Shown here: piece after piece, positions 1 through 64,000 of the stretch
Position numbering within the stretch: the first letter of the stretch is position 1
How the letters are laid out: the number at the start of each line of letters is the position of its first letter
Position numbers and translations under genes: made by a program
The notes under the pieces: model-generated
Databases searched by the model: none
What the model was told of the DNA's origin: nothing
Seen by the model: only the letters and a program-made list of their open reading frames with translations
Virus record (IMG/VR): IMGVR_UViG_3300037400_003374
Coordinates: 1-64,000 of that record
Reading direction: 5' to 3' (one strand)
DNA length: 64,000 nt
Source: a virus
Taxonomy: Duplodnaviria; Caudoviricetes

Positions 1-2570
1 GTTTTTAAAGGAGTTATTAGAACTTCGTCAGTAGATTCTGATGATGGAGGCACACGCCAATAATTTATATTGGAATAATCCACACCATTAGATTGAAATG
101 AAGTCAAATCTATTCCTTCAAAATTGCTTTTTAGCCTATCTACCACTTTAAAAAACTCAGCAGCAACCTAATCATTTTCGCCTTTTTCCATAAATTTTTC
201 TACATTTGTATTAACATCAGTCTATTTGCCTTCCAATGCATGAATTGTTGCAATATTAGAAGGGTTATAATAGACAAAACTTAAATCATCTAAGTGCTCT
301 ATAATTTGGTCTAAATAGTCACTTACATCAACAGCTAAATGCTATTCAACATCTCCTTCAACATTTGCAGTATAAACTAGAGGAGTTTCTGCTTCATAGT
401 ATTTATCCCCATCCCATATGAATTCTACATGCGCGGTACTTGGCTAAACAATTTTAGCATTATCATAGCTAATAGTAAATGTATCTTTAAATAGGTCGCC
501 ATAATCATGATAATTATCAGGCTGCCAATAACCTTCGCGCAATGCCGGTCCCATCATACGTTCAAACTTACTAATTTCATTCATTTTTTGTTCTATGAGA
601 TTTTTTTCATAGAAAAGTAAATCAGGCGAAGAATTCTAATCATTTAATTGCGCAAATTGATTTACGAAGGCGGGATTAATTATATCACCTTCGAGGTAAA
701 TTTCGATATCACTGAATGCCGCACGGCACTAGTCCGCGCGATCACTTTTGGTAGTATCTTTTATATTAAAAGGCTCCCCTGATGGCGATACTACCGCAGG
801 TGGCCAGTTAGCAATGCCTAGGCGGCATTCGTCTACCCTCGCATATCCAGTACGGATACCATTTAAATACCATTTATAATCAATAACCCTATTTTCCGCT
901 TTCTCAGCCTCAGATTCATCAATAGCTTTTCTTTGCGCCCAAACCTTTTGAATATTGTCATAAGCAAGCGTTGGATTGTAATATCCATCAAGCCAGAGAG
1001 TATCTCCCTCTTTTATTTGAATATCCGAAGTAATATGGTCAACTCTAATTAAATTATTAAATTCATTATAAACAAAATTACGAGAAGTAATCAAATTACT
1101 AAATGCGGACGCAGAGCCGGTATAGTTGTTAGTTTGATAAATTTTCAAACTAGTCTCTTCTACTCCGTCCCATCCAATAGTAATATAAAAACCATAGTCT
1201 TCCTTTTCTTTCACTATACAGGGCTTGCCCTTTAACGGAATACGATTAGTACTTCCAGTCAATTCTGCGCGTAATTTTCCCGCAGCTTCCCAACGTTCCT
1301 AATCTAATGATACTGCATTTCTATAGGTAGTTGCGCTAGCTTCAGCCTCAACCAACTAATTCTGCAGTACCCTAATTCGTTCTTGCGTCTAAATTATTCT
1401 GGCATTTAATTGATGAATTGTTGCTTCAAAATCTTCTATCTCTTCATACTATTCATCAGTTACGCCCTATATTTCATGCAAATAATCAAAATTTAATAAA
1501 TAATCTTCTTTTGTTTTATTCGCATCTACGTCCATAATAGTAACAGTATTGGAATTATAGTCAACGCCTTTTACAAACATTTTTGTAATAACATTACTAT
1601 TATCAACTGTACGATTAATTGAAGCAGAAGAATATGGATAGGTGAGGTCAACGTGCCCTTGAACGTCATATAAATAATTATTATAATAGATTACCTTCCT
1701 ACCAATAATTTGATAATGTTCATCATGTACATATTCATAACGACAAAATACGCCAAACTATTCTGCGATAGTTTGAGTAATATTATATATATTACTCTCT
1801 GAGACGTCAATAATACGGCATTTTTCACGAGTGGATTGAATATGGCGAGATTTCATCTTTCCATCTTCGCCAAGCTCCCATGAAGAAACATATTCGTCTT
1901 CATATAAAACATCGCTACGTTTAGATGTTATTGCTACAACCTTATCATTTACCTCATCGCGCCCTTCTTCATATAAAGAACTAAAAGCAGACCAGTCCAT
2001 CTGCAACTCATATACCCAGTTAGTTTTCCAATTTCCATCAGAGTCTTTAAATACTAAGTCATTCCAGAACTAAATATTATTTAGAGGCTGCTCTTCTATT
2101 AGCCCATTAAGTTCCCATTCTTCTAAAGCATTAGTATAGTTAGTTTCAGAAAGAGAAATTTTATATCCAAGTTTTCCAAGTTCATGAAATGCCAACCCTT
2201 CTGCCTTAACATTAATATCTACTGCATCAGCGGCATGGTCATGAGTCACTTCAGTAACTAGAAATTCTAATACAGCTTCGTCTTCTGTATTCTTATTAAA
2301 TATAACTTTTAATTTATGCATATTAGCTTCTAGCGGCTAGTTTTCTAAATGAAGCCACATTGGATTTGCAATACGTGTTGCACCGCTATAATAAAATTTA
2401 GGAATAGCAAAGCTTAATTCTTGCGTTCCGTCGTCGCGCAATACAACCTCCGGTTCCTATATCTAACCTTTACAATCCATAGTGGCCCACTTCAGGACAG
2501 ATAAAAACCTATCCTGAAGTGTCCAAATAGAAATTTCATAGCTGCGTACATTTTTATATTCACCAGCCAT
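1..2570 (-). CDS. Tail-associated (Tal/baseplate hub-like) minor structural protein, 3' end outside window; needs TAG=Gln
   Basis: ATG at 2570 with AAGGAGG RBS. Track ORFs 2070-2321, 1758-2006 and 729-1262 share one frame and are split only by TAG. Position after TMP and Dit-like gene. Confidence 0.72.
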
Positions 2571-2590
2571 GACAGAATCCTCCTTTTATC

Positions 2591-4519
2591 TCATAGATAC
2601 ATATTTTTAAATTCAAAATGTAAATCCTGCAGACCATTATTAACATCATGCGTAATTAAATACGCGTAATCGGGATGGGCTTCAGTCCATGCCTAAACTT
2701 GATAATAATCGTCTAAAACATTTCTTTCGTCTAAAATTAAGTAGCTACTTTTTACCATATCTCCAACATTTTCTTCCTATGTTAATAAGTAATTTTCTTT
2801 AGGTGTGCCATCAGCATTTGTACAAGCACTTCTAATCTATGATTCTAAACTTACATTTCCATTAGGGTTATCATATGATGTAATCTAATCCAGTAAAGCA
2901 ATATCTTTATAAGTAAATTTTCCAATCGCTAATCCAGTCTTTCCATCAAAGGTAAAAGAGGCAGGTAGCGCTTCGCCGTTGGCATCAACTAATAAAGACT
3001 GCATTCCGCGCTCTAAATCGCCACGTACTGCTGACAGGTCCATTGTTTCTGAAATAATGCCAGTGCCACCTCTACTGTCATATTTATTAATAAGCTTATT
3101 AGCCCATGCTCTAATAACCGGGTGACGAATCGTGTTACGAATTGTTTCTCTTATAGTTAGCCATGCGCTACCGGATTTAATTATTTCTTCATTATCAAAG
3201 ATTTCAATTACTTGATTATAACTAAGCCAAAAAGTAGGTAATGTGAATTTAAATTCATGTTTTTCTGAGGATTCTAATGTAATAGTATTATACGCGCCAC
3301 TAGTGGAATGTTTATTTTTAGGAGTAATAATATAATATGCTTCATTATTTTCACCCTATTGCCGAATTTCAGGCTAAAGGGTAAAACGCAATTTTATAGG
3401 CGATGGAGCCGTGCCAGCATAGTATAAGTTTGCAGTTTCGTTTACAGGTAAAGTAATACCAGCTACTGGCGCGCTAGACCCTAGCAATTCTGCGCCACCA
3501 ATTTTTCCACCATACCAAGTATTACTATCTTCGAATTTTTTAAAAGCAATAGTAGCACCTAAATAATACTTGTCATCATTCTTTGGGTGCGAGTAAGCAG
3601 ATTTCATTTGAGTTGTAGCGGCTTCATTACTTATACCAATATTATATTCTTCTTCAGTAATAACCTTTGCTATCCTTGCCCAAGTTTCATACTTAACAGA
3701 AGCATAAATATCCCCACCGAGGAAAACGTCAATTTTTGTTGTGCTTCCTAAGGGAATATGATCTTCATAAACAATTTTTAATGCGTCTTCCGATTCTCTA
3801 ATAGTTTGAAGCTTCCCGTTCGCATCAATCCACCGCTCTTCATAATACCCTTCAATAGTATTCTAGCGCCCCAAGATATTCTATTTTGCATACCAAAAAG
3901 GCTCATCCATAACAAGTTCCAAATCTATTTCTCCACGATAAACAGTGGTGCTTGTTGTTTTAAGTGTGGTATTCACATGTGAGCCATCTGCTTGTTCGCC
4001 GCCAGAGTAAAAAGGAACGGTAACCTCTGCTTCAAAGGGCAACAGATGAAGTTGTGGAGGATTTGCGACTCTAGCTAAAATTGCTCTATTGGGATGTTCG
4101 GCCAATATCAATTCACGAATTGAACCAGCTCGGAACCAATTTTTAAAGCTGTCTAGCTCTCTCTAAGTTATTCCATCGGTAGCCAGTGTAAATTGTATTG
4201 AGTTTGTATGAAAATAAGTACCCCAATAAAATTGGCCAGGGATTGTATCATAGGTAGAAGTTAAGTCCTCAAATGATGCATAAGCATCACGCTCCATTCT
4301 ATCTCCACTTGTAGTTGCAATTAAATTAAAGTCCTCAATAAAAACAGGTACTTCTTCACCATTTGAATTCTTTTTAGACCCATATGAAAAGCTAATAAAA
4401 GAGCGATTCATGTATGGCAATCTTTTATTACCATCATGAGTCGCTTTATATACTTGGGTACGAGGTGGAGTCAGAGACTCCACCTCAGTACCGTATAGAG
4501 TTGTATAAGTTAACGCCAT
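2591..4519 (-). CDS. Distal tail (Dit-like) protein, ~642 aa, TAG=Gln
   Basis: AAGGAGG RBS. Track ORFs 4163-4519, 3881-4111 and 3374-3607 are in one frame joined through TAG. Manual translation ends at TGA 2591. Directly follows the tape measure; N-terminus resembles siphophage Dit (FISFSYG...QFTLATDGITQRELDSFKNWF). Confidence 0.7.
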
Positions 4520-4526
4520 ACGCCTT

Positions 4527-7500
4527 TTACCTCCTTATACTGTTTGCGGCACTAGTTTTTCGAGCAATTCGCATCATTTCATTTAATGCCTGCTCGCCTG
4601 CACGACGAGCATCGTAATCATTTGCAATTTGTTGTACGTTCATATTTACTGATGCATTTTCTATAACAATAGCTTCGGATGATGCTTGTGCAGGAATAGC
4701 AATACCATCTTTGTAAGCTGTATTATAAGTATTTAAGAGTGTAATGAGAGAATTAGGTTTATTGGAAAGAATATTATCACGAAGAACCTTAGTCTACTCA
4801 GCATTAAATATAGCTTCAGGTCTTTGCTTGGTACCATCCAACCATGCAGGACCGGTCTAATAATCCATTCCGCCCTCTTTATACACTTTAGTATATATTG
4901 CAGGGTTCATATTAAAAGCATTTCTTGGTACCTTAGCTAAAGCGTATTTATATGCTATGGCGCTAGCCGATGATTCTGACGTATCTATTCCATATCCGAC
5001 AGCTGTACCACCAGCTCCGCTCCCAGTATGATACTTAATTGTAGCTTTCATTTTTGTTTCAGTTTTTTTAGTATTATTACTTGATGAATTACTTGCTGGA
5101 GCAGGCGCTGGTGCGGGCGCAGGAGCAGGTGCTGGCTACGCTGCGGCAGCCGCTGCAGCCGCTGCTTGACGCTATGCCTCTTCCGCTTGTCTATCCTTCT
5201 AATACTATAGACGAGCTGCGGTGCTAGCTTTGGTTAAGTCACCAGATTCATCATAAACCTAATCAAATATCTATTTATATTTTCCGCTACTATCATATCC
5301 TTGGCCGTACTCTCTTGTCATTGCATCGTTATAAATATTAAAATCATTTGTTTTTTCTTGTTTACGAGTAGCGTTTGCCAGTATTGCAACATCAGAATGA
5401 ACGTCACTTAAATCTTGACGATACTAAGTCCACTATTCTGCCTAGAATAAAGTGTCATTCATACCAGTAGCCGTTCCTAATGGAGACTTTGCCCAGAATT
5501 CTGAATTGCCCTGCATAATAAAATTAGTTATTACTGCCGCGGACTCATTCATTACTTCGTAAACATTATTCCATAAGAGGCCAAATTCCTTCTGGTAATC
5601 TAAAGTTTCAGTCATAAGCTGAATCTGGGTATCCATACGTTCAATCTATAAGTCAGATGCTTCTTGAATTGCATTAATTTGTTGTTGCTGCAAATCAAAG
5701 TATTGAGAACGTTCGTTGCTATCAATTTCAGACTAAAGATTAGCAATATCTGCGGCGCTACCGCCAGAACGTTGTAAAATAGCTAATCTGCGCCTCTACT
5801 GATTCAATGTATTCTCTTGCTCTTGATTATCGTACATTTCCTGTTCTTTATTAAGAGCTTCAGTCAAGCCTTCAATATACTTACCAGTAGATTCCTCTAG
5901 CTTATCACGTTCATCCTGCAATGCATCAATCTCGCGCTGGCGCATGTCCTCTATAGCCTTCATAACGTTTTCTTCAACTTCAAGCTAATTATCAACCATT
6001 TCCTGCAATAGCTCATTTTGTGTGGTTTGTAATTCTAATAAACTATTCTGGCCTTCCTGAATTGTATCCCAGAGGCTTTGTGTTTCCTACGCGAAATTAT
6101 CCATTCTATCGCGCCAAGCTTCAGTAGCTGCCTGATAATAGGATTCACGCTCTTCATCGGTCACATCTCCGCTATGATCAGCATCTAATAAGATTTGTTC
6201 TCCATTACTATTATATTGCATGTATTCATCAAAGCCATACTGCTTTAATATATCATACTTCTATTTATTAGTATAATTGGCTTTTCCGTTTTCGTCAAAT
6301 CCCATTAGATTGGTTAAGAAATTCATTGCGCCTTGCTGTCCATTCATTTCAACATCATTACGGAAATGTAACTAGCCATTTTCATCAAAAGTATAAAGCT
6401 TTCCGAGTGGTTCGTCCTTAAGTGCAGTAATACGTCTCTAGTAATAATCTTCCCTAGAAAGATTTAATTGCTCTTGCGCATCAATCTACTATTTTAATGC
6501 TGATATTGATTGTTTCTAGCTCTAATAATAATGTTTACCATTTTTACTAAAATCAGACTGAAGTTTAGACCTTAGCTGTTCTTCGTGTGTAATCTGCTTT
6601 TCTAACTTAGCAATTTCCTAAGTTAAATTATACCAACGTTCAACGGTCTTAACCCAGGCTTTGGGGTCAACAATCTTATTGCCGCCACCGCCGCCTCCGC
6701 CTCCGCCACCTTTAGCAAGGTCGGAAACAGACGCGCCTTTTAAGGCTTCCCACATTGCGCGTAATTCTTTTAATGCATTTAAGGCTGCTTGTGCACTAGC
6801 CATTGCAGGGCCGCCATTAACATTACCAGTAGCAAAAGATACTGCATTGCGCTCATTAGTAACAGCACGACCGCGCTCGCTAGACATTCCTTTCGTTAGT
6901 AAGGACTAAGTTTGTAAGTGATTGAATACAATAGCGTCATCGGCCAAATCTACCATTTCTGGGCCATTTTGACCCACTACAAAATAACGACCATTAGAAA
7001 CTACCAATTCTGGGCCAAGTTCACCCATTAAGGTTCCTTTTGCTATAGCATAATTATTGCGATTTGAAGTAGAACCCTTTGAAGTAAGATTACCTGTAGC
7101 CCCGCCGCCACCTCTTACAGTAGCCTAAACCTAAACTTTATATGGACCACCATGAACTAGTCTATCTAAAGCGTTTTTAATATTATTGATAACAGAAGTT
7201 GCACTACTAGAAGCGGTAATTGCAATTGATGCCTTCATAGCATCAACTTGTTTAGTTGCTTCTTCACCAGCATCTACTACTTTTTCTGCATCGCCTTCAA
7301 TTTCTACTGTAGGTGATTTCTTAGTAACTGCTTCTTTTGCATCTTCTACATCTTTTACCATACCTGAAGTGTCTGCGCTAGTAACAACAGTAATTTCAGT
7401 TGTACCAGTTTCTATTTCCACACCTTCATCAGGCGTATTGTTACCGGCATTTAGAGAACTAAGACCCTAAGCTAAGTCTGCATAAGGAATTGTTTTTAAT

Positions 7501-10500
7501 GTTTCTAATGCTGCAGCTATTCGCTCAAGAGCAGCAGCAAGCCCTTCTACATTGGTGCTAGGAATACTACCTAATTGAGTAACCATAGAAATCCAATCAG
7601 AATAAGCTTCTTGCTTGTCAGTTATGGTTGTATTCAGATCTATTATATTATTCGCAAATTCCTAAAAGCTTTGTGTATCAGAAAATGGTATATCTTGACC
7701 AAGGTTAGATAAAATATCTAAATTGCTCAGATCTACTTTAGAAAGTGTTCTTCCTTCTACCGTTAAAGCTTGTAAAGTTTTTAGATATTCTTTAACCGAT
7801 TTTCCCTATTCAGTTAAGAAAACTTTGTGTTGAGAATCGGTATCGCTTAACGCTTTTTCTAAAAGATTCTCGTGTCCTTGACTGCTCTTTAATATACCCG
7901 AAATATCTATGGCCTATTGCTCAACTTCGGAAATTGGATTTTCCACCACTGGAGTAACAGAAAAAGCATTATGAGCATTTGTCCATTCTTTCCATTTATC
8001 GTCTAATAAGTTTGTTAGTAACTCAATTTGAGTCTTTGGAACATCCTGTGCATTCAAATAATCTTGTATTGTTTTATGATCGCCCTCAATGAGCAACTAA
8101 GCAGGTATATCTACTGTTTTGGTAGTAATAGTTTCTCCGTCAGCATTAACTTCCTTCAATTGTAACTAATAAGAATCTGCTGAAATATTAGCAGTAGAAG
8201 CAGTAGCATTAACAGTATCTCCAGCGCTTATTCCGCTAACATCTGTAACCTTTTTTGTGCCAGTAACTTTAGCAATTATTAAATTCCCCGTTGTTGCATC
8301 TACGCTAGAAATTTCTACACTAACGGGATCAGAGTAGGACGGTTTCGCGCCTTCCTGTAATCCTACTTCTAAATTACTTAATTCACCTGTACCAGAGCCA
8401 ACTGGTATTTTATATGAGCTTAAGAAAGCAGCAATATTCTAAGCATCAGGATCGTTGCCTACATAGTTAAGTATTAAATTCGCAATCTGGCCCATAACCT
8501 ATTCAGTACTAGGAACTTCAACTACTGTGCCATCTGCAAGAGTAATAGTGCCAGTTGTACCTTTTACATTGTTGCCATTTAATGTAAGTTCACCAGTCAA
8601 TAGTGCATTAACGGCATCAGCTATCGTTACTTGATTTTTACCAATAGTAATTGTTCCAGCGGCAATATCGGTCTTGTTATTAGCATTTAATAATAAATTC
8701 GCTAATAATATCCCTACAGCTTTAGAATAGGTAGCGCCATTTTCTAATTGCATTGATGATACATCTGGTTTACCTGAAAAAGTTGCTTCTACTTCTTTAA
8801 CTGCGGCTTTTAAATGATCGTAGTCAATTGTTGATGGTAGGTCAATTCCGGAAGTATCAGGCTCACCATTAAATTTAAGTGTAAGAGCGTGAAGCTAAGC
8901 AAATACATCGTCAGCGTCAGGAATATCAACTTGAGTTCCATCCGCAAGTGTAATTGTACCAGTCCTACCTTCTACTTTATCACCGTTTAATATAAGGCCG
9001 CCGGTTAAAAGAGCATTTATAAAATCGGTTATTTTTATTTTATTTTCACCAATTACAATTTCGCCCTCTTCAACATTAGTATCATCATCAGAGTTTAATA
9101 ATACATTAGTAAGAATTAATCCTAAAGCTTTAGAATATTCTGCATCTTCTAAATTAATATTTTCAGTTGATGGACGATCATCATAAGATGCTTCTACTTC
9201 ATCAATTGCAACTCCCAAAGTATCATATTCAATGCCTTGTAAATAAACTTGAGATTTATCTGGCTTATCATCATATTTTGCTTTTATTTCACCAATTGTT
9301 GCATCTAATGTTTTATAAGAAATAGTCTATAAATTGATACCTTCTTTATTTGGCTCCTTGTTATATATTGCTTTAACTGTTGTAATGGCAGCATCCAGCA
9401 TATCATAATCAATTGGATTCAATGTTATTTCTGATGAGGGATCAACATCACCACTATATTCTGCATTAACCTTTTTTACATCAGCGTCTAACCGCTCGTA
9501 TGGCATAGGATTTAGTGCGCCAGTGTGATCTGGTGTAATATTACTAACATCAACCTCTACAGAAGTTGCACTGCCCTATACGTTTTCTAAAGGCTCAGTA
9601 ATACGAACTTCTTCGTTAGTAGTCAATTTTACGGTTGCGCCAGAAGCTAGGGTTAAATTTAATTCTTGTACAGTTCCTTCTCCAGAGAGCCCTTCAGTAG
9701 CTTCTTCTAAAGCCTCAGGAACACTACTAGCATCACCTGTTATTGTCTATGTTATAGGCGTCTGCTAACCAGCTTCTGCGTTTTCGTCTAGAGTTTCAGG
9801 TACGGTGTTTTCGCCAGCCTGAACTGTCTACTTCACCGTGTAGCCAATTTTTTCCTTCTACTAATGAATATCGGATAATAAATGCATCGTATCGGCATCA
9901 GGCTTGCTTGTGAAAAAGTTCTCTGGTTTATAATTTACTTTCCCAGTTTCAACATCAACTTCCATATCTACAACTGCAGAAGCTTTATATTTCATTGTAT
10001 AAGTTAGCGTATTATTTTCATCTTCTGCATTTGTTGCAGTATCTGTCCATTCTTTTCCAGAAAGCATAGAAGCAGTCTTAATAGCTGCCGCGATACCTTC
10101 TTTTGTAGTGGAAGTTACAGTGTAGTCTTCAACATGAGCTGTATATGTTACTTGGTCTTCTGTTATATCTACTTCAACTGTAGCGTCTATAGCTCCATGA
10201 TATGTGACCGCTCCAGTATCTAGGTTTATATCTTTTTTATCTCCAAGTAAGCCATCTAGCGTAATAGCAGCTTGTGCTTTTAAGGCCGTATCTTCATCTT
10301 CAAATTTTTTACCGTCAACTATAAATTTACCTTCAGAGTCGCGCTCTAGTACATAGCCATGTTTAAGAGTAAGATGCCAATCGCCAACATCAATTTCACC
10401 CTCATATCCAGTACCGCTTAGCACTTCTTTCATCGAAGCTGCGATTTCTTCCTCGTTATAATCTCCAGAAAGCATTGCTTTATATAAAGCTGCTAAGCTG

Positions 10501-13500
10501 GCATGATATAATTTAGCTTCTTTTTCAGTTAGCTTAGCTCCTTCTTTAGCATCTGTAAGCATTTTTCGTAGTGATATGCCATTAATATTTACATTATCTA
10601 AAGCTTTATATAAATCTGAATCCTCACCGAGATCATTAGCCATAGATAGGATCTCTTCTGCTGCTGTTTGCATGCCGGCTTTCCATATTACATATCCTTC
10701 ACTATCTACAATGAAATCCCCTTTATCATTAATTTCAAACATTTCGCCTAGATCAATACCATTGCCTTCTACATCAATATCTTTCAATTTTTCCATAGCT
10801 ACAATGACTTCTAGCAACTGAATCATACTATCAAGGATTTCAATCTAAGTATCTGCGATTGCGTCAATGCCTTTATCAACTTTACTCTTCATAGAATTAG
10901 CTCCAGAAGCTAGGCTAATTCCAAATTTACTTAAATCAACTTTAATGCTTCCATCAGCAGTAACTTTTAATGAGGCCGCACCTTTCTATATAGCCGCCGC
11001 GGCGGATTCCATACTACCATCTAATGAAATACCGGCCAACTCAATCGTCTATCCAGATACGCCTGCAATATGATTCATTTCATTAACAATATTGTACCAA
11101 TCTTGATAAGCAATTGAACCTTTTTTAACACCAGTCTGTAATGCTTTCCAAGCCTTACCCCAATTCTCAAAATAATTAAGAGGATTGTTCTAACCACTAG
11201 GAATAGCATTTTCCATAAACTTAAAAGATGAATCTTCCGTGGTTGCACGTTCTGCCTAAATTTCACGTAACAGATTTAATTCTTCTTGATACTATTTAAT
11301 TTTAGTATCATCATAGGTTTCGCCTTTTTTGATTGCTTCGTATACTGCACTGATTTCATGCAATATTTCTGCACGATCGCTCAAGCTATTAGCAAGAGCA
11401 TCCTAATCTTTTCCGGCTGCATCTGCTAACTCAATAATTAATCCTAAATCTTTAGCATCTGCTTTTAGGATTGCATCTAAACTGCCATCTGTGCCGTCTA
11501 TTAATTTTTGAATATATTTTGTGAGAGCACCATCATCTAATTTTTGACCATCTTTCGTGATAGGTGTAATATTCATTACCCAAGGTATATTAGTTTTATA
11601 ATTACGAGAATCTTCTGTTGCTGTAATTAATGTAGAATAACTTCCATCTTCATTATTCAAAATGGGACGGTTGTATAAATCTACATTTCCATTCATAGAT
11701 TCAAAGAAGTTTTTATATTGACCATAACCAGCAGCGTCGGTCGCTTTTGTAGCTAACTCTTTCTATAATTCCGTGGTTCTTGCCGCTGATGCAGTTACTG
11801 ATTTAAAATTCTCATTCGTTTCAATGAGTGATTCTTTTAAATCTTTAAATATTATCTAGCCCTAAATGCTATCAATATTTTTCATAGTATTATATAGCTA
11901 CAACGCTGAATCATTAGCTAACTTTAAACCATCAGTTGTCTCAGTAAAATCTAATTTTCCAAGCCCATGCTATGTTGCCCATTCCTATAATTTAAAAGCA
12001 TCTGTATTCTTTAAACTTCCAGAAATACCACCAGTGATTAAAGAAGTAATTTGAGATAGCGTATCTGCAATCGCGTCAGCTAATTCAGCAAGCTATTCTG
12101 GTATAACCGCACCAGCTTTCGCAGCAACATTGGCTACTTCAGTAATTATCTATGTAATATCTGCACCGAATTTTGCCATTTTATTCGCATCAAAAGCTAC
12201 AACGCCATCTTGAATTATTTGACCATATTTGCTTATTATAGCGTTAAAGGCCGGACCAAGTGTTTTCTATAAATAAGAAACATTAATAGCTTTACCAGGC
12301 TTAGCATCTGCCAACCCTTTAATCTAATTAGCAACATTTTCAATAATATTATTACTGCTATTATAGAATTCAACCATAGAATCGGCATACTTATTAAATG
12401 CTTCCTAATATTCTGGTGTACCTTTAAGTATTCCAAGGTCTCCCGCAAAAGTGTCAAAGTCAAAAATACGAATGCCGCCGAGGCCTGTTAAGCCAACAGT
12501 ACCTTCCTTAACAAGCTTAGGCAGTTCCTCTTCTAAATTACGGCCAAGTTTATTAAATAACTACGCTAATGTATCAAACGACATGTTCGCAGCATTCTCT
12601 AATGCATTCATTATATTCGTATTTTTCTAATCACGGGCCGTTAACATTTTAGCATAAGCATTGTTTAGATCGGTAGTAGTCCTAGCGGCATCTTCTTTCA
12701 TCCTATTATAAATAGCAGCATAAGCCTTAACCATATCAAATGCCGAATTTACCACGCCTGCTTGGTCAGCCATACCTAAAGAAACTAAAGCTTGTTTTAA
12801 TTGCCCAGTAACAGTTTGCATTGGAGTAACATCACTAAGCGCATTAAAGGCATCATTCCAACTTTTAAATGCATGTGAATAAATTTCTGTTAACTAATCT
12901 TCGGACAAATCCGGTTTTATTTCTTTTGCCAGTTTAAAGGCTCTTCCGCCACCTTCTAAAAGTACTGTTATAGCATTTTGTGCGGATTGCTATGCCTTAG
13001 CTACCGATTGCCCCATTAACTCATAATAAGCTTGAAGCTACCGTCCAAATTTATCAACATCTTTTTCTGTTTTTTCGCCTGATAAGAATCCATTAATGTC
13101 AAGATTTTTACTCGTCAAGTCGATAGTATTAGCTTTAATCCACTATTCTACTTCAGTTTCTTGAAGTACACCATAAGCTTGTAAATTTTCAGCCTATAAT
13201 CGTACATACTCGTTAATAATATCTGGTGAAATAGTAAAAGCTTCTAATGCTTCATCATAATATGAAATCTATTTTGTTGTAAGATTTTTACCACTAAGCT
13301 AATTATAAGAATCTACAAATGTTCCAATTTCTGCAAAATTATTAGTTCCAGTAGACAATAAAGATACGCCTTTAGAAATATTCTATAGATAAGAATCGGC
13401 AATTTCACTAATTTCTTTCTAAAATAATTCATTAACATCATAGCCTATTGCGGCTAATCTCTAATTAAGAGCGGCTAAATTAACTTTATTTCTACCCCAC

Positions 13501-16500
13501 TCATCAGGAGTAATATAATCACGAATATTAATCCCTAGGCTCTCAAATGCTGTTGAGAAAGTAGCAATAGACTCTTCACTAAGATTTTCGTAATTTTCAA
13601 CTACACCTTGAATGGCATTATACTTTTTATTATTAATAGAAGTTTTTAGATTATTTACTCTAGCCAATAGCTACTAATATTCTTCTGAATGCTTATCAAT
13701 GTTTGGTAAAGCATTTACAAATAATAAAATACTATCAATATCTTTTTGGCTATTTACAACAAATTCTTCCGTCCATTCGTTATATTCAATGCCTAAGCCT
13801 CGTAAGTCTTGAATAATATTATCTGGATTAGCCCCCCAAGCGGCAGCAAAGCTTTCTGCATCAGCTAAACTAAATCTTTCTGAAATTATCTTGGAAATAC
13901 CGGTATATTGATTGCGTTTTGAAGCAGTAGATTTTTTTATCTAATTATAAACACTCTATAAAACATCCTTTCCTTCGCCTTCATATGCCTTAATAGATTC
14001 TTCTAACAATAATAATAAAGCATCTCTTCTAGCTTCATTTTCAATTACCATTGTAGCGTCAGTAGCTTTAGCTCCTAGTGCTGTTTTCATAGAATCAGGC
14101 AGAGAATCAATTCTAACTTCCGTGCCGATACTTGCCTCAGAGAGAGCCTTTAACTATTGAGCAATCTATTTTCCTTTATTTTTTTGCTCTCTATCACTAA
14201 TTCCCTTATCAATATCATCAGAGACAATTTTTCTAAATTGCTCAGTTTCATCTAATGCAGTTAATCCTAGCTTTTCAGCCAAGAATTTTAATGCTGCTTG
14301 TGCACTGACGCCGGCTTTTAATGCCCATACTTCTCCATTAAATTTAAAATAGTCATCTAAGCCTGTTACTTCGCCATTCGCATTTACGAATGCTTTGTTA
14401 CCTGTAGCATCTACAAAACTATTTAGTTCTTCCGCAGTAAAACCATTCTCAAATTTATTTAATAAATCACGCTATTTTCCAGCATCAGTTGTTTTATAGC
14501 TTTCTTCCGCTCGTTTTTGTATGTCTTCAGCAACTTCATCTAACGTTCCCGCTCCAGCTTTAATTAAAGTAAGAATCGCCTTCCATACACCATCTGCTGC
14601 GCCAGCTATATCAGCAGTTGAGGCTCCTTCTTGAAGATTGAATGATTCAGTTAATAGAAGCTATTCCTATTCTGTTAATGCTTCCCAAACTAAATCGCCT
14701 GAAGTAATTTTATCATAAAGACTAGTTAAACTTTCAAAACGAGCGCGTTCGCCTTTAGATTTAGAAACCTAGTATTCTTCTCCAAGGCCCCAATACTTTA
14801 GCTAAGCATTATATTCATCTATTTTTCCTTGAATTAATAAAGGATATACTGTATCAAAATATTGATCAATCTATTCCGCAGGAGATAATTTTTCACCCGC
14901 CTTTCTTTCACTTCTAGCAACTTTCTATAAATATGCCTTTAATTGTTCTTTCTATTGTGATGTTCCTTTCCCAGCAACAATAGAAGTATAATCAAACGAC
15001 TACAAAGCCATTTTAATCATATCTTCTGACATGCTTTCAAGTGCATCTATTTGTTCTTGTAATTCTGTAGTATGCGTTTTTAAATACTCGGTTATAAATT
15101 CATTCCAAGACTTCCAAGTTTCTTCATCCTAGGCATTAAAAGCATCAACCAGCTACGTATATTCAAGCCAATAACGATCAAGCTATGCTTTATCTTTGGA
15201 ATCATTTGGATTTAAATTGAATGTTTTAGCAAATTGATTCTTTAATTCAGCCTATGCATTCTCTATCTCTTTCGGCGTACCTAATTCTTTATTTCCATTA
15301 TAACTAATTGCCATATCCTCCAATTGGTTAGAGGAATCTAATAAAGCAGGCCCTAAAATGAGTGAATAATCTTCAATAGACTTGTTAATATTACTTATTT
15401 GATCTTTATTTTGCTATTCTAATGCCGCCATCTCAAGCTAAAAAGCCTAAGAAGTCTTAATATATCCTTTAGCTTCTTTATCATATGTATATAAATCTTT
15501 AAATTGTAATTTTTTATCTCTATTAGCATCAATTAATGCTCTAGCTTTCTTTAACGCTTCATGATATTTAAAGACCTTCGTCATATCGTCAATAGAATTG
15601 CCGATAGAAGTAGCTGTTTCTTCTGCTTCAGTAGTAAGCTATTCTAGCTAAGTTGCAGCGCTAATAGCCCAATGAGAAGCCGATTCAGTAAGAATATTAG
15701 AAACTCCTTCAAATTCTGTACCCATCTCACTAAGCTAAGTTGCTGCAGATTGTAAAGCTACTGGATCAGATAAGTCCAAATCCTTTAAAACAGAAAAAAC
15801 TTTAAGCTATTTATCCCACGATAGTCTTCCAATTCCTTCCTAACCATATAACTATTCTAATACATGGCGATAAACGTCCGCTTGTGCATACTACTAATTA
15901 TCTATTAGTGACTAATACTAAGCCATATCTGAACGGAAAGTAGGAATCAACGCGCCAATTAATTCATTCTAGTCACCGGCACCATTATACAAGGCTTTAA
16001 ATGTATCATTATCTAAACCTGCGGCCTTGAGCTGCTTATCTAGTCCTTCAATTTCTGCATCTCTTATTTCCTATAAGTGTTTTTCTAAACTTATACCATA
16101 TGTTGTAAAAAATTTACCTGTCTTCTCTTCTCCTAAATAAGAAGCTATATCATCAACACTCCGGAACTAAGAATAATCTAAATTTAAAAGTTTATTTGCA
16201 CGATCTTCATTCTTTAATAACCAGTCCTCAAATTCTTTCATAATCTCTTCATCTGGTAAACTAGTTCCCATTCCAGAATAAATAAAGGACATTAAAGAAA
16301 GATATTTCTATAATTTCTCAGCATTCTCTTTTGATTGCTCGTCCTATTCCGCTAAATCATGTAAGCGAACTTCTATTCCTTCAGAAATTTGCGCATGCTG
16401 CAAAGCAGTATTTGCAGCCGTAATTGCAGTCTCGGTTTGATCATATAAACTCTCGGCATAAATTTTGACTTTCTTAGCTAAATCTACTAAATCTAAAAAT

Positions 16501-19500
16501 GATTTGCCCAGAAGGTCTTTTTCAGAAGAAATTCCAACAGCACTTAAAATATTATCATTAGGCATATTGGTATTATATGTACTAATTGCGTTCCATAACA
16601 TACTTGCTATTTCATCTTTCCACTGCTCATCTATTAAATTAGATTTACCAGATTCAAGGTACCCTTTCTCATCAATCCATTTTAATATTTTATTTTCATT
16701 ATCTTGATAATATTCTTCTACAGCTCCCTCTCTTAAAAGTGGACCTAGCTCATCTAATTCTTCTATTCCCTTGTGATCTTCTAGAAACTTCATATACTCT
16801 CGTACTAAAATTTCCTTATATGGCATAGTATTGTCATACTATTTCTAATAGTCATTTGTAGTAGTAAAAAGGCGAATCTAAGCTGCTGCAGCCTAAGCTA
16901 CCATATCATTAATTGCTTCAGAAGTAATACTGTCTTTAAACAAACGACGAGCGTCTCTATATGAATCTAACTCTTTCGTCTCTGATTCCAATGCTGCAAC
17001 TGTGCTTCGAGCTGTTTTTAAACGAACTTCCGCGAGTGCTTCCTCTAATGTAGTCGTTTCTATAATAGCATTATTTGCCGCATCAATAGTACTCACATAT
17101 TCAGGATAAGAGCTCTTTAGCTAATTCATATAATCGACATATTCTTGTTCAGCTTCTACAGAATCATAACGTGCATCTTTTAGCTATTGTAATTTAGTTA
17201 GAGACTATTCTAATGATTTTTGCTCTGCCTGATCCTTCGCCAACTTCTCCTAAGACTACTTGAGAGCTTTTTCTCTTAATTCAATTTCTCTCGCTAGATT
17301 TCCATGATACTACTGAAAGGCTGTAATAAGTGACGGCAGCGCTGTAGCAATTCCAGAAATTAATCCTGATAGTGCACCTACCCCGGTGCCTAAACCTGGT
17401 ACAACGCTACCTAAAGCGGCTCCAGAAGCCATACTGCCCAATATCTAAAGTTCGGCACCGAATTTAGTCTTTCTTGCCGCACTACGATCCTAATCAATTG
17501 ACGTGCTTTTTCCATAATCATTCGCTCCACCTATAACTAAGCCTGCACCAGCCAATGACATGAGCTATCCTACCATTTGACCTACTCGCGACATAAGCAT
17601 TTTAAAACCGCCGTTCTAAGTGAAATTATTCCAAAAGCCCGTTCCAGCTTCTTGTCCTTTATTCCTGATGGCTAAAGCCAGTCTGTCAATCATACTTAAA
17701 GTATACTGTTCCGCACTTGCTCCAGCCGTCTGCAATGAAGTCTAAATATTAATAATAATATTCTATAACGCTGCTTTTATAATAGAGATTAAACTAGCCG
17801 CAACTGCAATTGCCTAAGCAGGAATTTTTCCAAACAATTTAGGCATACTATTTGCAGCACTAATAACATTGGTAATAGTATCAAGTATTCCACGATATAA
17901 AGTCTCTATTCCAGAACTAGTATAAAATTCTTGGATTGTCACTTTCATTTTTTCAATCTTAGCATCAATTGAATCTAGTGTTTTTAATGTCTATATTTCA
18001 CCTGTTCCTTCAGAGTTCAGCGCAGTCTAAAGTGCTTTTTTGTATTCATCAACATTACTAACCAACGCTAAGAAACGAGATTGCTATCTATTACCAGCCA
18101 TCAAAGTAGCAATATAACGCTAAGATAATGAATCCAATGAATCCCATTTTTCCATTAATTCAAGTATTACATCATCAAAATTACGGAACTAGCCCGTAGT
18201 ATCGTGAATGGTAATGCCAACAGTTTGCAAAGCTTTATCAACTCTATTAAGGCTCATTTCTTCGCCTTCAGAGTCAACTGTTTTACTAGGATCACTTGTC
18301 ATTTCACCATAACGAGAAATAACAGATTTTAAAGCAGTACCAATATTGGTAGCGGATTCACGAGTAGTAGCAATCATAGTTGACATCATTGCACTAGTTG
18401 CTTCGAAACTCGCGCCTACAGCTTGAGCCGATGCAGCGGTCTTACTAATAGCAACAGCAATTTCTTCAGTACTGGAAGCTGTTGTTGCTGCTAATGCGCT
18501 AAATACGTCTGTAACATGAGCAGCATCTGTCATTTCAAGTTTAAAACCACGAATAGCAGTCGTCATATAGTCTGCAGCAGTAGCATAATCCAAACCAGCG
18601 ATACGAGCCATTTTTAAAGTTTCAGTAGTCAATTCCATTACATCACTTTGCTATAGGCCCTATTGATAATAAATCTATGATACTTCGTAAACACCCTTAA
18701 TAGCAACACCATACTGACGAGCAATTTCACTATATTGACTAATCTATCTCCATAAATCTTCTTGAGAAAACTAAGTAACGACGGAAATGGAGGTCATAAC
18801 AGTATCTAGTTCTTGAATATGCTTTTTCATATCATTAATTGCTTTCTTTGTCATATTCAATACTTGCCAGAAGCCCATCCAACGATTAACCGCCATTGAT
18901 ACATTACTAAGAGCATTCTATTTTTGCTGCAATTTGTTTAACGACTAAATATAGCTTTCAATTCTATTTTTCGCTTCATCTACTTCAGGCTTTGGAATAG
19001 GTGTTTTACTAGCTGCGACATCATTATATGCTTTTGCTAATTTTTCTATAACTGCTAATAGCGCCTAAACTGCATCTTCTGTCGTTCTTAATGTATTAGG
19101 AGACGAGCCTTCAACTTTTAAAAAAGTAGAAATTGCATTCGTTAAATTCTGCCATGCTACTGTAGCATTGGGGAGGTCAGTGCTAATCATACTAGCTTTT
19201 GCAGTTTCCTATGCAGAAGCATAGCTTGTTAACGCAGTCTCTAAATTTTTATATATATCTGTCAATTTCTATCCAGCAGTAATATCATCAACGCTAAATC
19301 CAGCTGTTTTCAATTGAACAGTGTCAATATTCATAGACTTAAGTGCACTGCTAATTTTATTCTAAAGATCTTTAACTCCAGTTTTGGAAACAACTTGTTC
19401 GCCAAGCCCGGTAAAGACATTTGTTAATTCAGTAGAAATATTAGCTCTCAATCTAGAAAATTTTATTTTTTCACCACCAAGTTTACTTAGTGCATCAGTT

Positions 19501-20543
19501 AACTTGGAATTTAATCTTTCAACACGAGCATCTATATCAGTTTCACTAATCCCATCAAAAAGAGTTTTGGGATCAATTTCTGCTGCAGCTAACGCTTTTT
19601 TAATTGCATCAGTACCCATTAAACTTTTAAAATCCGCATCTGTGTATTTTGTCCCTGAAGGGCCTATACTTGTTAATGCTTTCTAAACTTCTGCCTCTTT
19701 ACCTGTAATAAGGTTAATCTATGTTTGATATTCCTCTTCAATCTTCTCCGTCTTTGTTCTAATATATTCACTAATATCAGTTGTATCAGTTACTACAAAA
19801 CTCTTCGTTTTATCCGAAATCCCTTCTAATGTTGTAGACAACACTGCCAATTTCGCATTTGCGTCGGCTAATTCTTTAGGATCAACTATATTTGTAGTAA
19901 TTCCCTTTGTATTCGCACCAACAGCGGCCTAAACATTTGCTAGACCAGAACCACGAATTGTAGCAATAGAAGTATCTAGCTATGCAATATTCTACTTAAT
20001 ATCATTAACTTGCTATTTAGCTTCTCTTGCTGCTTCTATTAATCTATCTTTCAACTCACTAAAAGTAAGCTTAGAAACATCACCTTTTAATGAAGAAATC
20101 TAGTCTCTTAAATTCTGTATACCATTAATAGATGATTGATCTACAAAAGCAACAGCAGAACCATTTTTCATTTGCTCCAAACTTGCTTGTAATCTATTAA
20201 TCTGTTCAATTGCTTTATCAACAGTATCTTGGTCTGATACTGAGAATTTGATATCTTCAAATCCAACATTCCCCATCTTAGTCTTTACGGTAGCCAATGT
20301 ATCCAACATTGTCTAATATTCACGTAAAAAACTCTAAGAGCTAGAAGACGTCTAAAAAGCGCCTTTTAATTTACTACTCAATTTATCAACCGAGTCTGTA
20401 GCCTTTGATAGCATTCGGTCCATGCCTTTGAAACTATCAGAATCCAATTTTACGCTATTCTATAATAAGGTACGTAATTCTTGAATCTATTGTCTAGCGG
20501 CATCCAAACCTAGTCGTACTGGAAATTCAATACTCTAACTCAT
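4527..20543 (-). CDS. Giant tape measure protein, ~5338 aa, TAG=Gln
   Basis: AAGGAGAG RBS, ATG at 20543, third codon is TAG. Sixteen minus-strand track ORFs from 4857 to 20309 share one frame and each ends in TAG. TP901-type TMP core at 18189-18638 (LKMARIAGLDYATAADYMTTAIRGF...). TAA at 4527. Intervening stretches were spot-checked, not exhaustively checked. Confidence 0.88.
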
Positions 20544-20609
20544 ATAAATTCACTCTCCTTTTATCCCATAAAATAAAAAAAGAGCCACTTTCTTATCCAA
20601 GAAAGTGGC

Positions 20610-21479
20610 TTATATATCAGCATCTAGATCCTCACCCAAATGCTAAATTTCAACTATTAAATCTTTATCATCGCCGACAGTCTCCGGCAATCCTATTATA
20701 TCAAACGCGGACACTGTTGGATCAGCCCTTTCTCCCAATCGTAAGTTAATATCGCTTACAATCCTCACCTTGGGCATATACAAAATATTCGTATAATTTT
20801 TGCCCTCATTTTCGTCTTTGGAATAAAATTTCCCTTCCAAAGTGAACAATCCATTGAAGCGTTCTTTCTACAATGTATAAGAAATTGCTTCATTCCCATA
20901 CTCATAGTAGTAATCTACTACATATTTTTTATCAGTGTCTGCGAGAGTTTTCAAATTTTTATCTTCATACAATTCTAAGCAAGGTCTTTCGCCGCCAAAC
21001 CCATCAGATTTGCCAGTGATTCTTTTGCCATAAATTTTATGTTGAACAGCGTCTCGCGCATAATCAAAAATAAATGTTTTCTTGCGTTCATTCCCGACAG
21101 GCCAATGTTCTAAAAATAACTAATGCTAATCATTTAATTCCATTGGGCCTTCTGTCTTATGTATCAAAATAGGCTTATTTCCACCTTTCAATGCTACTTT
21201 TGCGCCCAAAAGTATACCGAAACCAAACTAAGATACAACGCCTTCAGACATTTGGAAACGAATCTCGGAACGATCTTGCCATATTACTTTAGGCTAATTC
21301 AGCCAGCCTCCACGCGCATAGACTTCTTTGCTTTGCTCTGAAAGCATTGACATAGCAATGTTCTAGAAATATAACACTGGTTCGTCAGCTTCAATATACC
21401 GGTCGCCAAATTGCATAGCGGTTTTTGCGCGAAGAGTAACTTCATATAGTTCTTTAATACCAAAATATTGTTCAATCAA
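20610..21479 (-). CDS. Tail-tube paralog, ~289 aa, TTG start, 7 in-frame TAG
   Basis: Manual translation FGIKELYEV...PVLYFQNIAMSMLSEQSKEVYARGGWLNQPKVIW aligns with tail tube YGIKEVANV...IVLFLDTLKVSTIETTAENVAAQGGWGNPKLVQW. The C-termini also match (ADPTVSAFDIIG vs GDPSTFEMTLNV). Confidence 0.72.
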
Positions 21480-21503
21480 AGGTATCACCTACCTTAAAAG
21501 GAA

Positions 21504-21533
21504 AAGCCCTAGAAGCTTACACTTCTAGGGCTT
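21504..21533 (-). terminator. Intrinsic terminator after the major tail gene
   Basis: 12-bp perfect inverted repeat AAGCCCTAGAAG/CTTCTAGGGCTT followed by a T-rich run on the minus strand. Confidence 0.75.
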
Positions 21534-21539
21534 GAATTA

Positions 21540-22592
21540 TTAAGGATTATCAGAATTACTTACCGCAAGAGAACCAACGTCATTTCCGACAGACTGATCA
21601 GTGCCACTAGTAACATTATAACGAACAAGCTTCATCATTTCATCGCCATCACGGAGTACGTTAAGAGTCATTTCAAATGTGGAAGGATCACCTTCAGCCT
21701 GTAGAGTTAGAGTTACATTGCTCTGAACCTTAGCCTTATTAATAATGAACTGGAAGGGTTCATCACGGCCAGTCTTTTCAGAACGAATCAAAGTATCACC
21801 AATAACTTTATAGGTACCAGGGAAAGTATCAGGAGAAATTGTGACTTCAACAGCATCTTCTTTCTCAGAGCTGGCGCCAGCTAATTCAGTTTCCCAGAAA
21901 ATACGAATTTTATCGCCAGGAGCGGGATCAACTTGACTAACACCAGCTTCTGGATTAGTAAATTTAACTTTATTACCTGTCGCAGCGATAGTACCGGATG
22001 TTAGCTGAGTACGAGTACCCGCAGCAAGACTAGGCTTACCTACATTATTTTCGCTTCCGCCATTAGTAGTTGTTGTATAAAGGCCGCCACCTAAGTTAAT
22101 CAACTTAACAGGATGAGCAGTAGAAGCCACAATAGCAGGTCCATGCTTAGAAGTATCGCTAGAAGTTGGTGTTACGCCATCAAATGGGATACCAGTAATA
22201 TGATCTACAGGAGCATCAAAGCTACCATCAGCTTTAACTGTCACTTCTTCTGTATGCCGTACAATTACAGTATTATGCTTAGCAGAATCTGGACGTTTAA
22301 TAGAACCACCCATCATGAAACGAAGAGATTCAAGAGACATGAGAGCATCTTCAAGGGTAATATTAATTTCCTTGCCATAATCCCACTGCACTAGTTTAGG
22401 ATTGCCCCAACCACCCTGTGCAGCTACGTTTTCTGCTGTTGTTTCAATAGTAGAAACCTTTAAAGTATCAAGGAAGAGCACGATGTCGCCCTTGTACACG
22501 CCGGTCTTAAGATCGTCGTCTAGAGCCTCAAAATATACGTTAGCAACTTCCTTAATGCCATACTTATCAAAAATATTAACATTATTAGCCAT
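21540..22592 (-). CDS. Major tail tube protein, 350 aa, no TAG codons
   Basis: Intact ORF with GGAGG RBS, TAA stop and terminator. Located upstream of the TMP. Siphophage tube-like motifs (QGGWGNPKLVQWD, TLQAEGDPSTF). Confidence 0.82.
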   Translation of the reverse strand: MANNVNIFDKYGIKEVANVYFEALDDDLKTGVYKGDIVLFLDTLKVSTIETTAENVAAQGGWGNPKLVQWDYGKEINITLEDALMSLESLRFMMGGSIKRPDSAKHNTVIVRHTEEVTVKADGSFDAPVDHITGIPFDGVTPTSSDTSKHGPAIVASTAHPVKLINLGGGLYTTTTNGGSENNVGKPSLAAGTRTQLTSGTIAATGNKVKFTNPEAGVSQVDPAPGDKIRIFWETELAGASSEKEDAVEVTISPDTFPGTYKVIGDTLIRSEKTGRDEPFQFIINKAKVQSNVTLTLQAEGDPSTFEMTLNVLRDGDEMMKLVRYNVTSGTDQSVGNDVGSLAVSNSDNP

Positions 22593-22609
22593 AAAAGTTA
22601 CCTCCTAAA

Positions 22610-23389
22610 TTATGACTCGTCGCCATCAGCAATAGAGCGCATCCAATGCTTGAGTTGCGACTTTTCAATTTTTGCGCCAGCTAATGCCGCACGCTAATTT
22701 ATATTAAACTAATCACGCCACCCCATCCGCTTGAGTTGATCATGAAAAGCGTAATAACTAATATCCCAAATATTTATAATATTTAGGCCACAATCATTTA
22801 ATGTTGCGCTTGCAACTAAATCTGAAAATTTTAAATCAGTTCCGTCTTGCTTTGCTTTCTTCGCTTTCGCACGACGGAGCTTCTCGCGTCGATCCCGCTA
22901 CTGCCGCTTAAGACGTTTAGTAATTTCTGGGTCATCATCATAAATGATGATTTCGTCCTCTTCAGATTCTAGGAAACACATTCTACGTATTATATGCTAA
23001 AAATCATAGTATTTGCTTTCAGATAATATGTGTTTTTCAGCAATTGGACCTATAACAATTTGTGCTGGGTCTAAAGAAAATATTGCATCTTCATGTGTAA
23101 AAAACTTAAATCCTTTTTTTAATAAAGTATGAATTTGAGGGTCTAAATTCGCCATTAGTAAAATATACTAAAAGTCACTTAATTTAGACATTAGTTCTTT
23201 TAATTCCGCATCTTTGTCATACTATGTTGTAGGTTTAGTTGCGGTTAAAACACTTACATATTTCTAAAAATTCTCATATCCCTCGTCAACAATTGCACCA
23301 ATTGTTGGTGGGTAAATAGCGCAAATATCTTCAACGAAAATGGGGGATCCTTTTAAAAATTTTAAAACCTCATCGTCAGTTAAATTCAT
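22610..23389 (-). CDS. Tail/neck assembly protein, ~259 aa, TAG=Gln
   Basis: Manual translation MNLTDDEVLKFLKGSP...FHDQLKRMGWRDQFNINQRAALAGAK...; open only if TAG is sense; absent from the ORF track. Confidence 0.65.
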
Positions 23390-23882
23390 TAATTTTATAT
23401 ACCATTGAATAACCCCCAATCCAAGGACTGAGAGTTAATGCGTCTGCACGATAAAATTGTAATGTACCAATGCCTGCCATTTTTGCTTCATTGAACATTT
23501 GGTCAATTTCTTGCATAATAAGGTATGGCCGCAAAGACTGTTCATCTAACAACCATTCCTCATATGGGCAGGCAATATCAAAACGAATTGTTGAGATTTT
23601 AAATTCAGGATTTAGCTAATTAACTACGAAATTACTGAATAGCGCCGTTACGTAAGACATTTTTTCAGTACTCTCATCAAATATCTTAGGCACAATCAAT
23701 ATCTACTTATTAATTAAATCCGCCCCATCCACATCAGGATATTTTTCTTTATTAAAAGGATCACGCACTTGATATTTCAATAAACGACATAGTCGCTAGC
23801 TAGACATTAATTTATTTGCTATTTTAAAAGTATTTGTACCCATCACGGCAAAGCGGCGCTAGCCATATTCAGTTTCTGCCAT
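23376..23882 (-). CDS. Putative tail terminator/neck protein, ~168 aa, TAG=Gln
   Basis: GAGGTGAG RBS; MAETEYGQRRF...RFDIACPYEEWLLDEQSLRPYLIMQEID...; TGA at 23376; absent from the ORF track. Confidence 0.62.
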
Positions 23883-23892
23883 TTAACTCACC

Positions 23893-25188
23893 TCACCATA
23901 ATGGAATAATCTTTATTGTCTTAGTATATGTTTTACCATTGTATTCCGCGGTCAGAAGTATTTCTCCAAGCTTATTGCTATTATTGGCATGAATTGTAGT
24001 AGCATAAGTAATCTTATTTGTTTCATTATCATATGCGTCCTTAAGTTCACCAAGAGGTTTATCCTCTGCCGTAATATTTGTTAAGGTAAATTTAATATCT
24101 CCCTTTATAATATCCTTATCAGGAACCTCAACAGTAGGAATAATATCTTCATCCGCCAATTTATAAGTTTCATATCTATCCAGCCTAATAGTATCTGCAC
24201 CTTTAATATATAGTGATGCTTCGTTATCTACAACAGTAATTTCAAATTCTTTTGTTACCGCTGTACGAGGATCATCAATATTATAATTCTTTAAGCGCAT
24301 TTTTACCCTTACTTGCCCAGGAGCATTCGCTTTTAAGTGCCCATTGTCTAACAAAGTCACTACGTTCTATTCTTCTGGAGGCGGAGGAATTAATACAATT
24401 TGCCATTCATTTAAAGTCTATTCGGTAAAATCAGGAATTATTTCTTCATCTACAGTATAAACTTTTTGTAGTGTAGGAAATAACAGCTTATCTGTATCCG
24501 CAATATCCACAACTAAATCATCATACTAAAAATTAACCTTATTTTCAGTAAGAGACATATAAATAATACCTTTTACACTAGTAAAGTCTGCTTCAACCAT
24601 CTTCCAACTTTCATCTTCAATAATAAAGTTGGTACCACGGTCTACGGTATCTTTTACCTATGAATTCGCATCAATAGGCCGCGGCATTATAATTTCTGCA
24701 TATTTATTAGGCTGCGGTGTAATTAAGTTATGCCAAGTTCTAAAATTACCTTTAACTTTTTCATCTGTAGAACTTAAAACATAAGCCCAGGATTGCCGCA
24801 AGTATCCTTTATCGTTAATCCACTTAATTAAATAATTACATCTTATTATATCAAAAGTACGATAAGTACCATTAGTTTTTCTTTCCTCAGATAGCAACAG
24901 CCACTTTTCTAAAGTACCATCTTCTACCTGCCAGTTCATAATATCCCCAACTCTTATAGGAATATCATTCGCAACATTTAAATGCATAATCTTCTAATAG
25001 GTCTTATCTTTACTTTGTAAAATAATGCCATCAAAATACAATCCACGTTCTACTGAAAGAGACAAAACCGTATGTGGTGATTCAGCTTTCCACCGCTGAA
25101 AAGTCCGAATGCCGCCATTTGTAATACGTTCTCCAGTTGTTCTTCCAAAATGATTTAGGCGCGAAAAATAAACTTCAAGATAGTCCAT
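23893..25188 (-). CDS. Head-closure/head-tail joining protein with C-terminal Ig-like extension, ~431 aa, TAG=Gln
   Basis: Track ORFs 24994-25188, 24658-24987 and 23893-24360 are in one frame joined through TAG; synteny. Confidence 0.62.
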
Positions 25189-25508
25189 TAATCAGATTCC
25201 AACTAGCCCACTAAATTCATGCATTCAAATATTGTCTTTCTGAAATACTCATAAGACAAATATTTCAGCATGGACAGCTTCCCAATCAATGGCCACCAAT
25301 TAATACCGTTCGCGCCAAGTCCTAATAATTCTATAATAATAGAATCTAGGAATTTTTCCCATTCTCCACCTTTTTCGCGCTCACAGAGTAATCCATATAA
25401 ACGGCCCTTTAACTTGCTCTTATAGCTATTAAAGGTTTCAGCCGCGATTTCGTTTTCCTGCTAATCGCTTAAAGGTGACCGCAGGACTGTGGTTACGCGA
25501 TCTATCAT
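25188..25508 (-). CDS. Virion morphogenesis protein, ~106 aa, TAG=Gln
   Basis: GGAGGG RBS; MIDRVTTVLRSPLSDQQENE...FRKTIFECMNLVGQLESD; TAA overlaps the next ATG. Confidence 0.6.
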
Positions 25509-25911
25509 AACGTCCCTCCGCTTTATGAATCTCTAGCGCGATAGACGATTCAAGTTTAATTAATTTATCAAGGTGGTTTGCTTGGGAATAATCACTGTCT
25601 ACGTATAACTAACGTATATTTTCCCAACTAGATATACAACGTTTCACCCACTCATGCTTCATATATAGCGCCAAAAGCTAAATTTCAGCATTAGTTAAAG
25701 TTTCCTTAAACTAAACAACAGTGGTATCATCGGCATTTTTTACCTCTTCCATTTCTAGTCCAATGCGTGGATATTTAAACCGTTCAACAGCCATTTTTAA
25801 CATTTCTTGCCAGTCTCGCTCTACAAGAGCAAGCTCTTCCTCTAACATCCATTCATCGGCTGTTATTCGCGCCAAAAAGGCGTCATAAACTTTTAAGAAA
25901 GGGGTCGCCAT
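25438..25911 (-). CDS. Head-tail connector/adaptor, ~157 aa, TAG=Gln
   Basis: Track ORF 25711-25911 continues through TAG: ...ETLTNAEIQLLALYMKHEW...DYSQANHLDKL...KRNRG, TGA at 25438. Confidence 0.68.
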
Positions 25912-25916
25912 TTAAA

Positions 25917-26360
25917 TCACTTCTCTTCAGCTTGATATTTCATATTAATAGCATTAATAATGTCAACGTCACAATATTTTTTAATGAGGGTTACAATTGC
26001 AGGTGTAGTAATGCCCTTATCTGTTGCCAGCTTGACTGCAGTTTCTTTTTCCGCGCTTGTCGCATGTGGAATAAATTTTGCAAAAGCGGTAATATCACGT
26101 TGGTCAAGCATTGCATTAATCTTAGCCACGTCAAACACTGGAGAGGTTTCCTCTTCCACGCGTTCATCATCTTTAATTCCCTCAATTGTAATATAATGTC
26201 CACGAATTAAAGCCTGGACACCTGTATCGTTACATAGTTCATCATAAACTTCCTGATTAATTGTAACACTACGCCCCGGTGTAAAAATACGATTAAAATT
26301 AACGCCCGGTAGCCAAATAGATATATCAGATGAACTCACATTTTTAATAGTAATAGCCAT
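25917..26360 (-). CDS. Head-associated protein, 147 aa, no TAG
   Basis: Intact ORF with GGAGG RBS, directly after the capsid gene and its terminator. Confidence 0.72.
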   Translation of the reverse strand: MAITIKNVSSSDISIWLPGVNFNRIFTPGRSVTINQEVYDELCNDTGVQALIRGHYITIEGIKDDERVEEETSPVFDVAKINAMLDQRDITAFAKFIPHATSAEKETAVKLATDKGITTPAIVTLIKKYCDVDIINAINMKYQAEEK

Positions 26361-26401
26361 AATTTTTCCTCCTTTTAACTCCTTGTATATAAACGAATTA
26401 C

Positions 26402-26426
26402 GGGGCGGGCGTGAAGCACCCGCCCC
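26402..26426 (-). terminator. Terminator-like hairpin after the major capsid gene
   Basis: GGGGCGGG-CGTGAAGCA-CCCGCCCC inverted repeat just past the TAA of the capsid gene. Confidence 0.65.
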
Positions 26427-26436
26427 ATTATATTAA

Positions 26437-27534
26437 TTAGTGATTAGCAGTACCGTCATCTAGAGTTGGAATTAGACCCTGGTTGTATGCAGCCCAGCCG
26501 CTTCCATCATCTAGAGCACTATTGTAATAAATACCCCAATAGTTAGGAGTAGTGAACATACCAATACCAACTTTTACATAGCCCTGAAGAGTGAAAGAAT
26601 TGTCGCCCTCGTGGTCATCCCATTCACGGAAATATGGAGAACCTTCAAATGCCATCTTAATGAGCTTTTCTTTACCAGCGGGTAAGACATAAGCAAAGGA
26701 TGGATTCATAACAGTCTTAGAGTTAGTTTCATCGGTGAAAGACTGAGGCATAACAATAACAGATACGCCCTGGAATTTACCAACATAGCCACGTTCACGG
26801 ACTTCCACCATATCCTGATCGGAAATCTTTGTTGTAGAATTGTACACAATGGCGTTTACCATTTCAGCGGCAAACTCAGGTGTGCAATAGATAATTGGAG
26901 TACCATAAGCAGCAACAGTGTTGCAAAGTTTCTTCATAGCTACTGGATTGAAAGAGTTTGCAGCAACCTTATTGCGAGCAGGGCGTCCAGCAGCATTCCA
27001 AGAAGCAAGTAGTACTTCCTGAACCATCTCAAATAGACGATCAACAATACCTTCCTGGATAACTTCATAAATATCAGTCATAGATTCAAGGCCATCAAGA
27101 TAACGCTCGAAGTCCACATATCCAGCGCCACCAATGGCCTGAATGTAGACGTCAAAACGATCGCGATCGAGACGGAATGTTTCATAGTTACCAGACTCGG
27201 TAGCGCGAGTAACGAACTGCTTACCCCTCTGCTTGCCACGAGTTACGCGGAACTCAGGACGAGTGCCCTGTGCAAAATGAAGGGTTTCAACGAACATATC
27301 AAGAGCAGACTGTACACTCTGTGGTAGTACTTCTTCAAGATTCTGTTCAAGTAATTCAAAAATGTCTTCCTTGTTACGATTGAAGACGTGACGGTTGAAA
27401 TGTTTGCCGTCCTTAGTCATTAATTTAGCAAGCTCATCACGAAGAGCAGCTTCATAATCATAATCGGCGGCTGCGAACTCAGCAGGAACTTTACGTCCGA
27501 ACACGCCATTCATCAAAATCTGTAGATTATTCAT
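26437..27534 (-). CDS. Major capsid protein, 365 aa, no TAG
   Basis: Intact ORF, GGAGGTG RBS, strong codon bias, size and position typical of the HK97-fold capsid in an SPbeta-like head module. Confidence 0.82.
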   Translation of the reverse strand: MNNLQILMNGVFGRKVPAEFAAADYDYEAALRDELAKLMTKDGKHFNRHVFNRNKEDIFELLEQNLEEVLPQSVQSALDMFVETLHFAQGTRPEFRVTRGKQRGKQFVTRATESGNYETFRLDRDRFDVYIQAIGGAGYVDFERYLDGLESMTDIYEVIQEGIVDRLFEMVQEVLLASWNAAGRPARNKVAANSFNPVAMKKLCNTVAAYGTPIIYCTPEFAAEMVNAIVYNSTTKISDQDMVEVRERGYVGKFQGVSVIVMPQSFTDETNSKTVMNPSFAYVLPAGKEKLIKMAFEGSPYFREWDDHEGDNSFTLQGYVKVGIGMFTTPNYWGIYYNSALDDGSGWAAYNQGLIPTLDDGTANH

Positions 27535-27551
27535 AACGTTCGCACCTCCTA

Positions 27552-28202
27552 TTAAATTCTGATGATCTGATACTTAACGCCAAGACCACCATTAGGAATG
27601 GTATAGAACTTTACGATCTTGCCATAAATACCGGATTGTGGAATATTCTTAACAATTTCTGGAATTGCATTAGCCACGGAAACAGTTTTATTCTGTTCAA
27701 CAGGATGAATAGCAACATATAGAGGAGTAGTATCAATCGCCTTTAGAGCGTCTAATAACACTTGCTCTGCGGTCTTGCCATTAGCGGCTGGGAAAGTGGT
27801 GTCATCATACTGTAAGCAGTTAGTAGTTACAGTGTCGCCAACGCCTAGTAAGCCTACACGGGGATAATCCCCAGCAACCTTGCGGCCAAAGCGTTGTAGA
27901 CCATAATGCATCATATCATATTCTTTTTCTGTGGTATATACAATACCAATAGGGGCAGAAGTCGCGGCAGTTGGTGGATTAATAGCACCAGCAGCCTTAT
28001 CACCTACAACCCACATACCATTTTCACAAGGATTAGCCTTGGTGAATACGGAACCTAGTGGTACCTGAGATACTACCATACCAGTCTTTGGGAAAGCCAC
28101 CTGATTTAATTCTAAGCTGGCATATAGTTTTTCATCAGGATCACGATACTTATCGACCATATCCCCAACGGGATTGGTGATTGGAAATCTTGTTAAAGCC
28201 AT
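27552..28202 (-). CDS. Capsid decoration/cement protein (putative), 216 aa, no TAG
   Basis: Intact ORF between scaffold and capsid genes, AAGGAGG RBS. Confidence 0.65.
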   Translation of the reverse strand: MALTRFPITNPVGDMVDKYRDPDEKLYASLELNQVAFPKTGMVVSQVPLGSVFTKANPCENGMWVVGDKAAGAINPPTAATSAPIGIVYTTEKEYDMMHYGLQRFGRKVAGDYPRVGLLGVGDTVTTNCLQYDDTTFPAANGKTAEQVLLDALKAIDTTPLYVAIHPVEQNKTVSVANAIPEIVKNIPQSGIYGKIVKFYTIPNGGLGVKYQIIRI

Positions 28203-28216
28203 AATCGTTTTCCTCC

Positions 28217-29473
28217 TTAATTTTTGCGATACTTCTCAATTAGAAGTGCAAATTGATTAACAGCAGGGTCTGGTAGTGGAATAGTCTCAATTGGTTCCTC
28301 ACTGCCAGCAATCTGTTTATTAGCAAAACTAATAGCGAGTTTGCTTTCTAGTTCGCTATAAGAAAAGTTAGAAACTTCACTACGAATTTGGGTAATTTCT
28401 TCTTCGTCAATGAGTTTTTCATATTTTTTAATGAGCTGATTTTTCTTTTCTTCTTCTATTGCGGCTTTTTCAGCTTCATACTGAGCAATAGAGTTTTCTA
28501 ATTCAGTAATGCGATTGTTTGCGGTTTCAGTCGCGGCGGTAGCATCGGCTAATGCCTGCTCCAACTCAGCGATCCGACTCTGAGCATTCTCGTAATTAGT
28601 AGTTAGCTCAGCATTCTGGTTAGTTAATTCCGTAATAGAATTCTGAAGAGCTTCAAAATCAACTGGCTCAGCCGCAGGTTCTGCAGCAAGTTCAGCCTCG
28701 GGCTCAGCCGCAGGGGCTGGTTCTTCAACTTCTGGTTCTGCTACAGGTTCTATAACTGGTTCAGTTACAGGCTCTTCCGCGGGAGTGCCTACGCCTTCGT
28801 TCAAATCTTCCATAGGTTGTTCTCCTCCCTTTTGTTTATGTTCCGCCTCTTCAACTTGTTCCTTTAAGCCGGATAAAAGTGAAGAGAACTTTTCATACTG
28901 TGAAGCGTAATTATTGTCTTCCTTAGCAAAGAATGTAGATACAGAAAAACAAGGTTCATGTTCGCCAATGATACAAAGCCCCATAATGGATGCGCTTGTA
29001 TAAACAAAATATTCTTGATCGTTAATTTCTCCCCAATCCCCTTGGATTGTTTCCCTATCTAGTTCCATTGATTGATGTTGACCCACAACTAACTTTGCTT
29101 CATCAAAATACTTATTAAATAATACAACAGAAAATACAGCATATTCACGTTCAATGCCATCTGTATCTGTAAAAGGTTGCCATCCCTCAAATGATTCTAC
29201 ATAACCATAAGCGCTAGCCAGCAATGGGCCAGTATGTCCAGCCCAGCTTTTTGATTCCGGGTCAAAGAATCCAACTACGGGAGTATTCCCGCGTGTAGCG
29301 CTAGAAATTAATTGTTCTGCGACTTCATCCGTAATATAGGAACCATTACGATTCCCATATTTAGTAAAAACTCCAACCTTTAAACGGCCCAATTCTGGAT
29401 TGTCGCTAGAGATAGGCATCGTAGGAGAAGCAATAACTACGCTATCGAAATAAATAGGTATTTGCTTATTCAT
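28217..29473 (-). CDS. Prohead protease/scaffold protein, 418 aa, no TAG
   Basis: Globular N-terminal part (N-R-N-G-S-Y, QSMEL), Pro/Glu/Ala-rich linker (EPVAEPEVEEPAP) and coiled-coil C-terminus; lies between portal and capsid genes. Confidence 0.7.
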   Translation of the reverse strand: MNKQIPIYFDSVVIASPTMPISSDNPELGRLKVGVFTKYGNRNGSYITDEVAEQLISSATRGNTPVVGFFDPESKSWAGHTGPLLASAYGYVESFEGWQPFTDTDGIEREYAVFSVVLFNKYFDEAKLVVGQHQSMELDRETIQGDWGEINDQEYFVYTSASIMGLCIIGEHEPCFSVSTFFAKEDNNYASQYEKFSSLLSGLKEQVEEAEHKQKGGEQPMEDLNEGVGTPAEEPVTEPVIEPVAEPEVEEPAPAAEPEAELAAEPAAEPVDFEALQNSITELTNQNAELTTNYENAQSRIAELEQALADATAATETANNRITELENSIAQYEAEKAAIEEEKKNQLIKKYEKLIDEEEITQIRSEVSNFSYSELESKLAISFANKQIAGSEEPIETIPLPDPAVNQFALLIEKYRKN

Positions 29474-29484
29474 ACTTATTCTCC

Positions 29485-31014
29485 TTAACCCATGGCCGCT
29501 ATATTGGCCTGAGTTTTCTCAGATTTTTCCTCATCAGGCAATGCTGGGCGGCCACCCTAGTTCCCCGCACTTGCTGATGCAGTTTTACTTCCTCCACTAC
29601 TTCCGCTCTTCTGTTCTCCATTAGAAGAAGTTGTGTAAGACGACATCAGAGGAATCATCTTTTCTGACATCTTGAGGAAATCATTTTCAAAGTTCATTAA
29701 GCTTAATTGTGCCAACTATTTAATGCCGCTAGCTACACCAGCACGCATCTTAGAATAACCATACTGAGCACCCTAAAAATACATACTCTAATAATCTTTA
29801 ATATTGAACATAGTAGTGGGTAAAATTTCAAAATCAAATGTTAATCCAGTACGCGAAAATTTTAAATTAATCTCATACTTTATCCAAGTACTATACATGT
29901 TCAAATAGCTTTTCATTAGACTTTCATCTTTCTTAATACTGTAAGCAAGCGTTGAACTATTTTCTGCATTAAAGAGGATTGAACCTCTACCCAGGGCATT
30001 CCAAGCATTCTTTGCATATTTATCGATACGGTCTGCGGATTGCGAAGCCGCAGAGGAATCCTAGAGATTTTCAAGAGATGTTTCACCAAAAGTGGTTAGA
30101 ACATCAACCGTATCTAAGTCCTAAAGCATAGTTGCGACGCCTTCATGAAGATCTTCTACTTCTGGTAATTCAAATACCAGTTCACCCTCATTATCAATAG
30201 GCATACGTTGGATTAATAACTTATGTAATTCATTCTCATCACGCTTTTCTTCGCGTCCAACTGCGTCTTTAAGCTTATGCAACCGTGGAATTGCTGCGAT
30301 TAATAATGGCGTTTGATCATCCGAAAAACAGAAGTTAATGCCGCCGTCGGCGGATGAAATCATAACCCAAGGATCTGCGGTTCTCTTTTCTTTCCAGTAC
30401 TTCCAATGTTTTTGGACTATCTCTGGATATGATAGCAGAACTTGCGCTCGTTCTGCATCATCATGAAAGACCCGCTCAAAATAGGTTACGTTAAATTCAA
30501 GAATATTTAAGTTATTAAAATCCTTGAATCTCGTGCGGCAGTACTCCAGTGGAAGGTCCTGAATGGAAACTCTGTCGCCGATTTGGCGCAAAATTCCATT
30601 ATACATACCATTTATTAACCAAGATTTTGTGATACGCGTGAATGTGTTTTTCGGATCAAGCCTATCAACAAAATCGCAAGCACTATAGAATGCTTTAGTA
30701 ATCTAAGCCTTTGAACCTTTTCCTTCTTCAAAAATAGGGGTGACAATTGTATCGTAAAAAGGTAAGGTGGCTAAGTAGTCAATATTTTCGCGATATTCAC
30801 TATTAGTACGATAGTAATAGCGAGATAACTATCGTAATAAGTCTAAATCGCCAGCACGAATTATATCTTCAATTTCCTCAATCGTAAAATCATGCCAACT
30901 AACAGGATTACTCCTTGCAGAAGAGCTGTAGCGACCAACTCGGCTGCCATCAATCGGCACCTTAAACGCTCGATTGTTTTTGGCAAATTGAACATATGGC
31001 TTAAAATTTTTCAT
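29485..31014 (-). CDS. Portal protein, ~509 aa, TAG=Gln
   Basis: GGGGGTGAGG RBS. Track ORFs 30829-31023 and 30121-30606 share a frame. Ends ...GRPALPDEEKSEKTQANIAAMG, TAA at 29485. Follows the terminase. Confidence 0.82.
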
Positions 31015-31019
31015 AAACC

Positions 31020-32810
31020 TCACCCCCTATTTTTAGGACTGAAGAAAGCATATTGTTTTAACTTTTTCCTCCGCTTTTTAAAAATTTCTTTATCTTCATA
31101 GTATTTAATTCTATATAAAGAATATTCTAATGCACTAAAGCGGTCTTTTTCAATAGAGCGAGAAATTCGTTCTACTTTATATTTATTTTCTACTCCCGTG
31201 GGCTTCAGCCGCAAATTGTTAAGTTCGTCCATAAGGCGAGAAGTCATTTCATATGGGAGTAAGAAAACACGCCTATCGTAGGCAGACATTTTCTGTCCTT
31301 TCTTTGTTTTCATCAATTTATCCTTGACAATGCGCTCATGCGCCAAAAATGACACAGAGCCAGTGTTTACAGCAGTAAGGAATGCCGCATGGATAGCATC
31401 TTCATTTGATGCGCCAGCCTTAATATCATATAATATAGCATTATATGCGGGGTTTGGCTCTTCCTATTCAACTTTTAATTCTGGCGGCAAATGGTTTTCG
31501 TTATTAAAGGTATAATAGGCCGGAAAAGATTCGCCTGTCTTCTAATCATAGGAAGGAACTGCCATAGCATCCATTAAACCAATGCCCGGGCCGTTACCGT
31601 CAATTACAACCTCACGCGGATTGTATAATTGAATTAGTTTTTTAATGCGCGGAGCCTAGTCTGTAATATAGTTGGCGCCATTAATAACTTCGGTATAAAC
31701 TACGCTTTTTCTATAGCGCTAATCATTTGGATAAACTTTAATAACCATGATGGCAGTATTCGCGCTATAGCGGCCAACGTCAACACCAATCTCATACCAA
31801 GCATTCGGACATGTATCACTATAGTAAGCATGGCGTTCGCATTTAAGTAAAGAGCGATGCTTATTTAAGCGGCGTGAGTCAAGCCATGCATCGGAGCTAT
31901 TGCCGCTCCAAATTGATAACGATTCTCGCGCAAATGATTCCTCGCTTACAGTATTGGAATAGCGCTGGTCCATTAGGGTTGCTTTATCTAGAAGCCCGTA
32001 ATGTAGGGGGACCTCATAAGACAAGCCCCAAGAAAAGTATTCCTTTGGCCGCAATACTGCGTTTACTGTTATCTCTATTAATTTCTAATACATGAATACA
32101 GTGCGTTCGGCGGCAGTAGTGATGAAAATCTGGGAGGCAGATGGTTCTTCTGGATTGAGAGTACCATCAACTTCACGGCGAGCAATGTTCATTTGCGGCC
32201 ATAGGACTTCGTTAAATGCAACTTCTTCAATAAGCGCAGCTTCTTCCAATATAGCGGAAGTTGCACGCAAACCACGAGAAGTATCTTTAGAGACTACCGT
32301 AATGACGGATTTGTTCTTTAGCCGAATTTCATAGTAATTGCCGCTAGACTTAATGCCGGTTTTACCGTCTTCTGTGCGGGTTGCCAACTCCTTTTCTAGG
32401 AGAGGCCAATGCCTAAATATTTCCGCAAATTTCGCTTCTGCAATTTTAATAACCGTGCCTTTTACGTCAGAAGCAATCATAATCGTGGAGCCGGGCAGCA
32501 AAACCGCTTTAACAATTGCGCCGAGATATGCTGTAAAGGACTTGGATGTAGCGCGTGTAGCAGTCCAAAACGTGTAACGGTATCGCATTGCTGCGCGAAG
32601 TTCTATGCGCTAAAAGGGCAGCAAATGAAAGTGTTGTGCATCTGTCCTATCCTATATCATATCTAGCCAAAGGTCAGGATACAGAATCCATAGGTTAAGA
32701 TATTTTGTAAACAATTCTTGATTATCGTCTAAAAAATCTTTAGTGAGGATGACGCCTTTTTCAATCGGGATGCCGTCGCGCATTAGGGTCTCCTGTTGAA
32801 ATTCACTCAT
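31020..32810 (-). CDS. terL: Terminase large subunit, ~596 aa, 7 in-frame TAG
   Basis: Adenine-binding LLPFQR motif (Q encoded by TAG), Walker A-like ATRATSKS, Walker B ILEEA, nuclease IGVDVGR and VIDGNGPG motifs; three track ORFs join in frame. Confidence 0.92.
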
Positions 32811-33756
32811 CCTACTCCCCTCCCATTAGCTCTTTCTCTAAACTGTCTTCGCCTTCATACTCGATGTCGGCGGTTTCATCAAACTCAACCTTTTCATTTT
32901 CAATTTCTTCAAGGCGCTCAGTCATATTGTAGCGTGCCTTGCGGTCTTCTACCTACTCGGCAAAGTTGCCTTCATTGCGGACTAGCCGCTACAAATAATT
33001 TTGAATATTCTCCATCATAAAGTCAATGGAATCTTGCGGCTCAGTATGATAATTTGGGTGCCACCCTTTCTTTCCATAGTATACCATGAGTTCACCAACT
33101 GACTCAAAGTCTGCTGCGGACTTGGCATTGGAGGCCTCGAAGTGGTAGGTCTTTACGATGTCGTCGGCCTACTTCATCATCTTAGAAACATCAACGTTTT
33201 CGCGCAGCCCCTACTTAATATGCCATTGAAGCTCACAAAAGTCACGGGCCTTTTCCTAAAGAATAGGAGTGGAAACGTTTTGCGTTGCCACGATTTTGTT
33301 GTAGAAGTCCTCAAGCCAAAGAAGTTCATCGGCCTTATAGGTTGGGCCCCATACCTTCTTGAGGCGTTTCATTTTGGCCTCTGAGATTGCCTTAATCTCA
33401 TCATCAATGGTACCCTCTTTTCGCGCCAATTCCCACCGCGCATTCTCATCTTGCCATGTTAATGTCGAATAGTGGTCATCATACAGGAGATTGAAGTACG
33501 CGGTAAAGGTATGGTCCTTGTATTGCGCATAAAGTTGGGTCCATTTGTTAAGGTCCAGCGGCAAGTCCAACCAGCGCATTACACGATCAACTTCACCAAG
33601 ATTGTCTTGTGGAGTAGTTGCCTCAAGGCAAGAGGTACAGAGATAGGACCTATGGCCGGGAAAGAAGCGCGATGGCGTATATTGAAATTGTTCTATGGGT
33701 TTTTCTTGCTTACATCTATAGCATCGTTTCGTCTTTTTTTCTTCCGTCATATTCAT
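32803..33756 (-). CDS. Zn-finger protein (CYRC...CTSC), candidate terminase small subunit, ~317 aa, TAG=Gln
   Basis: Track ORF 33256-33765 extends through six TAG to TGA at 32803, overlapping the terL start. Function inferred from position only. Confidence 0.6.
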
Positions 33757-35017
33757 TCTACTCACCTCTTCTTATGCGGCGTTCGCGCTCACAATCGCGG
33801 CAGCAGGATTGGAAGCCATCCTTGCGCCCGGAGTTCTTGGTATAGAATAAGGGGTGCCGCGGCAAGGCCCGTTTGCATTGTTTGCATACTTTAAGTTCCG
33901 ATGGCGGCGTTTCGCAAAGAATGCGATGCTTTTTCGCGCAACGTGCAATTTCTTTTGGGATGTCGTTGGCAATAAGGGTACTTAAATAGTAGGCATTGTA
34001 GGTGAAGCCAAATTCCTCCTGCAGTTCTTGGCATATTTGCTCGCGCGGCATTGCCTCCATTACCTTATGGACAATGGCGCGGCGCACGGGCGTTAAAGGT
34101 GTCATATCCACATAGCGCTCTAGGTCCCAGAGAAGGGTGCGCCCATACGTATTCAGCTTTTCCTTTAATTGTTCATAAAGGGCACTATAATTATTCATTA
34201 AGGCGTACACATGTTTGTAGTTTTCCCAGTCAAAGTCGTGGCGGCAAACTATCCATTTTACTTCTAGGTTGGGCGCTTCGCCGCGTGTTTCATAGTCCTC
34301 TAGGCGCTAGGAAACAGTATGCGTATAGGAGTGAGAAACGCGGTATTCCCATTCTTCATAGGGTATCCAGTAGGCGCAGGCGCCGTCCCATTCGTAGAAT
34401 TGGGGCTTGGGGCGGTCTAGTGCCAAAAAGTGCAACTAGGGCTTGTACACGTCCTTCAAATAGTATTGGGTCCTCTTCATATCCACGAGGTTATGCTTGA
34501 GACGGTATAATCGGTAGTCGTCCTCAAACATAAGAAAGCCCTCTTCTGGAGGGAGCTTGCCCGATAGCATATGAACCCACTTGTCTAGGTGGTCAAGGCG
34601 TTCCCAAAGTTCTACCATGCCGGGGATGTCGGCATCTCCGATATCAATTAGTTCGCCAGTTTTTTTGTCGTACTTGGGACGCTAGATAGTGGGGACCGAT
34701 TTCTTATAAATGTCGCGCTTGTATGCACTGCGGAATTCTTGCTCGTCGGTAGCGGGATTTTCAAGTATTTCATCCAAAGAGAGAACATAATCGTCGGAGG
34801 TTTTGAATGTATTATAGCGTTTTGAATTATTATAAATTTCTCCACGCTTTAGAGAGGATAGGCCGTTTTCATCCTTGCCGTATAGTATGTAGGTGGCCAT
34901 TTGTTCTAAATCTTGCGGCGAAGGGTCCTTGTTTAGGGTATCTAGAATACCCTTGACTAATTCAAGGCGGTCGGTGTCTCTTTCTATAGTGTAATCTAAT
35001 GAATATGGTTTTTTCAT
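33710..35017 (-). CDS. Hypothetical protein, ~435 aa, C-terminal Zn finger (CKQC...CCRDC), TAG=Gln
   Basis: Track ORFs 34682-35017, 34436-34618 and 33758-34210 join in frame through five TAG; AAGGAGGTG RBS. Confidence 0.68.
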
Positions 35018-35043
35018 TTGATTGCAACACCTCCTTTATTTTA

Positions 35044-35073
35044 ATTGTATCATATTTGGTGATGGGCTGTCAA
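35044..35073 (-). promoter_or_regulatory. sigmaA-type promoter for the leftward operon
   Basis: TTGACA-N18-TACAAT with TG extension, upstream of the RBS of the gene starting at 35017. Confidence 0.65.
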
Positions 35074-35431
35074 GTGTTTGGGTTCAAAAATAAAAAAGTT
35101 GGTGGAATTTGGCTTCATTTTTGAAAAAGTTGGTGGAATTTGGGGACGGCCCCTTCGGGTCAAGCGTGTCAAGCTCAAATTTTCCTGAAAGCTAGGCCCC
35201 GGACCGCTGGGAGCGCTGGACGCTGGGGCGCTGGGGCGCTGAGGTCCGTATCCGTAACCCTCCGCGCAGCTTTGCGCGACCACAATTTGAAAAAGAAAGC
35301 AAGTCTAATTTCATTTTGGTAAACCCTCCGACCCCGCTGCCCGCTGTTTTCAAATATGGTAAATTTTTTACGTAGGGCGCTGTTTGCGCTTCGCGACATC
35401 ATTGGTTATTATATTCCAACGGGGCTTACGA

Positions 35432-36110
35432 GTTAGTTATGACTAACTAACTATTATAACAAGGGAAACGGGACGGCCCGGTTAGTTATGACTAACTAAC
35501 TAATAGTACTAAGGACAAGTAGACCTCCGGTTAGTTACGACTAACTAACTAAGCGTACAAAACTAGTTAGTTATGACTAACTAACTTATGTCGGGCACTG
35601 CGGGACCGGTCCCGTTGTCGCGAGTACGACACTAGTTAGTTACGACTAACTAACTACTCGAACGGCGCTGTGGCAAAGCAAGAGTTAGTTATAACTAACT
35701 AACTATTATAGCGGAGGCGCAGACCTCCGGTTAGTTATGACTAACTAACTAGTACGTTACTAGTTAGTTATGACTAACTAACTATAGGTAGGGCTCCGCG
35801 GGACCGCACCAGTTAGTTATGACTAACTAACTATTTATAAGTGAAGTGTACGTCACTAGTTAGTTATGACTAACTAACCATTTTGTAATTAAAGCGCACG
35901 ACACGAGTTAGTTATGACTAACTAACTATTATAAGGATAAAAGAGTAGCGTACAGGTTAGTTATGACTAACTAACTATTATGAGAGCAGTGACGGAACGG
36001 ACCAATTAGTTATGACTAACTAACTATCAGGTGGCGCGCAGGTTAGTTATGACTAAGTCACCATTTTATGGTTTAACGTTAAACCGCAGTTAGTTATGAC
36101 TAAGTCACTA
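35432..36110 (+). repeat. Repeat-spacer array: 15 copies of ~22-bp GTTAGTTATGACTAACTAACTA with unique 11-47 bp spacers
   Basis: Copies start at 35432, 35481, 35530, 35566, 35635, 35684, 35730, 35763, 35812, 35859, 35907, 35956, 36005, 36042 and 36089. Most spacers are 24-27 bp. Confidence 0.9.
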
Positions 36111-36161
36111 TTATGCAAATATAAAAGCATAGGCTTTTCGCCTATGCTCTCTTTGTCGTTC

Positions 36162-36347
36162 TTACTCTCCGCATGCCATGTATCTGAATGCTTTTCCTTC
36201 CCATACTTCGATGCTTTCTTCATCGGTGAACTTGTCTCCGCCCTCTTCGGTGTAAAGCTTTTCAGCCGTTGCAATTGCACTCTCTAATGTGGTTGCGGTT
36301 GCGATGGTCTCTACTCCGGTCCAGTCTCTCATGATGATTGTAAACAT
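36162..36347 (-). CDS. Small hypothetical protein, family A (MFxI...EESIEVW...ACGE), copy 1
   Basis: Own promoter and RBS; paralogous to 36926-37111 and 39675-39860. Confidence 0.75.
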   Translation of the reverse strand: MFTIIMRDWTGVETIATATTLESAIATAEKLYTEEGGDKFTDEESIEVWEGKAFRYMACGE

Positions 36348-36480
36348 TGTTTTGTCCTTCTTTCTTTTTTTTTGTTCCCTCTCAGGAACTGTCTATATTA
36401 TAGCGCCGATTTGATTTTTTGTCAAGCACTTTTTTTAAAAAAGGGAAGGAAATTTTTTTCCTTCCCTTTTTCCTTCTTTC

Positions 36481-36795
36481 TTATAAGTCTTCACCCATTT
36501 CAGATTCATAGCAATCAGAGCAGATATATTTGCCTTTTTCAAAGTCACAGCACCAAGTTTCAAGAGAGAAATAATCAACCTTTTCCTTACATGCTTCACA
36601 GCAGAATACCTTTTCACCGCGGATTGCAGAGCCATGGAACAGTTCCTTGTAACGTTCAGTCTTTACTTCATCGTCATAGGACCGACGTACCATTTTTCCG
36701 TTGCGCTTGTAGTAGTGCGGGACACGTACAGTTTTCTTTTCTTCTTCATGCATCTCAGCAACCAGACCCAAAACCTTTTTTACTTCAGCTTTCAT
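36481..36795 (-). CDS. Cys-rich (CxxC) hypothetical protein, family B, copy 1
   Basis: MKAEVKK...CCEACKEKVDYFSLETWCCDFEKGKYICSDC; near-identical paralog at 38641-38955. Confidence 0.75.
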   Translation of the reverse strand: MKAEVKKVLGLVAEMHEEEKKTVRVPHYYKRNGKMVRRSYDDEVKTERYKELFHGSAIRGEKVFCCEACKEKVDYFSLETWCCDFEKGKYICSDCYESEMGEDL

Positions 36796-36925
36796 TTTCT
36801 TGTCCTTCTTTCTTTTATTTAGTTCCCTCAGGAACTGTCTAGAGTATATCATATGTTGTCCGGCTTGTCAAGCACTTTTTTTCATTAGAGAGGGAAATTT
36901 TTTTCCCTCTCTTTTTACCTATCTT

Positions 36926-37111
36926 TCACTCTCCGCAAGCCATGTATCTGAATACTGTCCCTTCCCATACTTCGATGCTTTCTTCATCCGTGAATTCGTC
37001 GCCGTTCATCTCTTTGTAAAGTCTCTCAGCAATCTCAATGGCCTTCTCTAAGGTATCAGCGGTCTCCATGGTGTCAAATTCTTCCCAAGTGTTGAATCCA
37101 ATCTCAAACAT
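36926..37111 (-). CDS. Small hypothetical protein, family A, copy 2
   Basis: Paralog of 36162-36347; own promoter. Confidence 0.75.
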   Translation of the reverse strand: MFEIGFNTWEEFDTMETADTLEKAIEIAERLYKEMNGDEFTDEESIEVWEGTVFRYMACGE

Positions 37112-37246
37112 TTTCTTGTCCCTCTTTCTATTTATTGTTCCCTCAGGAACTGTCTATATTATAATACCAAGTGTTATTCTTGTCAAGCACTTTTTTCAAT
37201 TTTTTAAAAAAAGTTTTCAGCTTTACCGGAACGGCGTAAGTAACGA

Positions 37247-37460
37247 GTTAGTTATGACTAACTAACTATTATGTCATTATAATGGTAGTGCACGGGTTAG
37301 TTATGACTATATCACTATTATTAAAGTATCACTGTAGCGCACAAGTTAGTTATGACTATATCACTATTATAGTTTAACGTTAAACCACAAGTTAGTTATA
37401 ACTATATCACTATTCTAGTTTAACGTTACACTATAGCGGTTAGTTATGACTATATCACTA
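37247..37460 (+). repeat. Variant repeat-spacer array, 5 copies (four are GTTAGTTAT(G/A)ACTATATCACTA), period 46-49 bp
   Basis: Copies at 37247, 37296, 37345, 37391 and 37439; spacers carry the palindrome GTTTAACGTTAAAC or a variant. Confidence 0.85.
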
Positions 37461-37558
37461 ATGCGGTTTAACGTTAAACTTGTCTATGCCGTTCCGGAGA
37501 GACAGAGATAAAAGTATAACTATTATACAGGACAAAAGAAAAGGCATAGCCTTTTGGG

Positions 37559-38008
37559 CTATGCTCTTGCAAGTTTCTGCAGGAATTTCTCATTTGTTAT
37601 CTCGCAGTTATCAAACTTGATTTGTACGTTTTCTCCGTTTATCTGTATGTCTCCAGTGACGTTAAACGGTTCACTATTCTTTTTCCATGTCCCTTGTGTA
37701 AACCGTTCAACTATGATTCGTTCAAAGTTATCACCTTTGTTATAAGTGCTATCTGCTTTCAAGTCTTGTTCGTGTCCGCACATTGTAGCCAGCTTTAACA
37801 GTTCTGCTTTCTGAGCTTTGTTCAACTTAATGCGAACCTTTGCAAATCCTCCGCGCTTGCTTGATGCATGGTCAAGACTTGTATACTGCTTTAATTCTTC
37901 AAAGGTGAGCGTTACGTAATACAGAATACCTTTTACTGCAAACCCAAGTATGTAAAGATGGGAAGCACTAAGGAGATTGTAAAGAGTCAGCATAGTTTCA
38001 AGTGTCAT
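37559..38008 (-). CDS. Hypothetical protein, family C (LDHASSKRGG), ends at TAG
   Basis: Paralog of 42419-42862; its TAG lies inside the terminator hairpin GCATAGCC-CAAAA-GGCTATGC. Confidence 0.78.
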   Translation of the reverse strand: MTLETMLTLYNLLSASHLYILGFAVKGILYYVTLTFEELKQYTSLDHASSKRGGFAKVRIKLNKAQKAELLKLATMCGHEQDLKADSTYNKGDNFERIIVERFTQGTWKKNSEPFNVTGDIQINGENVQIKFDNCEITNEKFLQKLARA

Positions 38009-38640
38009 ATTGCAATCCTTCTTTCTTAATGTTTGTCAGTTCCATCTGACAGTTACTATTATACTCATGCCGGCAGAAATGTCAAGCACTTTTTTTAGAA
38101 AAAATGTAAAAAGTTTTCGGGAAGAATCCGCCACCATTTATATACATATATATAACTATTCAGAAAGATATATACATATACATAACTATTCAGATATGTA
38201 TAAGTATATAATCATTATGACGTTATACATATTCCGGTACATACCAGTTAGTTATGACTAACTAACTCATAGTTCTCTCCCATTGTGTATATAGTAGCAT
38301 ATAATTATCATTGTGTCAAGCACTTTTTTCAAAGTCAACGGAACGGAAAAACGATAAGTTGCCATAGAGATAAAATAGTTATATATGTATATATAACTAT
38401 TTTGGCAATGACGAGTTTATAATAGTTAGGCGCGCCTAACTGGCGCGCCTTTTCCACCATGCACATTATAGCAAAGTATTCGCAACTTGTCAAGTAAAAT
38501 TTTTAAAAATGGCGATCCGGGAAAACGTTATAACATTATAACAATAGAGTATAACAGAAAAGGCATGGAATCAATTTCCATGCCTTTTCTCTTGTTCTTG
38601 TCCGGCCTTTTGGCAGGAAGGAAAGGATTATTTCCTTTCC

Positions 38641-38955
38641 TTATAAATCCTCACCCATGTCCGATTCATAGCAATCAGCACACAAGTACTTTCCATGTTC
38701 AAAGTCACAGCACCATGATTCCAAGGAGAAATAATCAACCTTTTCCTTGCACTCAGCACAGCAGAATACTTTCTGAGACCGGATAGCAGAACCGAAGAAC
38801 AATTCCTTGTAGCGGTCAGTATAAACAGTATCATCATAGGAACGGCGTACCATTTTTCCACCGCGTTTGAAGTAATGAGGAACATGTACAGTTTTCTTTT
38901 CTTCTTCTTTCATCTCATCAACCAAACCCATTACCATTTTTACTTCAGTAGTCAT
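38641..38955 (-). CDS. Cys-rich hypothetical protein, family B, copy 2
   Basis: Paralog of 36481-36795. Confidence 0.75.
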   Translation of the reverse strand: MTTEVKMVMGLVDEMKEEEKKTVHVPHYFKRGGKMVRRSYDDTVYTDRYKELFFGSAIRSQKVFCCAECKEKVDYFSLESWCCDFEHGKYLCADCYESDMGEDL

Positions 38956-39027
38956 TTTCAAATCCTTCTTTCTTTTAATTCGTTCCCTCAGGAACTGTCT
39001 GTATTGTATCATGTTTCTCCGGCATTG

Positions 39028-39327
39028 TCAAGCATTTTTTTCAAGAAATTTTTTATATCTTTCCGTGTCCTTCCAAACATCCATAGTTCTATAAGTACGC
39101 GGTTCGATACTGAAGTTTTTTAAGCCGCCGTCCCATGCAAGAGCAAACACATTAAGAATGCAGATAGGAACAATCAGAAGGACATAAACAGGTACTTTCA
39201 TTTTAGAAATAACATTTACGCTATATTCTTTTTCTTCAATATAGTGATTGCATGCCAGCTTTTCAAGCATATGCATTTTCTTAAAACCAAGCAAGATAGC
39301 AAGTTCGGAATAACTAATCTTTTTCAT
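39028..39327 (-). CDS. Hypothetical protein with one predicted TM segment, 99 aa
   Basis: Own promoter, AAGGAAAA leader hairpin, AGAAAGG RBS; hydrophobic stretch VPVYVLLIVPICILNVFALAW. Confidence 0.7.
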   Translation of the reverse strand: MKKISYSELAILLGFKKMHMLEKLACNHYIEEKEYSVNVISKMKVPVYVLLIVPICILNVFALAWDGGLKNFSIEPRTYRTMDVWKDTERYKKFLEKNA

Positions 39328-39674
39328 AACAATTACCTTTCTGGTTTTTTAGGACTTTTCCTTGTCCTTTTGACGGTTAGAGTATAGCATAGTTTTCTGA
39401 GCGTGTCAAGCACTTTTTTTAAAAATCTTTTTTCTCACATATGTATATAGCCATAACTAACCGCTTGCCGGCGAACTAGTTAGTTTTAGCTAACCGGTGG
39501 GCCTTTTCCACCATGCATATTATAGCAAAGTCTTTTCAAACTGTCAATAGGTTTTTTTCGCAAGAGTGCCGGATCAGCATTGACACCTATTGAAATATAA
39601 TGATGATACTTTTATAACTATTATGCAAAAGAAAAAGCATGAACTTTTGTTCATGCTTTCTTTATCCGATTTAG

Positions 39675-39860
39675 TTACTCTCCGCAAGCGGTATATACTC
39701 TTTCACTCTTGCACCATACTTCAATACTTTCTTCACTTGTGAACTTGTCCCCGTCTTCTTCTTTGTAAAGCTTTTCAGCAATTGCAATGGCCTTTTCAAG
39801 TGTCTCAGCGGTCTCCCAAGCATCGAATCCTTCCCAAGTCTGTAAACCGATTGTAAACAT
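39675..39860 (-). CDS. Small hypothetical protein, family A, copy 3
   Basis: Paralog of 36162-36347. Confidence 0.75.
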   Translation of the reverse strand: MFTIGLQTWEGFDAWETAETLEKAIAIAEKLYKEEDGDKFTSEESIEVWCKSERVYTACGE

Positions 39861-40011
39861 TTTTCATACTTCCTTTCTTTTAATGTTCCCTCAGGAACTG
39901 TCTATATTATACAGCCGGCTATAAATTTTGTCAAGCACTTTTTTTATTTTTTTAAAAAACTTTTTTCCGGCATGGAAGGGAAAGGATTGTTTCCTTTCCC
40001 TTCCATATCTG

Positions 40012-40206
40012 TTACTGCTTTCCATATTCCTTGATGAGATACTCCAGATTGTAAGTCATGTCATGCAGTTTAGTGTTAGCGTAATAATCATCAAGTATGG
40101 AAGTGTCAGGATATGCTTTGTCAGCGAGAGAATGAATAACTTCAATGGCCTTCTGAAGGATAGCAATCTCATTTTCTGAGAGAGTGTAGCTAAAACGGTT
40201 AGTCAT
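40012..40206 (-). CDS. Small hypothetical protein, family D, copy 1
   Basis: Paralog of 46363-46560 (AIxVIHxLADKxYPD...KLHDMTYNL). Confidence 0.75.
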   Translation of the reverse strand: MTNRFSYTLSENEIAILQKAIEVIHSLADKAYPDTSILDDYYANTKLHDMTYNLEYLIKEYGKQ

Positions 40207-40425
40207 GGTGTAAACCCCTTTCCTTTAGTTGATGATTGAAGTATAATGCATTTTGATGTTTTTGTCAAGCACTTTTTTTAACTTTTTTCAAAAATTTTTT
40301 CTTTCATCAATTGTTATAACGTTATAACTTTTTTCCGGCATGCCGGCATGGTATACATGGCGATCCGTTAACAGAGATATAAAAAAGGGCTTTACGCCCT
40401 TTAATAGTGCCGTTTTCATTATAGT

Positions 40426-40587
40426 TTAAATTGAGTCACACAATGGCCAACCAAACATTTCCGACTCTTTGCACCATTCTTCAAAGGAAAGATAATGTGC
40501 ATAATCTCCATGCTCATAAATGATATCACTCACATAAGACTCATAACAATCACGTTTTTGTTCGTCGGTTAATTCTTTCCAAGTCAT
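40426..40587 (-). CDS. Small hypothetical protein, 53 aa
   Basis: MTWKELTDEQ...; GAAAGGGG RBS, own promoter. Confidence 0.65.
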   Translation of the reverse strand: MTWKELTDEQKRDCYESYVSDIIYEHGDYAHYLSFEEWCKESEMFGWPLCDSI

Positions 40588-40655
40588 TTTTTTCTTTCCC
40601 CTTTCTTTTGGGCTTTTCGTCCACAACTATATGATAATGCTTTTTTCTGTATTTG

Positions 40656-40880
40656 TCAAGTGACTTTTTCAATCACAAGCCAGCTATCATCAATCTCATA
40701 TGCATTTTCTGTTTTTGCTTGTATAGCTTTTCCCCATCCCATTCTAATACAATGATCTGCAGATGAGTATGTATCAAACGTTCCATTCCATTCACCAAAC
40801 TTAGTTGAAATATCGGGAGTGTCACAAAAGGCAATTTTGTAAAGTTCTGCATCCTTGTGTTTCTTGCTAAAAAGTTTCAT
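40656..40880 (-). CDS. Small hypothetical protein, 74 aa
   Basis: AGAAAGGA RBS, own promoter near 40935. Confidence 0.65.
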   Translation of the reverse strand: MKLFSKKHKDAELYKIAFCDTPDISTKFGEWNGTFDTYSSADHCIRMGWGKAIQAKTENAYEIDDSWLVIEKVT

Positions 40881-41103
40881 AATACTTCAGTCCTTTCTTT
40901 GAAGTATCTATATGATAGCATAGGCGCGCGAAAATGTCAAGCGAAAATTTTTAAAAAATTTTTTTAAAAAAACTCTTGACAACTTGTATCAGATGAGTAT
41001 AATATACATGACGGAACCGGAGAGAGGAGGGAGGAAACCGCCCAGTAGTTAGTTATGACTAACTAACTAGCAACTATAAGAAAAAAGGCCTTCCGGCCTT
41101 TTT

Positions 41104-41274
41104 TCAATCCATCATGATAACTTTTCCGCTTTCATAAACAATGTATGATTCCTCATCCGTTGCAGTCTCATCAAAAGCTTCGCACCATGCAATCACTTCG
41201 CTAAGTGTCTCAAAAGTTACTTCTAAGTCAGTGGGTTTCATTCCTTCATAGTTGGTGTAAATCTCGTACTTCAT
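41104..41274 (-). CDS. Small acidic hypothetical protein, 56 aa
   Basis: MKYEIYTNYEGMKPTDLEV...; RBS, own promoter and terminator; not in the ORF track. Confidence 0.65.
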   Translation of the reverse strand: MKYEIYTNYEGMKPTDLEVTFETLSEVIAWCEAFDETATDEESYIVYESGKVIMMD

Positions 41275-41467
41275 AATTCGTTGCCTTCTTTCTTTTAATC
41301 TGTTCCCTCAGGAACTGTCTATAGTATAATGCATAATAACCTTTTTGTCAAGTACTTTTTTTAAAAAAAAATAAAAAAAATTTTTTTCAAAAACCCCTTG
41401 ACAAATATAAATAAATGACTATAATATAATTGACAGGCCGGAGAGGGGAGGGGGAGGTGGACCATCG

Positions 41468-42282
41468 GTTAGTTATGACTAACTAACTAAAATTAGACAC
41501 GACTAACTTTAGTTAGATAAAACTAACTAGAGTTAGTTATGACTAACTCAATAATAGTTAGTTGTAACTAACTGCCTCATCCACCGGTCCCGATCCGGTC
41601 CGTAAAGTCAAAGAAAGTCAAAGTCAAAGAAAGTCAAAATCAGGCGCGAGTTAGTTATGTCTAACTATAGTTAGTCATGCCTAACTCAGGTGCCTTATCC
41701 GAACCGATCCGAAAAGTCAAAGAAAGTCAAAGTCAAAGACGAGTTAGTTATGACTAACTCAATATTAGTTAGTTATAGCTAATTATAGTTAGTTGCAACT
41801 AACTAGAGTTAGTTATGACTAAGTCACTATTAGTTAGTTGGCACTAACTAGAGTTAGTTATGACTAACTAACGTTAGTTGTACCTAACTACAGTTAGTTG
41901 TGACTAACTATAGTTAGTCATGTCTAACACGAGTTAGTTATGACTAAGTCACTATTGGTTAGGTATAACTAACTAGAGTTAGCCGTGACTAACTGTAGTT
42001 AGTGGTGTCTAACTAAAGTTAGACAAGCCTAACTTTAGTTAGCTGAGACTAACAGAAGTTAGCTGGGACTAACGCTAGTTAGTCAAGACTAACTAAAGTT
42101 AGCTGCGTCTAACTGAAGTTAGATATAACTAACTAAAGTTAGCTGGGACTAACTGGAGTTAGCTGAGACTAACTCCGGTTAGCTGTAACTAACTAAAGTG
42201 AGCTGAATCTAACTGTAGTTAGTTGTAACTAACTTTAGTCAGCTGAACCTAACTCCGCCGGCGCTGGTTAGTTATGCCTAAC
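41468..42282. repeat. Dense array of ~33 palindromic GTTAG-N6-CTAAC sites, including 15 units in exact 20-bp phase (41958-42253)
   Basis: Unit GTTAG-N6-CTAAC-N4; the N6 and N4 sequences vary while arms and spacing are fixed. Confidence 0.93.
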
Positions 42283-42305
42283 TACCTGGGCCGATCGCCG
42301 GCGCC

Positions 42306-42350
42306 TGTGGATAACTCTGTGGATAATTTTGTGGATAAAATTGTGGATAA
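42306..42350. promoter_or_regulatory. Four tandem perfect DnaA boxes (TGTGGATAA) at 12-bp period
   Basis: TGTGGATAA at 42306, 42318, 42330 and 42342, the reverse complement of consensus TTATCCACA. Confidence 0.88.
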
Positions 42351-42355
42351 GTGGG

Positions 42356-42384
42356 TTGACACATTAGCGCCCCGGGTGTATACT
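42356..42384 (+). promoter_or_regulatory. Strong sigmaA-type early promoter (representative of roughly 50 in 36300-57100)
   Basis: TTGACA-N17-TATACT. Similar TTGACA-N16-18-TATAAT promoters with upstream A/T tracts precede most small genes on both strands (approximate manual count). Confidence 0.85.
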
Positions 42385-42418
42385 TGACTCATCAAATGAA
42401 GGAAAGGAAGTCACGAAC

Positions 42419-42862
42419 ATGACCAAGGAAATGATGCAGGAACTTTACAACAAGGTATCGGGGGCTCACAAGTATGCTCTGGGCTTTATCTTCCAGCACA
42501 AGCTGTATGCCGTCAAGCTGAGCTTTGAGGGAATCAGTAAGTATTTCAAGCTGGACCATGCAAGCTCTAAGAGGGGCGGATATGCAAAAATCCGTATTCG
42601 CCTGACCGCCGCGGACCGTGCTAAGCTGAGTGAAGTGGCGGAGCTGCTGGGAGCTGAAGAGCTGCTGACCAAGGACACCAAGTACAACAAGGGTGAGAAC
42701 TTCGAACGGGAGCTGACAGAACGCTGGACCGGAGAAACCTGGGTAAAGGATAGTGTCCCCTTCTGGGTATGCGGTGATATCCGGGTAGACGGTGAAGAGA
42801 TTCAGATCAAGCTGGACGGTGCGGAGCTGACCAACGAGAAGGTACTGGCAGGGCTGGCCTGA
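42419..42862 (+). CDS. Hypothetical protein, family C, copy 2
   Basis: Paralog of 37559-38008; TGA stop. Confidence 0.8.
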   Translation: MTKEMMQELYNKVSGAHKYALGFIFQHKLYAVKLSFEGISKYFKLDHASSKRGGYAKIRIRLTAADRAKLSEVAELLGAEELLTKDTKYNKGENFERELTERWTGETWVKDSVPFWVCGDIRVDGEEIQIKLDGAELTNEKVLAGLA

Positions 42863-43033
42863 GGCCCTGCCGGATCGGCCCCGGCCGATCCTTTTCTATG
42901 CCGGCAAGCTGGGGCTGGAAAACGCGCCGGCGAGCTGGGCTTGCCGGCAAAAAATTTTTCGCTGGGGCGAAAAACCCCTTGACAAGCTGGCTGTAATACG
43001 CTATAATGTGTACATGAAAGAGAGGTGCTAAGT

Positions 43034-43228
43034 ATGGAGATTGTAAAGTTTGGACGGACTTGGGTAATAAATACTGTTGCTGACTATGAGCACGCCATGG
43101 AGGTACTGGACGGGAATGAGTTCTGCGCGGACATGTCGGACGACTGGGCACGCGCTGATAGGGAGAAAGCTGAGATAAGGCGGCAAAGGCGCGATGTCAT
43201 AGCACAAGCTGGCAAGCTGAAGGCTTGA
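43034..43228 (+). CDS. Small hypothetical protein, 64 aa
   Basis: GAGGTG RBS, own promoter at 42980. Confidence 0.65.
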   Translation: MEIVKFGRTWVINTVADYEHAMEVLDGNEFCADMSDDWARADREKAEIRRQRRDVIAQAGKLKA

Positions 43229-43275
43229 CAAGCTCCAAAATTATGATATAATTAATAGTGAAAGGAGCTGATAGC

Positions 43276-43788
43276 ATGGGCATAAAACGAGATTTTGCCC
43301 CAGTGACAAAAGCGCTGAATGCTTTTGTACGCAAGTTTGATGAAGAATATTCTTGTACACTTGGCCCCGCTTTTGAGGCCATTAATGATGAAATTATTAT
43401 CTATACTGTAATGGTATGTGATAATACTGCTCTTTCCTTCCGTAATGATTTTATAAAGCGTTTTCCCGCTTGTGCTGACTTCAATCTGTTTACATTATCA
43501 TTCATGCATGAACTGGGACACTTAGAAACGGCGCTGGATACAGTTAATGATATAGAAGAAAGAAATGAAATAAATGCTATGAGCAACCGCGAACTAGCAT
43601 TGACCAAATATTATCAACTGTATAATGAATGCCTCGCTACTAATTGGGCGGGACAGTATCTGACTAAACATCATAAGGATATGAAAGTCTGGGAAAATAA
43701 AATTACAAAACTTTTTAAAAAAGTACTTGACAAACATTCCACTAAGTCGTATAATGATGATGTTGAAAGGAGCGATTGTAATGAATAA
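43276..43788 (+). CDS. HExxH zinc metallopeptidase-like protein, copy 1
   Basis: LSFMHELGH motif plus downstream E-x-x-A; paralog at 56366-56806. Confidence 0.7.
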   Translation: MGIKRDFAPVTKALNAFVRKFDEEYSCTLGPAFEAINDEIIIYTVMVCDNTALSFRNDFIKRFPACADFNLFTLSFMHELGHLETALDTVNDIEERNEINAMSNRELALTKYYQLYNECLATNWAGQYLTKHHKDMKVWENKITKLFKKVLDKHSTKSYNDDVERSDCNE

Positions 43789-43999
43789 ATTCTACATGGG
43801 TATCGAGTGCCAGTGCCCGCTGTGCGGAGCAACCGCAAACGTGTATGTTAAGACTATTGATTATCGTGCTTGGCGTGCAGGCGCTTTAGCACAGACTGTT
43901 TTCCCCTACTTGAAACCGCAGGTACGGGAAATGTTAATTAGCGGTTTGTGCCCGACTTGCTATGATAGCTTGATGGGCGAGGATGAGGAGGGCGAGTAA
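43781..43999 (+). CDS. Zn-ribbon protein, 72 aa
   Basis: CQCPLC...CPTC; GAAAGGAG RBS; own promoter at 43728. Confidence 0.68.
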   Translation: MNKFYMGIECQCPLCGATANVYVKTIDYRAWRAGALAQTVFPYLKPQVREMLISGLCPTCYDSLMGEDEEGE

Positions 44000-44147
44000 T
44001 CGCCCTACCCTCCGCCCGCCGGCGGGGCCTTGAATTGGCGCGAGAACTGTGCTAAACTAATGATACGATATAAAAATTTATTTTAAAAAGTACTTGACAA
44101 AGAAATGAAAATGTCGTATAATCTAGCCATAGAAAGGAAGGATAGCA

Positions 44148-44600
44148 ATGATGAAACAGATTTGGTTTGACATGGATGGCACGATTGCAAACCTTTATGC
44201 AGTGGATGGATGGCTTGAAGATATTAGAGCAGAAAATACAAGGCCGTATAGCGAAGCAAAGCCTATGCTTAACTTCTCTCTGCTTGCTCGTTTACTGAAT
44301 CAGGTACAGCGTGCAGGATGGGAAATCGGAATTGTAAGTTGGGGAGCAAAGAATAGCACAGAAGAATTTTTGAAAATGACTGGTTGCGCTAAGTTCTATT
44401 GGCTTCAGAATCATCTCCCCTCTGTAAATTGGAATCACATTTATATTGATTATTACGGTACAAATAAATTTCAGCGTTGTGGCGGTGAAGGCATTCTGTT
44501 TGATGATGAAGCGCAGAATCGTGAAGCGTGGGAAAATGGCATGGCATACGAACCGATGGAAATTATCAATGTCTTGAAGCGGTTAGCAAAAGGGGCTTGA
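44148..44600 (+). CDS. HAD-superfamily phosphatase (nucleotidase-like)
   Basis: Motif I FDMDGT, motif II IVSW, motif IV LFDD. Confidence 0.8.
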   Translation: MMKQIWFDMDGTIANLYAVDGWLEDIRAENTRPYSEAKPMLNFSLLARLLNQVQRAGWEIGIVSWGAKNSTEEFLKMTGCAKFYWLQNHLPSVNWNHIYIDYYGTNKFQRCGGEGILFDDEAQNREAWENGMAYEPMEIINVLKRLAKGA

Positions 44601-44636
44601 CAAGCCCCTTGCAATCAAAGAAAGGAGCATTGAAGT

Positions 44637-44828
44637 ATGAGGGTTGAAGATTTGGCAAAGGCACTGTGGGTATTAGATAACGATAGCGCAAAACGGCATT
44701 GGACAGTAGAGAAAATTCAAGGCGGTTATATTCTTATGTCCGATCATACTCGCTTTACTGTAAAAGAATTAGCAAATAAATATGATGATAAGCATGAAAC
44801 AGATAGTATAATTCCTGGCTTTAATTGA
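44637..44828 (+). CDS. Small hypothetical protein, 63 aa
   Basis: GAAAGGAG RBS. Confidence 0.6.
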   Translation: MRVEDLAKALWVLDNDSAKRHWTVEKIQGGYILMSDHTRFTVKELANKYDDKHETDSIIPGFN

Positions 44829-44981
44829 CCAGATACGACAATGTCAAATCTGGTCGCCGGCAAATTTTTCCTAAACAATTTTGTTTTATATATCCCATAA
44901 CCTAATTTCATTCTGAATCGTTGAACAAAAATTTTTTTAAAAAGTGCTTGACATTTTCCTAAAATGGATTATAATAGTAAC

Positions 44982-45080
44982 TGTCAGAAGGGAAAGGGCT
45001 CCTTCTGATAGAACTTGGAACGGTAGGCAGAGTTTCCTCCCAACGTCGCCGCAAGCGTTGCCTTCCAAGTTCGCTCTACC
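44982..45080 (+). ncRNA. Candidate structured leader/sRNA with possible pseudoknot
   Basis: Promoter at 44948; 10-bp 5' hairpin; 10-bp stem GAACTTGGAA/TTCCAAGTTC; loop GGTAG complementary to downstream CTACC. Confidence 0.45.
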
Positions 45081-45102
45081 TAATTAAGAAGGAGAAAAGT
45101 AT

Positions 45103-45342
45103 ATGGAAAAGTATGTTTATGTTGTCACAATTGAAGATGAAGAAGGAATAACAATCTTTGGTGCTTATACTGATGCAGTATCTGCTACCAATACTGTATG
45201 GGCGCTTGCCTTTAATAGTCTGATTCAGGATATTGAAGAAGATTGTATAGGTACGCGATACATTGTTATCAATGCTTTGGGTAATAAGGAATCATATTAT
45301 GTCCAGAAAATTCCGCTAGATGACCAGTTCTGGACCCGATAA
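45103..45342 (+). CDS. Small hypothetical protein, 79 aa
   Basis: AAGGAG RBS. Confidence 0.68.
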   Translation: MEKYVYVVTIEDEEGITIFGAYTDAVSATNTVWALAFNSLIQDIEEDCIGTRYIVINALGNKESYYVQKIPLDDQFWTR

Positions 45343-45436
45343 CCCACCCCTTGCCGGCGGATTGTTAAAAATTTAACAAACTTTTTTTGAAAAAAGCGCT
45401 TGACAAAAACCCGAAAAGGAGTATAATCATACTTGT

Positions 45437-45530
45437 CAGAGGGACAAAGGATCACCTCTGGAAGTGCAAAGGGTAAGGGAATGATCCCCCAATTACACCG
45501 CAAGTGTCTTACCCTTTGGGCGACTCCCAA
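45437..45530 (+). ncRNA. Candidate stand-alone structured sRNA (three-way junction)
   Basis: Own promoter at 45400, no convincing ORF before the next promoter. Stems CAGAGG/CCTCTG, AAAGGGTAA/TTACCCTTT, GGGA/TCCC, ACAC/GTGT, TTGGG/CCCAA. Confidence 0.5.
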
Positions 45531-45629
45531 AAAAAATTTCAAAAACCTCTTGACATTCTAGTACAAAAGTACTATAATGAATACACAACAGAGGAAGGAA
45601 AACCTCATCAAACCAGAAAGGCAACCCCT

Positions 45630-45950
45630 ATGAAAAAGTCCACTCTTCAGTCTCTCGTTTCCTACCTGACCGAAAAGGGCGATGAGTCCATGCAGGAAGT
45701 CCTCGCAGAACTGACCGCAGAACTTGCAAAGGGACAGACCAAGGTTGATGCAACTCGGAAGGAATATGATGAAATGCGTGAGCAGGTCATGGAAGTCCTC
45801 CGCTCTGCTACCCTTCCTGTTTCTGCGCAGGAGATCGCCGATGAGACTGGCCTTTCAAAGGGCAAGATCGTCTATGGTCTGACTCGGCTGTGGGCCGCAG
45901 ATGTCGCAAAGACTGAGGGAAAGGTTAGCACCTACGCCCTCAAGGCCTAA
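45630..45950 (+). CDS. Winged-helix-like DNA-binding protein, family W (MKKST...), copy 1
   Basis: SAQEIADETGLSKGKIVYGLTRLW HTH-like segment followed by wing EGKVSTY; three close paralogs. Confidence 0.72.
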   Translation: MKKSTLQSLVSYLTEKGDESMQEVLAELTAELAKGQTKVDATRKEYDEMREQVMEVLRSATLPVSAQEIADETGLSKGKIVYGLTRLWAADVAKTEGKVSTYALKA

Positions 45951-46102
45951 TTTCAAAAAGGAACTCGCTTCGGCGAGTTCTTTTTTTATACAAGAGTTAG
46001 TTTCCTCTAACTCCGCCGGCGCAAAAAATTTTTTTAAAAACCCCTTGACAAGATAAGCATACTAGTGTATAATCTAACCATCAACTGAAGGAGGTCACCA
46101 TT

Positions 46103-46252
46103 ATGGTAGACGTTTATCTGGTCTGGTATTACAACCTTAAACTCAGCGAAGAAGCACTTCTGTGGGGCATTTACACTACCAAGGAAAAGGCAGCCAAGGC
46201 GCTTGCTGATAGCGGCTTTACTGGTTGGATTAACCATGAAGTCGCGGAGTAA
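46103..46252 (+). CDS. Small hypothetical protein, 49 aa
   Basis: AAGGAGG RBS, own promoter; MVDVYLVWYY...; not in the ORF track. Confidence 0.62.
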   Translation: MVDVYLVWYYNLKLSEEALLWGIYTTKEKAAKALADSGFTGWINHEVAE

Positions 46253-46362
46253 TCTCCGCGGCTTCGGCCCCGCGCCGGCAAAAATTTTTTAAAAAAGTGC
46301 TTGACAACCATGTGAAAACATGCTATACTCTAGTCATCAACCAAAGAAAGGAAGTTATCAAG

Positions 46363-46560
46363 ATGACGAACTACACCATGACTGAAAAGGAAATTGCTAC
46401 CCTTAAGGACGCTATCAAAGTCATCCATGAACTTGCAGATAAAGTTTATCCCGACTACTCTAATCTTGATGAGCACTACGCCAACATCAAGATGCACGAC
46501 ATGACCTACAACCTCAAGTATCTTCTGGCCCAGTTCGGACAGGAAGGGGAGGCGGATTGA
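46363..46560 (+). CDS. Small hypothetical protein, family D, copy 2
   Basis: Paralog of 40012-40206. Confidence 0.75.
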   Translation: MTNYTMTEKEIATLKDAIKVIHELADKVYPDYSNLDEHYANIKMHDMTYNLKYLLAQFGQEGEAD

Positions 46561-46700
46561 GGGGCCTCCCTCCGTCCTTGCCGGCGGCCTGCCGGCGCCC
46601 CGCCAATTTCATTTTACCACAGAAAAAATATAAAAAAAGTGCTTGACAAAAGACGACAAAGGCATTATAATGTACCTATCAAATGAAGGAGGCCACCGCT

Positions 46701-47213
46701 ATGAAGTCCAGTTACGAAGCACGCGCCATCAAGTTCGCACATGTACTTGCCAACATGTTTGAAGACTGCATTGACCTGTATGATTTTGAAAACGTGATTT
46801 ATAACTACAATCTCACGCACTCCCGCAAGATCAAGTATGCTCATGGTGTGTCCCGTATTGCTATCATCCGCGCTGACTATGTTATCAAGTTCAACATGTA
46901 CCCCGAAGAAGACTTCGAAGATGGGCGCGCAGGAAACAACATGAGTGAAAGCGCAGTGTATGAAAGGGCAGTAAAGGCAGGAATGGCCCACCTTCTGGCA
47001 AAACCCACCATTATCAAGATTAACAATCAGGTTATTTCCATCATGCCCCGCATCAATGGTATTGATAACTGGGAGCGTGAATGGTATAACTATTGCACCG
47101 AAGAAGAAGCGGACTGGCTTGATGAAAATGTTTGCGACTTACATGAGGGCAACGTAGGATACCGCCACGGAAAAGTATGTGTGGTAGACTATGCTTGGGA
47201 CAGGGACATGTAG
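46701..47213 (+). CDS. Atypical protein-kinase-like (RIO/APH-fold-like) protein, 170 aa, ends at TAG
   Basis: HGVSRIA (P-loop-like), VIKF (Lys), DLHEGN (catalytic loop), VVDYA (DFG-like); TAGTAG followed by a terminator hairpin. Confidence 0.68.
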   Translation: MKSSYEARAIKFAHVLANMFEDCIDLYDFENVIYNYNLTHSRKIKYAHGVSRIAIIRADYVIKFNMYPEEDFEDGRAGNNMSESAVYERAVKAGMAHLLAKPTIIKINNQVISIMPRINGIDNWEREWYNYCTEEEADWLDENVCDLHEGNVGYRHGKVCVVDYAWDRDM

Positions 47214-47365
47214 TAGATAGGGGGAAACATTCCCCTATCTTACCAGATTGTACATGCCCGCATGCCGGCACGTCTGCCGGCGCGAGATTGACAGAAATTT
47301 AACAATCTTTTTTCAAAAAAGTACTTGACAAAAAATCCATTATCCCTTATAATACTCAATGTCAG

Positions 47366-47472
47366 GTGAGGGGAATAGCGCCTCCCTCACAAGAACCAGT
47401 GATTGAGGTGTGGCGACCCCAAGTAGACGAGGGTAACTCCTTGGAGAGGTAGAGTAGTCTTTCAGTCACTGG
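47366..47472 (+). ncRNA. Candidate stand-alone structured sRNA
   Basis: Own promoter at 47325; GTGAGGG/CCCTCAC hairpin, then 11-bp closing stem CCAGTGATTGA/TCAGTCACTGG around inner hairpins; no convincing ORF. Confidence 0.5.
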
Positions 47473-47544
47473 GACGAAAAAAATGCTTGACAAGCTGAGG
47501 AAATTATGCTATAATACTCACGTAATCAAGAGGAGGTGCAAGCT

Positions 47545-47682
47545 GTGAAATTCCTGAGCTGTGCATTAACCATGTGGGGTATTCTGTGGGGCATGTTCAT
47601 CCCGCCCTTCCTGTGGTTGTCCGCTGTCGGTATCGTGCTCATGATGGTGACTTGTTTGTTTATGGACGAGCAAACAAATTAA
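47545..47682 (+). CDS. Small membrane protein, 45 aa
   Basis: AGGAGG RBS, GTG start, MKFLSCALTMWGILWGMFIPPFLWLSAVGIVLMMVTCLF; not in the ORF track. Confidence 0.65.
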   Translation: MKFLSCALTMWGILWGMFIPPFLWLSAVGIVLMMVTCLFMDEQTN

Positions 47683-47783
47683 AAAAATTTTCAAAAAACT
47701 CTTGACAAATCACAAAACATCATGTATAATACTTAATGTAAACAGGGGAAGGAAAACCCCACAAACCAGAAAGGAATTGCCCT

Positions 47784-48113
47784 ATGAAAACTTCTTCTTA
47801 CGAAACTGTGTACGCTTTCCTGACCGCTAACGGATTTGAAGACGCCGAGATTCTCGCTGAGTTTGAGAAGGAAATTAACCGTAAGGCCGAAGTAAAGCAG
47901 GCCAAGGACACTCTGTACTCCGAAGCAAAAGCAATCGTGATGTCCGCTATTGAAGGCGCTTCCGCTACCATCGGTGAGATTTATGAAGCGGTTGAATCTG
48001 AACTCCCTGAGGGCTTCACCAAGGGCATGTTGCAGTACGCCATTACTCGCCTGTGGAAGGACGAACTTGTCAAGACTGAGGGCAAGGTCAATCGGTACTC
48101 TCGCAAGGTCTAA
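47784..48113 (+). CDS. Winged-helix-like protein, family W, copy 2
   Basis: Paralog of 45630-45950. Confidence 0.75.
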   Translation: MKTSSYETVYAFLTANGFEDAEILAEFEKEINRKAEVKQAKDTLYSEAKAIVMSAIEGASATIGEIYEAVESELPEGFTKGMLQYAITRLWKDELVKTEGKVNRYSRKV

Positions 48114-48264
48114 TCTCTAAGGCTCGCCTAGCGAGCCTTTTTTATGGCTATGAGTTAGTTGTGTCTAACTGCGCCGGCAAATTTTTTTTGAAAAAACTCT
48201 TGACATTTGTTTGAAAATCGATTATAATACCATTGTCACGAAGAGAAAGAAAGGTTGTGTAAAC

Positions 48265-48450
48265 ATGAAAGTTAAATTTACCGTTGCTGATTTGGATGCG
48301 CTTGAAGAAGTATACTATGAACTCGAAGGAACTATTCCCGCAAATACTACTCATGTTCCCAAAGAAGTAACATCCCGTATTATTGGCGAATTATGGCGCC
48401 GTATGGCAGAGCGTATTCAGAAGGAAGAAAAGAAAAAAGCGAGAGATTAA
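48265..48450 (+). CDS. Small hypothetical protein, 61 aa
   Basis: AGAAAGG RBS, own promoter. Confidence 0.62.
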   Translation: MKVKFTVADLDALEEVYYELEGTIPANTTHVPKEVTSRIIGELWRRMAERIQKEEKKKARD

Positions 48451-48526
48451 AAAAACTCTTGACAACTTCTACAAGATCGGTTATAATAGCATTGTTCCCA
48501 AGAGGAACAGAAAGGGAGTAAATAAA

Positions 48527-48700
48527 ATGGAAAAAACCTATACAGAGCAGGAAATCAAAGACTGGTTCAAAAGCATGATGAAAGAATACCCGAATAGCCA
48601 GATGAGTCAGCATCTGCAGTCGGTGTATGATGAAATGTTTGATCCCTTTTGGAAAAGAAATAATTTGAAAACTTTTGTTGAAAAAAGGGTTGACAAGTAA
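48527..48700 (+). CDS. Small hypothetical protein, 57 aa
   Basis: AGAAAGGGAG RBS, own promoter. Confidence 0.62.
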   Translation: MEKTYTEQEIKDWFKSMMKEYPNSQMSQHLQSVYDEMFDPFWKRNNLKTFVEKRVDK

Positions 48701-48756
48701 ACAGACTGGTGCTATAATACAACTGTCCCAAAGGGAACAGAAAGGATGGATTGAAA

Positions 48757-48957
48757 ATGATTACTAATTGGTATGAAATGGACGAATGGTCAGAAAATGA
48801 AATTATTAATACTGTTGCTAAGTATGTAAGAGGGATGGATGGAACGAAGTTAGACCAAAAAGATAAACAGCAGATTAAGGAGCTTTATAAAAAGAATCCT
48901 CTCATGTTGCAGATTATTTGTTCCGCATTTCACTCTGAAGGCTATGATTCGTTTTAA
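48757..48957 (+). CDS. Small hypothetical protein, 66 aa
   Basis: AGAAAGGA RBS, own promoter. Confidence 0.62.
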   Translation: MITNWYEMDEWSENEIINTVAKYVRGMDGTKLDQKDKQQIKELYKKNPLMLQIICSAFHSEGYDSF

Positions 48958-48975
48958 GGAAAGGATGAATATAAA

Positions 48976-49146
48976 ATGTGTACGCCACAGCAAAAAGAAA
49001 AACACGTTGAAATGATTAAGAAACTTAGCGATATTATTGCTAACTGCGATAATGATACCGAATTTTTCATTCGTTTAATCTGGGCTAATGAATGGATTAG
49101 TGAGCAGTTAAAAAAATCTCTTGACAACTTCTATAAAATCAGCTAA
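48976..49146 (+). CDS. Small hypothetical protein, 56 aa
   Basis: GAAAGGA RBS; MCTPQQKEKH...; not in the ORF track. Confidence 0.55.
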   Translation: MCTPQQKEKHVEMIKKLSDIIANCDNDTEFFIRLIWANEWISEQLKKSLDNFYKIS

Positions 49147-49187
49147 AATGGTATTGTTCTCAAGAAGAACAGAAAGGATGAATTAAA

Positions 49188-49412
49188 ATGTTTTATGGTA
49201 ACCATTTCCGCGGATTATGGAAATATGTTTGGTTTCGTTGCCTGATTACCTCTTTCGTTAATACGGTTGCAAACTGGGCAACTCGCCACGGTATCCCTTT
49301 TTATGTTTCTACTTGGTATAATATTAACAATGGTTTTACTGCAGACAAGATTGAAACTATGAGTAAACAGTATCTTGAATGGGCAAGGCAGAATGAGAAA
49401 GAAGATGATTAA
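49188..49412 (+). CDS. Small hypothetical protein, 74 aa
   Basis: AGAAAGGA RBS, own promoter. Confidence 0.62.
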   Translation: MFYGNHFRGLWKYVWFRCLITSFVNTVANWATRHGIPFYVSTWYNINNGFTADKIETMSKQYLEWARQNEKEDD

Positions 49413-49681
49413 AGTTGGTTAGTCGGCGCTAACCGCGCCGGCAAGGCGATCCGCCGGCAGGGTTAGTTATGACTAACTAACCCGAAAAAATTTTTTTATA
49501 AAATGCTTGACAACTTTTCAAAAATATACTATAATAAACATGTTCCAAGGGACGAGGTCAAGAAAATTCCAAACTGAAAAAAAAGTTTGAAAAAACTCTT
49601 GACAGACTTCCAAAACTATGCTATAATAAGCACGTAATCAAGGGAAGGAAAACCCTAACAAACCAGAAAGGACACTAAATT

Positions 49682-50008
49682 ATGAAGAAGTCTACTTTTG
49701 AAGCTATCCGCACCGCTCTTACCAAACTGGGTTATGACAATGCCGAAGTCCTTGCCGAGCTGGACAAGGAAATCAACAAAGGCGCTGATGTCAAGGCTAA
49801 GAATTCTGAGGTCTACGAGTCCTTCCACGACATTCTGATTGACAACCTCGCCACCTCTCCCGCAACTTGTGGCGAGATCTACGAGGCCATCAAGGACAAC
49901 CTCCCTGAGGGTATCACCAAGGGCAAGGTTCAGTATGCTCTGACTCATCTGTGGCAGGATGAGATTGTAAAGATTGAGGGCAAGCCTAATACCTACCGCA
50001 AGGCATAA
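49682..50008 (+). CDS. Winged-helix-like protein, family W, copy 3
   Basis: Paralog of 45630-45950. Confidence 0.75.
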   Translation: MKKSTFEAIRTALTKLGYDNAEVLAELDKEINKGADVKAKNSEVYESFHDILIDNLATSPATCGEIYEAIKDNLPEGITKGKVQYALTHLWQDEIVKIEGKPNTYRKA

Positions 50009-50133
50009 GCCTTTCCTTCTTGGTGGCGAAAACTGACTCGCCTTAATTGATGCGTAAGCGCTCCGTATAGCCAAGAACCACGAGAGTTTCTGAAGGGCTT
50101 TCAGTGTGGCTAAACAACACAAGCCCTTTATAC

Positions 50134-50219
50134 GGGAATGAGGACGATCAGATAATTGTCAGGCCCCTCGTGGGTAAGCGCAAGGCGCCAAGTGGGTGCG
50201 ACTCCCACCATTTCCACCA
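50134..50219 (+). ncRNA. tRNA-like element with alanine identity (G3.U70, A73, encoded CCA) and degenerate anticodon arm
   Basis: Acceptor GGGAATG/CATTTCC-A-CCA; T arm GTGGG-TGCGACT-CCCAC; D arm GACGAT/ATTGTC; extra arm GCGC/GCGC; terminator directly after. Confidence 0.68.
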
Positions 50220-50220
50220 A

Positions 50221-50242
50221 CCGCCTTCGGGCGGTTTTATTT
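50221..50242 (+). terminator. Intrinsic terminator
   Basis: CCGCC-TTCG-GGCGG followed by a T-rich tract. Confidence 0.85.
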
Positions 50243-50502
50243 TCAAGGCGAGTTAGTCTCAACTAACTCCGCCGGCGATGTTAGGCGTGACTAACTAAAA
50301 ATTTTTTTCTCCAAACTATTGACAAAATTTCAAAACTATACTATAATACAATTGTTCCAAGGAACGGGGACGGACTTAGGAAGGTGAGATGTTAAAGGTT
50401 GCCATGAAGTTTCTGTAGTCCCAGGAAATGGAGTGGCCAGGTTTCTGCGTGGCTTTCCCTGTTACGGAAAAAGTCACGCCCATTATGAAAGGGGTAAAAA
50501 TT

Positions 50503-50760
50503 ATGAGTAAAATTCTGGATGTAGAATGGCAGTCTTGGCATGAATTATCAGTGAATGTAGATGAAATTGTTGATGATTGTAAATATAGAATGGAAAAGTG
50601 GCATGTCCCTCTTGAAGAAGTAGTAGATATTGCAATTGAAGGTTATGTTTCTGGATTCGATGATGCACTGTATTACAGTTGGAACGAGGATGCGCAGAAA
50701 CAGGTAAGAGACGCCGTATTGCAGGCTTTCGGCGGTGTGCAGCTTAGCATGTTTGACTAA
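50503..50760 (+). CDS. Small acidic hypothetical protein, 85 aa, with a long structured leader
   Basis: GAAAGGGG RBS; promoter at 50319; leader hairpin GCGTGGC-TTTCC...GGAAA-AAGTCACGC. Confidence 0.62.
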   Translation: MSKILDVEWQSWHELSVNVDEIVDDCKYRMEKWHVPLEEVVDIAIEGYVSGFDDALYYSWNEDAQKQVRDAVLQAFGGVQLSMFD

Positions 50761-51029
50761 GCTAACCGCCCGCCGGCATATTTCTGCCGGCGGGAGTTAG
50801 TTATAACTAAGTAATTAAAAAAAATTTTTTCCAAGTAGTTGACATTCAGTGAAAATTGAGTATAATAGATACTGTCAGGAGGGAACAAGAGTCCCAATAA
50901 AAAAACTTTGAAAAAAAGTTTAAAAAAACTCTTGACAGACTTTCCAAAACCTGATATAATACAGATGTTCCCAAGGGAACGAACGAATGAGAAGGAAAAC
51001 TCAGCTAAACCAGAAAGGAAGATACCTCT

Positions 51030-51362
51030 ATGAAAAAGTCTACTATGAATGCTATCCTGTCCCTCATCTCCACCATGGATTCTCCCGAAGCTGAAACTGT
51101 ACGCAATGAGCTGACCGCTGAGCTGAACAGGGGAGCTGAAAAAGCTCAGGCAAATCGGGAGCTGTATGAGACCGCTTGGGATGCGGTTTATGGCGTGCTG
51201 GATGTCGAATATCCTGCTACTGTCGCTGAGATCTATGAAGCTGTAAAAGACTCTCTGCCCGCTGGTTTCACTAAGGCCAAGGTACAGTATGCGCTGGGAC
51301 ACTACTGGAACAAAGATGTCGTAAAGCATGAGGGCAAGGTTAACACCTACACTCGGGCTTAA
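51030..51362 (+). CDS. Winged-helix-like protein, family W, copy 4
   Basis: Paralog of 45630-45950. Confidence 0.75.
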   Translation: MKKSTMNAILSLISTMDSPEAETVRNELTAELNRGAEKAQANRELYETAWDAVYGVLDVEYPATVAEIYEAVKDSLPAGFTKAKVQYALGHYWNKDVVKHEGKVNTYTRA

Positions 51363-51598
51363 TTTCAACCTCTTGCGCCCTTCGGGGCGCCTTTTTATGC
51401 GCGGAGTTAGCCACAACTAACTCTGCCGGCCCGCGGTTAGGCAAGTCTAACTTCAAAAATTTTTAAAAAAAAATGCTTGACAATTTCCAAAATTATGCTA
51501 TAATAGACTCAAGAAGTTGAGGAACAGAAAAAAATTCCTCTTGACAACTTCTTAAAAACATGATACAATTAGTTGAACTTAAGGAAAGGATTGATTTT

Positions 51599-51937
51599 AT
51601 GAATAAGTCTCAGCTTGAAACCATGTTGCGCAACGACTACCTCGACACCCTTCAGAAACTTCTTTCCGAAAAATATGACACCGATGTGTTGCCTGTTAGC
51701 GCCAACGAACTTGCTCTCCCTTGTGTTGACGCGGAGGGCAACGAAAAATGGATTGTGGTAAAGGTTTCTACCCCTCGTGGGACTCGTGATGGCAAGGGCG
51801 GTTATATCCCTTATGATGGGTATGCTCTTGCGGAAGAATACCAGATGGAGTGCGAAGACAAGGCACAGGAAAAGGCCGAAAAACAGGCCATGAAGGAAAA
51901 GGAAAAGGAAAGCAAGAAAAAGAAAAAGGCCGAATAA
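51599..51937 (+). CDS. Hypothetical protein with Lys/Glu-rich C-terminus, 112 aa
   Basis: GGAAAGGA RBS; weak similarity to 55572-55970 and to the N-terminal half of 58679-59170. Confidence 0.7.
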   Translation: MNKSQLETMLRNDYLDTLQKLLSEKYDTDVLPVSANELALPCVDAEGNEKWIVVKVSTPRGTRDGKGGYIPYDGYALAEEYQMECEDKAQEKAEKQAMKEKEKESKKKKKAE

Positions 51938-52001
51938 TTCGGCCTTGACTTTCTCTTCATTCTATGCTATAATGGTCCACGTTGAAAGGAGCAATTTGAT
52001 T

Positions 52002-52688
52002 ATGAAAGATTTGTACATGGTATTTGATACGGAAACTTGCAACACTCCCAAAATTGATGGGCAGCTTGATACCAGCGCGGGCCAGGTTTATGACTTTGGT
52101 TTTCAGATTGTAGACAATGAAGGGAATGTTTATGAGGAACATTCATACGTCAATGAAGATGTATTCTTTGATCTTCCCGAAGCTATGCAAGAATCATTCT
52201 TTGCTGACAAAATCCCGCAGTACTTGGAAGGACTGCGCAACGGTTCCCATCAAATGGTTAACACTTGGGATTTATACAGGATTGTCAGGAAAATGGTCGA
52301 GAAGTACGACATTAAAGCCTTCATTGCGCACAATGCGCGCTTTGACGTTGCAGTATTAAATGCAACACTGCGTTATCAAACTAAAAGCGTTCGGCGGTAC
52401 TTCTTCCCTTATGGTATCCCCATTTGGGACACAATGAAGATGGCTAACGATACAATTTGTAAACTGTCGTCATATAAACAGTTTTGTGAAGTCAATGGAT
52501 ATATGACCAAGCATAAAATTCCACAGGTGCGCAAAACAGCGGAAATTTTATGGCGCTTCCTTCAGAAAGATAATGACTTTGAAGAAAAGCATACGGGCCT
52601 TGAAGACGTAAAAATTGAGGCGCAGATTTTCGCGGAGTGCGTGCGGAGACATAAGAAAATGGAACGCCTCGCAGACCTTGACAAATAA
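52002..52688 (+). CDS. DEDDh 3'-5' exonuclease (DnaQ-like), copy 1
   Basis: Exo I FDTET, Exo II AHNARFD, Exo III HTGLED. Confidence 0.85.
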   Translation: MKDLYMVFDTETCNTPKIDGQLDTSAGQVYDFGFQIVDNEGNVYEEHSYVNEDVFFDLPEAMQESFFADKIPQYLEGLRNGSHQMVNTWDLYRIVRKMVEKYDIKAFIAHNARFDVAVLNATLRYQTKSVRRYFFPYGIPIWDTMKMANDTICKLSSYKQFCEVNGYMTKHKIPQVRKTAEILWRFLQKDNDFEEKHTGLEDVKIEAQIFAECVRRHKKMERLADLDK

Positions 52689-52779
52689 GGCCCCGCGGGG
52701 CCGGCAAAAATTTTTTTCAAAAACCTATTGACATTTTTTCCAAGTTATACTATAATTAACAATGTCAGGAGGGATATGA

Positions 52780-52938
52780 ATGAAACGAGCACTGTATAAG
52801 CGTTATGATGAACTCTCTGCTTGGGATTTAAACAAAGGTTGCAGACATATTGTAAATCAGCATACTCCCGCAAGGCGCAGACTGAAAAAGGTATTGCGCA
52901 AGCAGGCACGTGCACGACTGAAAGGAGCGATATTATGA
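52780..52938 (+). CDS. Small basic protein, 52 aa
   Basis: GGAGGG RBS, own promoter; ATGA overlap with the next gene. Confidence 0.55.
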   Translation: MKRALYKRYDELSAWDLNKGCRHIVNQHTPARRRLKKVLRKQARARLKGAIL

Positions 52939-53240
52939 GGGATGCTATCATGGGAACTTATGACAGGGAGTATACTTACTGCCCTGTAAACGCTTACGGT
53001 AATTGCCCTTATTGTGATAAAAAGTGTATCTGTCACGTTGAAGACCCTTTGAAAGATTGCGATGATTGGGGCATGTTCTGGGGCAGTTGGGATGAATGGA
53101 AAAGGATTGACTGGGTAACCGAGGACAATTCCGCACAGGACGAGATTGAATGGGCCGAAGAAAACTACGGCTATGAAGAACCCGATAATATAGAAATGGG
53201 TTTTGACCCCTACGCAGGTTGTTATACAGATGACTGTTGA
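52935..53240 (+). CDS. Cys/Trp-rich acidic hypothetical protein, 101 aa
   Basis: GAAAGGAG RBS; CPVNAYGNCPYCDKKCIC; ends MGFDPYAGCYTDDC. Confidence 0.68.
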   Translation: MRDAIMGTYDREYTYCPVNAYGNCPYCDKKCICHVEDPLKDCDDWGMFWGSWDEWKRIDWVTEDNSAQDEIEWAEENYGYEEPDNIEMGFDPYAGCYTDDC

Positions 53241-53369
53241 GCGGGTTAGCTTCGGCTAACCCTGCCGGCCAAAAATTTTTTTCGGAAACCTCTTGACAAG
53301 GCCGAAAAGTATGATATAATATACAGGAAAGTTGAAGGAAAACAACTCAAACCAGAAAGGTATTTAAAA

Positions 53370-54035
53370 ATGAATTTCCTTGTACTTGATGGTGAGACTT
53401 GCAACACTCCCAAAATTGATGGCCAGTTAGATGTCAAAAATGGTCAGGTTTATGACCTTGGTGGAATGGTCATTGATGAGTATGGACAGGAAAAGATGCG
53501 GTTTAGCGTAGTAAATGAAGATGTATTCTTCAGAATGCCCTATCAGATGAAAGAAGCGTATTACAGCGAAAAAATCCCGCAGTACATTAAAGACATTAAC
53601 AGCGGGAAACGCAAGGTAGTAAATACTTGGCAGATGTGGAAAATGGTACAGAACATTTGCAAAGAATACAAAGTGCAGGCAATTGTTGCACATAATGCAT
53701 ACTTTGATATTCAGACATTAAATGCTACTATGCGCTATCAGACTAAATCAGCAAAGCGTTATTTCCTTCCCTATAAAATGAACGTCATTGACAGCTTAAA
53801 AGTTGCACGTAAAGTATTTAGCAATGATATTGATTACATTCAGTTCTGTAAGGAAAATGGCTATATGACCAATACCAAAACCCCTCGCCCTAGACTTACC
53901 GCCGAAGTATTATGGCGCTATATCAGCAATGACAATGATTTCATTGAAAGTCATACAGGATTTGAAGATGTGGAAATTGAAAGCAAAATTTTTTCAAAAT
54001 GTCTTGACAAAATCCGCAAACATGATATAATGTAA
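53370..54035 (+). CDS. DEDDh 3'-5' exonuclease, copy 2
   Basis: LDGET, AHNAYFD, HTGFED; paralog of 52002-52688. Confidence 0.85.
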   Translation: MNFLVLDGETCNTPKIDGQLDVKNGQVYDLGGMVIDEYGQEKMRFSVVNEDVFFRMPYQMKEAYYSEKIPQYIKDINSGKRKVVNTWQMWKMVQNICKEYKVQAIVAHNAYFDIQTLNATMRYQTKSAKRYFLPYKMNVIDSLKVARKVFSNDIDYIQFCKENGYMTNTKTPRPRLTAEVLWRYISNDNDFIESHTGFEDVEIESKIFSKCLDKIRKHDIM

Positions 54036-54061
54036 TCATCAACCAGAAAGGAATTGATAAT

Positions 54062-54199
54062 ATGAAAGTGTACATCAAGAATGTTGCTCAGGAACAGACA
54101 GTACGTGAACTTCCCTTTACTCATGCCCTTTGGCTTCGGTGGAAAGTCTTCACCATGTACGCCAAAAAGGGTAGGCCCATTGTCAGATTTTTAATCTGA
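54062..54199 (+). CDS. Small basic protein, 45 aa
   Basis: CCAGAAAGG RBS, own promoter; not in the ORF track. Confidence 0.55.
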   Translation: MKVYIKNVAQEQTVRELPFTHALWLRWKVFTMYAKKGRPIVRFLI

Positions 54200-54246
54200 C
54201 CTTGGGCGGCCCTTCCATCAGAATTTAATAAAAGGAGAAATGAAAT

Positions 54247-54489
54247 ATGGATACTAACATGACTATCGCCAATATGCTTTATGAAGCTAACAAGATGCCC
54301 TACGATGACGTGACATTACTGATTAAAAAGTTGCGGGCAGTCCAAGCACGAAAGGCATTACAGCGCCAGTTTCATGAGCGCATGAATGACTTGATTCAGG
54401 AAGCACGGGAACAGGGTTTTGAGTTTGTAGATCATACTTGCGGATACCTTTGGCGCGAAGACGAATTCACGGTATTTGATAACGAATGA
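54247..54489 (+). CDS. Small hypothetical protein, 80 aa
   Basis: AAGGAG RBS. Confidence 0.65.
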   Translation: MDTNMTIANMLYEANKMPYDDVTLLIKKLRAVQARKALQRQFHERMNDLIQEAREQGFEFVDHTCGYLWREDEFTVFDNE

Positions 54490-54540
54490 TGGGAGAAATC
54501 CCATCATTCGGGAGCCCGCCGGCACGCTAGGCCCACTTTG

Positions 54541-55046
54541 TCAAGAGTGGGCGTTGCAAGCGTAGTCAATAATTACGGGATGCCCTTCTTTCCAGCCATA
54601 ATTCTGATTGTGTACGTCATAAATATGTTCCATAACCCAATCGCATTCATCGCCTACCAAATACTCATAAACGTCATACTGATATTTACCAATTCCAGGA
54701 ATTCTAGGCATGATGCAGAAGGAATGGCCCATATATTCAACCATGGTGGGTTTTGCTAACAGATGAGCAAAACCCTCTTTTTCTGCCAAAGCATACAACT
54801 TAACTTCATCAGCACAGGAACCAAAGTCATGCACATTACGATAAGAACCAAAATCATATTTGATAACATAGTCAGAAGTAATAAAGCACACACGAGTCAG
54901 GCATGTGTAAACACAACATGACGCTGATGGTCATAGTTAAAATGACGCACTGCCTTTTCAAACTGATGCCAGCTATCACAATTGGCGATATAGTCATAGA
55001 ACTGATGCAGGAACTTCTCAGCGCGAACTTCATAACTAGTCTTCAT
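54541..55046 (-). pseudogene. Frameshifted kinase-like paralog of 46701-47213
   Basis: MKTSYEVRAEKF...VFTH then CAT GCC TGA. One extra G near 54900 would give HGLTRVCFI, matching HGVSRIAII of the paralog. Downstream DVHNQN and IIDYA motifs are intact. Confidence 0.72.
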
Positions 55047-55312
55047 ACTTCATTCCTCCCTTTCATGAGTAGAGTATAGCATACTATTAAAATCCTGTCA
55101 AGCACTTTTTGAAAAAAATTTTCGGCGCGCCGGCGCGGTTAGATGCGTCTAACTGTTTGACAATTTTTAAATTTTAGAGTATAATATATATGAAAGTTGA
55201 GGGAAGAAATTCAAAAAAATGAAAATTTCCTCTTGACAAACTTTCAGACCCATGCTATAATAGACCCATCAAGTGAAGGAAAACACTTAAAAACCAGAAA
55301 GGAAAATACCTC

Positions 55313-55483
55313 ATGCGTTACTATGTTACATTCATCCTTTGCAAGAATGGTGAAATTCTCAGACTTTGGAACAGTTCAGACCGCTTTGCAGAACGAGTAA
55401 AAGCAATGGAGATGGCACAGACTCTTGTGAGGAATATCCAAGATAGTGGATATAGCATTTATTATAAAATTAAGGAAATATAA
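55313..55483 (+). CDS. Small hypothetical protein, 56 aa
   Basis: AAGGAAAA leader hairpin and AAACCAGAAAGG RBS; not in the ORF track. Confidence 0.62.
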   Translation: MRYYVTFILCKNGEILRLWNSSDRFAERVKAMEMAQTLVRNIQDSGYSIYYKIKEI

Positions 55484-55571
55484 AAATTCTTCTTGACAAG
55501 CTTCCCGATTCATGCTATAATCAATACATCAAGTGAAGGAAAACACTTCAAACCAGAAAGGATATACCCTT

Positions 55572-55970
55572 ATGGCAAAAATTTCTAAGCCTGTTGTCGA
55601 TGCTACTCTTCGTCTCGATGCATTTCAGTTCGCTTTTCCCGAATATTTTGACATTGACAATGCGGATGTTTCCGCAGACAAGGTAATTCGTTTCGATAAG
55701 GTAAATGATCGTCAGTTCGGCCTTATCATGAAGGACTTAAACGGAAACGAGCGTTACATCCGTATCGGGGCGATTGTTGCAGAAGAACGTGAGGACATGA
55801 CTGCACAGGAATTGATGCAGAAGGAAATTGATGACTATAACGCAAAAAAGGCCGATAAGGCCGAAAAGGCCAAAGCCAAGGCAGTGAAAATTGCCAAGGA
55901 CAAGGCAAAGCGTGAACAGGCCAAAGCAGAGGACAAGGACGATGAAAATCAGTCCTTGCCCATGAAGTGA
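55572..55970 (+). CDS. Hypothetical protein with Lys/Ala-rich C-terminus, 132 aa
   Basis: AAGGAAAA leader hairpin, RBS, own promoter. Confidence 0.7.
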   Translation: MAKISKPVVDATLRLDAFQFAFPEYFDIDNADVSADKVIRFDKVNDRQFGLIMKDLNGNERYIRIGAIVAEEREDMTAQELMQKEIDDYNAKKADKAEKAKAKAVKIAKDKAKREQAKAEDKDDENQSLPMK

Positions 55971-55995
55971 CTATGTAAGGAAGGGGATATCAAAT

Positions 55996-56253
55996 ATGAG
56001 TAAAGTCGTGTATGTCTTATCCTATCAGGGTGAACCTGACCATGTTTATACCTCTCTTGAACCTTTGATTAAAATGTGCTACAAGTACATGAATGAACAC
56101 CGCAGTGCCGAAGAAAAAATGTTCAACTACTGGTTAGAGGATAGATTCTATACAGAAGACACAGCAGAACAGGCTTGGAATGACTACATTGATTGGATTT
56201 TTGACTATGGTAAATGGGGCGATTACAGTTATCTTGAAGTACTGTTAGATTAA
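55996..56253 (+). CDS. Small hypothetical protein, 85 aa
   Basis: AAGGGG RBS. Confidence 0.65.
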   Translation: MSKVVYVLSYQGEPDHVYTSLEPLIKMCYKYMNEHRSAEEKMFNYWLEDRFYTEDTAEQAWNDYIDWIFDYGKWGDYSYLEVLLD

Positions 56254-56365
56254 TGCCAAGGGAGTTAGTTTAGGCTAACTCCCGCCGGCGCGAAAAAATT
56301 TTTGAAAACCGCTTGACATTTCCTTCAAAGTATACTATAATACTCTTGTCGAAAGGAAAGGAGCG

Positions 56366-56806
56366 ATGTTCATGACACAGGTTCAAGCAATTCGTCAGTT
56401 TGCTTCTTACGTTGCAAACACTAAAGCAGTAATTGCACGCACTCGGGAAGAATGGAGTATCACCCTTGACTATCCTTATCCCTACTTGACTTTACCTAAA
56501 GACTTGATGGAAAATTCAGAAGGCGATAAAGCCTTTAGAAAAGACTTTGTTGCAAGGTGTCCCATGGGTAGAGGTTTTGCAAACGTTACTTTATCTGTTT
56601 TACATGAAATCGGCCACTTCTTTACTAAAGAAATTTTCGACTCACAGGACATGGACGAATATGCAAAAGTAACCGAATATGAAGAATATTTTGCACTCCC
56701 TTGTGAAAAGGTAGCAACAGATTGGGCTATCAATTGGCTTCAGAACAAAGAACACCGTAAAGTAGCAAAAGCATTTGAAAAATCATTCTTTATTGGGAGG
56801 AACTAA
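56366..56806 (+). CDS. HExxH zinc metallopeptidase-like protein, copy 2
   Basis: LSVLHEIGH...PCEKVATDWA; paralog of 43276-43788. Confidence 0.72.
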   Translation: MFMTQVQAIRQFASYVANTKAVIARTREEWSITLDYPYPYLTLPKDLMENSEGDKAFRKDFVARCPMGRGFANVTLSVLHEIGHFFTKEIFDSQDMDEYAKVTEYEEYFALPCEKVATDWAINWLQNKEHRKVAKAFEKSFFIGRN

Positions 56807-56807
56807 T

Positions 56808-57023
56808 ATGTGCCAAATCAAAGAAACAGCGCTTTGCAAGTTTTGTCCGAACATTGATAAATGCCGAGAAGAACGTGACCAAATGTTATTCAAACTGGCA
56901 TTTGATTGGTGGAATTTTGATAGAGTGCCTCCCGAATATTTAAGGACCGAAGAAGTAATACAGGCCCTTTTGGATTATATCCATGATAATCCCGAACGTT
57001 TTCGCGGCCAGCGCCCACAATGA
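56808..57023 (+). CDS. Small Cys-containing protein, 71 aa
   Basis: GGGAGG RBS; CKFCPNIDKC. Confidence 0.62.
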   Translation: MCQIKETALCKFCPNIDKCREERDQMLFKLAFDWWNFDRVPPEYLRTEEVIQALLDYIHDNPERFRGQRPQ

Positions 57024-57134
57024 TCGGGCGCGCCGGCAGGGTTAGATTTAACTAACTTGAAAAAATTTTCCCAAACCTCTTGACAGCTTTCCTGACTTAT
57101 AGTATAATCAAGATGTTGAAAGGAGATGGACACC

Positions 57135-57278
57135 ATGAAAAAGACCAAAACCAAAGCGAAAACTTGGACTGAAGTATTCCAGTCCGAAAGGAAAACTTGG
57201 GGCAACGTAAACCCAGTGACCAAGGTTATTCCAGACAAGAGATTTAAGAAGCCGAAGTACAAGAACTATGATGATTAA
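57135..57278 (+). CDS. Small basic protein, 47 aa
   Basis: AAAGGAG RBS, own promoter; not in the ORF track. Confidence 0.6.
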   Translation: MKKTKTKAKTWTEVFQSERKTWGNVNPVTKVIPDKRFKKPKYKNYDD

Positions 57279-57291
57279 AGGAGAGATATGT

Positions 57292-57495
57292 ATGGTAACT
57301 CGTAGCTATTATGTTCCCCGCAATCAGATTGGGCGCTATGTAATGAATTTGGTAGTAGATAATGTCGGTTGCAGTGTCGCAGATATTACCCCTAACGTCT
57401 CAGTTGAAGTTATCCGCTTTACTATCACTTGTCGTGATAGGGATATTCCCACTGTTGAACAGATTTTAAAAAGTTACAATATGTTAGGAGATTGA
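57292..57495 (+). CDS. Small hypothetical protein, 67 aa
   Basis: AAAGGAG RBS. Confidence 0.62.
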   Translation: MVTRSYYVPRNQIGRYVMNLVVDNVGCSVADITPNVSVEVIRFTITCRDRDIPTVEQILKSYNMLGD

Positions 57496-57852
57496 CAATA
57501 TGCATTTAACACCGCAAGATATCCAATACATTCAGGCCTTCCAGGCCTTTACGTAGGAAACACTGGCAGCGGTCCGCCGCGCCGGCAAGTGTCACAACTT
57601 TACAGAAGGATTTTTTATTCGGTTACTGGACCTATTGGACAAGTTTAAAACAGAGTTCTGGAACGTGCCGGCATAATTTGCCGGCACGCTTTTTCTGCCG
57701 GCAGGCTTGCCGGCGACTTTTTCTGCCGGCGCGGTTAGTTATAACTAACTCACTATTATACTTTTGTAACTATTATGTCCTCGTCACTGTTACATGTTCA
57801 TCACTGTCCCCTATATATTGGGGCGCGGCCACTATATCTTGTACCCCGCCGC

Positions 57853-58093
57853 GAGCTGGAAGCTGGGCCAGCTGCAAGCTGGCCCACAAGCTGGACAAGC
57901 TGGAAGCTGGAAATTCAAATAAGCTGGAAGCTGGAAAGTCAGTATAGACATAGCTGAGAAGCTGGAAAAAAATTGGCTTCACCAATTTTCGGCTTCGGAC
58001 AAGCTGCAATATTCGGCTTGCAAGCTGGAAAGCTGGAACCCGTCACAAGCTGGAAATTCGTCGGAGCCTCTACGCGAGGCGCCGACAAGCTGA
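57853..58093 (+). repeat. Cluster of co-oriented AAGCTGG heptamers (11 perfect copies plus variants)
   Basis: Perfect copies at 57860, 57876, 57888, 57897, 57904, 57921, 57928, 57959, 58022, 58030 and 58047. Confidence 0.85.
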
Positions 58094-58166
58094 AAAAGTC
58101 AAACATTTGACTTTTACAGAAAATCTGCTATAATATAATTGTAAGAATGAAAGGAGCTGGAAAATA

Positions 58167-58334
58167 ATGTACCTGATAATTGGGCGCACGCAGGACGAGG
58201 ACCCGCGCAACGATGTAATCTATGGTGTCTGCCGCAGCATGCAAAAAGCTGAAGAAGTTTGCTGCATAGCTGAAGCACAAGACGACGAGCAGCGCTATTA
58301 CTTCTGGTTTCCTGTGCCAGAAATTAAAGGTTAA
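58167..58334 (+). CDS. Small hypothetical protein, 55 aa
   Basis: GAAAGGAG RBS, promoter at 58107. Confidence 0.6.
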   Translation: MYLIIGRTQDEDPRNDVIYGVCRSMQKAEEVCCIAEAQDDEQRYYFWFPVPEIKG

Positions 58335-58678
58335 ACATTTGACTTTTTCCTAAACTTCTGCTATAATATATATACAAAAGGAAATGAGGATGCACCCAAT
58401 AAGTTCCTTTGTCGAGGAATTGGCATAAGCTGAGATCAGTAGCCTCGTTAAAAAATTGAGCTTAGCTTGACTTCAATAATCGGCCACAGGAAATCCGTTC
58501 AAGAGCAATGGATAAAAGCTGTGGTGGCGGTTTTAGTAAAATGTGCATGTTGTTACTAAAATTAGCCTCCCTAATATTTGACTTCTAGAGGAAAATCTGA
58601 TATAATATAGATGTTCTGAGAGGATAATTTGTGCAGGGTGGACTGCCGTATACTAAACCACAGGAAAAGGAGTAAACT

Positions 58679-59170
58679 ATGACTATTAATGAACTGAACA
58701 AGGTACTTATGGGTGTTGACGGTGCCGTTATGGGCCGTGTTAAGAACAGCAACTTTGTGATTGTGCCCCTTGAAGATGGCGGCTACGCCAAGGTTAGTGT
58801 AAGCAAGGCCCTTATGGAAGGCACAAAGACTCATGCCGCATTTGACTATGAAACCGCTGTGGCCGATTACCAGACTTGGGAAGCTGCCGCTGCAATGCGT
58901 GAAGCTGAAAGGGCCAGCAAGCCCAAGACCGTAAAGGGTCCTTCCCCTGAAGCTCAGGCACGTAGAGATGAGCTGGACGCTATGATTGCTGGCCTCCCTG
59001 CTTTCACTGAGTATACCGCTACCGACATTCGCGCCGCTCTTGCAGACAAGCTTCCTGACAATGTGCTTGTGATGCAGGTAGGCCAGAGCGCACGCAGACT
59101 GGTTGAAAAGGGTGTACTTACTGTAACCTCGCACGAAGGCGACAAGAAGCCCTATTACACCAAGGCTTAA
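58679..59170 (+). CDS. Two-domain protein with C-terminal winged-helix-like domain, 163 aa
   Basis: C-terminal TATDIRAALADKLP...VGQSARRLVEKGVL...KPYYTKA resembles family W; terminator follows. Confidence 0.7.
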   Translation: MTINELNKVLMGVDGAVMGRVKNSNFVIVPLEDGGYAKVSVSKALMEGTKTHAAFDYETAVADYQTWEAAAAMREAERASKPKTVKGPSPEAQARRDELDAMIAGLPAFTEYTATDIRAALADKLPDNVLVMQVGQSARRLVEKGVLTVTSHEGDKKPYYTKA

Positions 59171-59265
59171 TAAAAGAAGGCGCAAACCTTCTTTTTTTGT
59201 ACGCACTGTCAAACATTTGACTTTTATTAAAAATATGGTATAATAAAATGGGATAAGCTTTCAGC

Positions 59266-60612
59266 TTATCCCTCTTTTGCTTCTACGAGCGCAAGGAAGT
59301 CATTGTCCTTTATTTCCGCATCATGCCACTCGCCAGTAATATAGCACATCTATTGCTGCTTACCTTTGATGGTCTTCTTCTTCTACTCTACCGTATACCC
59401 CAACATAGGCAAACAATCCTTTAAACTATTCCATGTCATTATCTTGGAATTATTCTTATTTGACTTGTCCAAGCTGGGAACTGCCAATAGCTCCGCAAGC
59501 TGGCGGCATTCAGGAATAGTAAGCCAGCGGTTCATGTATTCCTCTGGTATCTCAGAGCAAAAGGTCTTCAAATGGCGCTGGTACTAGAATGTCTGCCGCG
59601 GCACCTATATTCTATCCTCCGCGTCATAGGAATCAATGATGACGTTGTCAAAGCGCCGATCCTTAATATTGATGCCACGCGCCAGCGCCTTATTGACTAT
59701 GACAAAGTCATACTCCTGCGGCACCATACCAGTAGAAACGATAATGCCGTAAACGCGCTGCTATTCCTCACTCATAGGTTTGTCATTATTGTTAATAGAA
59801 TGCAACTCGATTGGATTAAAGCCCTGTTGGCGCGCCACATTCAAAATACTCTAATTAGGCTCTATGAAAGGAGAGTAACACCAATAGCCCTTGCCAGGCT
59901 CTGGCCGCAGCTTCTTCACATGCGTTAGCACATTAGTAAAGTAAATGTCTGCGGCGATCCGATATCCAGCTTCTAGCTTACCAGTATTACTTGCGCTAAT
60001 TAAGCTGGAATAATAGGCTTTTGCGCGCTCGGGCGTAGCGGATAGCCCAATGCATAAGATGCGTGCCTCGTTTACAATCTCTTCCCACTTGCCCAATAGA
60101 ATAAGCGGCATGTACTCTTTCGTGCTGGAGTACGTCTGTATTACAGAAAGGATTTCGGCATTTGAAATTTCCTTATCCTTCCTGTTATAGTCGCGAGTGC
60201 GCGCGGTCCGAAAAGCTGCAACTGCGAAGTCGAAGATTGAATCGCACTCGTCCCAACATATTACGTCTATGTTCTACAGAAACTCCGTGCCGCCTTTGAG
60301 CAGCTTAGCGCCCAACCCTTGATAGCACATCACCCCTATCTTATTGGTGGTTTCGCCCCATAAGGATGGCACCTCCCAAAGTATATCAGCATCGGCGCAT
60401 GTGTCCCCGTAGGACTCCAGAATCTAGTCCTTCAGAGAGTTGGTGTCTACCAAATACAGCACTCGATTAAGCTGATCATCGCGCGTATACTCCTTTAGAT
60501 GGTTAACTGCCCAATATGTTTTCCCAGTGCGCGTGCCGCAGTCTATTATGTTATAAACGCCGCGGCGAAAAACTAACTAATTTTGATTCGCTAGGTCTGT
60601 AACTGTTGTCAT
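59266..60612 (-). CDS. Superfamily 2 helicase-like protein, ~448 aa, 9 in-frame TAG
   Basis: Walker A GTRTGKT, Walker B WDECD, motif III LSATP, motif V-like ARGINI; GAGGTG RBS; TTGACT-N17-TATAAT promoter. Confidence 0.82.
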
Positions 60613-60739
60613 ACCTTTCACCTCTCATTATATTATAGCAGAATTTCATTTTCAAGTCAAGTATTTTTTTCTGCCATAAAAAAGTAAAAATGTAATCCCG
60701 AAACTGGTACAATTTCATTTTCTAATTAGATTTTTTTGT

Positions 60740-60910
60740 AATAAAAAAATGTAGTAGATTTTTTACTACCCCCCTCCCCCCTATATAGGTAGTAAAAAAA
60801 ATACTACATTTTTTTATTACTTTTAATTTGTAATGATTCTCCTATATATATAATAAAATTTTAATCGGAACGAGGCGCGAAGCGCCGAGTGGAGATTAAA
60901 ATTTTATTAT
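60740..60910. repeat. Two long inverted repeats in an AT-rich divergent intergenic region
   Basis: 31-bp arms 60740-60770/60788-60818 (2 mismatches) and perfect 17-bp arms 60850-60866/60894-60910. Confidence 0.85.
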
Positions 60911-61224
60911 ACGCGCCGCAGGCGCGAAGTCAAACATTAAACTTTGTCAAATACTTGACTTTTTTCAATTTATATGATATAATAAAAGAAAAAGAGATTT
61001 TTTGGACAAATACTTGACAAAAGCCGAAATTTTGGCACATCCATCTAATCTAATGCTATACTTAACAAATGCGCCCGACACCCTCTCCATACCAATGGAG
61101 GCTGCTTAGTCTGGAAGGCGCCATATTTCATTTTCTTTTCTCCTTCTTTTTATCAGTTCACGATGTACGTATTGTTTTCCCAAATCTATATCCCATGATA
61201 CTACATTATTTCCGAGGTGGTTAT

Positions 61225-61434
61225 ATGACATTAGAACAAAAGATACTAGAACTTACCGCGGAAGATGGCCCCAACGTTCCATTGAGAACGTTAGCTATCT
61301 ATTGCGGCACGTCACATACGACACTAAGCCGCTTTGCACATGGGAAACTTGCAATTAGTGAGAAAATGCGCGAGCAAATTGAGTAGGGAATGGAGGAGAT
61401 GGCGCAGCAAATTTGGTAGATTGCCAATTCTTGA
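61225..61434 (+). CDS. Cro/XRE-like HTH protein, 69 aa, two in-frame TAG
   Basis: LRTLAIYCGTSHTTLSRFAHG. Read-through gives a C-terminus (IEQGMEEMAQQIWQIANS) matching the length of the paralog at 63709-63909. Confidence 0.7.
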
Positions 61435-61486
61435 CATTTTTCTAATTTATATTATAATATAAGTATAAAAAGAAAGGAGCATTGGT

Positions 61487-61837
61487 ATGGAGTATAGAAC
61501 TAAGGAATATACACCTAGGGTGGACGGAGTGCAGGTACGTGATTGCGTATGGTTTGGTACTCCCTCGAAGCGCATTATGTACGAGATTGTGAAGTGGGAG
61601 AAGCGTTCGGAACCAATCATTGTGGTGAATGGGTTTACTGGGCGGCTTGAGTACTCGTTTGAGAGTTGCTACTCACTTGCGCATCTAGTTTGGAATCCCG
61701 ATGAGCAAGAGTTTGAGTTTGAAGGAGTAGGAACTAGATGGTTGGAGGAAGCCCCAAGCAAGGAAGCATGTGACATGATATTGGACTTCTGCGCGAAAAC
61801 TGCCAAGAAACTTAGAGAAGAGGAAGAAAACGAATGA
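61487..61837 (+). CDS. Hypothetical protein, 116 aa
   Basis: GAAAGGAG RBS, own promoter. Confidence 0.7.
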   Translation: MEYRTKEYTPRVDGVQVRDCVWFGTPSKRIMYEIVKWEKRSEPIIVVNGFTGRLEYSFESCYSLAHLVWNPDEQEFEFEGVGTRWLEEAPSKEACDMILDFCAKTAKKLREEEENE

Positions 61838-62043
61838 TTGCATTGAATAGGGAAATGCCGCAATCTTGCCTCCTATGCCCATGTTTACATACAATTAATT
61901 TGGCATACGTAGGCTTAAGGTGCTGCAATGCGGCAGGAATGCGCCAGATTATTGAGCCATTGTTTACTAAAAAGGAGGAAACGGTGCCAAAGTGGTGGAC
62001 GGACTTTCCGAAGCCAGATTGGTGCCCATGGGTGGAAGTATGA
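61834..62043 (+). CDS. Cys-rich small protein, 69 aa
   Basis: ATGA overlap; MPQSCLLCPC...CC...PDWCP pattern. Confidence 0.68.
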   Translation: MIALNREMPQSCLLCPCLHTINLAYVGLRCCNAAGMRQIIEPLFTKKEETVPKWWTDFPKPDWCPWVEV

Positions 62044-62246
62044 AGATAGTAAAGTGTCCGGATTGCGGCGAAAGCAAGTATGTCATTATGTTTAGTACCT
62101 CAACATGCATGTATTATCCGCCTATTATTAAGGATGGGGTCAATGTGAACCCGGATAGGAATGTAATTACAAATAGTTGTCAGTGCTTACATTGCGGCAG
62201 TAGGTTTGCATATCAGACAACGGCATTTGGAGAGGTTTTGGAGTAA
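62040..62246 (+). CDS. Zn-ribbon protein, 68 aa
   Basis: ATGA overlap; CPDC...CLHC. Confidence 0.68.
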   Translation: MKIVKCPDCGESKYVIMFSTSTCMYYPPIIKDGVNVNPDRNVITNSCQCLHCGSRFAYQTTAFGEVLE

Positions 62247-62268
62247 AGGTTGCGTAGGAGTATATGAA

Positions 62269-62466
62269 ATGATTACGACAATTAAGGAACGAAATGGAAT
62301 ACTATATTGCGCCCATTGCCGCATTCAAGTAAAGGACTTGCACCATTAGTATTGCTAGTTCTGCGGCTATGAGTTTGCGAATTGGGAGAAATTCGCAATT
62401 GAACTTTTTGAACGGGAGCGCGAAGCCTATGAAAGTTTATGTAGTGACGACGGGTCAGTACTCTGA
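62269..62466 (+). CDS. Zn-ribbon protein, 65 aa, two in-frame TAG
   Basis: CAHC...HQYCQFCGYEF; the second CxxC contains a TAG codon; not in the ORF track. Confidence 0.68.
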
Positions 62467-62824
62467 TTATACAATTAGAGGGATTTTTAGTACGCCAGAA
62501 GCGGCGGAGAAGGCTGTAAGAGCAATGATAGTCTATCCGCCAGCCTGTTGCTGCGACCCTAACCCTATTCAGGAAATGGAGCTAGATACTTATCAGCCAT
62601 TTGATAAGTACTTGACATTGTATTACCATCCCTCTAGTGGGAAAATTAGTCATGTGCGCTATAATGATTATAAGAACGAAGAGCGCGTAGTAAGCACTAT
62701 CAATCCGGATGATATTTACATGGTAATGAGGTATTCGGAACGCTTTACAGACCAGAGTGTGTTGGAGAAAGCGGCACGCGATAGGTATATGCAATGGAAG
62801 GCAGAACAGGAGGACATTGTGTGA
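62429..62824 (+). CDS. Hypothetical protein, 131 aa
   Basis: MKVYVVTTGQYSDYTIRGIFST, a common phage N-terminal pattern. Confidence 0.68.
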   Translation: MKVYVVTTGQYSDYTIRGIFSTPEAAEKAVRAMIVYPPACCCDPNPIQEMELDTYQPFDKYLTLYYHPSSGKISHVRYNDYKNEERVVSTINPDDIYMVMRYSERFTDQSVLEKAARDRYMQWKAEQEDIV

Positions 62825-63246
62825 CGGCGGAAGGTTGGTTTGATTGTATCGTACTCGCGCTAATTGCTATTGGCTTCGGCATTATTATGTTTACGTACTG
62901 CTTTGAAAGATGGCGCTGTATATGGCTTATAGCAGGTATTGTAGTAGCAATGATGGTAGTTATAGCGGGATTTTCGCATTGTAAAAATGATAATTGGAGG
63001 AATAGTATGGAGTGGATTAGTGTTAAAGAGAGCTTGCCCAAGGAAGATGGCAGATATTTGGTAGTTAATAAGGCATACGACCGCATGACGGTTGAAGTCA
63101 CGGAGTTCACTACAAATCTTCATCGTATTGATGACTATACGTTCCGTGATGAGGTGCGGCCAGGGTGGTATACATTTGACCCTGAGGTTGGGTACTTTGA
63201 ACGAACACATATCGCGTACTGGATGCCGCTGCCCGAATTGCCATAA
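62821..63246 (+). CDS. Two-TM segment fused in frame to a DUF551-like domain (MEWISVKESLPKED...IAYWMPLPELP); internal start at 63007
   Basis: GTGA overlap start; internal GGAGG RBS before ATG 63007; DUF551-type signature. Confidence 0.62.
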   Translation: MTAEGWFDCIVLALIAIGFGIIMFTYCFERWRCIWLIAGIVVAMMVVIAGFSHCKNDNWRNSMEWISVKESLPKEDGRYLVVNKAYDRMTVEVTEFTTNLHRIDDYTFRDEVRPGWYTFDPEVGYFERTHIAYWMPLPELP

Positions 63247-63257
63247 GGAGTGGGAGA

Positions 63258-63566
63258 ATGAGACGAACTAATTGTCCTAATTGCGGCGGTCCCTTACCTG
63301 TTAAGGGGTCCAAGTGCGAGTTTTGCGGCACTCGTGTTATTGATCTTACAATGATTGACTTTGATAGCAACGAGCCAACCATGTTTTTGTTGAACATGCC
63401 CCGGTCCGTAACAGGTGGGCAAAAGGCCACAATAAGTATGTGGGCGCGCCCGGAGTTAAATTCTATTACTATGGAGACAAGTTCTGAGATTGCCTTTGAG
63501 ATGTCGTTGCGCCCATTCGCCGATCCGCGTGATTGGAGTTTGTATAAGTTAAAGATTGACAAGTAA
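63258..63566 (+). CDS. Double-Zn-ribbon N-terminal protein, 102 aa
   Basis: CPNCGGPL...CEFCG. Confidence 0.72.
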   Translation: MRRTNCPNCGGPLPVKGSKCEFCGTRVIDLTMIDFDSNEPTMFLLNMPRSVTGGQKATISMWARPELNSITMETSSEIAFEMSLRPFADPRDWSLYKLKIDK

Positions 63567-63708
63567 ATAAATTTGTGGTATAATAGGATAGACAAGAGGA
63601 TAAGTCTATCCTTTTATTAGTTAAAATGCCAGAAAAACTTTTTAATAACCGTAAAAAATGCCATAATTTGATTCTAATCTTACTACAATTATATTGGAGG
63701 TGAGGACA

Positions 63709-63909
63709 ATGAACGATATCCTAAAACTAAAACAGCTTCTTGATTTAGGCATCCCAATGACAGTGCTTGCGCGCGAATGCCACTGTTCACCAGCAAGTAT
63801 TCAAAATTATATAAACGGAAAGAGCATTCCTAGCGGCACCAAAGCATTGGGAATCAAAGAAGGATTAAGGCATTTTACTGACAAAATAAATTCAATTACT
63901 AGGGAGTGA
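63709..63909 (+). CDS. Cro/XRE-like HTH protein, 66 aa
   Basis: MTVLARECHCSPASIQNYING; GGAGGTG RBS. Confidence 0.75.
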   Translation: MNDILKLKQLLDLGIPMTVLARECHCSPASIQNYINGKSIPSGTKALGIKEGLRHFTDKINSITRE

Positions 63910-63914
63910 ATCTA

Positions 63915-64000
63915 ATGACACTATATCCTGTTTTTTCACGGCGAATTGTTCGTGAACTCGAAAAACGCGGTTTTAATGTAGTCAAAATGGCGCCTAATAA
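63915..64000 (+). CDS. Partial small protein (MTLYPVFSRRIVRELEKRGF...)
   Basis: GGGAGTG RBS; truncated by the window edge. Confidence 0.55.
   Translation, partial: MTLYPVFSRRIVRELEKRGFNVVKMAPN

Follow-up and report, generated by a model that had tools for sequence, protein, structure and literature searches.

The sopC centromere of F consists of tandem direct repeats of ~43 bp, each with a 16-bp inverted repeat binding one dimer; its period is strict and its cognate proteins, SopB and SopA, are encoded adjacent to it. In the Fur titration assay (FURTA), a repressor is titrated by a multicopy operator. The tox gene is phage-borne, and the 19-bp DtxR box reads TTAGGTTAGCCTAACCTAA. Control by a host DtxR-type repressor is described for DtxR, IdeR and MntR operators, including that of tox in corynephage beta (PMC13001254). 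Similarly, host Spo0A boxes are reported to couple the development of the virulent Bacillus phages phi29 and Nf to the state of their host (PMC2731898). Synthetic decoy arrays made of multicopy operator DNA sequester a repressor or an activator and shift the expression of its regulon (PMC3322331; PMC7826281), and mycobacteriophage stoperators are described as many copies of a short site spread across intergenic regions (PMC9283540). The presence of host regulator sites on phages (Spo0A boxes and the DtxR-tox pair) and the titration of regulators by operators as a laboratory principle are known already; among the papers searched, we found no description of natural phage-borne operator arrays acting as decoys or occurring at such a density as here.

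The locus reported here, array A, is a series of tandem units built on the dyad GTTAG-N6-CTAAC. It resembles DtxR-family operators in its palindrome of TTAG/CTAA words, in the metal-loaded winged helix-turn-helix (wHTH) dimer predicted here to bind it and in the occurrence of its site before metal-uptake genes, and tox already exemplifies the control of a phage gene by a host repressor of the DtxR type. The half-site spacing nevertheless differs from that of the DtxR box, and 15 tandem copies in array A, with 57 copies in 22 kb placed off the core promoters, contrast with the single tox operator over a single promoter. Like phi29 and Nf, the phage has a lytic genome with predicted sites for a host global regulator, but phi29 harbors a handful of repressing sites at promoters and origins, whereas dense arrays lie here off the core promoters and exceed the host regulon. 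FURTA and decoy arrays are laboratory constructs, whereas array A is natural and phage-borne. Compared to sopC, its period varies from 33 to 69 bp and neither a ParB nor a ParA was found in the sequences searched (see below). Stoperators, as the dyads of array A, represent one short site multiplied between phage genes, but they are asymmetric, serve as sites for an immunity repressor encoded by the phage itself and halt elongation, while the dyad matches a predicted host operator exactly and no repressor was found on the phage side. CRISPR arrays share with array A dyad-symmetric direct repeats and unique spacers; length regularity, spacer origin, repeat family and expression signals, on the contrary, all set the two apart.

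The window, i.e., the whole stretch of DNA analyzed, comprises bases 1-64000 of a 73,663-bp IMG/VR virus record. The completeness of this record is 41% according to CheckV, leaving ~60% of the genome outside it, and relatives with complete genomes reach 177-188 kb; the phage is thus large, with a genome size estimated at ~180 kb. Under the standard code, the window harbors only 25 ORFs of at least 150 aa, and reading TAG as a sense codon yields 58.7 kb of long frames. The leftward arm (1-35017, minus strand) is TAG-recoded and encodes a portal, a terminase-like protein and an ORF of 5338 aa. This giant ORF (4527-20543, minus strand) contains 156 in-frame TAGs, the late arm requiring TAG to be sense; no tRNA genes were found in the window. 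The operon behind the promoter next to array A (Table 1) includes the sigma-like, terminase-like and portal genes. Small leftward genes occupy 36.1-41.3 kb, each with a consensus sigma-A-type promoter, and gene direction is rightward from 42.3 kb on. A Bacillota host is suggested by ribosome sites of the AGGAGG type and by the TTGACA/TATAAT promoters. Two copies of AAATTCCACCAACTTTTT are present just upstream of the -35 of the sigma-like gene (35085-35150, minus strand), a motif also encountered in the related locus L034, and a GC-rich CGCTGGGG repeat of 4.6 copies lies close to the same promoter (35205-35241). The duplicated AAATTCCACCAACTTTTT motif may be an activator or repressor site of the early-to-late switch.

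Table 1. Position of array A, of the neighboring genes and signals, and of the two other dyad arrays in the window.
Feature	Position	Strand	Description
Sigma-like gene, first gene of the leftward operon	33710..35017	-	435 aa, weak 'sigma factor' PHROG match; TAG-recoded; synteny anchor
Near-consensus sigma-A-type promoter	35044..35073	-	TTGACA-18-TACAAT with TG; drives the sigma-like gene and the packaging operon; conserved in L034
Array A	35431..36116	+	15 direct units, core rGTTAGTTAyGACTAACTAACTA and variable spacers
Example unit of array A	35432..35451		perfect GTTAG-TTATGA-CTAAC and 1-mismatch dyad at +4 (GTTAT-GACTAA-CTAAC)
Terminator-like hairpin	36126..36148		ends the last leftward early gene; immediately right of array A
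Last small leftward early gene	36162..36347	-	61 aa, no family match
Array B	37247..37479	+	one intact unit, then four variant units (GTTAGTTATGACTATATCACTATTAT); GTTTAACGTTAAAC palindromes in spacers
Array C	41468..42282		27 perfect dyads and degenerate ones, mostly at 20-bp pitch, variable N6

A previous reading of the sequence alone (the sequence-only reading) had described 15 repeat copies of ~22 bp located between the early region and the promoter of the terminase operon, and both the count and the location were borne out, the early side consisting of small leftward genes. The core, of 22-23 bp, is near-invariant in 13 of the 15 units (anchors at 35433, 35482, 35531, 35567, 35636, 35685, 35731, 35764, 35813, 35860, 35908, 35957, 36006, 36043, and 36090), and the edge of the array lies ~360 bp from the -35 of the promoter of the sigma-like gene. 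Agreement by column reaches 13-15 out of 15 units at core positions 2-23 and falls to 5-12 past position 24, TTAT being often found directly 3' of the core. The GTTAG-N6-CTAAC dyad recognized by the same reading is perfect in 12 units and has one mismatch in unit 13 (ATTAG), so that units 1-13 are intact or carry a single mismatch, and the right half-site of units 14 and 15 is broken (CTAAG, GACTAAGTCAC). In every intact unit, a second dyad with one mismatch overlaps the first at +4, which explains the conservation of the CTAACTAAC tail. The period of ~49 bp claimed earlier stands as the mode but not as a rule, since successive periods of 49, 49, 36, 69, 49, 46, 33, 49, 47, 48, 49, 49, 37, and 47 bp span 33-69 bp. 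Similarly, spacers announced as mostly 24-27 bp are for 10 out of 14 of 23-26 nt but extend over 10-46 nt, and the pitch shows no helical phase.

The palindromes noticed in the spacers are real (GGGACCGGTCCC at 35602-35613, CGGAGG..CCTCCG at 35712-35729, and GTTTAACGTTAAAC at 36071-36084), and the latter, shared with array B, is the only source of spacer 12-mers recurring elsewhere in the record. Spacers resemble each other slightly more than expected, with a mean local score of 9.41 compared to 8.29 ± 0.19 in shuffles and a best pair scoring 23 compared to 15.3 ± 1.9. Such a faint interrelation points to an origin by duplication, and the pattern fits diverged duplicates rather than captured foreign DNA. 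A near-invariant core among spacers decayed almost to randomness indicates selection on the core.

Array A is part of a larger population of sites. The window contains 57 exact matches to GTTAG-N6-CTAAC for 0.07 expected, all within 35.4-57.7 kb: 12 in array A, 27 in array C, one in array B, and 17 as single sites. The earlier claim that array A and a 20-bp-pitch array (array C) share the same dyad was correct. Relative to the -35, single dyads lie upstream at distances of 11-82 bp (mostly 31-82 bp) for rightward early promoters and of 68-170 bp for leftward ones; in the window, they are never placed over core promoters. CtsR-like boxes are interspersed in array C, after which come four DnaA boxes (42306-42350), and this arrangement of sites for host proteins beside array C was counted in favor of a docking of host proteins on the phage genome. 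The AGTCAAAGAAAGTCAAA repeats inside array C (41604-41642 and 41713-41738) conform to the CtsR box consensus, and the DnaA boxes flanking the array are of the form TGTGGATAA, the same combination being present in L224 and L243.

Variant units are found at 36041-36116, 37296-37479, 41808, and 41933. They retain the left half-site and TTATGACTA, their right half-site is swapped for GACTATATCAC or GACTAAGTCAC, and they often adjoin a GTTTAACGTTAAAC palindrome; a similar sequence, GTTTAACGATTAACC, occurs in array spacers of the relative G004 (L029). The conservation of units with a broken right half (units 14 and 15 as well as arrays B and C) hints at a second binder, for which the variant units may be the putative site. 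A paralogous family of ~147-aa proteins is also encoded beside the dyad arrays (42419-42862, plus strand, and 37559-38008, minus strand), as well as beside arrays in L237, L224, L243, L238, L232, L246, and L222. Its invariant residues are S49, G53, N90, G92, E96, W108, D120, G125, Q129, and K131, and its E..GD..QxK pattern may be that of a putative nuclease.

The core is identical with chromosomal sites of bacteria. The exact 18-mer AGTTAGTTATGACTAACT was found in 116 stretches of a species-genome collection, for a calculated expectation of ~17 at equal base use and at most ~50 for AT-rich genomes. These records belong mostly to Erysipelotrichaceae, Anaeroplasma, Lachnospiraceae, Oscillospiraceae, Acutalibacteraceae, and other gut or rumen Bacillota, and are also scattered over other phyla. 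Long ORFs are largely avoided, with 109 of the 116 sites outside them, and the genes within 1.2 kb encode FeoB (28 loci), ZIP (13), a DtxR-family repressor (10), DUF3793 (9), and NrdI (4). Clustering and Pfam scan of the flanking ORFs recovered FeoB, ZIP, NrdI, DUF3793, ABC exporters, AhpC, and a 129-aa DtxR-family protein, and a census of 140 neighbor ORFs was headed by ZIP, FeoA (9 ORFs), FeoB, DUF3793, and two DtxR-family domains, the DtxR family being the only recurrent metal regulator. In L096, the DtxR-family gene is 71 bp from the 18-mer and encodes a 129-aa protein with Fe_dep_repress and Fe_dep_repr_C domains, which matches the solved structures of MntR, IdeR, ScaR, and DtxR (PDB). 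The site combines TTAG/CTAA-type half-sites, in a dyad that suits a wHTH dimer, with an intergenic location before metal-homeostasis genes and next to the gene of the regulator itself, a layout of the autoregulation type. GTTAG half-sites are also encountered in a paper about MepR, a repressor of the MarR family, and no MarR family was present among the 25 commonest families beside the host sites. From these comparisons, we conclude that the core probably serves as operator for a short metalloregulator of the DtxR/MntR family in gut Bacillota, with binding by this regulator as a prediction. Because these bacteria have an identical predicted operator on their chromosomes, the likely binder of the core is a host protein. 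Conservation around host sites ends at the 18-mer, and the asymmetric tail of the phage units (CTAACTAACTA, then often TTAT) is not common to host operators. AGTTAG-N6-CTAACT is present in 2-5 copies in each of five site-bearing bacterial genomes, which may not be those of the phage's host, and in 36 copies in the phage record (57 by the looser pattern GTTAG-N6-CTAAC).

By contrast, a phage-encoded partner did not emerge, as neither a ParB nor a DtxR-type protein was detected in the record or in the complete relatives. Fe_dep_repress had no match in the phage record, and in the five complete relatives DtxR-type searches gave only sub-threshold matches, to wHTH proteins of 119-127 aa with Ala/Lys/Glu-rich tails that lack a metal-binding domain. 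These proteins were rejected as a phage-encoded DtxR, being absent from the record and unrelated to the weak wHTH ORF of the window. A Pfam scan of 60 early ORFs returned as DNA-binding matches a weak wHTH, one HTH_3, and one weak LacI-type HTH, and no ParA or CbiA. ParB_N was found neither in the record (41% complete) nor in four complete relatives, although control genomes matched. Because ~60% of the genome lies outside the record, the absence of a phage partner holds for the record and the complete relatives only. The 147-aa family was considered as a binder and set aside: its AlphaFold model is confident (pLDDT 94.5), but no function could be assigned, with no Pfam, PHROG, or PDB fold match, no Foldseek match at E ≤ 0.001, and a best Z of 3.6 in a wide search. 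Polymerases were considered too. The T7-like aspect of the ATGACTAAGTCACTATTAT tail suggested an array of promoters for a T7-like RNA polymerase, a candidate provisionally dropped as PF00940 was absent from the record and four complete relatives in a search run without a positive control. An array of sigma-A promoters was also discarded: 35432-36110 contains no promoter-like site, whereas perfect consensus promoters abound next door; ATAAT directly precedes the dyad on the minus strand of many units, with no -35.

Relatives of the phage were gathered with the sigma-like gene as a query, which retrieved 58 related loci; blastn of the array or its flanks against deposited phages gave no homology. 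Two metagenome contigs, L226 and L237, share 90-93% protein identity over their part of the sigma-like gene and present arrays of the same type, position, and orientation as array A, with 5-7 units at a pitch of 43-52 bp. Their spacers are different from those of array A, and the turnover of spacers among related phages, which the sequence-only reading had suggested to check, is thus real. At the locus of array A, L034-L036 (88-89% identity over the same gene) have only two dyads, behind which come about twelve DnaA boxes with a 12-bp period (L034:7660-7870, L035, and L036). In more distant relatives, the region upstream of the sigma-like gene contains arrays of different short motifs, of which several are palindromic and which may be sites for other regulators; these tandem motifs include ACTTTAATGTGCTAAAGT, ACCAAAT..ATTTGGT, and TTAACACCTAAA in L037, L040, L046, L053, L058, L061, and L082. 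Wide-pitch arrays with unique spacers were found in many related contigs, at a pitch of 19-73 bp. Recurrence of such array types among relatives makes the architecture a recurring feature of the clade, within which copy number, spacers, and even the identity of the motif turn over fast. The five complete relatives harbor 1, 1, 19, 34, and 4 dyads, respectively, and the genomes with only 1-4 dyads show that the sites are dispensable in the clade. The anaerobic ribonucleotide reductase NrdD is encoded by G001, G003, G004, and G005 (split or with an insertion in G004 and G005), and relatives also encode radical-SAM proteins, one of them directly beside nrdD as expected for an NrdD activase. Such iron-demanding enzymes suggest an iron demand in the clade, but some complete relatives with only 1-4 dyads still encode NrdD, and the presence of NrdD and radical-SAM proteins in dyad-poor relatives leaves the link to iron demand circumstantial.

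Taken with the anatomy of the repeat, the chromosomal identity of its core, the genes beside the host sites, and the turnover of the arrays, these searches lead us to lean toward array A being a docking or decoy array of high-affinity operator sites, on the DNA of a phage of gut or rumen Bacillota, for a metal-dependent host repressor of the DtxR/MntR family, which would be titrated by the phage and its regulon derepressed. The binding platform proposed by the sequence-only reading is retained insofar as a protein-binding array is predicted here as well, whereas the specific roles it attached to the platform (packaging or terminus signal, late-promoter silencer) found no support. In each intact unit, the repressor would find one perfect dyad and, shifted by 4 bp, a near-perfect one that overlaps it; the spacers would be filler left by duplications, and given the irregular spacing we propose that units bind repressor dimers independently. 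Arrays A, B, and C together with the single sites would provide roughly ten times more sites per phage genome than the host chromosome, and with such an excess replicating phage DNA could dock most of the metal-loaded repressor. The most likely outcome would be a derepression of the host genes for Fe2+, Zn2+, and Mn2+ uptake and of the nrdI-linked reductase genes, in a titration comparable to that exerted by the multicopy operator of the Fur titration assay. Several observations speak against this reading, namely that host operators lack the asymmetric tail of the phage units, that half-broken units are conserved, that some complete relatives encode NrdD with only 1-4 dyads, and that L034-L036, the closest relatives by the flanking gene, carry DnaA boxes in place of the array.

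The main rival accepts the host repressor and is compatible with the same binding event, but confers on it a local role between the early and late arms, as a metal-dependent roadblock or insulator or as a timer based on dilution by replication. We regard this as unlikely, although array A lies immediately behind the terminator that ends the last leftward early gene and ahead of the promoter of the sigma-like gene, its position and orientation are kept in two close relatives, and single dyads elsewhere come after terminators and before promoters. A terminator is indeed already there, and the downstream operon is served by a near-consensus promoter of its own, 360 bp off; moreover, 15 units seem too many for a roadblock, L034-L036 manage on two dyads and DnaA boxes, and copy number and spacers vary freely. 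The same variation, with unequal copy numbers between close relatives and faintly interrelated spacers, might rather suggest a functionless by-product in which a recombination-prone dyad at the boundaries of early-gene cassettes was expanded by slippage or unequal crossing-over. This is very improbable in view of the contrast between a near-invariant core and decayed spacers, which testifies to selection on the core, and of the same architecture recurring with different spacers in many related phages. Silencing of the late promoter, as the sequence-only reading envisaged, does not suit an array edge located ~360 bp from the -35. Its proposal of a packaging or terminus signal fares no better: in G004, a dyad-rich relative with terminal repeats, an array that may not be the syntenic counterpart of array A stands at ~109 kb of 181 kb, far from the ends.

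Packaging is one of several roles, with those of a sopC-like centromere or of iterons, that array A could have as a platform for a phage-encoded protein, its likeness to an operator being then a mimicry or a coincidence. Tandem repeats with an inverted repeat in each do resemble sopC of F, a symmetric host dimer leaves the asymmetric tail and the half-broken units unexplained, the 147-aa family accompanies arrays in several relatives, and the ~60% of the genome missing from the record could encode a partner. We nevertheless judge such a platform quite unlikely, since the 18-mer is identical to sites before metal-uptake genes in many bacterial families, neither a ParB nor a DtxR-type protein was found in four complete relatives, and the Pfam matches of early ORFs are few and weak. 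Besides, the spacing is irregular, unlike the regular period of sopC and parS, and sites dispersed over 22 kb of intergenic DNA do not fit one origin or centromere. An iteron origin in particular agrees neither with sites spread over 35.4-57.7 kb nor with DnaA boxes 6 kb from array A, and no rep gene was identified. Finally, a Cas-independent or host-Cas-hijacking mini-CRISPR array producing unit-length guide RNAs is hardly credible, and the sequence-only reading rightly ranked CRISPR low. Array A does share with CRISPR dyad-symmetric direct repeats and unique spacers that differ between related phages. Its near-invariant core of 22-23 bp is at or below the lower limit of CRISPR direct repeats (~23-50 bp). 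However, spacers of 10-46 nt depart from a near-constant length, spacers are related to each other above shuffles, and in bacteria single copies of the core precede feoAB, ZIP, and nrdI genes. A search of array A against Rfam returned no family, CRISPR repeats included, at E ≤ 1. The matches to phages expected from CRISPR-like spacers were likewise absent from 50,697 phage records at E ≤ 1, a threshold that, by calculation, is permissive enough to reveal a 25-nt spacer matching perfectly. The Pfam scan of the 60 early ORFs revealed no Cas domains, and promoter-like sites are present neither inside array A nor reading rightward into it.

A repeat-spacer layout in a phage genome is thus by itself no sign of CRISPR, as arrays of binding sites can look alike. 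The take-over of hosts by phages is usually credited to proteins and small RNAs. If the decoy reading of array A is true, operator DNA multiplied by the copies of the array and by replication would derepress a host regulon, a cheap and fast-evolving route of take-over that could be read straight from the sequence. More tentatively, non-coding DNA of large gut and rumen phages could act as a set of transcription-factor sponges for the metal repressor and, through neighboring arrays, for CtsR and DnaA; metal uptake and stress physiology of the host would thereby be rewired with no phage protein required, and the content of the arrays would change fast so as to track each host. The content of such arrays might then help to predict the host of a phage and the physiological lever on which it acts, here the supply of iron, zinc, and manganese.

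Follow-up and report, generated by a model that had tools for sequence, protein, structure and literature searches.

A palindrome of Bacillota metal-gene promoters is arrayed and placed at transcription-unit boundaries in the early region of a rumen phage

The early region of a rumen phage with a genome of ~170–180 kb carries many copies of a palindrome that also marks the promoters of feoAB, ZIP, Nramp, flavodoxin, and DtxR-family regulator genes in Bacillota. In the window (the whole stretch of 64,000 nucleotides analyzed, 41% of that genome), 57 exact copies of GTTAG-N6-CTAAC were present, compared to a mean of 0.07 expected from 100 dinucleotide-preserving shuffles of the window. Because the same sequence stands at Bacillota metal-gene promoters, the dyad is, judged by its sequence, an operator of the DtxR/MntR-family type as used by Bacillota, and its regulator is likely a host DtxR-family metal-dependent repressor or a phage mimic. 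We infer, with a probability of about 0.45, that a host metalloregulator binds the dyads, that the arrays sequester it, and that the single sites act as roadblocks at unit boundaries. Binding or soaking up a metal-sensing repressor of the host is thus the probable role of the sites, and integron-like recombination is not.

The consensus of 247 sites, drawn from about 30 related contigs together with the window, was a perfect 18-bp palindrome, AGTTAGTYATRACTAACT. Mirror symmetry extended into the flanks and the N6 (A at −1 and T at +16, T5 and A10, Y6 and R9, A7 and T8), which fits a homodimer on double-stranded DNA. All sites listed by an earlier, sequence-only reading of this DNA were recovered, each within 10 bases, and the extended form that it had described, GAGTTAG-N6-CTAACTCCGCCGGC, matched exactly at 45996 and 50252 and nearly so at 48154, 51406, and 56264. 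The N6, which had been called varied, did differ between sites but was not free, with T-Y-A-T-R-A preferred over the 247 sites. At orthologous sites of the window and relative L046, which share 75–82% nucleotide identity, the arms were unchanged at 39 of 40 positions, while the N6 was altered at about half; the two-fold symmetric 18-bp sequence is preserved in its arms and drifts in its N6 between relatives.

The late genes of the phage are TAG-recoded, and the small genes of the early region use the standard code. The phage probably infects an anaerobe, and its early region is driven by the host RNA polymerase. NrdD, an anaerobic ribonucleotide reductase that needs an iron-sulfur radical-SAM activase, is encoded by four of the five complete relatives. 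The block of dyads and promoters is also present in complete relatives, in two of which dyads were found only in one early block with raised G+C.

Perfect 12/12 matches to TTGACA-N16/17-TATAAT numbered 34 between 38.1 and 58 kb. Allowing one mismatch, there were 64 promoters in the whole contig and about 50 at 36.4–57.1 kb, in agreement with the ~50 sigmaA promoters estimated earlier. An A/T tract lay upstream of nearly all near-consensus promoters, and a small standard-code gene followed each rightward early promoter. The 73.6-kb contig contained 39 copies of GCCGGC, with 37 lying between 36 and 58 kb; copies abutting the A/T tract started 27–30 bases before the −35 hexamer. GCCGGC often lay 3–4 bases past a dyad, and in relatives GGCCGGCC took its place. 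The module of terminator, dyad, GCCGGC, A/T tract, and promoter proposed from the sequence was whole at 4–5 junctions and partial at the others. A dyad was found within 100 bases upstream in only 12 of the 34 rightward promoters, leaving two thirds of the cassettes without a site. Four rightward boundary dyads started 15–16 bases past a terminator stem, and the two terminators at the right edge were GCCGGC hairpins (57664–57688 and 57696–57715). Since the dyad centers in the rightward units lay 31.5–41.5 bases before the −35 without a fixed helical phase, the dyad is not placed over the core promoter; by position, the sites mark transcription-unit boundaries (Table 1).

Table 1. Positions of dyads, adjoining boxes, promoters, and candidate binding proteins in the window.
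Feature	Position	Strand	Remarks
Array A	35432..36050		12 exact and about 3 near canonical copies
Array B	41468..42282		about 31 exact dyads
CtsR operator consensus matches (3)	41606..41731	+	RGTCAAA-NAN-RGTCAAA, exact, all within array B
Tandem consensus DnaA boxes (4)	42306..42350	+	TGTGGATAA, 12-base period
Single canonical dyads, leftward early block	37247, 38247, 41048		block 37247..41063
Dyads near minus-strand promoters	38425, 39479		~20 bases downstream of −10; promoters at 38493, 39547
Boundary dyads, rightward units	45996, 48154, 49418+49462, 50252+50280, 50796 (one mismatch), 51406+51436, 53245, 55138, 56264, 57041, 57734		within 45996..57749
Right edge of early block	57664..57749	+	two tandem terminators, then canonical dyad 57734
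Leftward early promoters	36425..41351	−	about 14, at most 1 mismatch; A/T tracts; small gene after each
Rightward early promoters	42356..57108	+	34, at most 1 mismatch; most with A/T tract
GCCGGC in intergenic spacers	38069..57730		37 copies
Winged-helix paralogs (4)	45774–45950, 47784–48113, 49682–50008, 51030–51362	+	
147-aa protein, unmatched fold	42419..42862	+	first gene right of array B

The same dyad joins the intergenic sites to both large arrays, as had been proposed. In array A, the unit GTTAGTTATGACTAAC followed by TAACTA recurs with unique spacers and periods of 33–69 bases, and the array separates the TAG-recoded late operon (promoter 35073, minus strand) from the early region. 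Array A lies outside the coordinates covered by the sequence-only reading. Array B is mostly in a 20-base register (GTTAG-N6-CTAAC-N4) with varied N6, many of them far from the TYATRA preference, and such sites may be weak binders. It occupies the divergence of leftward and rightward early transcription, with a perfect promoter at 41398 (+) directed into the array. Boxes for two further host factors were found only beside array B. The consensus of the CtsR operator, taken from PMC12634643, was matched three times against 0 expected, and a CtsR-like element was also present in relatives L046, L047, L048, and L001. DnaA boxes numbered four against 0.5 expected and stopped 5 bases short of the first rightward promoter's −35 (42356); 10 DnaA boxes adjoined dyads in relatives L015, L019, and L020. 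At the place of array B, relative L046 had four dyads and no DnaA box, compared to about 31 dyads and four boxes in the window, and a 94%-identical contig differed by repeat-unit indels. The size of the array is labile between relatives, which is more in keeping with a dosage element than with an essential origin.

A scan of 185,579 species' genomes for the 18-mer yielded at least 120 loci, almost all from Bacillota among the matches listed. FeoA, FeoB, ZIP, flavodoxin, DUF3793, or a DtxR-family regulator lay within 1.5 kb at 51 of the 120 listed loci, and Nramp, Fe/Mn-SOD, DUF2325, or ABC exporters were near others. As perhaps about half of the genome-wide matches may be due to chance (35–70 expected by our estimate), the regulon assignment rests on the enrichment in gene context. 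Five whole Bacillota genomes contained 12 sites (1–4 each), upstream of ZIP (three times), FeoA, DUF3793, and DUF2325, compared to one for a reversed-pattern control. As an independent test, 30 feoA loci (92 kb in total) were selected by Pfam only, disregarding the motif; four exact sites were found, 9 of the 30 loci had a site when one mismatch was allowed, and the control gave 0. The phage window, with its 57 copies, exceeds the 1–4 per genome in the five host-type genomes searched. Operators of the DtxR/IdeR/MntR family are likewise palindromes with GTTAG/CTAAC half-sites, as described for DtxR boxes (PMC524172). These half-sites are separated by 1 base in the 19-bp DtxR box and by 6 bases in the phage dyad. 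Our literature search found no definition of this operator for a Bacillota DtxR-family protein. In hosts, the 18-mer often follows directly after the −10 box, ahead of the RBS and ATG, and it overlaps the −10 or the transcription start, whereas most single sites of the phage are centered at about −66 to −77. Given this position and the unfixed phase, classical repression is unlikely at most of the single sites.

If a host metalloregulator is the binding protein, metal-loaded repressor would occupy the dyads upon DNA entry into the cell. The arrays (about 15 and about 31 sites, and more with genome replication) would form a sink that strips the scarce repressor from its few chromosomal operators, and its loss there would derepress host Fe/Mn/Zn uptake and flavodoxin. 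Titration of a regulator by the arrays, raised in the sequence-only reading, is a live idea, and with its three CtsR and four DnaA boxes array B might have the same effect on both those host factors. The single dyads past terminators and ahead of GCCGGC, A/T tract, and promoter would be roadblocks between very strong units, while four dyads 20–40 bases downstream of promoters could be true operators.

The main rival, which we consider possible but less probable than a host protein, is that a phage-encoded dimeric regulator binds the dyad and times or shuts off early transcription, with the arrays as a sink or an origin nucleoprotein platform; the match to the host operator would then be mimicry, acting on host metal genes too, or convergence. 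A MarR/DtxR-N-like winged-helix (wHTH) protein, an early wHTH paralog, the array-side protein of unmatched fold, and a DicA-like Xre repressor are the candidates, but none of them could be linked to the dyad. The conserved MarR/DtxR-N-like protein could be the mimic: a small MarR_2-type wHTH of about 115 aa, above the MarR_2 cut-off, is orthologous in all five complete relatives and weakly resembles the DtxR N-terminal domain; its HTH aligns weakly (29% identity over 99 aa) with a DtxR-family protein of a host, but its gene is distant from the early block in the relatives and the window contig yielded none. Downstream of each of the four wHTH paralogs in the window come a terminator and a dyad, in this order, but these paralogs were not detected in relative G001. 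The 147-aa protein (family C), which has a paralog at 37559–38008 (−), is kept beside dyad arrays in the window, in G001 and G005, and in 6 of 25 loci. The sole HTH_3 protein of the window (63709–63909) matched in only one relative and is not conserved among the dyad-bearing relatives. DicA, a repressor of the Xre/P22 C2 type from the Qin prophage of E. coli, binds an identical core: the central 16 bases of its operator Oc, GTTAGTCATAACTAAC, are those of the dyad. That system is a single operator in a Gram-negative prophage, and Oc is flanked by TG...CA and the phage dyad by A...T. Extra copies of Oc on a high-copy plasmid titrate DicA and derepress its target (PMC3441716). Several relatives also carry a second dyad, ACTTTA-N6-TAAAGT, with the same 5-N6-5 geometry and likewise arrayed, whose enrichment in hosts is only weak. 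Nevertheless, a match of 18 bp to a host operator that includes the N6 preferences is unlikely by chance, and the CtsR and DnaA sites beside the array suggest host factors.

Other functions of the dyad appear less probable still. An origin with iterons or a parC-like centromere at array B and its DnaA boxes, with the single sites secondary, is improbable: the 20-base phasing, the adjoining DnaA boxes, the divergence of transcription, the minimum in cumulative GC skew, and the DnaA-box clusters beside dyads in three other contigs are as expected, but the skew is not independent evidence because it tracks transcription direction here. Moreover, the closest relative, L046, lacks a DnaA box and has only four dyads at this position, copy number differs among contigs about 94% identical, ParB was not found in the window contig or four complete relatives, and the unit-boundary sites and the host-operator match would be left unexplained. 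We think it very doubtful that the dyad acts as an RNA hairpin (5–7 bp stem, 6-nt loop) for a sequence-specific RNA-binding protein or nuclease, whether at the 3′ ends of mRNAs or within transcripts of the arrays. Promoters 40976 and 41398 do read into canonical sites and array B, and sites without their own terminator have a G+C-rich N6, such as the TTCG loop at 53245, but compensatory changes in the stems were not seen, the arms being fixed in sequence, and a palindromic loop preference makes sense only on duplex DNA. Most single sites are not expected in RNA at all, because they lie between a terminator T tract and the next promoter. Least probable is the integron-like site suggested from the sequence alone, where cleavage in the 6-base core by a tyrosine recombinase would mobilize entire cassettes. 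The 5-6-5 geometry is suitable, cassette content varies among relatives, and small cassettes parted by imperfect palindromes recall integron attC/attI, but every phage cassette has its own promoter, only 12 of the 34 rightward cassettes have a site, and a tandem array of 31 sites is unlike an integron. The N6 core, palindromic by preference, could give recombination no direction. PF00589 had no match in the contig or in five 98–100% complete relatives, and the only resolvase match was sub-threshold and within an exonuclease-like gene. The clean cassette breakpoints, predicted to fall at the dyad, lay instead within promoters (55251–55510, 47364–49579) or between GCCGGCG and the A/T tract, outside the N6 core. 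The integron-like function is not supported and is largely refuted.

Sequestration of a host repressor would have partial parallels in known systems. The host DtxR reportedly controls the tox gene of corynephage beta, and a host metal-dependent repressor would likewise act on phage DNA here; however, that phage has one operator on one toxin promoter, compared to 57 copies with arrays of 15 and 31, and unlike the tox operator most dyads lie off the core promoter. In cluster A mycobacteriophages, the stoperators likewise repeat a single short site throughout a gene block, in narrow intergenic gaps, and reportedly halt read-through transcription rather than initiation. Unlike the dyad, a perfect palindrome that equals a host operator, stoperators are asymmetric sites that follow the direction of transcription, and the repressor that binds them (L5 gp71) is encoded by the temperate phage itself. 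No integrase was found in the window contig or five complete relatives. Clusters of sites that set the level of a free regulator, or one operator spread over a regulon at varied promoter distances, are known from the DnaA sink datA and the OB sites of KorB in RK2, but datA is chromosomal and serves its own cell, and KorB is a plasmid-encoded member of the ParB family, which was not found here (window contig and four complete relatives). No phage-borne sink for host regulators was described in the literature searched.

The paralogous gene families on both strands reported earlier are real, and whole-cassette differences between relatives were seen. The T4 PeSL elements and the SPO1 host-takeover module, named as analogies for the promoter cassettes, are fair ones: in them, too, strong early promoters read by the host polymerase are densely packed, with a small gene behind each one and with terminators. 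Neither has a shared protein-binding palindrome, a GC-palindrome spacer, or operator arrays, and here the breakpoints of cassette gain and loss sit in the repeated promoter modules. The cassette mosaic may have arisen by ordinary homologous recombination between repeated promoter and spacer modules, as for PeSL in T4, and site-specific recombination at the dyad would play no part in it.

The window contains 57 sites of the form GTTAG-N6-CTAAC, compared with 0.07 expected, and every place at which the sequence-only reading had located this dyad was correct within 10 bases. We pooled 247 dyads from the window, two complete relatives (G001 and G005) and ~30 other contigs to define the anatomy of the site. 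Bases were preferred in mirror-image pairs: A (73%) at position -1 and T (78%) at +16, T (70%) at position 5 and A (74%) at position 10, C or T at position 6 and A or G at position 9, and A (60%) at position 7 and T (63%) at position 8. The full site in this pool is an 18-bp palindrome, AGTTAGTYATRACTAACT, hereafter the canonical site. The earlier description of N6 as varied held in that N6 changes between orthologous sites, but not entirely, as its base preferences are mirror-symmetric. Between the window and its closest relative, contig L046 (75–82% nucleotide identity), arm positions were kept in 39 of 40 cases and N6 was altered at about half of its positions. A two-fold symmetry that includes the "spacer" is as expected from a homodimer on duplex DNA, and it disfavours an RNA hairpin because a loop would need no self-complementarity. 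A search with the 20-base canonical word found 25 IMG/VR contigs, each having several dyads together with perfect promoters, and in related contigs a GC palindrome (GCCGGC or GGCCGGCC) directly follows the dyad. Proteins common to the dyad-bearing phages are only 35–50% identical. The recurrence of the dyad in 25 relatives indicates that it is a conserved trait of a phage clade.

The same palindrome occurs in bacterial genomes. Scanning one genome per bacterial or archaeal species with the 18-mer yielded at least 120 loci, and almost all of the matches listed were in Bacillota (Lachnospiraceae, Oscillospiraceae, Ruminococcus, Erysipelotrichaceae, Anaeroplasma, and Clostridium). By our estimate 35–70 of the matches could be chance, so gene context is the test. 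Among the matches listed, the site often lies directly after a TATAAT-like box and just ahead of a ribosome-binding site and ATG. Clustering of the proteins adjoining these loci gave, again among the matches listed, FeoA (two clusters, 18 and 11 loci), FeoB (17 loci), an ABC exporter (13), a ZIP transporter (12), DUF3793 (12), a regulator with Fe_dep_repress and Fe_dep_repr_C domains (11), and flavodoxin (9); the remaining listed loci adjoined DUF2325, Nramp, Fe/Mn superoxide dismutase, and AhpC. With ABC exporters left out, at least one of the FeoA, FeoB, ZIP, DUF3793, Fe_dep_repress regulator, or flavodoxin genes was within 1.5 kb of 51 of the 120 loci listed. Five whole Bacillota genomes had 1–4 sites each, 12 in total compared with 1 for the reversed pattern, and these lay upstream of ZIP (three times), FeoA, DUF3793, and DUF2325. 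In a motif-independent test, 30 feoA loci (92 kb) were collected by the Pfam model alone from 41 sampled Clostridia genomes. Exact AGTTAG-N6-CTAACT was present in four of them, with ~0.006 sites expected, and a site with at most one mismatch in nine, with none in the control.

Published DtxR boxes have GTTAG/CTAAC half-sites around a 1-base centre (PMC524172); the phage dyad shares the half-sites but has N6 at its centre. As a text search of the literature turned up no paper in which this operator is described for a Bacillota regulator, we infer the assignment ourselves from gene context: the phage dyad appears to be the operator type of a Bacillota DtxR/MntR-family metal-dependent repressor. 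As a side result, this gives a computationally defined operator and regulon for DtxR-family regulators (feoAB, ZIP, Nramp, flavodoxin, DUF3793, and DUF2325) spanning Clostridia, Erysipelotrichales, and Anaeroplasma-type genomes. The possibility that the host sites are operators of prophage repressors was rejected, since Xre/HTH_3 genes were not enriched beside them among the matches listed.

The window covers the opening 64 kb of one IMG/VR virus record of 73,663 bases, which is classed as linear and estimated by CheckV to be 41% complete. In the standard code its left 35 kb has almost no long frames. With TAG read as sense, minus-strand frames of 5,338, 856, 642, and 596 residues appear there, the longest with 156 in-frame TAG codons, and the late module is TAG-recoded; the early block at ~36–58 kb reads well in the standard code. 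No tRNA was found in the window or the remainder of the contig. The complete relatives have 13–33 tRNAs each, and G001 and G005 both have one with anticodon CUA. These two genomes, retrieved whole (180.8 kb and 169.5 kb), have direct terminal repeats and a single ~25 kb block of raised G+C (0.41–0.44 compared with ~0.33), outside which they have no dyads and hardly any perfect sigmaA-type promoters. This confinement to one block indicates that the dyads belong to the early, host-polymerase-read region of a large late-recoded phage. Near-identical DNA to the window occurs in ruminant gut metagenomes, and four of the five complete relatives, which are 98–100% complete, encode the anaerobic ribonucleotide reductase NrdD (G001–G004; split into two frames in G001). 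Megablast found nothing matching the region among 50,697 phage records, and for ten larger early proteins the Pfam and PHROGs scans mostly came back empty. The only early genes common to the window and both complete relatives are two DnaQ-like exonucleases (phrog_20187 and phrog_192), a 5'-3' deoxyribonucleotidase, and a 147-residue protein termed family C. In a 26.8 kb contig (L128) binned in an Acutalibacteraceae MAG, eight dyads occur with GGCCGG spacers, and the leader resembles that of contig L001. This contig most likely comes from a related phage, and its binning gives a weak hint of the host group.

Coordinates of features in the window and in related contigs and genomes
Feature	Sequence	Position	Strand
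Late module	window	3-35017	-
Array A, ~15 dyads (left edge of early block)	window	35432-36050	
Array B, ~31 exact dyads	window	41468-42282	
Two GCCGGC-hairpin terminators, then canonical dyad (right edge of early block)	window	57734 (dyad)	
Dyads past a terminator stem	window	45996, 48154, 50252, 51406	
Promoters with a dyad downstream of -10	window	38493, 39547	-
Promoters with a dyad downstream of -10	window	40976, 41398	+
Short repeat after canonical dyads	window	37290-37350, 57750-57830	
Perfect promoter with GGA/GGAG-rich leader	window	40976-41105, 41398-41470	+
Perfect promoter with GGA/GGAG-rich leader	L046	8575-8660	
Family C gene	window	42419-42862	+
Family C paralog	window	37559-38008	-
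5'-3' deoxyribonucleotidase	window	44148-44600	+
DnaQ-like exonuclease paralogs	window	51996-52688, 53370-54035	+
Cassettes replaced by 89 bases in L046	window	47364-49579	
Unit lacking from the contig of run X4	window	55251-55510	
GTTCC-N4-GGAAC hairpins (examples)	window	36395, 37155, 39000, 39905, 41320, 48500, 48730, 50355, 50970	
tRNA, anticodon CUA	G001	61228-61316	
tRNA, anticodon CUA	G005	91293-91369	
Dyads with GGCCGG spacers (examples)	L128	902, 1491	
Second-palindrome arrays	L047	6761-6950, 9698-9787	
Second-palindrome arrays	L048	4406-9615	
Second-palindrome arrays	L001	1087-1966, 7022-7186	
Second-palindrome arrays	G005		

Rightward single dyads sit at transcription-unit boundaries: four start 15–16 bases past a terminator stem, and others start 5–11 bases past a stop codon. 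At the 12 rightward sites, the distance from dyad centre to the -35 box downstream was 31–42 bases with inconstant helical phase, and across relatives it ranged from 30 to 78 bases. The single dyads accompany the 3' ends of units and keep a nearly constant spacing from terminators; their best reading is as roadblocks of bound protein, or boundaries, that separate very strong promoters. Four other dyads lie 20–40 bases downstream of a -10 box and are best read as true operators. At both ends of the early block, canonical dyads are followed by a short repeat, (T)CACTATTAT or TAACTATTAT, which is also present after the repeats of array A.

Array B combines its dyads with four DnaA boxes, the only consensus ones in the window, which directly follow it; the orthologous place in L046 has four dyads and no DnaA box. 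Ten DnaA boxes lie beside dyads in three related contigs. A replication origin made of iterons and DnaA boxes, or a plasmid-type centromere, would be expected to persist among close relatives, but array B and its DnaA boxes are not conserved in L046. A reading of the dyads as ParB/KorB sites was rejected because no ParB gene was found: the search, made with PF02195 only, had no match in the window contig or four complete relatives. A CRISPR reading of array A was ruled out as well, as its repeat is 22 bases with periods of 33–69 and the unit is the dyad palindrome itself. A ~94%-identical contig differs in the array by gains and losses of repeat units, and varied N6 and unique spacers keep the repeats non-identical; judged from such sequence comparisons, the arrays seem to behave like dosage elements. 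The consensus for the stress regulator CtsR is A/GGTCAAA-NAN-A/GGTCAAA (PMC12634643). Exact matches to it occur three times in the window, all within array B and with none expected, and a CtsR-like element lies beside dyads in L046, L047, L048, and L001.

Phage takeover of the host is usually explained by early proteins. Here, a regulator of 1–4 cellular operators would meet 57 sites per phage genome, so sequestration is the simplest reading. The number of sites would rise much further after phage replication. The arrays may soak up the metal-loaded repressor, which would derepress host metal uptake and flavodoxin, and CtsR sites and DnaA boxes might do likewise for their own factors. In the most far-reaching reading, a virulent, TAG-recoded ~180 kb phage of rumen Bacillota would use non-coding DNA as transcription-factor sponges. 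Arrays (up to ~31 and ~15) of a host DtxR-family operator, with CtsR operators and DnaA boxes, would be multiplied by replication and strip three host regulators off the chromosome, reprogramming metal uptake, the Clp stress regulon, and replication initiation with no protein effector, and the same sites would insulate early units. We give this far-reaching reading a probability of roughly one in four. The only outside precedent we have for sequestration by the dyad is the DicA operator Oc of Escherichia coli, an identical 16-mer whose extra copies titrate DicA (PMC3441716). A text search of the literature found no description of phage-borne decoy arrays. In a conserved clade of large gut and rumen phages, the early region appears to contain a host metal-sensor operator in dozens of copies, near sites for CtsR and DnaA. 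Were the host repressor to bind these copies, the phage would sense the iron and manganese status of the host and also alter its metal status by sequestering the repressor, a DNA-only device for host manipulation.

The main rival is that a phage-encoded protein binds the dyad, the phage mimicking the host operator, and this could be so for any of three candidates. An orthologous winged-helix protein of ~115 residues is encoded by all five complete relatives; two of three scanned copies score above the cut-off for MarR_2, and the helix-turn-helix shows a weak alignment to the N-terminal domain of DtxR, but no such MarR-like protein was found in the window's contig. Each of four winged-helix paralogs in the early block has a terminator and then a dyad behind it. 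Family C is conserved beside dyad arrays, with more than 829 relatives in metagenomes and 2–3 paralogs per phage. It had no Pfam or PHROG match, and although AlphaFold2 gave a confident model (pLDDT 94.5), no structural relative emerged from Foldseek (best E 0.36), VIA-align (best Z 3.0), or a PDB profile search. Its invariant residues include E96, D120, Q129, and K131, and a PD-(D/E)xK-like D...QxK motif was dismissed as unsupported by the predicted fold. None of the three candidates could be linked to the dyad. Stoperators, which are asymmetric, oriented with transcription, and bound by a temperate phage's own repressor, resemble the dyads in their many intergenic copies across a gene block. 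However, the phage dyad is a perfect palindrome and lacks that asymmetry.

The early block also proved as rich in promoters as the sequence-only reading had estimated (about 50): 64 promoters with at most one mismatch occur in the contig, ~50 of them between 36.4 and 57.1 kb. Perfect TTGACA-N16/17-TATAAT promoters number 34 within 38.1–58 kb, where chance would give ~44 looser matches over 20 kb and essentially no perfect ones. The promoters with at most one mismatch point leftward at 36.4–41.35 kb and rightward at 42.36–57.1 kb, with an A/T tract ahead of most of them. The GCCGGC element was likewise confirmed (39 copies, 37 inside the early block), starting 27–30 bases before the -35 box where it abuts an A/T tract, and the paralogous gene families on both strands are real. 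The suggested likeness to PeSL and host-takeover modules holds in that dense host-polymerase early promoters each precede a small gene. A shared five-part module was borne out only in part: the complete series, from terminator through dyad, GCCGGC, and A/T tract to promoter, occurs 4–5 times, but a dyad lies within 100 bases of only 12 of the 34 rightward promoters, so there is not one dyad per cassette.

Whole-cassette differences exist between relatives. Precisely one promoter-plus-gene unit is missing from a contig of run X4, and both of its ends fall within near-identical promoters, and 2.2 kb of the window (about seven cassettes) correspond to 89 bases in L046, promoter to promoter. A 1.4-kb difference from L046 starts directly after GCCGGCG; at 50252, L046 shares the terminator, the dyad with the same N6, and GCCGGCG, and the sequence beyond differs, which places the breakpoint between GCCGGCG and the A/T tract. 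Contig joints with sides of only 21–35 letters were left out and read as promoter or paralog cross-matches, and the breakpoints described here come from only a few junctions. At those junctions the expected gain and loss at the dyad itself was not seen, the breakpoints being in promoters or after GCCGGCG instead. Breakpoints in promoters are the pattern expected of homologous recombination between repeated promoter modules. Such recombination has been proposed for the PeSL elements of T4, which share with this phage the gain and loss of cassettes through repeated promoter elements. An integron-like system with a tyrosine recombinase is not supported, as PF00589 matched nothing in the contig, which covers 41% of the genome, or in the five 98–100% complete relatives, whereas a control search matched in 14 of 14 genomes; the sole resolvase match was sub-threshold and within an exonuclease-like gene. 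A side result is a clear example of cassette shuffling via repeated promoter modules in a Gram-positive phage.

Several other elements recur in the early region. Perfect promoters in the window and L046 lead into a short GGA/GGAG-rich leader, e.g. GGAGAGAGGAGGGAGGAAA, followed by a canonical dyad, an arrangement kept in L046, L001, L047, and L048. The leader from 40976 ends at a bidirectional terminator, which predicts a small RNA of ~95 nt, and a possible role of the leader is to soak up ribosomes or a GGA-binding protein. A second palindrome, ACTTTA-N6-TAAAGT, likewise of 5-N6-5 form, is present in arrays of several relatives and absent from the window. Of 401 Clostridia genomes, 16 had it in the form CACTTTA-N6-TAAAGTG, compared with 6 for the control, too weak a signal for a host operator, and the three sites of one Ruminococcus genome had no coherent gene context. 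Finally, many early transcripts have at their 5' end, after the -10 box, a conserved hairpin, GTTCC-N4-GGAAC or a close variant, with a strong ribosome-binding site behind it.

What the first reader, a model, noticed from the sequence alone, without database searches (positions are those of the whole stretch)
39351..55548. Covarying 5'-UTR hairpin with invariant AAGGAAAA loop in eight early mRNAs (CsrA-like GGA-loop operator)
Seen: eight leaders carry a 4-5 bp stem whose sequence changes while pairing is kept around the same 8-nt loop. The stems are GAGG/CCTC (45591), GGGG/CCCC (47745), AGGG/CCCT (49641), TGAG/CTCA (50988), AGTTG/CAACT (53330), AAGTG/CACTT (55271, 55531) and AGGAC/GTCCT (minus strand, 39351-39368). 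Each is followed by AAACCAGAAAGG, which contains the SD. All four family-W genes have it. Compensatory changes are direct evidence for an RNA structure. Established: CsrA/RsmA bind GGA in hairpin loops near the RBS, and many flagellated Firmicutes have CsrA. Inference: a translational regulon, either read by host CsrA or a phage RNA-binding protein, or acting as a CsrA sponge.
Basis: partly seen in the sequence, partly recalled or inferred. Interest (0 to 1): 0.8.

Follow-up and report, generated by a model that had tools for sequence, protein, structure and literature searches.

The report
Mini-pseudoknot leader before phage early genes
Eight strongly promoted early genes of this uncultured ~180-kb phage of gut/rumen Clostridia start with the same ~36-base RNA leader, a short hairpin whose loop also pairs with two bases just before the ribosome-binding site; it is a real, uncatalogued RNA motif, but the evidence argues against the proposed CsrA reading.

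Summary
Eight leaders at the stated coordinates carry a covarying 4-5 bp stem, the loop AAGGAAAA, a 1-3 nt spacer, AAACCAGAAAGG, and ATG 8-11 nt later. Each lies 9-25 nt after a near-consensus sigmaA-type -10. A covariance model finds exactly these eight in the window.

The motif recurs in hundreds of copies in related IMG/VR phage contigs. It sits before at least 70 unrelated gene families. In an unfiltered set, 97% of copies have a stem of 3 bp or more, against 21% when partners are shuffled.

New here: loop G3 pairs with tract C5. All 18-20 genuine variants with loop AACG... carry the tract AAACGAG, and no half-changed copy exists. One A:U case and one G.U case also fit. The element is therefore a tiny H-type pseudoknot that ends exactly where the SD begins.

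The CG variants have no GGA. No CsrA gene was found in this phage record (41% complete) or in five complete relatives. It is also missing from 9 of 10 bacterial genomes that carry the motif, including a cultured Ruminococcus. Host CsrA is therefore unlikely, and so is a loop that acts as a decoy SD.

Most likely the element is a portable cis-acting leader for translation initiation or mRNA stability. A protein or ligand operator remains open. There is no Rfam match. This scan has already met the same motif on other genomes, and one earlier follow-up reached the same pseudoknot reading.

The parts
45550..45632 (+). Element 1. Promoter TTGACA-17-TATAAT 45550-45578. S1 GAGG 45591-45594 / CCTC 45603-45606. 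Loop 45595-45602, with G3G4 at 45597-45598. Tract AAACCAGAAAGG 45610-45621, with C4C5 at 45613-45614. ATG 45630. The gene is family W, 45630-45950.
   Evidence: (50.9 bits)
47702..47786 (+). Element 2. Promoter 47702-47730. S1 GGGG 47745-47748 / CCCC 47757-47760. Loop 47749-47756. Tract 47763-47774. ATG 47784. The gene is family W, 47784-48113, followed by a terminator at 48119-48139.
   Evidence: (55.8 bits)
49599..49684 (+). Element 3. Promoter 49599-49627. S1 AGGG 49641-49644 / CCCT 49653-49656. Loop 49645-49652. Tract 49660-49671. ATG 49682. The gene is family W, 49682-50008.
   Evidence: (54 bits)
50932..51032 (+). Element 4. Promoter 50932-50960, then a separate 5' hairpin GTTCC-CAAG-GGAAC at 50967-50980. 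S1 TGAG 50988-50991 / CTCA 51000-51003. Loop 50992-50999. Tract 51007-51018. ATG 51030. The gene is family W, 51030-51362, followed by a terminator at 51375-51390.
   Evidence: (45.9 bits)
53293..53372 (+). Element 5. Promoter 53293-53320. S1 AGTTG 53330-53334 / CAACT 53343-53347. Loop 53335-53342. Tract 53349-53360. ATG 53370. The gene is a 221-aa DnaQ-like exonuclease homologue (phrog_20187).
   Evidence: (48.5 bits)
55233..55315 (+). Element 6. Promoter 55233-55261. S1 AAGTG 55271-55275 / CACTT 55284-55288. Loop 55276-55283. Tract 55291-55302. ATG 55313. The gene is a 56-aa ORF.
   Evidence: (57.6 bits)
55493..55574 (+). Element 7. Promoter 55493-55521. S1 AAGTG 55531-55535 / CACTT 55544-55548. 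Loop 55536-55543. Tract 55550-55561. ATG 55572. The gene is a 132-aa member of the second recurrent family ('C1').
   Evidence: (52.5 bits)
39325..39409 (-). Element 8, on the minus strand. Promoter 39409-39381. S1 AGGAC 39368-39364 / GTCCT 39355-39351. Loop 39363-39356. Tract 39347-39336. ATG 39327. The gene is a 99-aa ORF, 39327-39028.
   Evidence: (48.5 bits)
54033..54054 (+). A hairpin-less relative. Promoter 54004-54031 is followed directly by ATCAACCAGAAAGG and an ATG. It keeps the CCAGAAAGG tract but has no stem-loop.
   Evidence: 17.6 bits

Best explanation
Each element is a compact H-type mini-pseudoknot at the 5' end of a phage early mRNA. S1 is the covarying 4-5 bp stem. Within the 7-8 nt loop, A1A2 form L1, G3G4 form the 5' strand of S2, and the remaining A-rich bases form L2. 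After S1 comes an A/C-rich L3 of 4-6 nt ending in AAA. It is the right length and composition to lie in the S1 minor groove. Then comes CC, which pairs with the loop GG to form S2. The SD AGAAAGG starts at the very next base and is complementary to the extreme 3' tail of 16S rRNA (CCUUUCU).

I read it as a portable, cis-acting leader cassette. It folds the first ~30 nt of the message into a knot that abuts the SD. This leaves little naked RNA for 5'-end-dependent decay and delivers an always-exposed SD at fixed geometry. The two S2 pairs may also stack on the SD:anti-SD helix, so that CCAGAAAGG is fully paired in the initiation complex.

Shown: the anatomy, the S1 covariation, the G3:C5 covariation, the position behind promoters, the spread over unrelated genes, and the lack of any link to CsrA. 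Inferred: the transcription start sites, the tertiary contacts of L3, the stacking with 16S, and the effect on stability and translation.
For: S1 is well supported. On a 140-copy alignment, 98.4% of cells are paired, there are 157 double-sided changes, and 0 of 500 shuffles reach that score (that alignment was pre-filtered for stems of at least 3 bp). Unfiltered, 97.1% have at least 3 bp against 20.6% shuffled.

S2 is supported by several counts. With loop positions 3-4 and tract positions 4-5 left free, 278 unique genuine copies split into 258 GG/CC, 18 CG/CG, 1 AG/CT and 1 doubtful copy, with no half-changed copy. IMG/VR-wide scans gave AACGACA+AAACGAG in 15 of 15 genuine copies, AACGACA+AAACCAG in 0 genuine, AAGGACA+AAACGAG in 0 genuine, and AAGGACA+AAACCAG in 66 genuine. 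Among double variants, all 20 genuine copies are complementary (19 C:G, 1 A:U). The 81 chance matches scatter over all nine combinations. On a model-made alignment, pair 10-35 is GC 59, CG 20, AU 1 and unpaired 0, and pair 11-34 is GC 79, GU 1. The CG type precedes at least 5 unrelated protein families and has at least 8 different S1 stems.

Position: in 223 of 258 copies a consensus promoter lies upstream, and S1 starts 7-18 nt (mostly 9-14) after its -10. ATG follows the tract at 7-11 nt.

Portability: 245 downstream proteins fall into 70 clusters. The three largest hold 82, 49 and 24 members.

The 16S 3' end of a carrier genome reads ...GGATCACCTCCTTTCTA, and AGAAAGG(A) pairs with its last 7-8 bases.

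In Firmicutes, structures that occlude the 5' end and strong SDs stabilise whole mRNAs (review PMC3997798). A leader pseudoknot is needed for efficient initiation of E. coli rpsO (reference cited in PMC8470358).
Against: There are no transcript, half-life or translation data, and the start sites are only predicted. S2 has just two pairs and only one of them covaries. The CG type could descend from a single event spread by cassette copying, so the number of independent compensations may be as low as two or three. On its own the hairpin is weak, with minimum-free-energy z-scores of -1.5 to +0.4, and it appears in the MFE fold of 5-6 of the 8 leaders. A purely cis role does not obviously explain why the unpaired A's and the AAACC stretch are so invariant while other early leaders of the same phage use many different SD contexts. 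That degree of invariance is more typical of a site read by a specific partner. Two copies carry a 6-nt insertion between CC and the SD, so strict adjacency is not absolute.
Confidence: 0.5

Rival explanations
1. The pseudoknot is an operator or aptamer. A dedicated partner, either a phage or host RNA-binding protein other than CsrA or a small molecule, binds it and controls SD access. This would co-regulate an early regulon consisting of family W, family C1, the DnaQ-like exonuclease and others. The logic would resemble T4 gene 32, gene 43 or RegA, E. coli rpsO-S15, or a preQ1-I-type riboswitch.
For: About 20 unpaired or tertiary positions are nearly invariant across hundreds of copies, while the adjacent coding sequences have drifted to 13-40% identity. 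63% of copies sit before three recurrent gene families. In complete relatives, all 2-10 copies cluster within about 10 kb. The topology, with P1, an A-rich tail and a short P2 next to the SD, is that of the smallest known riboswitch class. A two-pair S2 would benefit from a stabilising partner.
Against: No candidate reader was found. Family W folds as an ordinary winged-helix protein with a long N-terminal helix (pLDDT 92.9). Family C1 matches nothing. No CsrA or bS21 gene is present in the phages. The element also occurs before unrelated genes in two mobile-element loci of a cultured Ruminococcus that share no proteins with these phages. That argues against a phage-encoded reader. The regulated genes suggest no metabolite. 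S2 does not overlap the SD.
Confidence: 0.27
2. Host CsrA binds the GGA in the loop plus the SD region, as in glgC and hag, and represses these mRNAs, or the abundant leaders act as a sponge for CsrA.
For: The window's eight copies do look like a CsrA site. They have a short stem, GGA in the loop, and a second GG 22-23 nt downstream in the SD. This is within the 10-63 nt range that a CsrA dimer can bridge (review PMC7652899).
Against: A conserved sub-family has loops AACGACA or AACGAAAA with no GGA. The loop GG covaries with the tract CC, so it is paired rather than offered to a protein. PF02599 is absent from the window's record (41% complete), from five complete relatives, and from 9 of 10 motif-bearing bacterial genomes, including an isolate. 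The base rate in that order is 19%. Only 5 of 8 SD tracts read GGA.
Confidence: 0.04
3. The loop AAGGA is a decoy Shine-Dalgarno, of the STAB-SD or SP82 polypurine type. It holds a 30S subunit at the 5' end to block RNase J1.
For: AAGGA is complementary to UCCUU of the 16S tail. In the window, 48 of 52 predicted early transcripts have an anti-SD-complementary element (-6 kcal/mol or stronger) within their first 20 nt, against 24% in shuffles. 5' stabilisers of this kind are established in Bacillus (PMC3997798).
Against: CG-type loops cannot pair with the anti-SD, yet they keep the whole architecture. The GG is engaged with CC. The statistic is dominated by short leaders whose real SD is simply near the 5' end.
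Confidence: 0.08
4. The repeats are only recombination cassettes, like the PeSLs of T4-type phages. They would be conserved through gene conversion rather than through any RNA function.
For: The region is a mosaic of about 59 near-identical promoter cassettes before small ORFs. The same leader precedes at least 70 unrelated families. PeSL-mediated shuffling is documented (PMC2839356, PMC4122927).
Against: Conversion would also homogenise the stems and promoter spacers. Instead the 8-nt and 12-nt blocks are invariant while the 4-5 nt between them vary and covary. PeSL stem-loops are terminators upstream of the promoter, whereas this hairpin lies in the leader.
Confidence: 0.05

Closest known systems
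preQ1-I riboswitch (Rfam RF00522)
   Same: It is a very small H-type pseudoknot in a 5' leader. It has a roughly 5-bp P1, a loop that supplies one strand of a very short P2, an A-rich tail crossing P1, and the 3' strand of P2 next to the SD.
   Different: There is no match to the Rfam model. The conserved bases differ. S2 has two pairs and stops just before the SD rather than covering it. The downstream genes are phage early genes, not queuosine genes. No ligand is known.
Bacillus 5' mRNA stabilisers (aprE leader with 5' stem-loop plus strong RBS; cryIIIA STAB-SD; SP82 polypurine element)
   Same: These operate in a Firmicute setting. A structured 5' end plus a strong SD sits in a short leader behind a strong promoter, and the unit is portable to unrelated genes (PMC3997798).
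   Different: Those elements need no invariant loop and have no loop-tail pairing. Here the hairpin alone is weak, and the SD-like loop sequence is dispensable in the CG sub-family.
Operator pseudoknots of E. coli rpsO (S15) and phage T4 gene 32
   Same: A pseudoknot in the leader next to the ribosome-binding site docks with, or competes with, the 30S subunit. In rpsO it is also needed for efficient initiation (PMC8470358).
   Different: Those are single-gene autoregulatory sites read by the encoded protein. This one precedes dozens of unrelated genes, and no reader is known.
CsrA/RsmA binding sites (glgC, hag leaders)
   Same: They have a short hairpin of 4 bp or fewer with GGA in the loop and a second site at the SD about 20 nt downstream (PMC7652899).
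   Different: Here GGA is not conserved across the family. The GG is base-paired. CsrA genes are missing from the phages and from most carrier genomes.
PeSL promoter/stem-loop cassettes of T4-type phages
   Same: They are repeated early-promoter modules that flank small, variable ORFs and probably help to shuffle them (PMC2839356, PMC4122927).
   Different: The PeSL stem-loop is a terminator upstream of the promoter. Here the structure lies in the transcribed leader and shows RNA-level covariation.

Membership tests
CsrA/RsmA operator | [quoted passage not shown] | tested here: not met
   GGA is present in the window's 8 copies. However, 18-20 genuine family members have loops AACGACA, AACGAAAA or AACGGAAA, and the GG covaries with the tract CC.
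CsrA/RsmA operator | A second GGA site overlapping the SD, 10-63 nt from the first | tested here: inconclusive
   The GG of the SD lies 22-23 nt downstream. Only 5 of 8 window copies read GGA there.
CsrA/RsmA operator | A CsrA protein available in the phage or the host | tested here: not met
   PF02599 was found in 0 of 1 for this record (41% complete), in 0 of 5 complete relatives, and in 1 of 10 motif-bearing bacterial genomes, with none in the isolate G001. It occurs in 38 of 201 genomes sampled from that order. The true host is unknown.
CsrA/RsmA operator | Binding and repression by CsrA | not testable with these tools
   This needs EMSA and reporter assays.
preQ1-I riboswitch (RF00522) | H-type pseudoknot topology with an A-rich tail and a short P2 beside the SD | tested here: met
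   Searches support this, at the level of topology only.
preQ1-I riboswitch (RF00522) | A match to the family covariance model | tested here: not met
   No RF00522 hit was found at E up to 1 on 24 kb or at E up to 10 on 326 nt.
preQ1-I riboswitch (RF00522) | Control of queuosine or preQ1 genes, and ligand binding | tested here: not met
   The downstream genes are winged-helix family W, family C1, an exonuclease and ORFans. Ligand binding cannot be tested here.
Firmicute 5' mRNA stabiliser (aprE / STAB-SD type) | A structure or SD-like site within a few nt of the mRNA 5' end | tested here: inconclusive
   S1 starts 9-14 nt after the -10, which is about +2 to +8 of the predicted transcript.
Firmicute 5' mRNA stabiliser (aprE / STAB-SD type) | A longer mRNA half-life that depends on the element | not testable with these tools
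   This needs rifampicin chase experiments or RNase J1/Y depletion.
PeSL cassette | A terminator-type stem-loop upstream of a repeated early promoter | tested here: not met
   The hairpin lies downstream of the -10, in the leader, and has no U-run.

The most novel reading that the evidence does not exclude
The 24-26 nt pseudoknot is a sensor or docking device rather than a passive cap. In one version it would be the smallest aptamer or operator yet seen, letting the phage switch a whole early regulon through one protein or metabolite. In the other it would be a structured translational enhancer, whose two S2 pairs stack on the SD:anti-SD helix at the very 3' terminus of 16S rRNA and so extend that helix from within the mRNA.
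Probability: 0.25. Interest if true: 0.8.

Novelty: new variant of a known kind. Interest (0 to 1): 0.6.

Why it matters
This is an abundant structured RNA motif of phages and mobile elements of gut and rumen Clostridia that is in no RNA catalogue. It comprises hundreds of copies, two covarying helices and about 36 nt. If it boosts or stabilises expression, it would be a ready-made, very short, portable 5' leader for gene expression in anaerobic Firmicutes, which are hard to engineer. If it is an operator or aptamer, it would define a new post-transcriptional regulon of large phages. It would also be among the smallest specific RNA recognition folds known. It also serves as a caution. A GGA hairpin next to an SD looks like a CsrA site, but family-wide covariation shows the GG is there to pair with the mRNA's own tail.

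Tried and rejected
- DNA similarity: megablast and blastn of 8 kb against 50,697 phage records gave no match.
- Rfam 15: no family matched, with either lax or strict filters.
- Phage-encoded reader candidates: CsrA and ribosomal protein bS21 are both absent from five complete relatives.
- Family W as an RNA binder: Pfam and PDB profile hits are only weak matches to winged-helix DNA binders. The model is a long helix plus a winged helix, and the best fold matches are Z-alpha, ArsR and Fur domains at E of about 0.01.
- Family C1: no sequence or fold match.
- Host chromosomal origin of the leader: only 1 of 151 genomes in the family of the Ruminococcus isolate has it, so it belongs to the mobilome.
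- Extra complementarity to 16S rRNA beyond the anti-SD tail: only 6-mers that could arise by chance.
- An antisense partner (TTTTCCTT in a same-region transcript): none found.
- G.U versus A.C asymmetry as a way to fix the strand: too few non-Watson-Crick pairs to be informative.
- Thermodynamics: the z-scores of the leaders are unremarkable.
- An SD-sequestering alternative helix using the 3' arm: rejected, because the arm varies while the SD does not.
- A second covarying S2 pair (G4:C4): no genuine double variants were found.
- A MAFFT alignment of mixed loop lengths (A5) was unusable for S2. It was replaced by a model-made alignment (A6).

Full report
WHAT THE WINDOW IS. The window is the first 64 kb of a 73.7-kb IMG/VR virus record that CheckV rates 41% complete. 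Complete relatives with terminal repeats are 180-200 kb long. No cultured phage resembles it at the DNA level. Between about 36 and 61 kb lie some 59 near-consensus sigmaA-type promoters, TTGACA-16/17-TATAAT with A-rich upstream tracts. Each stands in front of a small ORF, and many are followed by a terminator.

THE OBSERVATION. It consists of a 4-5 bp stem, the loop AAGGAAAA, the other arm, 1-3 nt, an exact AAACCAGAAAGG, and ATG 8-11 nt later. The coordinates and stem sequences are as reported. A covariance model (R1, built from 140 copies) run without filters finds these eight at 46-58 bits and nothing else above 18 bits. The 18-bit hit, at 54033-54054, keeps the SD tract but has no hairpin.

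THE ELEMENT IS A FAMILY, AND THE STEM IS REAL. Among 173 unique copies taken without any stem filter, pairs 1-3 are 97-98% Watson-Crick, pair 4 is 86% and pair 5 is 33%. In this set 97.1% have at least 3 bp, against 20.6% when 3' arms are shuffled among copies. More than 40 different stems occur. On the 140-copy alignment, 98.4% of cells pair, there are 157 double-sided changes, and 0 of 500 shuffles reach that score. That alignment was pre-filtered for stems, so the unfiltered figures are the fair ones. The same pattern scanned over 185,579 bacterial species gave a built-in control. Hits in Proteobacteria, Bacteroidota and other non-Firmicutes have 0-1 bp stems and no ATG. Hits in Clostridia MAG contigs have the stem, a promoter and an ATG.

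POSITION. In 223 of 258 copies a consensus promoter lies upstream, and the stem begins mostly 9-14 nt after its -10. That corresponds to about +2 to +8 of the predicted transcript. Most of the remaining copies have weaker promoters.

A SECOND HELIX. While classifying the leaders of family-W homologues, I found copies whose loop reads AACGACA and whose tract reads AAACGAGAAAGG. Number the loop A1 A2 G3 G4 A5... and the tract A1 A2 A3 C4 C5 A6 G7... The change G3 to C then always comes with C5 to G, which is the antiparallel partner. The evidence is as follows.
- With these four positions left free, 278 unique genuine copies (stem of at least 4 bp plus an ATG) split into 258 GG/CC, 18 CG/CG, 1 AG/CT (an A:U pair) and 1 doubtful AT-rich copy. 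None is half-changed.
- Four database-wide scans completed the 2x2 table for 7-nt loops. GG/CC gave 66 genuine copies, CG/CG gave 15, CG/CC gave 0 and GG/CG gave 0. The four non-genuine matches have stems of 0-1 bp.
- A degenerate scan for any double variant at this pair returned 20 genuine copies, all complementary. One of them, an A:U copy in L367, has an AT-rich stem and may be a chance match. The 81 chance matches spread over all nine combinations.
- On an alignment made by the S1-only model, and therefore blind to S2, pair G3:C5 is GC 59, CG 20 and AU 1 with none unpaired. Pair G4:C4 is GC 79 and GU 1. This alignment was deliberately enriched for CG-type loci.
- CG-type copies precede at least five unrelated protein families and have at least eight different S1 stems.
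Caveats apply. Only one of the two pairs covaries. The CG type may stem from one event spread by cassette copying.

THE RESULTING ANATOMY. The element is an H-type mini-pseudoknot. S1 has 4-5 bp, L1 is AA, S2 is GG:CC and L2 is 3-4 A-rich bases. L3 is 4-6 A/C-rich bases ending in AAA. The loop-to-tract distance is nearly constant at 6-7 nt whatever the stem length. The SD AGAAAGG begins at the base after S2.

WHAT THIS DOES TO THE CsrA READING. The window's copies do resemble a glgC/hag-type CsrA site (review PMC7652899). The family, however, tolerates loops without any GGA, and the GG is paired. PF02599 was not found in this record or in five complete relatives. It was also not found in the isolate Ruminococcus sp. 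Marseille-P6503. That genome holds two full copies, one beside a Zot-like ATPase and one beside an XRE regulator. CsrA is present in only one of ten motif-bearing bacterial genomes, against 19% of genomes sampled in that order. MAG binning is weak evidence for host identity, and the real host of this phage is unknown, so CsrA cannot be excluded outright. Nothing now points to it.

The same variants also argue against the idea that the loop acts as a decoy SD. That idea had looked attractive, because 48 of 52 predicted early transcripts carry an anti-SD-complementary element within their first 20 nt.

WHAT IT PRECEDES. The 245 downstream proteins fall into 70 clusters.
- Family W has 82 members and holds four of the window's genes. 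The model is confident (pLDDT 92.9) and shows a long helix plus a winged helix.
- A second family has 49 members and includes the window gene at 55572. It consists of a helix, a three-stranded sheet and a long helix, and has no match.
- A DnaQ-like exonuclease family has 24 members and includes the window gene at 53370.
- The remaining 67 clusters are small.
In complete relatives, all 2-10 copies lie within about 10 kb of the early region. Only 1 of 151 genomes in the family of the Ruminococcus isolate has the element, so it belongs to phages and mobile elements rather than to host chromosomes.

MECHANISM. The most economical reading is a portable cis-acting leader. [quoted passage not shown] A leader pseudoknot can also be needed for efficient initiation (rpsO, cited in PMC8470358). 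Here the knot folds nearly all RNA upstream of the SD. The SD pairs with the last seven or eight bases of 16S rRNA. In the initiation complex, the 16S 3' end would therefore abut loop G3, and CCAGAAAGG would be paired throughout. This stacking idea is an inference. It would account for the choice of AGAAAGG, for the zero spacing between S2 and the SD, and for why an S2 of only two pairs could matter.

The main rival is an operator or aptamer read by an unknown protein or ligand. It is favoured by the extreme invariance of the unpaired bases and by the recurrent gene set. It is weakened by the lack of any candidate reader and by the element's presence in unrelated mobile elements. I put the cis-acting reading at about 0.5, the operator/aptamer reading at about 0.27, the decoy-SD reading at 0.08, a recombination-only cassette at 0.05 and CsrA at 0.04.

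STATUS. No Rfam 15 family matches. This scan has met the same motif on other genomes. One earlier follow-up read it as a hairpin leader of aprE/STAB-SD type. I reached the loop-tail pairing, before I read that note.

Noticed in passing
window 36000-61500, both strands: There are about 59 near-consensus sigmaA-type promoters (TTGACA-16/17-TATAAT, an A-rich UP tract, often an extended TG). Each precedes a small ORF, and the two arms diverge from about 41-42 kb. The consensus scan finds 95 sites against 43 expected.
   Followed up: partly
window minus strand, -35 hexamers at 36425, 36871, 37186, 39031, 39934, 41351; plus strand at 48459, 48690, 49121, 49507, 50319, 50932: A second leader class has the hairpin GTTCC-N4-GGAAC (or close variants) starting about 7 nt after the -10, that is, at the predicted 5' end. 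Unlike the pseudoknot S1, its stem sequence is conserved. Promoter 50932 carries both this hairpin and the pseudoknot.
   Followed up: partly
window 44976-45110, 45428-45550, 47354-47490 (+): A third class of transcript start reads TGTCAGRRGGGA. At least two of these promoters (45400, 47325) drive stretches of about 110-130 nt without an ORF, so they are possible small RNAs. The one at 45428-45550 contains GGATCACCTC (about 45449-45458), identical to the 16S rRNA 3' region including the start of the anti-SD.
   Followed up: no
window 36000-58500: 48 of 52 predicted early transcripts have an element complementary to the 16S 3' tail (-6 kcal/mol or stronger) within their first 20 nt. The median start is +6.5, against 24% in shuffles. 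For short leaders this element is simply the real SD.
   Followed up: partly
L176:5000-5500 and L230:1440-1560 (Ruminococcus sp. Marseille-P6503): A cultured isolate carries two complete copies (promoter, pseudoknot, SD, ATG). They sit before unrelated ORFans, one next to a Zot-like ATPase and an SF3-helicase-like gene, the other next to an XRE regulator. This is a clue that Ruminococcus or Oscillospirales are hosts for elements using this leader.
   Followed up: partly
L134, L182, L211, L162, L145 (Clostridia MAG contigs): In some relatives the pseudoknot is preceded by another conserved hairpin, CAAGGTTGAGGGAAACAACCTTG-like, instead of a sigmaA promoter. This suggests compound leaders or a different promoter class.
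   Followed up: no
window 1-36000: Only four ORFs of 250 aa or more occur in the whole window under table 11, all on the minus strand below 30 kb.
   Followed up: no
window 41530-41760 and near many promoters: GTTAG-N6-CTAAC palindromes (TTAGTTATGACTAAC-like) recur between cassettes and inside several leaders, for example after promoters 40976 and 41398. The winged-helix family W is an obvious but untested candidate binder.
   Followed up: no

Follow-up and report, generated by a model that had tools for sequence, protein, structure and literature searches.

Tandem candidate iron-box operators in the early control region of a TAG-recoded, SPbeta-like phage contig

Introduction

Iron-dependent repressors of the DtxR/IdeR type recognize a 19-bp operator, the iron box, for which the published DtxR consensus is TTAGGTTAGCCTAACCTAA (PMC7762939). 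Read as half-sites, this consensus decomposes into two TTAG-N6-CTAA dyads that overlap with an offset of 5 bp. The classical box is occupied by two dimers, which bind on opposite faces of the helix. Host DtxR also acts on phage-borne DNA, both at the corynephage tox operator and at targets within Corynebacterium glutamicum prophages (bioRxiv 10.1101/2025.01.02.631128); these are single operators over single promoters. Spo0A boxes, as well as parS sites, are found on the Bacillus phages phi29 and Nf, lytic-type phages of the Firmicutes in which sites for a host global regulator lie at early promoters or origins and the state of the host governs development (PMC2731898). In SPbeta, the short repeated operator SPBRE is found at about ten early promoters and is bound by MrpR, the phage's own recombinase-like repressor (PMC10516654).

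Clusters of sites can lower the amount of free DNA-binding protein, as in the titration of DnaA by datA, a chromosomal locus of E. coli that serves the cell's own cycle, and in synthetic decoy arrays. No natural phage-borne repressor sponge is described in the literature that we searched, and searches for phage-borne decoy arrays or for DtxR boxes on phage genomes returned nothing describing such arrays. Tandem phased arrays coated cooperatively by small dimeric proteins are also found in parC of pSK41 and R1, in tubC of pBtoxis and of phage c-st, and in the oriP repeats of EBV. The Type II/III centromeres among these have element-specific motifs, with their own adaptor and NTPase genes adjacent.

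Here we describe a 64,000-nucleotide window of gut phage DNA (positions 1 to 64,000 of the IMG/VR record IMGVR_UViG_3300037400_003374) in which a 1.1-kb non-coding region between divergent early promoters, hereafter the hub, contains 33 tandem dyads. The dyads share with the iron box their TTAG/CTAA half-sites and the N6 separation within the site of one dimer (PMC7762939), and differ from it in being separate, 20 bp apart and on about one face of the helix, whereas the dyads of the classical box overlap. In contrast to the single operators of the corynephage and the C. glutamicum prophages, they form a phased array. The phi29 sites are a handful and overlap promoters or origins; here there are 57 dyads, mostly in two arrays outside promoters, together with CtsR and DnaA sites, and this number and placement indicate titration as much as regulation. 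As with SPBRE (PMC10516654), some copies are dispersed across SPbeta-type early promoters, but SPBRE is a different motif and is not arrayed. Unlike at the Type II/III centromeres, no adaptor and NTPase genes were found, and the motif is that of a candidate host operator.

Results and Discussion

A TAG-recoded relative of the SPbeta-type phages

The window belongs to a 73.6-kb contig, a fragment of the virus record that is estimated to be 41% complete. Its terminase and head genes are similar to those of SPbeta-type phages of the Firmicutes; among the TerL matches are phages infecting Bacillus (the most numerous), Enterococcus, and Geobacillus, and also phAss-1, and one relative carries YonD_N and YonG_N domains. 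The contig is recoded: when TAG is read as a sense codon, a 5340-aa ORF containing 156 TAG codons becomes open, as does the entire leftward late operon. TAG is nearly absent from the rightward early genes. No RNA families or tRNAs were detected in the window or the contig (Rfam scan, ARAGORN).

Organization of the hub

The features of the hub and of the dyads outside it are as follows (coordinates in the window, strand in parentheses).

35432..36110 (+): array A, the second array, made up of 15 nearly identical units of 26 bp (AGTTAGTTATGACTAACTAACTATTAT); its spacers are unique and its period is irregular
37247..57749 (no strand): 18 single or paired dyads outside both arrays, from the motif scan
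40976..41104 (+): promoter, purine-rich leader, and one dyad (41048-41063), closed by a terminator; a second copy of the arrangement at 41398
41323..41351 (-): last strong leftward early promoter, by pattern, ahead of a 56-aa acidic ORF (41104-41274)
41398..41467 (+): promoter TTGACA-16-TATAAT (41398-41425) and purine-rich leader (GGAGAGGGGAGGGGGAGG) reading into array B, an arrangement kept in relatives
41468..42282 (no strand): array B, 33 units of A-GTTAG-N6-CTAAC-T, candidate TTAG-N6-CTAA iron-box dyads with one predicted repressor dimer per dyad
41606..41638 (+): two overlapping perfect matches to the CtsR operator, AGTCAAA-GAA-AGTCAAA, at 41606 and 41622, inside an AAAGTC repeat
41715..41731 (+): third perfect CtsR operator, by pattern match
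41958..42253 (no strand): core block of array B, with 15 units at an exact 20-bp register; bacterial feoAB operators space their paired dyads in the same way
42306..42350 (+): four perfect DnaA boxes TGTGGATAA with a 12-bp period, ending 5 bp ahead of the -35 of the promoter of the first rightward gene
42356..42862 (+): promoter TTGACA-17-TATACT and first rightward early gene (42419-42862, 147 aa), with its own perfect promoter downstream of array B

Strong leftward promoters stop at 41351, and rightward ones begin at 41398 and 42356. The location given in an earlier, sequence-only reading of this DNA, at the switch from leftward to rightward transcription and next to four DnaA boxes, is therefore correct, with one further rightward promoter at 40976.

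Array B consists of 33 units, counting sites with one arm mismatch, and its conserved unit is the 18-bp A-GTTAG-N6-CTAAC-T. In the core block (units 41958-42238), 13 of the 15 units are exact and those at 42198 and 42238 have one mismatch each. The other 18 units are mostly spaced by 20 or 25 bp, and two gaps, of 93 and 73 bp, are filled with AAAGTC repeats. Both the count of about 33 palindromic sites and the 20-bp register of 15 of them had been proposed in the sequence-only reading and agree with our unit count and spacing. A motif scan of the whole window finds 57 exact matches to GTTAG-N6-CTAAC, against 0.07 expected from shuffles.

Off-consensus positions account for 14 of 396 in the arms of array B and 73 of 198 in the N6 (Fisher p = 4e-26); the arms are about 16 times better conserved than the N6. 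There are 25 distinct N6 sequences among the 33 units. Of the fixed arms and variable core described earlier, the near-invariant arms stand, but the N6 is not entirely free and leans toward Y-T-R-W-R-A. Tandem Repeats Finder reports further periods of 40, 60, 65, and 125 bp, showing that the array grew via block duplication and later diverged outside the arms. The arms and the 20-bp phase recur in other phage contigs with different N6 sequences, as expected from the earlier proposal of selection on a dyad protein-binding site rather than slippage. This comparison supports array B as a selected, phased set of putative dyad-symmetric protein-binding sites and not as slippage debris.

Two other kinds of candidate host sites share the hub. 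The CtsR pattern (A/G)GTCAAA-NAN-(A/G)GTCAAA has three exact matches in the contig, all of them in the hub, and none in shuffles. The same pattern is present in 52 of 81 sampled Clostridia genomes, compared with three matches in total for a reversed control, and in the eight Clostridia loci checked it lies upstream of ctsR (six), a Clp ATPase gene (one), or a dnaJ-like gene (one). A CtsR box is also found in the hubs of three relatives (L013, L014, and L015). Among bacterial genomes with the feoAB operator described below, the first five contain no CtsR box, and two of five others are positive. The four DnaA boxes at 42306-42350 are the full set of perfect copies of the DnaA consensus 9-mers (TTATCCACA) in the contig, where 0.4 are expected. 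At their position, relatives have different repeats, also with a 10-12 bp period; hub repeats in relatives include TGTTACA at 10-12 bp period, CACTTTAGC-NN-GCTAAAGTG, and 17-bp CGAGGTAYCTCAT repeats. Given these substitutions, we treat the DnaA boxes as candidate sites. With the CtsR, DnaA, and iron-box matches, the hub appears to combine candidate sites for three host DNA-binding proteins. Patterns for Rex, CIRCE, LexA, cre, Fur, NrdR, CodY, Spo0A, PerR, ArgR, and B. subtilis MntR are not enriched in the contig.

Conservation among related phages

Three dyads in 20-bp register are found in seven IMG/VR contigs, with G+C contents of 0.30-0.49. Some of these contigs have long arrays, such as L002 with about 28 units in two blocks, and a degenerate dyad array is present in a human-gut phage fragment that lacks annotation. 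Larger relatives confine all of their dyads to one 13-16 kb stretch per record, and phAss-1, a published TAG-recoded relative by its terminase, has only one dyad. In two contigs, L007 and L008, 3-unit arrays in 20-bp register lie upstream of an early promoter. BLAST detected no proteins common to these two contigs and the phage, so the presence of the motif in them fits recognition by a host factor.

Where close relatives of the first early gene occur, the hub is retained, with only 0-7 dyads inside it. The closest (first early protein 82% identical) has 4 dyads in the hub, compared with 33 here, suggesting that the large array is dispensable. The motif and its phase are conserved among the relatives; the large array is not.

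The dyad is found in front of bacterial iron-uptake genes

We searched one genome for each prokaryote species for a pair of dyads spaced 20 bp apart. At least 120 stretches of bacterial genomes contain this double dyad; the genomes belong to many phyla, have G+C contents of 0.31-0.74, and include members of the Oscillospiraceae, Lachnospiraceae, Christensenellales, Gastranaerophilales, Treponema, Actinomycetota, Succinivibrio, and Fibrobacter. Most of the at least 120 matches listed contain exactly two dyads. The loci were selected by the dyad pattern itself, and at least six of those listed are phage-like contigs related to the phage; the MAG that holds two of these contigs has no DtxR-family gene. 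The neighbors of the double dyad, as numbers of loci among the at least 120 listed, are as follows.

feoA or feoB immediately adjacent: 33 loci
feoAB within 2.5 kb: 41 loci
small wHTH/DtxR-like regulator cluster adjacent: 10 loci
DtxR-family regulator gene within 2.5 kb: 22 loci
ABC-transporter solute-binding protein adjacent: 9 loci
IlvD, an Fe-S enzyme, adjacent: 6 loci

Other neighbors among the matches listed are iron-type solute-binding proteins and PFL. The neighboring regulators are 120 to 150 aa long and combine Fe_dep_repress and Fe_dep_repr_C domains with an invariant C-x2-E-H, which we take to correspond to the Fe-type ligands C102, E105, and H106. Of five genomes in which the double operator is chromosomal, four have a single Fe_dep_repress/Fe_dep_repr_C protein. 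The bacterial sites found here, which precede iron-uptake genes beside DtxR-family genes with Fe-type ligands, thus resemble the DtxR/IdeR system in setting as well as in motif.

Like array B, the bacterial sites have fixed arms, a free N6, and a free N4. The conserved flanking A and T and the frequent GCCGGC neighbor are properties of the phage units and not of the bacterial sites. Each phage unit, G-TTAG-N6-CTAA-C, corresponds to one dyad of the DtxR consensus; this holds for 33 of 33 units with one arm mismatch allowed. The canonical 19-bp two-dimer box, TWAGGTTAGSCTAACCTWA, is not enriched in the contig, where three matches with up to 4 mismatches compare with two expected. Taken together, the feoAB and DtxR neighborhoods and the DtxR consensus suggest that the dyad is an iron box, an operator of the DtxR/IdeR type, and that the array repeats the 20-bp register of a natural two-dyad operator. 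The phage dyad is a candidate operator of a DtxR/IdeR-type Fe-dependent repressor, and the motif is not phage-specific. In this the result departs from the earlier view of a motif private to the phage, since the same dyad in the same 20-bp register fronts bacterial feoAB and other iron-uptake genes beside genes of the DtxR family. The comparison also defines an operator architecture for widespread small DtxR-family regulators, in which two TTAG-N6-CTAA dyads, set 20 bp apart, precede feoAB.

In a random draw of 80 Clostridia genomes, the double operator was found in none, indicating that the regulator-operator pair is patchily distributed and that the host must belong to a lineage that has it. 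Five whole bacterial genomes that use the operator contain 2-12 exact dyads each, compared with 57 in the 73.6-kb contig; per operator, the comparison is two dyads in the bacterial double operator versus 33 in the phage array.

Candidate binding proteins

A gene with a DtxR dimerization domain is absent from the contig and four related records (five incomplete phage records). One relative, G001, has a gene for a 122-aa protein whose only DtxR-like part is the HTH (26.5 bits); the contig has no homolog of it. The most widespread DNA-binding-like family of the motif-carrying relatives is family W, a set of winged-helix-like paralogs present in 12 of 17 sequence sets. The sequence-only reading had nominated these proteins as the ones that bind the dyads. 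Family W is also present in L018, a relative without a dyad, and its alignment with DtxR domains is not significant (hhalign probability 1%); pairwise comparisons with the DtxR-like HTH protein of G001 found no similarity. We have accordingly set family W aside as a DtxR-like binder. Because the records lack a dimerization-domain gene, the HTH protein has no counterpart here, and family W fits poorly, a host repressor would be the most economical binder of the dyads. A phage-encoded mimic may also bind them, given the HTH-only protein of G001.

Array A and the dispersed dyads

Array A separates the early-left genes from the start of the TAG-recoded late operon. Its period is irregular (33-69 bp), and it falls outside the entry on array B in the sequence-only reading. 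Outside both arrays, the dyad is dispersed over 22 kb of the contig. The single dyads of the rightward region follow a terminator and are found at only about a dozen promoters, 32-42 bp ahead of the -35, out of roughly 45 early promoters with a perfect consensus, a restriction that goes unmentioned in the sequence-only reading. The order of elements in these cassettes is fixed: terminator, dyad, GCCGGC, A/T tract, promoter. With this distance from the -35, off the promoter and with no common helical phase, simple repression by the single dyads is not expected.

A platform for host regulators, and alternatives

We consider it somewhat probable that the 33 tandem candidate iron boxes, with the CtsR and DnaA sites, form a platform that sequesters host regulators, senses them, or both. 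We infer from the operator match that Fe2+-loaded DtxR/IdeR-type repressor dimers, most probably those of the host, would bind each TTAG-N6-CTAA dyad; the 20-bp register would place neighboring dimers next to each other on almost the same face of the helix. Phage DNA, on entering the cell and replicating, would then pull the repressor off its chromosomal operators, and CtsR and DnaA likewise. The repressor should be drawn away because the dyads of the phage genome are several times those of a host chromosome; if the repressor binds and the phage replicates, titration would follow almost arithmetically. The predicted consequences are that iron uptake and Clp stress genes are turned on and that DnaA is withheld from oriC. 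At the same time, occupancy of the array would tie the early control region to the metal state of the cell, through read-through from the 41398 promoter and through the dozen early promoters flagged by dyads. Of the roles suggested for the hub in the sequence-only reading (centromere, origin, or protein sink), the protein sink survives, with a host protein as the thing sunk, and the centromere does not.

Phage-borne sites for host regulators are otherwise known as a few promoter operators; the scale here, 33 phased candidate iron boxes and several-fold more sites than in a whole host genome, is different and suggests that non-coding phage DNA may work as a sponge or an ultrasensitive sensor of host metal status. 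More speculatively, large gut Firmicutes phages may use gene-free arrays of host operators, placed on the part of the genome expressed first, as a weapon, sequestering repressors and the replication initiator while the DNA enters and multiplies, a generalization that we put forward only tentatively. If true, iron uptake, the Clp stress response, and chromosome replication would be reprogrammed without a phage protein, and array size would be a fast-evolving dosage trait. Such a takeover mechanism would be invisible to gene-centered annotation and would link phage infection to iron uptake in gut anaerobes, and hosts could be inferred from the operators that a phage carries.

A credible but rather unlikely alternative is that the host repressor binds with the sole purpose of regulating the phage itself, coating of the array blocking or permitting read-through from 41398 or the firing of an origin at the DnaA boxes. 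In iron-replete cells the coating would be cooperative, and the single dyads would insulate or tune particular early cassettes, much as Spo0A acts on phi29, which offers a precedent for a switch. The layout of the region is consistent with this: the 41398 promoter fires directly into array B via a leader kept in relatives, the single dyads have a fixed slot in the cassette grammar, and array A occupies the very junction of the early-left genes with the recoded late operon, a point at which a roadblock would have an effect. Relatives also retain a few hub dyads even without a large array. However, 33 sites are far beyond the needs of a switch, the number of dyads varies widely among close relatives, the first early gene has a perfect promoter of its own downstream of array B, and the dyads are out of phase with promoters. 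We therefore favor, as somewhat probable, the reading in which host repressors are sequestered and also used for sensing, and place a purely cis-regulatory switch second, as the less likely explanation.

The phasing of the array invites a comparison with partition systems, as phased 20-bp dyad arrays recall the parC centromeres of pSK41 and R1 and the tubC centromeres, and pSK41 parC is also built of 20-bp repeats. Under such an interpretation, a phage-encoded dimeric DNA-binding protein, either family W or a DtxR-like HTH protein, would occupy the dyads, and the hub would be an iteron origin or the partition centromere of a plasmid-like prophage. Array B does have the phased tandem sites expected of a centromere (15 in 20-bp register, 33 in total), and the hub is also the site of the DnaA boxes, of an A/T tract (41330-41395), and of the cumulative GC-skew minimum. 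This skew minimum, looked for as a sign of an origin, coincides with the switch in transcription direction, which the skew tracks. With the contig about 41% complete, partition or Rep genes could sit elsewhere, and both the prevalence of family W among the motif-carrying relatives and the HTH protein of G001 would fit a phage-encoded binder. The other evidence, however, argues against a phage-encoded partition or iteron system, which we regard as improbable. The TubZ- and ParA-type genes that the sequence-only reading would lead one to expect were not recovered: no gene matches ParB_N, ParA (AAA_31), or tubulin at cut-off in the contig and four related records, which are 41-81% complete, and the control of the StbA_N (ParM) search matched in no genome. 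The flanks of array B encode the 56-aa acidic ORF and a protein of unmatched fold rather than anything ParR- or TubR-like, family W occurs without the dyad and does not align with DtxR domains, and the HTH protein has no homolog in the contig. Furthermore, the large array is not kept in the closest relative (4 dyads), the dyad is a bacterial operator, and SPbeta relatives are integrating phages with pac-site packaging. As an iteron origin, the hub has DnaA boxes and an A/T tract but no adjacent Rep gene; a 118-aa HTH_36 protein is encoded 22 kb from array B. An origin using the DnaA boxes could operate alongside the host-regulator platform.

That the array is a packaging (pac) region, a neutral minisatellite, or an assembly artefact is very improbable: the SPbeta genome does open at an intergenic late/early border (between yonP and yonR) and array A is just upstream of the operon with the terminase gene, but copies of the same dyad are spread across 22 kb, bacteria use it as an operator, its arms are far better conserved than the N6, the units differ enough for unique assembly, and arrays recur in independent contigs.

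Other features of the region

The 147-aa product of the first early gene belongs to a large family (829 matches) with invariant residues E96, D120, Q129, and K131, resembling a PD-(D/E)xK motif. Its structural model (pLDDT 98) has no match in Foldseek pdb or in VIA-align wide (best Z 2.6). We do not assign it as a binder or a nuclease, since despite the PD-(D/E)xK-like residues the confident fold model matches no solved structure.

The spacers of array A are each unique; a CRISPR reading of this array was discarded on the basis of its irregular period (33-69 bp) and the absence of cas genes. Integron attC sites have arms in the order AAC...GTT, opposite to that of the dyads, and this assignment was likewise dropped. 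An RNA-hairpin reading of the dyads was set aside, as the arms are invariant, showing no covariation, and most single sites follow terminators. GCCGGC lies within 12 bp of 15 of the 18 out-of-array dyads. Finally, the unit at 40976..41104, in which a promoter, a purine-rich leader, and one dyad are closed by a terminator, is possibly a small RNA unit.

Early cassettes and their control sequences

The early region (window 36400-63600) is laid out as small genes, one per cassette, each with its own promoter and a terminator at the end. About 45 perfect TTGACA-16/17-TATAAT promoters lie in this interval, most of them preceded by an A/T-rich tract. The features considered here are as follows.

Window 40976-41104 and 41398-41467: strong promoter, purine-rich leader (GGAGAGGGGAGGGGGAGG-like) and dyad (GTTAG-N6-CTAAC, a candidate DtxR-type iron box), in two copies
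Window 35432-36110: array A, the second dyad array
Window 42419-42862 (+) and 37559-38008: first early gene and its paralogue, members of one large family
Window 44148-44600: HAD/NT5C-like protein, 150 aa
Window 2591-35035 (-): TAG-recoded late operon, whose ORF opens when TAG is read as sense
L009:400-600, L015:5690-5880, L003:250-375 and L014:5690-5800: hub repeat families other than dyad arrays, in relatives

The promoter-leader-dyad copy at 40976-41104 is closed by a terminator and could possibly yield a transcript of ~90 nt. The purine-rich leader is kept in the relatives L013, L014 and L015.

Array A consists of 15 near-identical units of 26 bp in uniform orientation, each comprising two dyads offset by 4 bp; the spacers are each unique and frequently contain GC-rich palindromes. 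The contig contains 39 copies of GCCGGC against 4.6 expected; 37 of these copies fall in the early region (window 35000-64000). Among the 18 single dyads outside the arrays, 15 have a copy no more than 12 bp away.

The hubs of relatives, i.e. their early control regions, carry CGAGGTAYCTCAT units (17 bp, nine copies), about 12 TGTTACA units with a 10-12 bp period, located exactly where the DnaA boxes are found here, and CACTTTAGC-NN-GCTAAAGTG palindromes. These repeats may be operators for other host regulators.

Early genes

The family of the first early gene is large, with 829 close hits and 295 clusters at 50% identity, and has no Pfam or PHROG match. Residues G92, E96, D120, Q129 and K131 are invariant. 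The AlphaFold model of the first early protein (pLDDT 98) matched no solved structure (best Z 2.6). The HAD/NT5C-like protein matches a PHROG 5'-3' deoxyribonucleotidase (E = 5e-8). Among phage contigs that carry the dyad motif, no other early protein is shared as widely: it is present in 13 of 17 sequence sets. Separately, compared sequence L012 encodes a Thg1-like tRNA-His guanylyltransferase domain (9066-9845; contig 71066-71845; E = 6e-29), neighbored by SpoIID-like and dCMP deaminase-like proteins.

Host

Two contigs related to the phage, L030 and L079, with proteins up to 70% identical to those of the phage, are binned with one Acutalibacteraceae MAG, a weak hint as to the host. CtsR boxes are present in this MAG, in which no DtxR-family gene was seen.

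Late operon

Reading TAG as sense reveals an ORF of 5340 aa (4527-20549) containing 156 TAG codons. No suppressor tRNA was found across the 73.6-kb contig. In the close relative L010, the equivalent head genes are called without recoding.

Follow-up and report, generated by a model that had tools for sequence, protein, structure and literature searches.

TLD-only tmRNAs, in which the coding sequence is missing, are known from phage DS6A and, in forms of about 65 nt, from jakobid mitochondria and some plastids (PMC4131195, PMC11915505). In the literature compared here, the DS6A RNA is the sole anticodon-less phage RNA of the alanine type to be named, and it is treated there as a stripped tmRNA. 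Some of the allo-tRNAs and 8/4 tRNAs carry G3:U70 and are charged by AlaRS in E. coli (Mukai et al., 2017; PMC5389517). The same paper mentions tRNA-Other of Bacillus cereus, a pseudo-tRNA. Folds of tRNA type also end the RNAs of plant viruses (the 3' tRNA-like structures, RF00233) and the MALAT1 transcript (mascRNA).

The tRNA mimic described here lies in a stretch of phage DNA of 64,000 nt (the window), which is the first 64 kb of a 73.6-kb IMG/VR record judged 41% complete. Its structure and its relatives indicate a genuine, conserved RNA gene of a kind about which little is known. Like the DS6A RNA, it is phage-encoded and about 80-90 nt long, has a G3.U70/A73 acceptor and a T arm but neither an anticodon nor a tag frame, and is plausibly an inhibitor or competitor in ribosome rescue. 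However, the D-loop and pre-T-arm motifs of tmRNA are retained in the DS6A RNA, whose RF00023 score is 43.2 bits, whereas tmRNA models give the mimic 10-19 bits, and the mimic differs in its 6-bp D stem, two extra hairpins, encoded CCA and site in an mRNA 3' UTR. Judged by its sequence, the mimic resembles a TLD-only tmRNA in kind, yet it falls outside that group.

The other systems match it in part. Allo-tRNAs also have non-canonical bodies, occur in rumen Clostridia and phages, take alanine identity from G3.U70, and share the 8/4 layout with a long class of the mimic's relatives (113-158 nt). However, theirs are decoding RNAs with anticodon arms, whereas the window copy is 7/5 and no member of its family has an anticodon loop. 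As in alanine minihelices and microhelices, charging would depend on the acceptor end alone, although minihelices are synthetic. tRNA-Other illustrates that a chargeable tRNA-like RNA can have a non-translational role, but it is cellular, retains an anticodon arm and is charged with lysine. Plant-virus structures and mascRNA likewise terminate a viral or long transcript with a tRNA-like fold, behind a pseudoknot or stabilizing structure, and are substrates of tRNA enzymes. In RF00233, however, the acceptor arm is a pseudoknot and accepts Val, His or Tyr, whereas the acceptor of the mimic is a plain 7-bp helix, and, unlike RF00233 and mascRNA, some members of the mimic family are free-standing genes.

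The phage reads TAG as sense. With TAG so read, the total length of long ORFs rises about five-fold and a 5340-codon frame opens on the minus strand of the left half; with TAG as Q, a portal, a virion protein, a sigma factor and a helicase are recognized. The nearest cultured relatives of the portal (28% identity) are phages of Enterococcus, Bacillus and Lactococcus, and in addition Phass-1. The genome of Phass-1 is published; this phage recodes TAG to Gln, and its host is predicted to belong to Clostridia (PMC10607447). The right half of the window, which holds the mimic, is dense with small early genes and consensus TTGACA-17-TATAAT promoters. Complete relatives (177-190 kb) carry 11-28 normal tRNAs, including tRNA-Ala(UGC) and tRNA(CUA), in a separate cluster. 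A blastn search of GenBank phages with a 2.5-kb region gave no match.

Fold and transcription unit of the mimic

The mimic has the following parts, all on the plus strand.

50134..50219, +: tRNA mimic, 86 nt (from sequence, fold, descriptor and alignment)
50134-50140 pairing with 50209-50215, +: acceptor stem, 7 bp, third pair G.U (G3.U70)
50143-50160, +: D-like hairpin, 6-bp stem, loop CAGAUA
50163-50175, +: short hairpin at the anticodon position, at most 3-4 pairs, 5-nt loop
50178-50188, +: extra (triloop) hairpin, 4 bp plus triloop
50192-50208, +: T arm, perfect 5-bp stem, loop UGCGACU, G at position 55
50216, +: discriminator A73 (from sequence)
50217-50219, +: encoded CCA (from sequence)

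The original prediction had named most of these parts, and the 7-bp acceptor with G3.U70, A73 and encoded CCA (50134-50140/50209-50219), the T arm with G55, and the 6-bp D stem with an extra arm (50143-50160 and 50178-50188) are all present. It was also right that an anticodon arm cannot form: with only 3-4 pairs round a 5-nt loop at 50163-50175, a 5-bp stem with a 7-nt loop is impossible. A further claim, that G55 is matched by an AG in the D loop, did not hold up; the closest related copy, L009, also has G55, yet carries AGG in that loop. The sequence CCAA lies directly 5' of the T arm. The AlaRS identity set (G3.U70, A73, G1-C72, G2-C71) is complete. Among tRNA hallmarks, the 7-bp acceptor, the 5-bp T stem with its T loop, the discriminator base and CCA are found, but the anticodon part of the cloverleaf (5-bp stem, 7-nt loop, U33, purine 37) is missing from the mimic and from its relatives of all classes.

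In the MFE fold (-32.4 kcal/mol, z -2.0), the acceptor, D-like and T helices are recovered. A descriptor that combines a 7-bp acceptor with NCCA, a T-loop motif and a T stem of 5 perfect pairs matches the 64-kb window once, at the mimic, against 0.01 matches per 64 kb in simulated sequence of the same composition, and an origin of the mimic by chance is rejected at that expectation. The mimic contains no tag reading frame, and no ORF is conserved inside any family member.

Standard detectors pass over the element. ARAGORN reports neither tRNA nor tmRNA in the 64-kb window or in the whole 73.6-kb record, and Rfam at gathering scores has no match to the mimic. The tRNA model (RF00005) does not match it even at E<=10 in a 601-nt search; together with the ARAGORN result, this agrees with the earlier view that the RNA is not an ordinary tRNA. 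The only sub-threshold Rfam matches (E<=10) were to Tymo_tRNA-like (RF00233; 20.6 bits, cut-off 40), tmRNA_permuted (RF04321; 18.7 bits, cut-off 47) and beta_tmRNA (RF01850; 10.2 bits, cut-off 84). In the relatives, the tRNA model finds the 11-28 normal tRNAs and skips the mimics, and ARAGORN calls none of the mimics that lie downstream of the homologous gene (L008, L009, L012, L013, L015, L016, L020). A relaxed ARAGORN run (-ps80) returned 48 calls, which were discarded as false positives; one of them, a 'tRNA-Pyl(CUA)' at 48093, is a gene end plus terminator.

The mimic lies in the 3' UTR of a small early gene, in a unit with the following features.

49599..49627, +: promoter of the unit, sigma-70/sigmaA-type consensus, 12/12, TG-extended
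49682..50008, +: early gene for a 108-aa winged-helix protein, with the mimic in its 3' UTR (ORF list; family alignment A2)
50000..50013, +: stop-codon hairpin, with the TAA of the winged-helix gene in the loop
50019..50075, +: 3' UTR module A, predicted outer stem CUUGG/CCAAG round two hairpins (read from sequence)
50078..50129, +: 3' UTR module B, 52 nt, candidate H-type pseudoknot, ending 4 nt 5' of the mimic
50219..50245, +: intrinsic terminator, 7-bp GC-rich stem (50219-50236), UUCG loop, T run

From these signals, the window mimic is read as co-transcribed from a consensus early promoter, with a terminator at its end. No promoter comparable to that at 49599..49627 occurs at 50009-50134. 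The strong terminator that had been noted 3' of the mimic is present; it starts on the last base of CCA, and the same terminator stands behind the copies in L009, L012 and L102. The AF2 model of the winged-helix protein has a pLDDT of 89.9, and a fold search with it returned only generic winged-helix matches (E>=0.086). Pfam and PHROGs gave no informative family for this protein or its neighbors. A paralog of the gene at 47784-48113 has only a plain terminator downstream.

The RNA elements between gene and mimic also recur. The stem of the TAA-in-loop hairpin is changed yet still paired in L008, L009, L012, L102 and others, and module A is nearly identical in L006, L007 and L015. Module B is found in at least eight related loci, twice in L016 and alone in L019 (alignment A4). 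Its candidate pairings, CCACG with UGUGG and AAGGGCUU with AAGCCCUU, with an invariant UAAACAAC loop, were assigned by inspection, the MAFFT alignment being out of register. The 3' UTRs of the winged-helix gene family look like mosaics of exchangeable RNA modules.

Other stretches near the mimic may also specify RNA. At 47320-47480 and 49507-49590 of the window, consensus promoters are followed by ORF-free stretches (about 110 and 50 nt), possibly small early RNAs. Behind the promoter at 50319-50347 lies a conserved leader of about 150 nt (50350-50502). A gene with an in-frame TAG at 50389-50760 was considered and rejected: relatives carry TGA and TAA stops in that stretch, so the real start is probably near 50503 and 50350-50500 is left as conserved leader.

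Relatives, body classes and covariation

Relatives were sought in viral contigs with the 108-aa protein and then with its family alignment, which gave 31 loci. Six further loci have a tRNA-shaped RNA ending in ACCA directly 3' of the homologous gene.

L009, 85 nt: near-identical, with the build of the window copy
L015, 83 nt: 3' of the homologous gene
L008, L012, L013, L020, 112-114 nt: 3' of the homologous gene

In all six syntenic copies, G1-C72, G2-C71, G3.U70, A73 and CCA are invariant, and pairs 4-7 differ. Since these loci were found via the protein, the invariance of the identity set is no artefact of the search. Folds of tRNA type that are non-alanine or CCA-less also occur in this 3' UTR slot (L058:1830-1960, L066:1925-1994, L016:3512-3572). 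The L016 RNA is an odd 61-nt version with C3-G70 and the end ACGA; that of L066 scores 29.4 bits on the tRNA model and has a CCAGGGA loop that lacks U33. Such occupants suggest that the slot may select tRNA shape rather than alanine. In L011, only a remnant, CCACCA plus terminator, is left at the place of the mimic.

A pattern scan for the 3' end added further long-class copies (L102, L103, L110, L119, L121, L126, L144, L147) and a 158-nt form of the class (L090). The pattern fixes the T arm, U70, A73 and CCA, whose invariance among these copies is therefore no evidence, and leaves G3, the 5' strand and the remainder of the RNA free. The copies occur in two kinds of context. Those of L103, L110, L119, L144, L090 and L172 possess a TTGACA-17-TATAAT promoter of their own, whose end lies 11 nt upstream of G1; those of L102, L121, L126 and L147 come after the stop codon of a member of the same gene family. 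Contigs L172 and L173 (24 and 47 kb) have long-class copies, one for each kind of context, and are binned with MAGs of Acutalibacteraceae (Clostridia). The binning may be a hint to the host, or the phage contigs may be mis-binned with it.

With a model of the long class (R1), an unannotated 95-nt mimic was found in Phass-1 (OQ749652.1, 129238-129332, minus strand; L167:939-1033). Its architecture is that of the window copy: the stems are 7/5, the hairpins comprise one of 6 bp with a 6-nt loop, a central one and one with a triloop, and G3.U70, A73 and CCA are all present. This body is common to the window, L009 and Phass-1 only. The long class is laid out as 8/4 (acceptor/T) and the window copy as 7/5. 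At least three different bodies (83-158 nt) stand in homologous slots of TAG-recoded relatives, and an anticodon loop (7 nt, U33, R37) is found in none of the body classes. Neither class has a copy in the complete relatives G001 and G002, which marks the mimic as accessory. Further searches added no copies: blastn with a 119-nt copy and the Phass-1 copy gave nothing beyond Phass-1 itself, exact-pattern scans of viral and metagenome contigs for the D hairpin of the short class returned the L009 contig and otherwise chance matches only, and a second model, R2, found only true tRNAs in the relatives.

Pairing is preserved while sequence changes. In the short class (window, L009, Phass-1), 18/18 pairs form in 3/3 sequences, and eight of the pairs are changed on both sides, against 0-2 in slid controls; in this three-way alignment, only pairs 1-3 of the acceptor are invariant. 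In the long class (12 sequences), 99% of cells are paired, and six pairs show two-sided changes, against none in slid controls. Here G3.U70 is present in 12/12, and pairs 4:69, 5:68 and 7:66 covary. The arm that replaces the anticodon arm of the long class is itself conserved: stretches of six and three pairs are separated by a conserved internal loop and capped by a GNRA tetraloop, and three of the pairs covary. R1 scores L090 at 60.7 bits, L015 at 41.9 bits and the window copy at only 9.5 bits, so the two classes are linked mainly by position, flanks and architecture.

Conservation and covariation argue that the mimic is maintained by selection and is not decaying; decay in relatives was an outcome that would have gone against the original prediction. 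The general picture that these comparisons support is that TAG-recoded phages of Clostridia carry a family of interchangeable mimics, with covarying helices and exchanged bodies but a constant alanine-accepting end.

Explanations of the element

On balance, and with modest confidence, we favor the explanation that the gene is functional and yields a tRNA mimic that is processed, can be charged with alanine and does not decode; this RNA would act on factors that read the acceptor end. The earlier proposal of a chargeable, non-decoding RNA is upheld by the invariant identity set, the swapped bodies and the lack of an anticodon loop in relatives; the charging itself we infer.

One alternative, which we regard as unlikely, is that the mimic is mainly a cis-acting signal for RNase P processing or stability, similar to mascRNA. 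It would give the mRNA a defined 3' end, protected by the pseudoknot or the stop-codon hairpin, and the released RNA would be a by-product. The site suits such a role, since in the window and ten relatives the RNA lies in the 3' UTR, 4 nt past the pseudoknot-like module or directly past the stop-codon hairpin. So does the presence in the same slot of folds that lack alanine identity or CCA (L016, L058, L066). An encoded CCA helps bacterial RNase P and fits the same role. However, copies with their own promoters have few leader bases, which leaves no upstream mRNA to process. G3.U70 and A73 are unnecessary for RNase P, yet except in L016 they are invariant in the copies found by gene neighborhood. 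The paralogous gene, moreover, manages with a plain terminator.

It is equally unlikely that the mimic is a true degenerate tmRNA, that is, a TLD-only, tag-less mini-tmRNA descended from ssrA that works, like the DS6A RNA, via SmpB binding. The presence of G3.U70, A73 and CCA, the absence of a tag reading frame, the weak match to tmRNA_permuted (18.7 bits) and the documented precedent of DS6A (PMC4131195, PMC11915505) are in its favor. The resemblance of the 3' end to tmRNA, to which the original prediction drew attention, stands insofar as the 19-nt T arm and the next two bases are identical to those of two bona fide permuted tmRNAs from viral contigs. However, the same T-loop, UGCGACU with its unusual G55, is also found in a genuine tRNA-Phe(GAA) of a related phage (L168:1501-1576, minus strand), so the T arm seems native to the tRNAs of this phage group and is no pointer to tmRNA ancestry. 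The scores of 10-19 bits on tmRNA models compare poorly with the roughly 43 bits on RF00023 of known TLD-only RNAs, namely that of DS6A (L155:28478-28560) and a 74-nt RNA of contig L083 (43.3 bits), and against long-class copies the tmRNA models give nothing at E<=1. The structure also differs. In the mimic, a 6-bp D stem and two more hairpins take the place of the unpaired D loop and helix 2 of tmRNA; CCAA stands 5' of the T arm instead of the conserved GAC-type junction; and the 8/4 acceptor/T layout of the long class is unlike tmRNA. A two-piece (permuted) tmRNA, in which Rfam paired the 3' strand with GGAAAUGG at 50424-50431, was considered separately and rejected, because this 8-mer belongs to a part of the leader that is not kept in relatives and because the strand at 50134-50140 covaries with the 3' strand.

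That the mimic has no function, whether as a dead tRNA gene, the scar of a recombination or the remnant of an attachment site, is very improbable. It would accord with the silence of all detectors, the absence of the mimic from some complete relatives, and the CCACCA-plus-terminator remnant of L011. However, the helices are intact and carry compensatory changes across phages whose portals are only 28% identical, the arms that stand in for the anticodon arm are conserved structures in their own right, with GNRA loops, and some copies have dedicated consensus promoters. The chance expectation of 0.01 per window is also against it, and covariation largely refutes the idea.

An unusual decoding tRNA, for example an aberrant suppressor for the recoded TAG, is scarcely credible: although the phage reads TAG as sense and the 73.6-kb fragment has no suppressor tRNA, the sequence contradicts a suppressor, with no CUA in any loop and no 7-nt loop with U33 and R37 in any body class, the relatives have an ordinary tRNA(CUA) in their tRNA cluster, and in a record that is 41% complete this cluster probably lies just outside.

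Possible action of the mimic

As a processed, chargeable RNA, the mimic would be made in a few steps. RNase P would cut at G50134; in relatives, G1 is preceded by a U-rich leader with U at -1. The terminator trailer would then be trimmed back to the encoded CCA. The stable hairpin of the terminator stands directly behind CCA, and its removal is necessary for charging. AlaRS charging needs the acceptor end alone, so the host AlaRS would be expected to charge the RNA, and by textbook tRNA biology EF-Tu could bind it. The mimic can probably be charged with alanine and does not read codons. Without an anticodon, the charged RNA would not be accommodated in normal decoding. Such an RNA is barred from decoding and is likely to serve by engaging factors that recognize the acceptor end; in trans, it would act as a mimic or competitor of the alanine-accepting end.

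Which factor would be engaged can be suggested only tentatively. The target that we favor is tmRNA-SmpB rescue, with which the mimic could interfere, although we hold even this to be doubtful. A TLD-only RNA of the DS6A type reportedly inhibits tmRNA (PMC4131195, PMC11915505), and in an RF1-less strain, viruses that contain UAG propagate poorly because of tmRNA rescue at the unassigned codon (PMC6207430). The predicted timing, an early RNA ahead of TAG-rich late genes, also speaks for this target. Against it, the D stem and extra arms are unlike the SmpB-bound TLD of tmRNA. Genes for SmpB, RF-1 (class-I release factor) and AlaRS are absent from the five relatives searched, and so no such phage gene ties the mimic to any pathway. 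Some other function has a lesser, still appreciable chance. Less likely again, and on a par with a mainly cis-acting role, is a decoy for defence toxins directed at the acceptor or at CCA, for which the exchange of bodies round a fixed acceptor end can be counted, as it looks like an arms race. A role as a dedicated alanine donor, one of the earlier suggestions, is most improbable. Others, a decoy for anticodon nucleases and a target of T-box or RelA sensing, are unlikely because the mimic has no anticodon. The tie once drawn between the mimic and a rewired termination is circumstantial.

If these strands are combined, a more specific scheme can be drawn, which is speculative and, as a whole, improbable. 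In TAG-recoded phages of Clostridia, an early, alanine-charged, anticodon-less mimic would silence the rescue or quality control (tmRNA-SmpB or a related alanine-dependent pathway) with which the host meets ribosomes that pause at in-frame UAG, and so enable the code switch; the swapped bodies would reflect an arms race with the targeted host factor.

The family appears to be a tRNA-derived build of the idea behind the DS6A RNA, kept by selection in a group of stop-codon-recoded gut or rumen phages, in interchangeable versions and with very strong early promoters. The group includes the published genome of Phass-1, where the mimic is unannotated, and standard annotation overlooks these genes completely. 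If the mimics are charged and act on ribosome rescue or on defences directed at the acceptor end, they would constitute a new class of RNA-based phage counter-measure and would offer a direct handle on how recoded phages deal with host surveillance of UAG.

Several other small RNAs were seen in the contigs searched. The L083 RNA (L083:4391-4464, minus strand) is a 74-nt TLD-only mini-tmRNA with the acceptor GGGGGUG/CACCUCC, directly past the stop codon of a gene. RNAs of its type are present on 17 small viral contigs (5-20 kb; L086, L087, L089, L092 and others); they are of the DS6A kind, apparently common, and unannotated. The tRNA cluster of one complete relative contains an 84-nt 8/4 tRNA-like RNA that lacks alanine identity, with G3-C70, the end ACCU and no normal anticodon arm, which ARAGORN does not call (L158:1501-1584, minus strand; G004 176963-177046). 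L003:1000-1110 and L004 (same sequence) have a T arm identical to that of the mimic; this RNA, also uncalled by ARAGORN, is maybe an odd tRNA, in which an anticodon-like stem closes an 8-nt loop (CUUAGACA).
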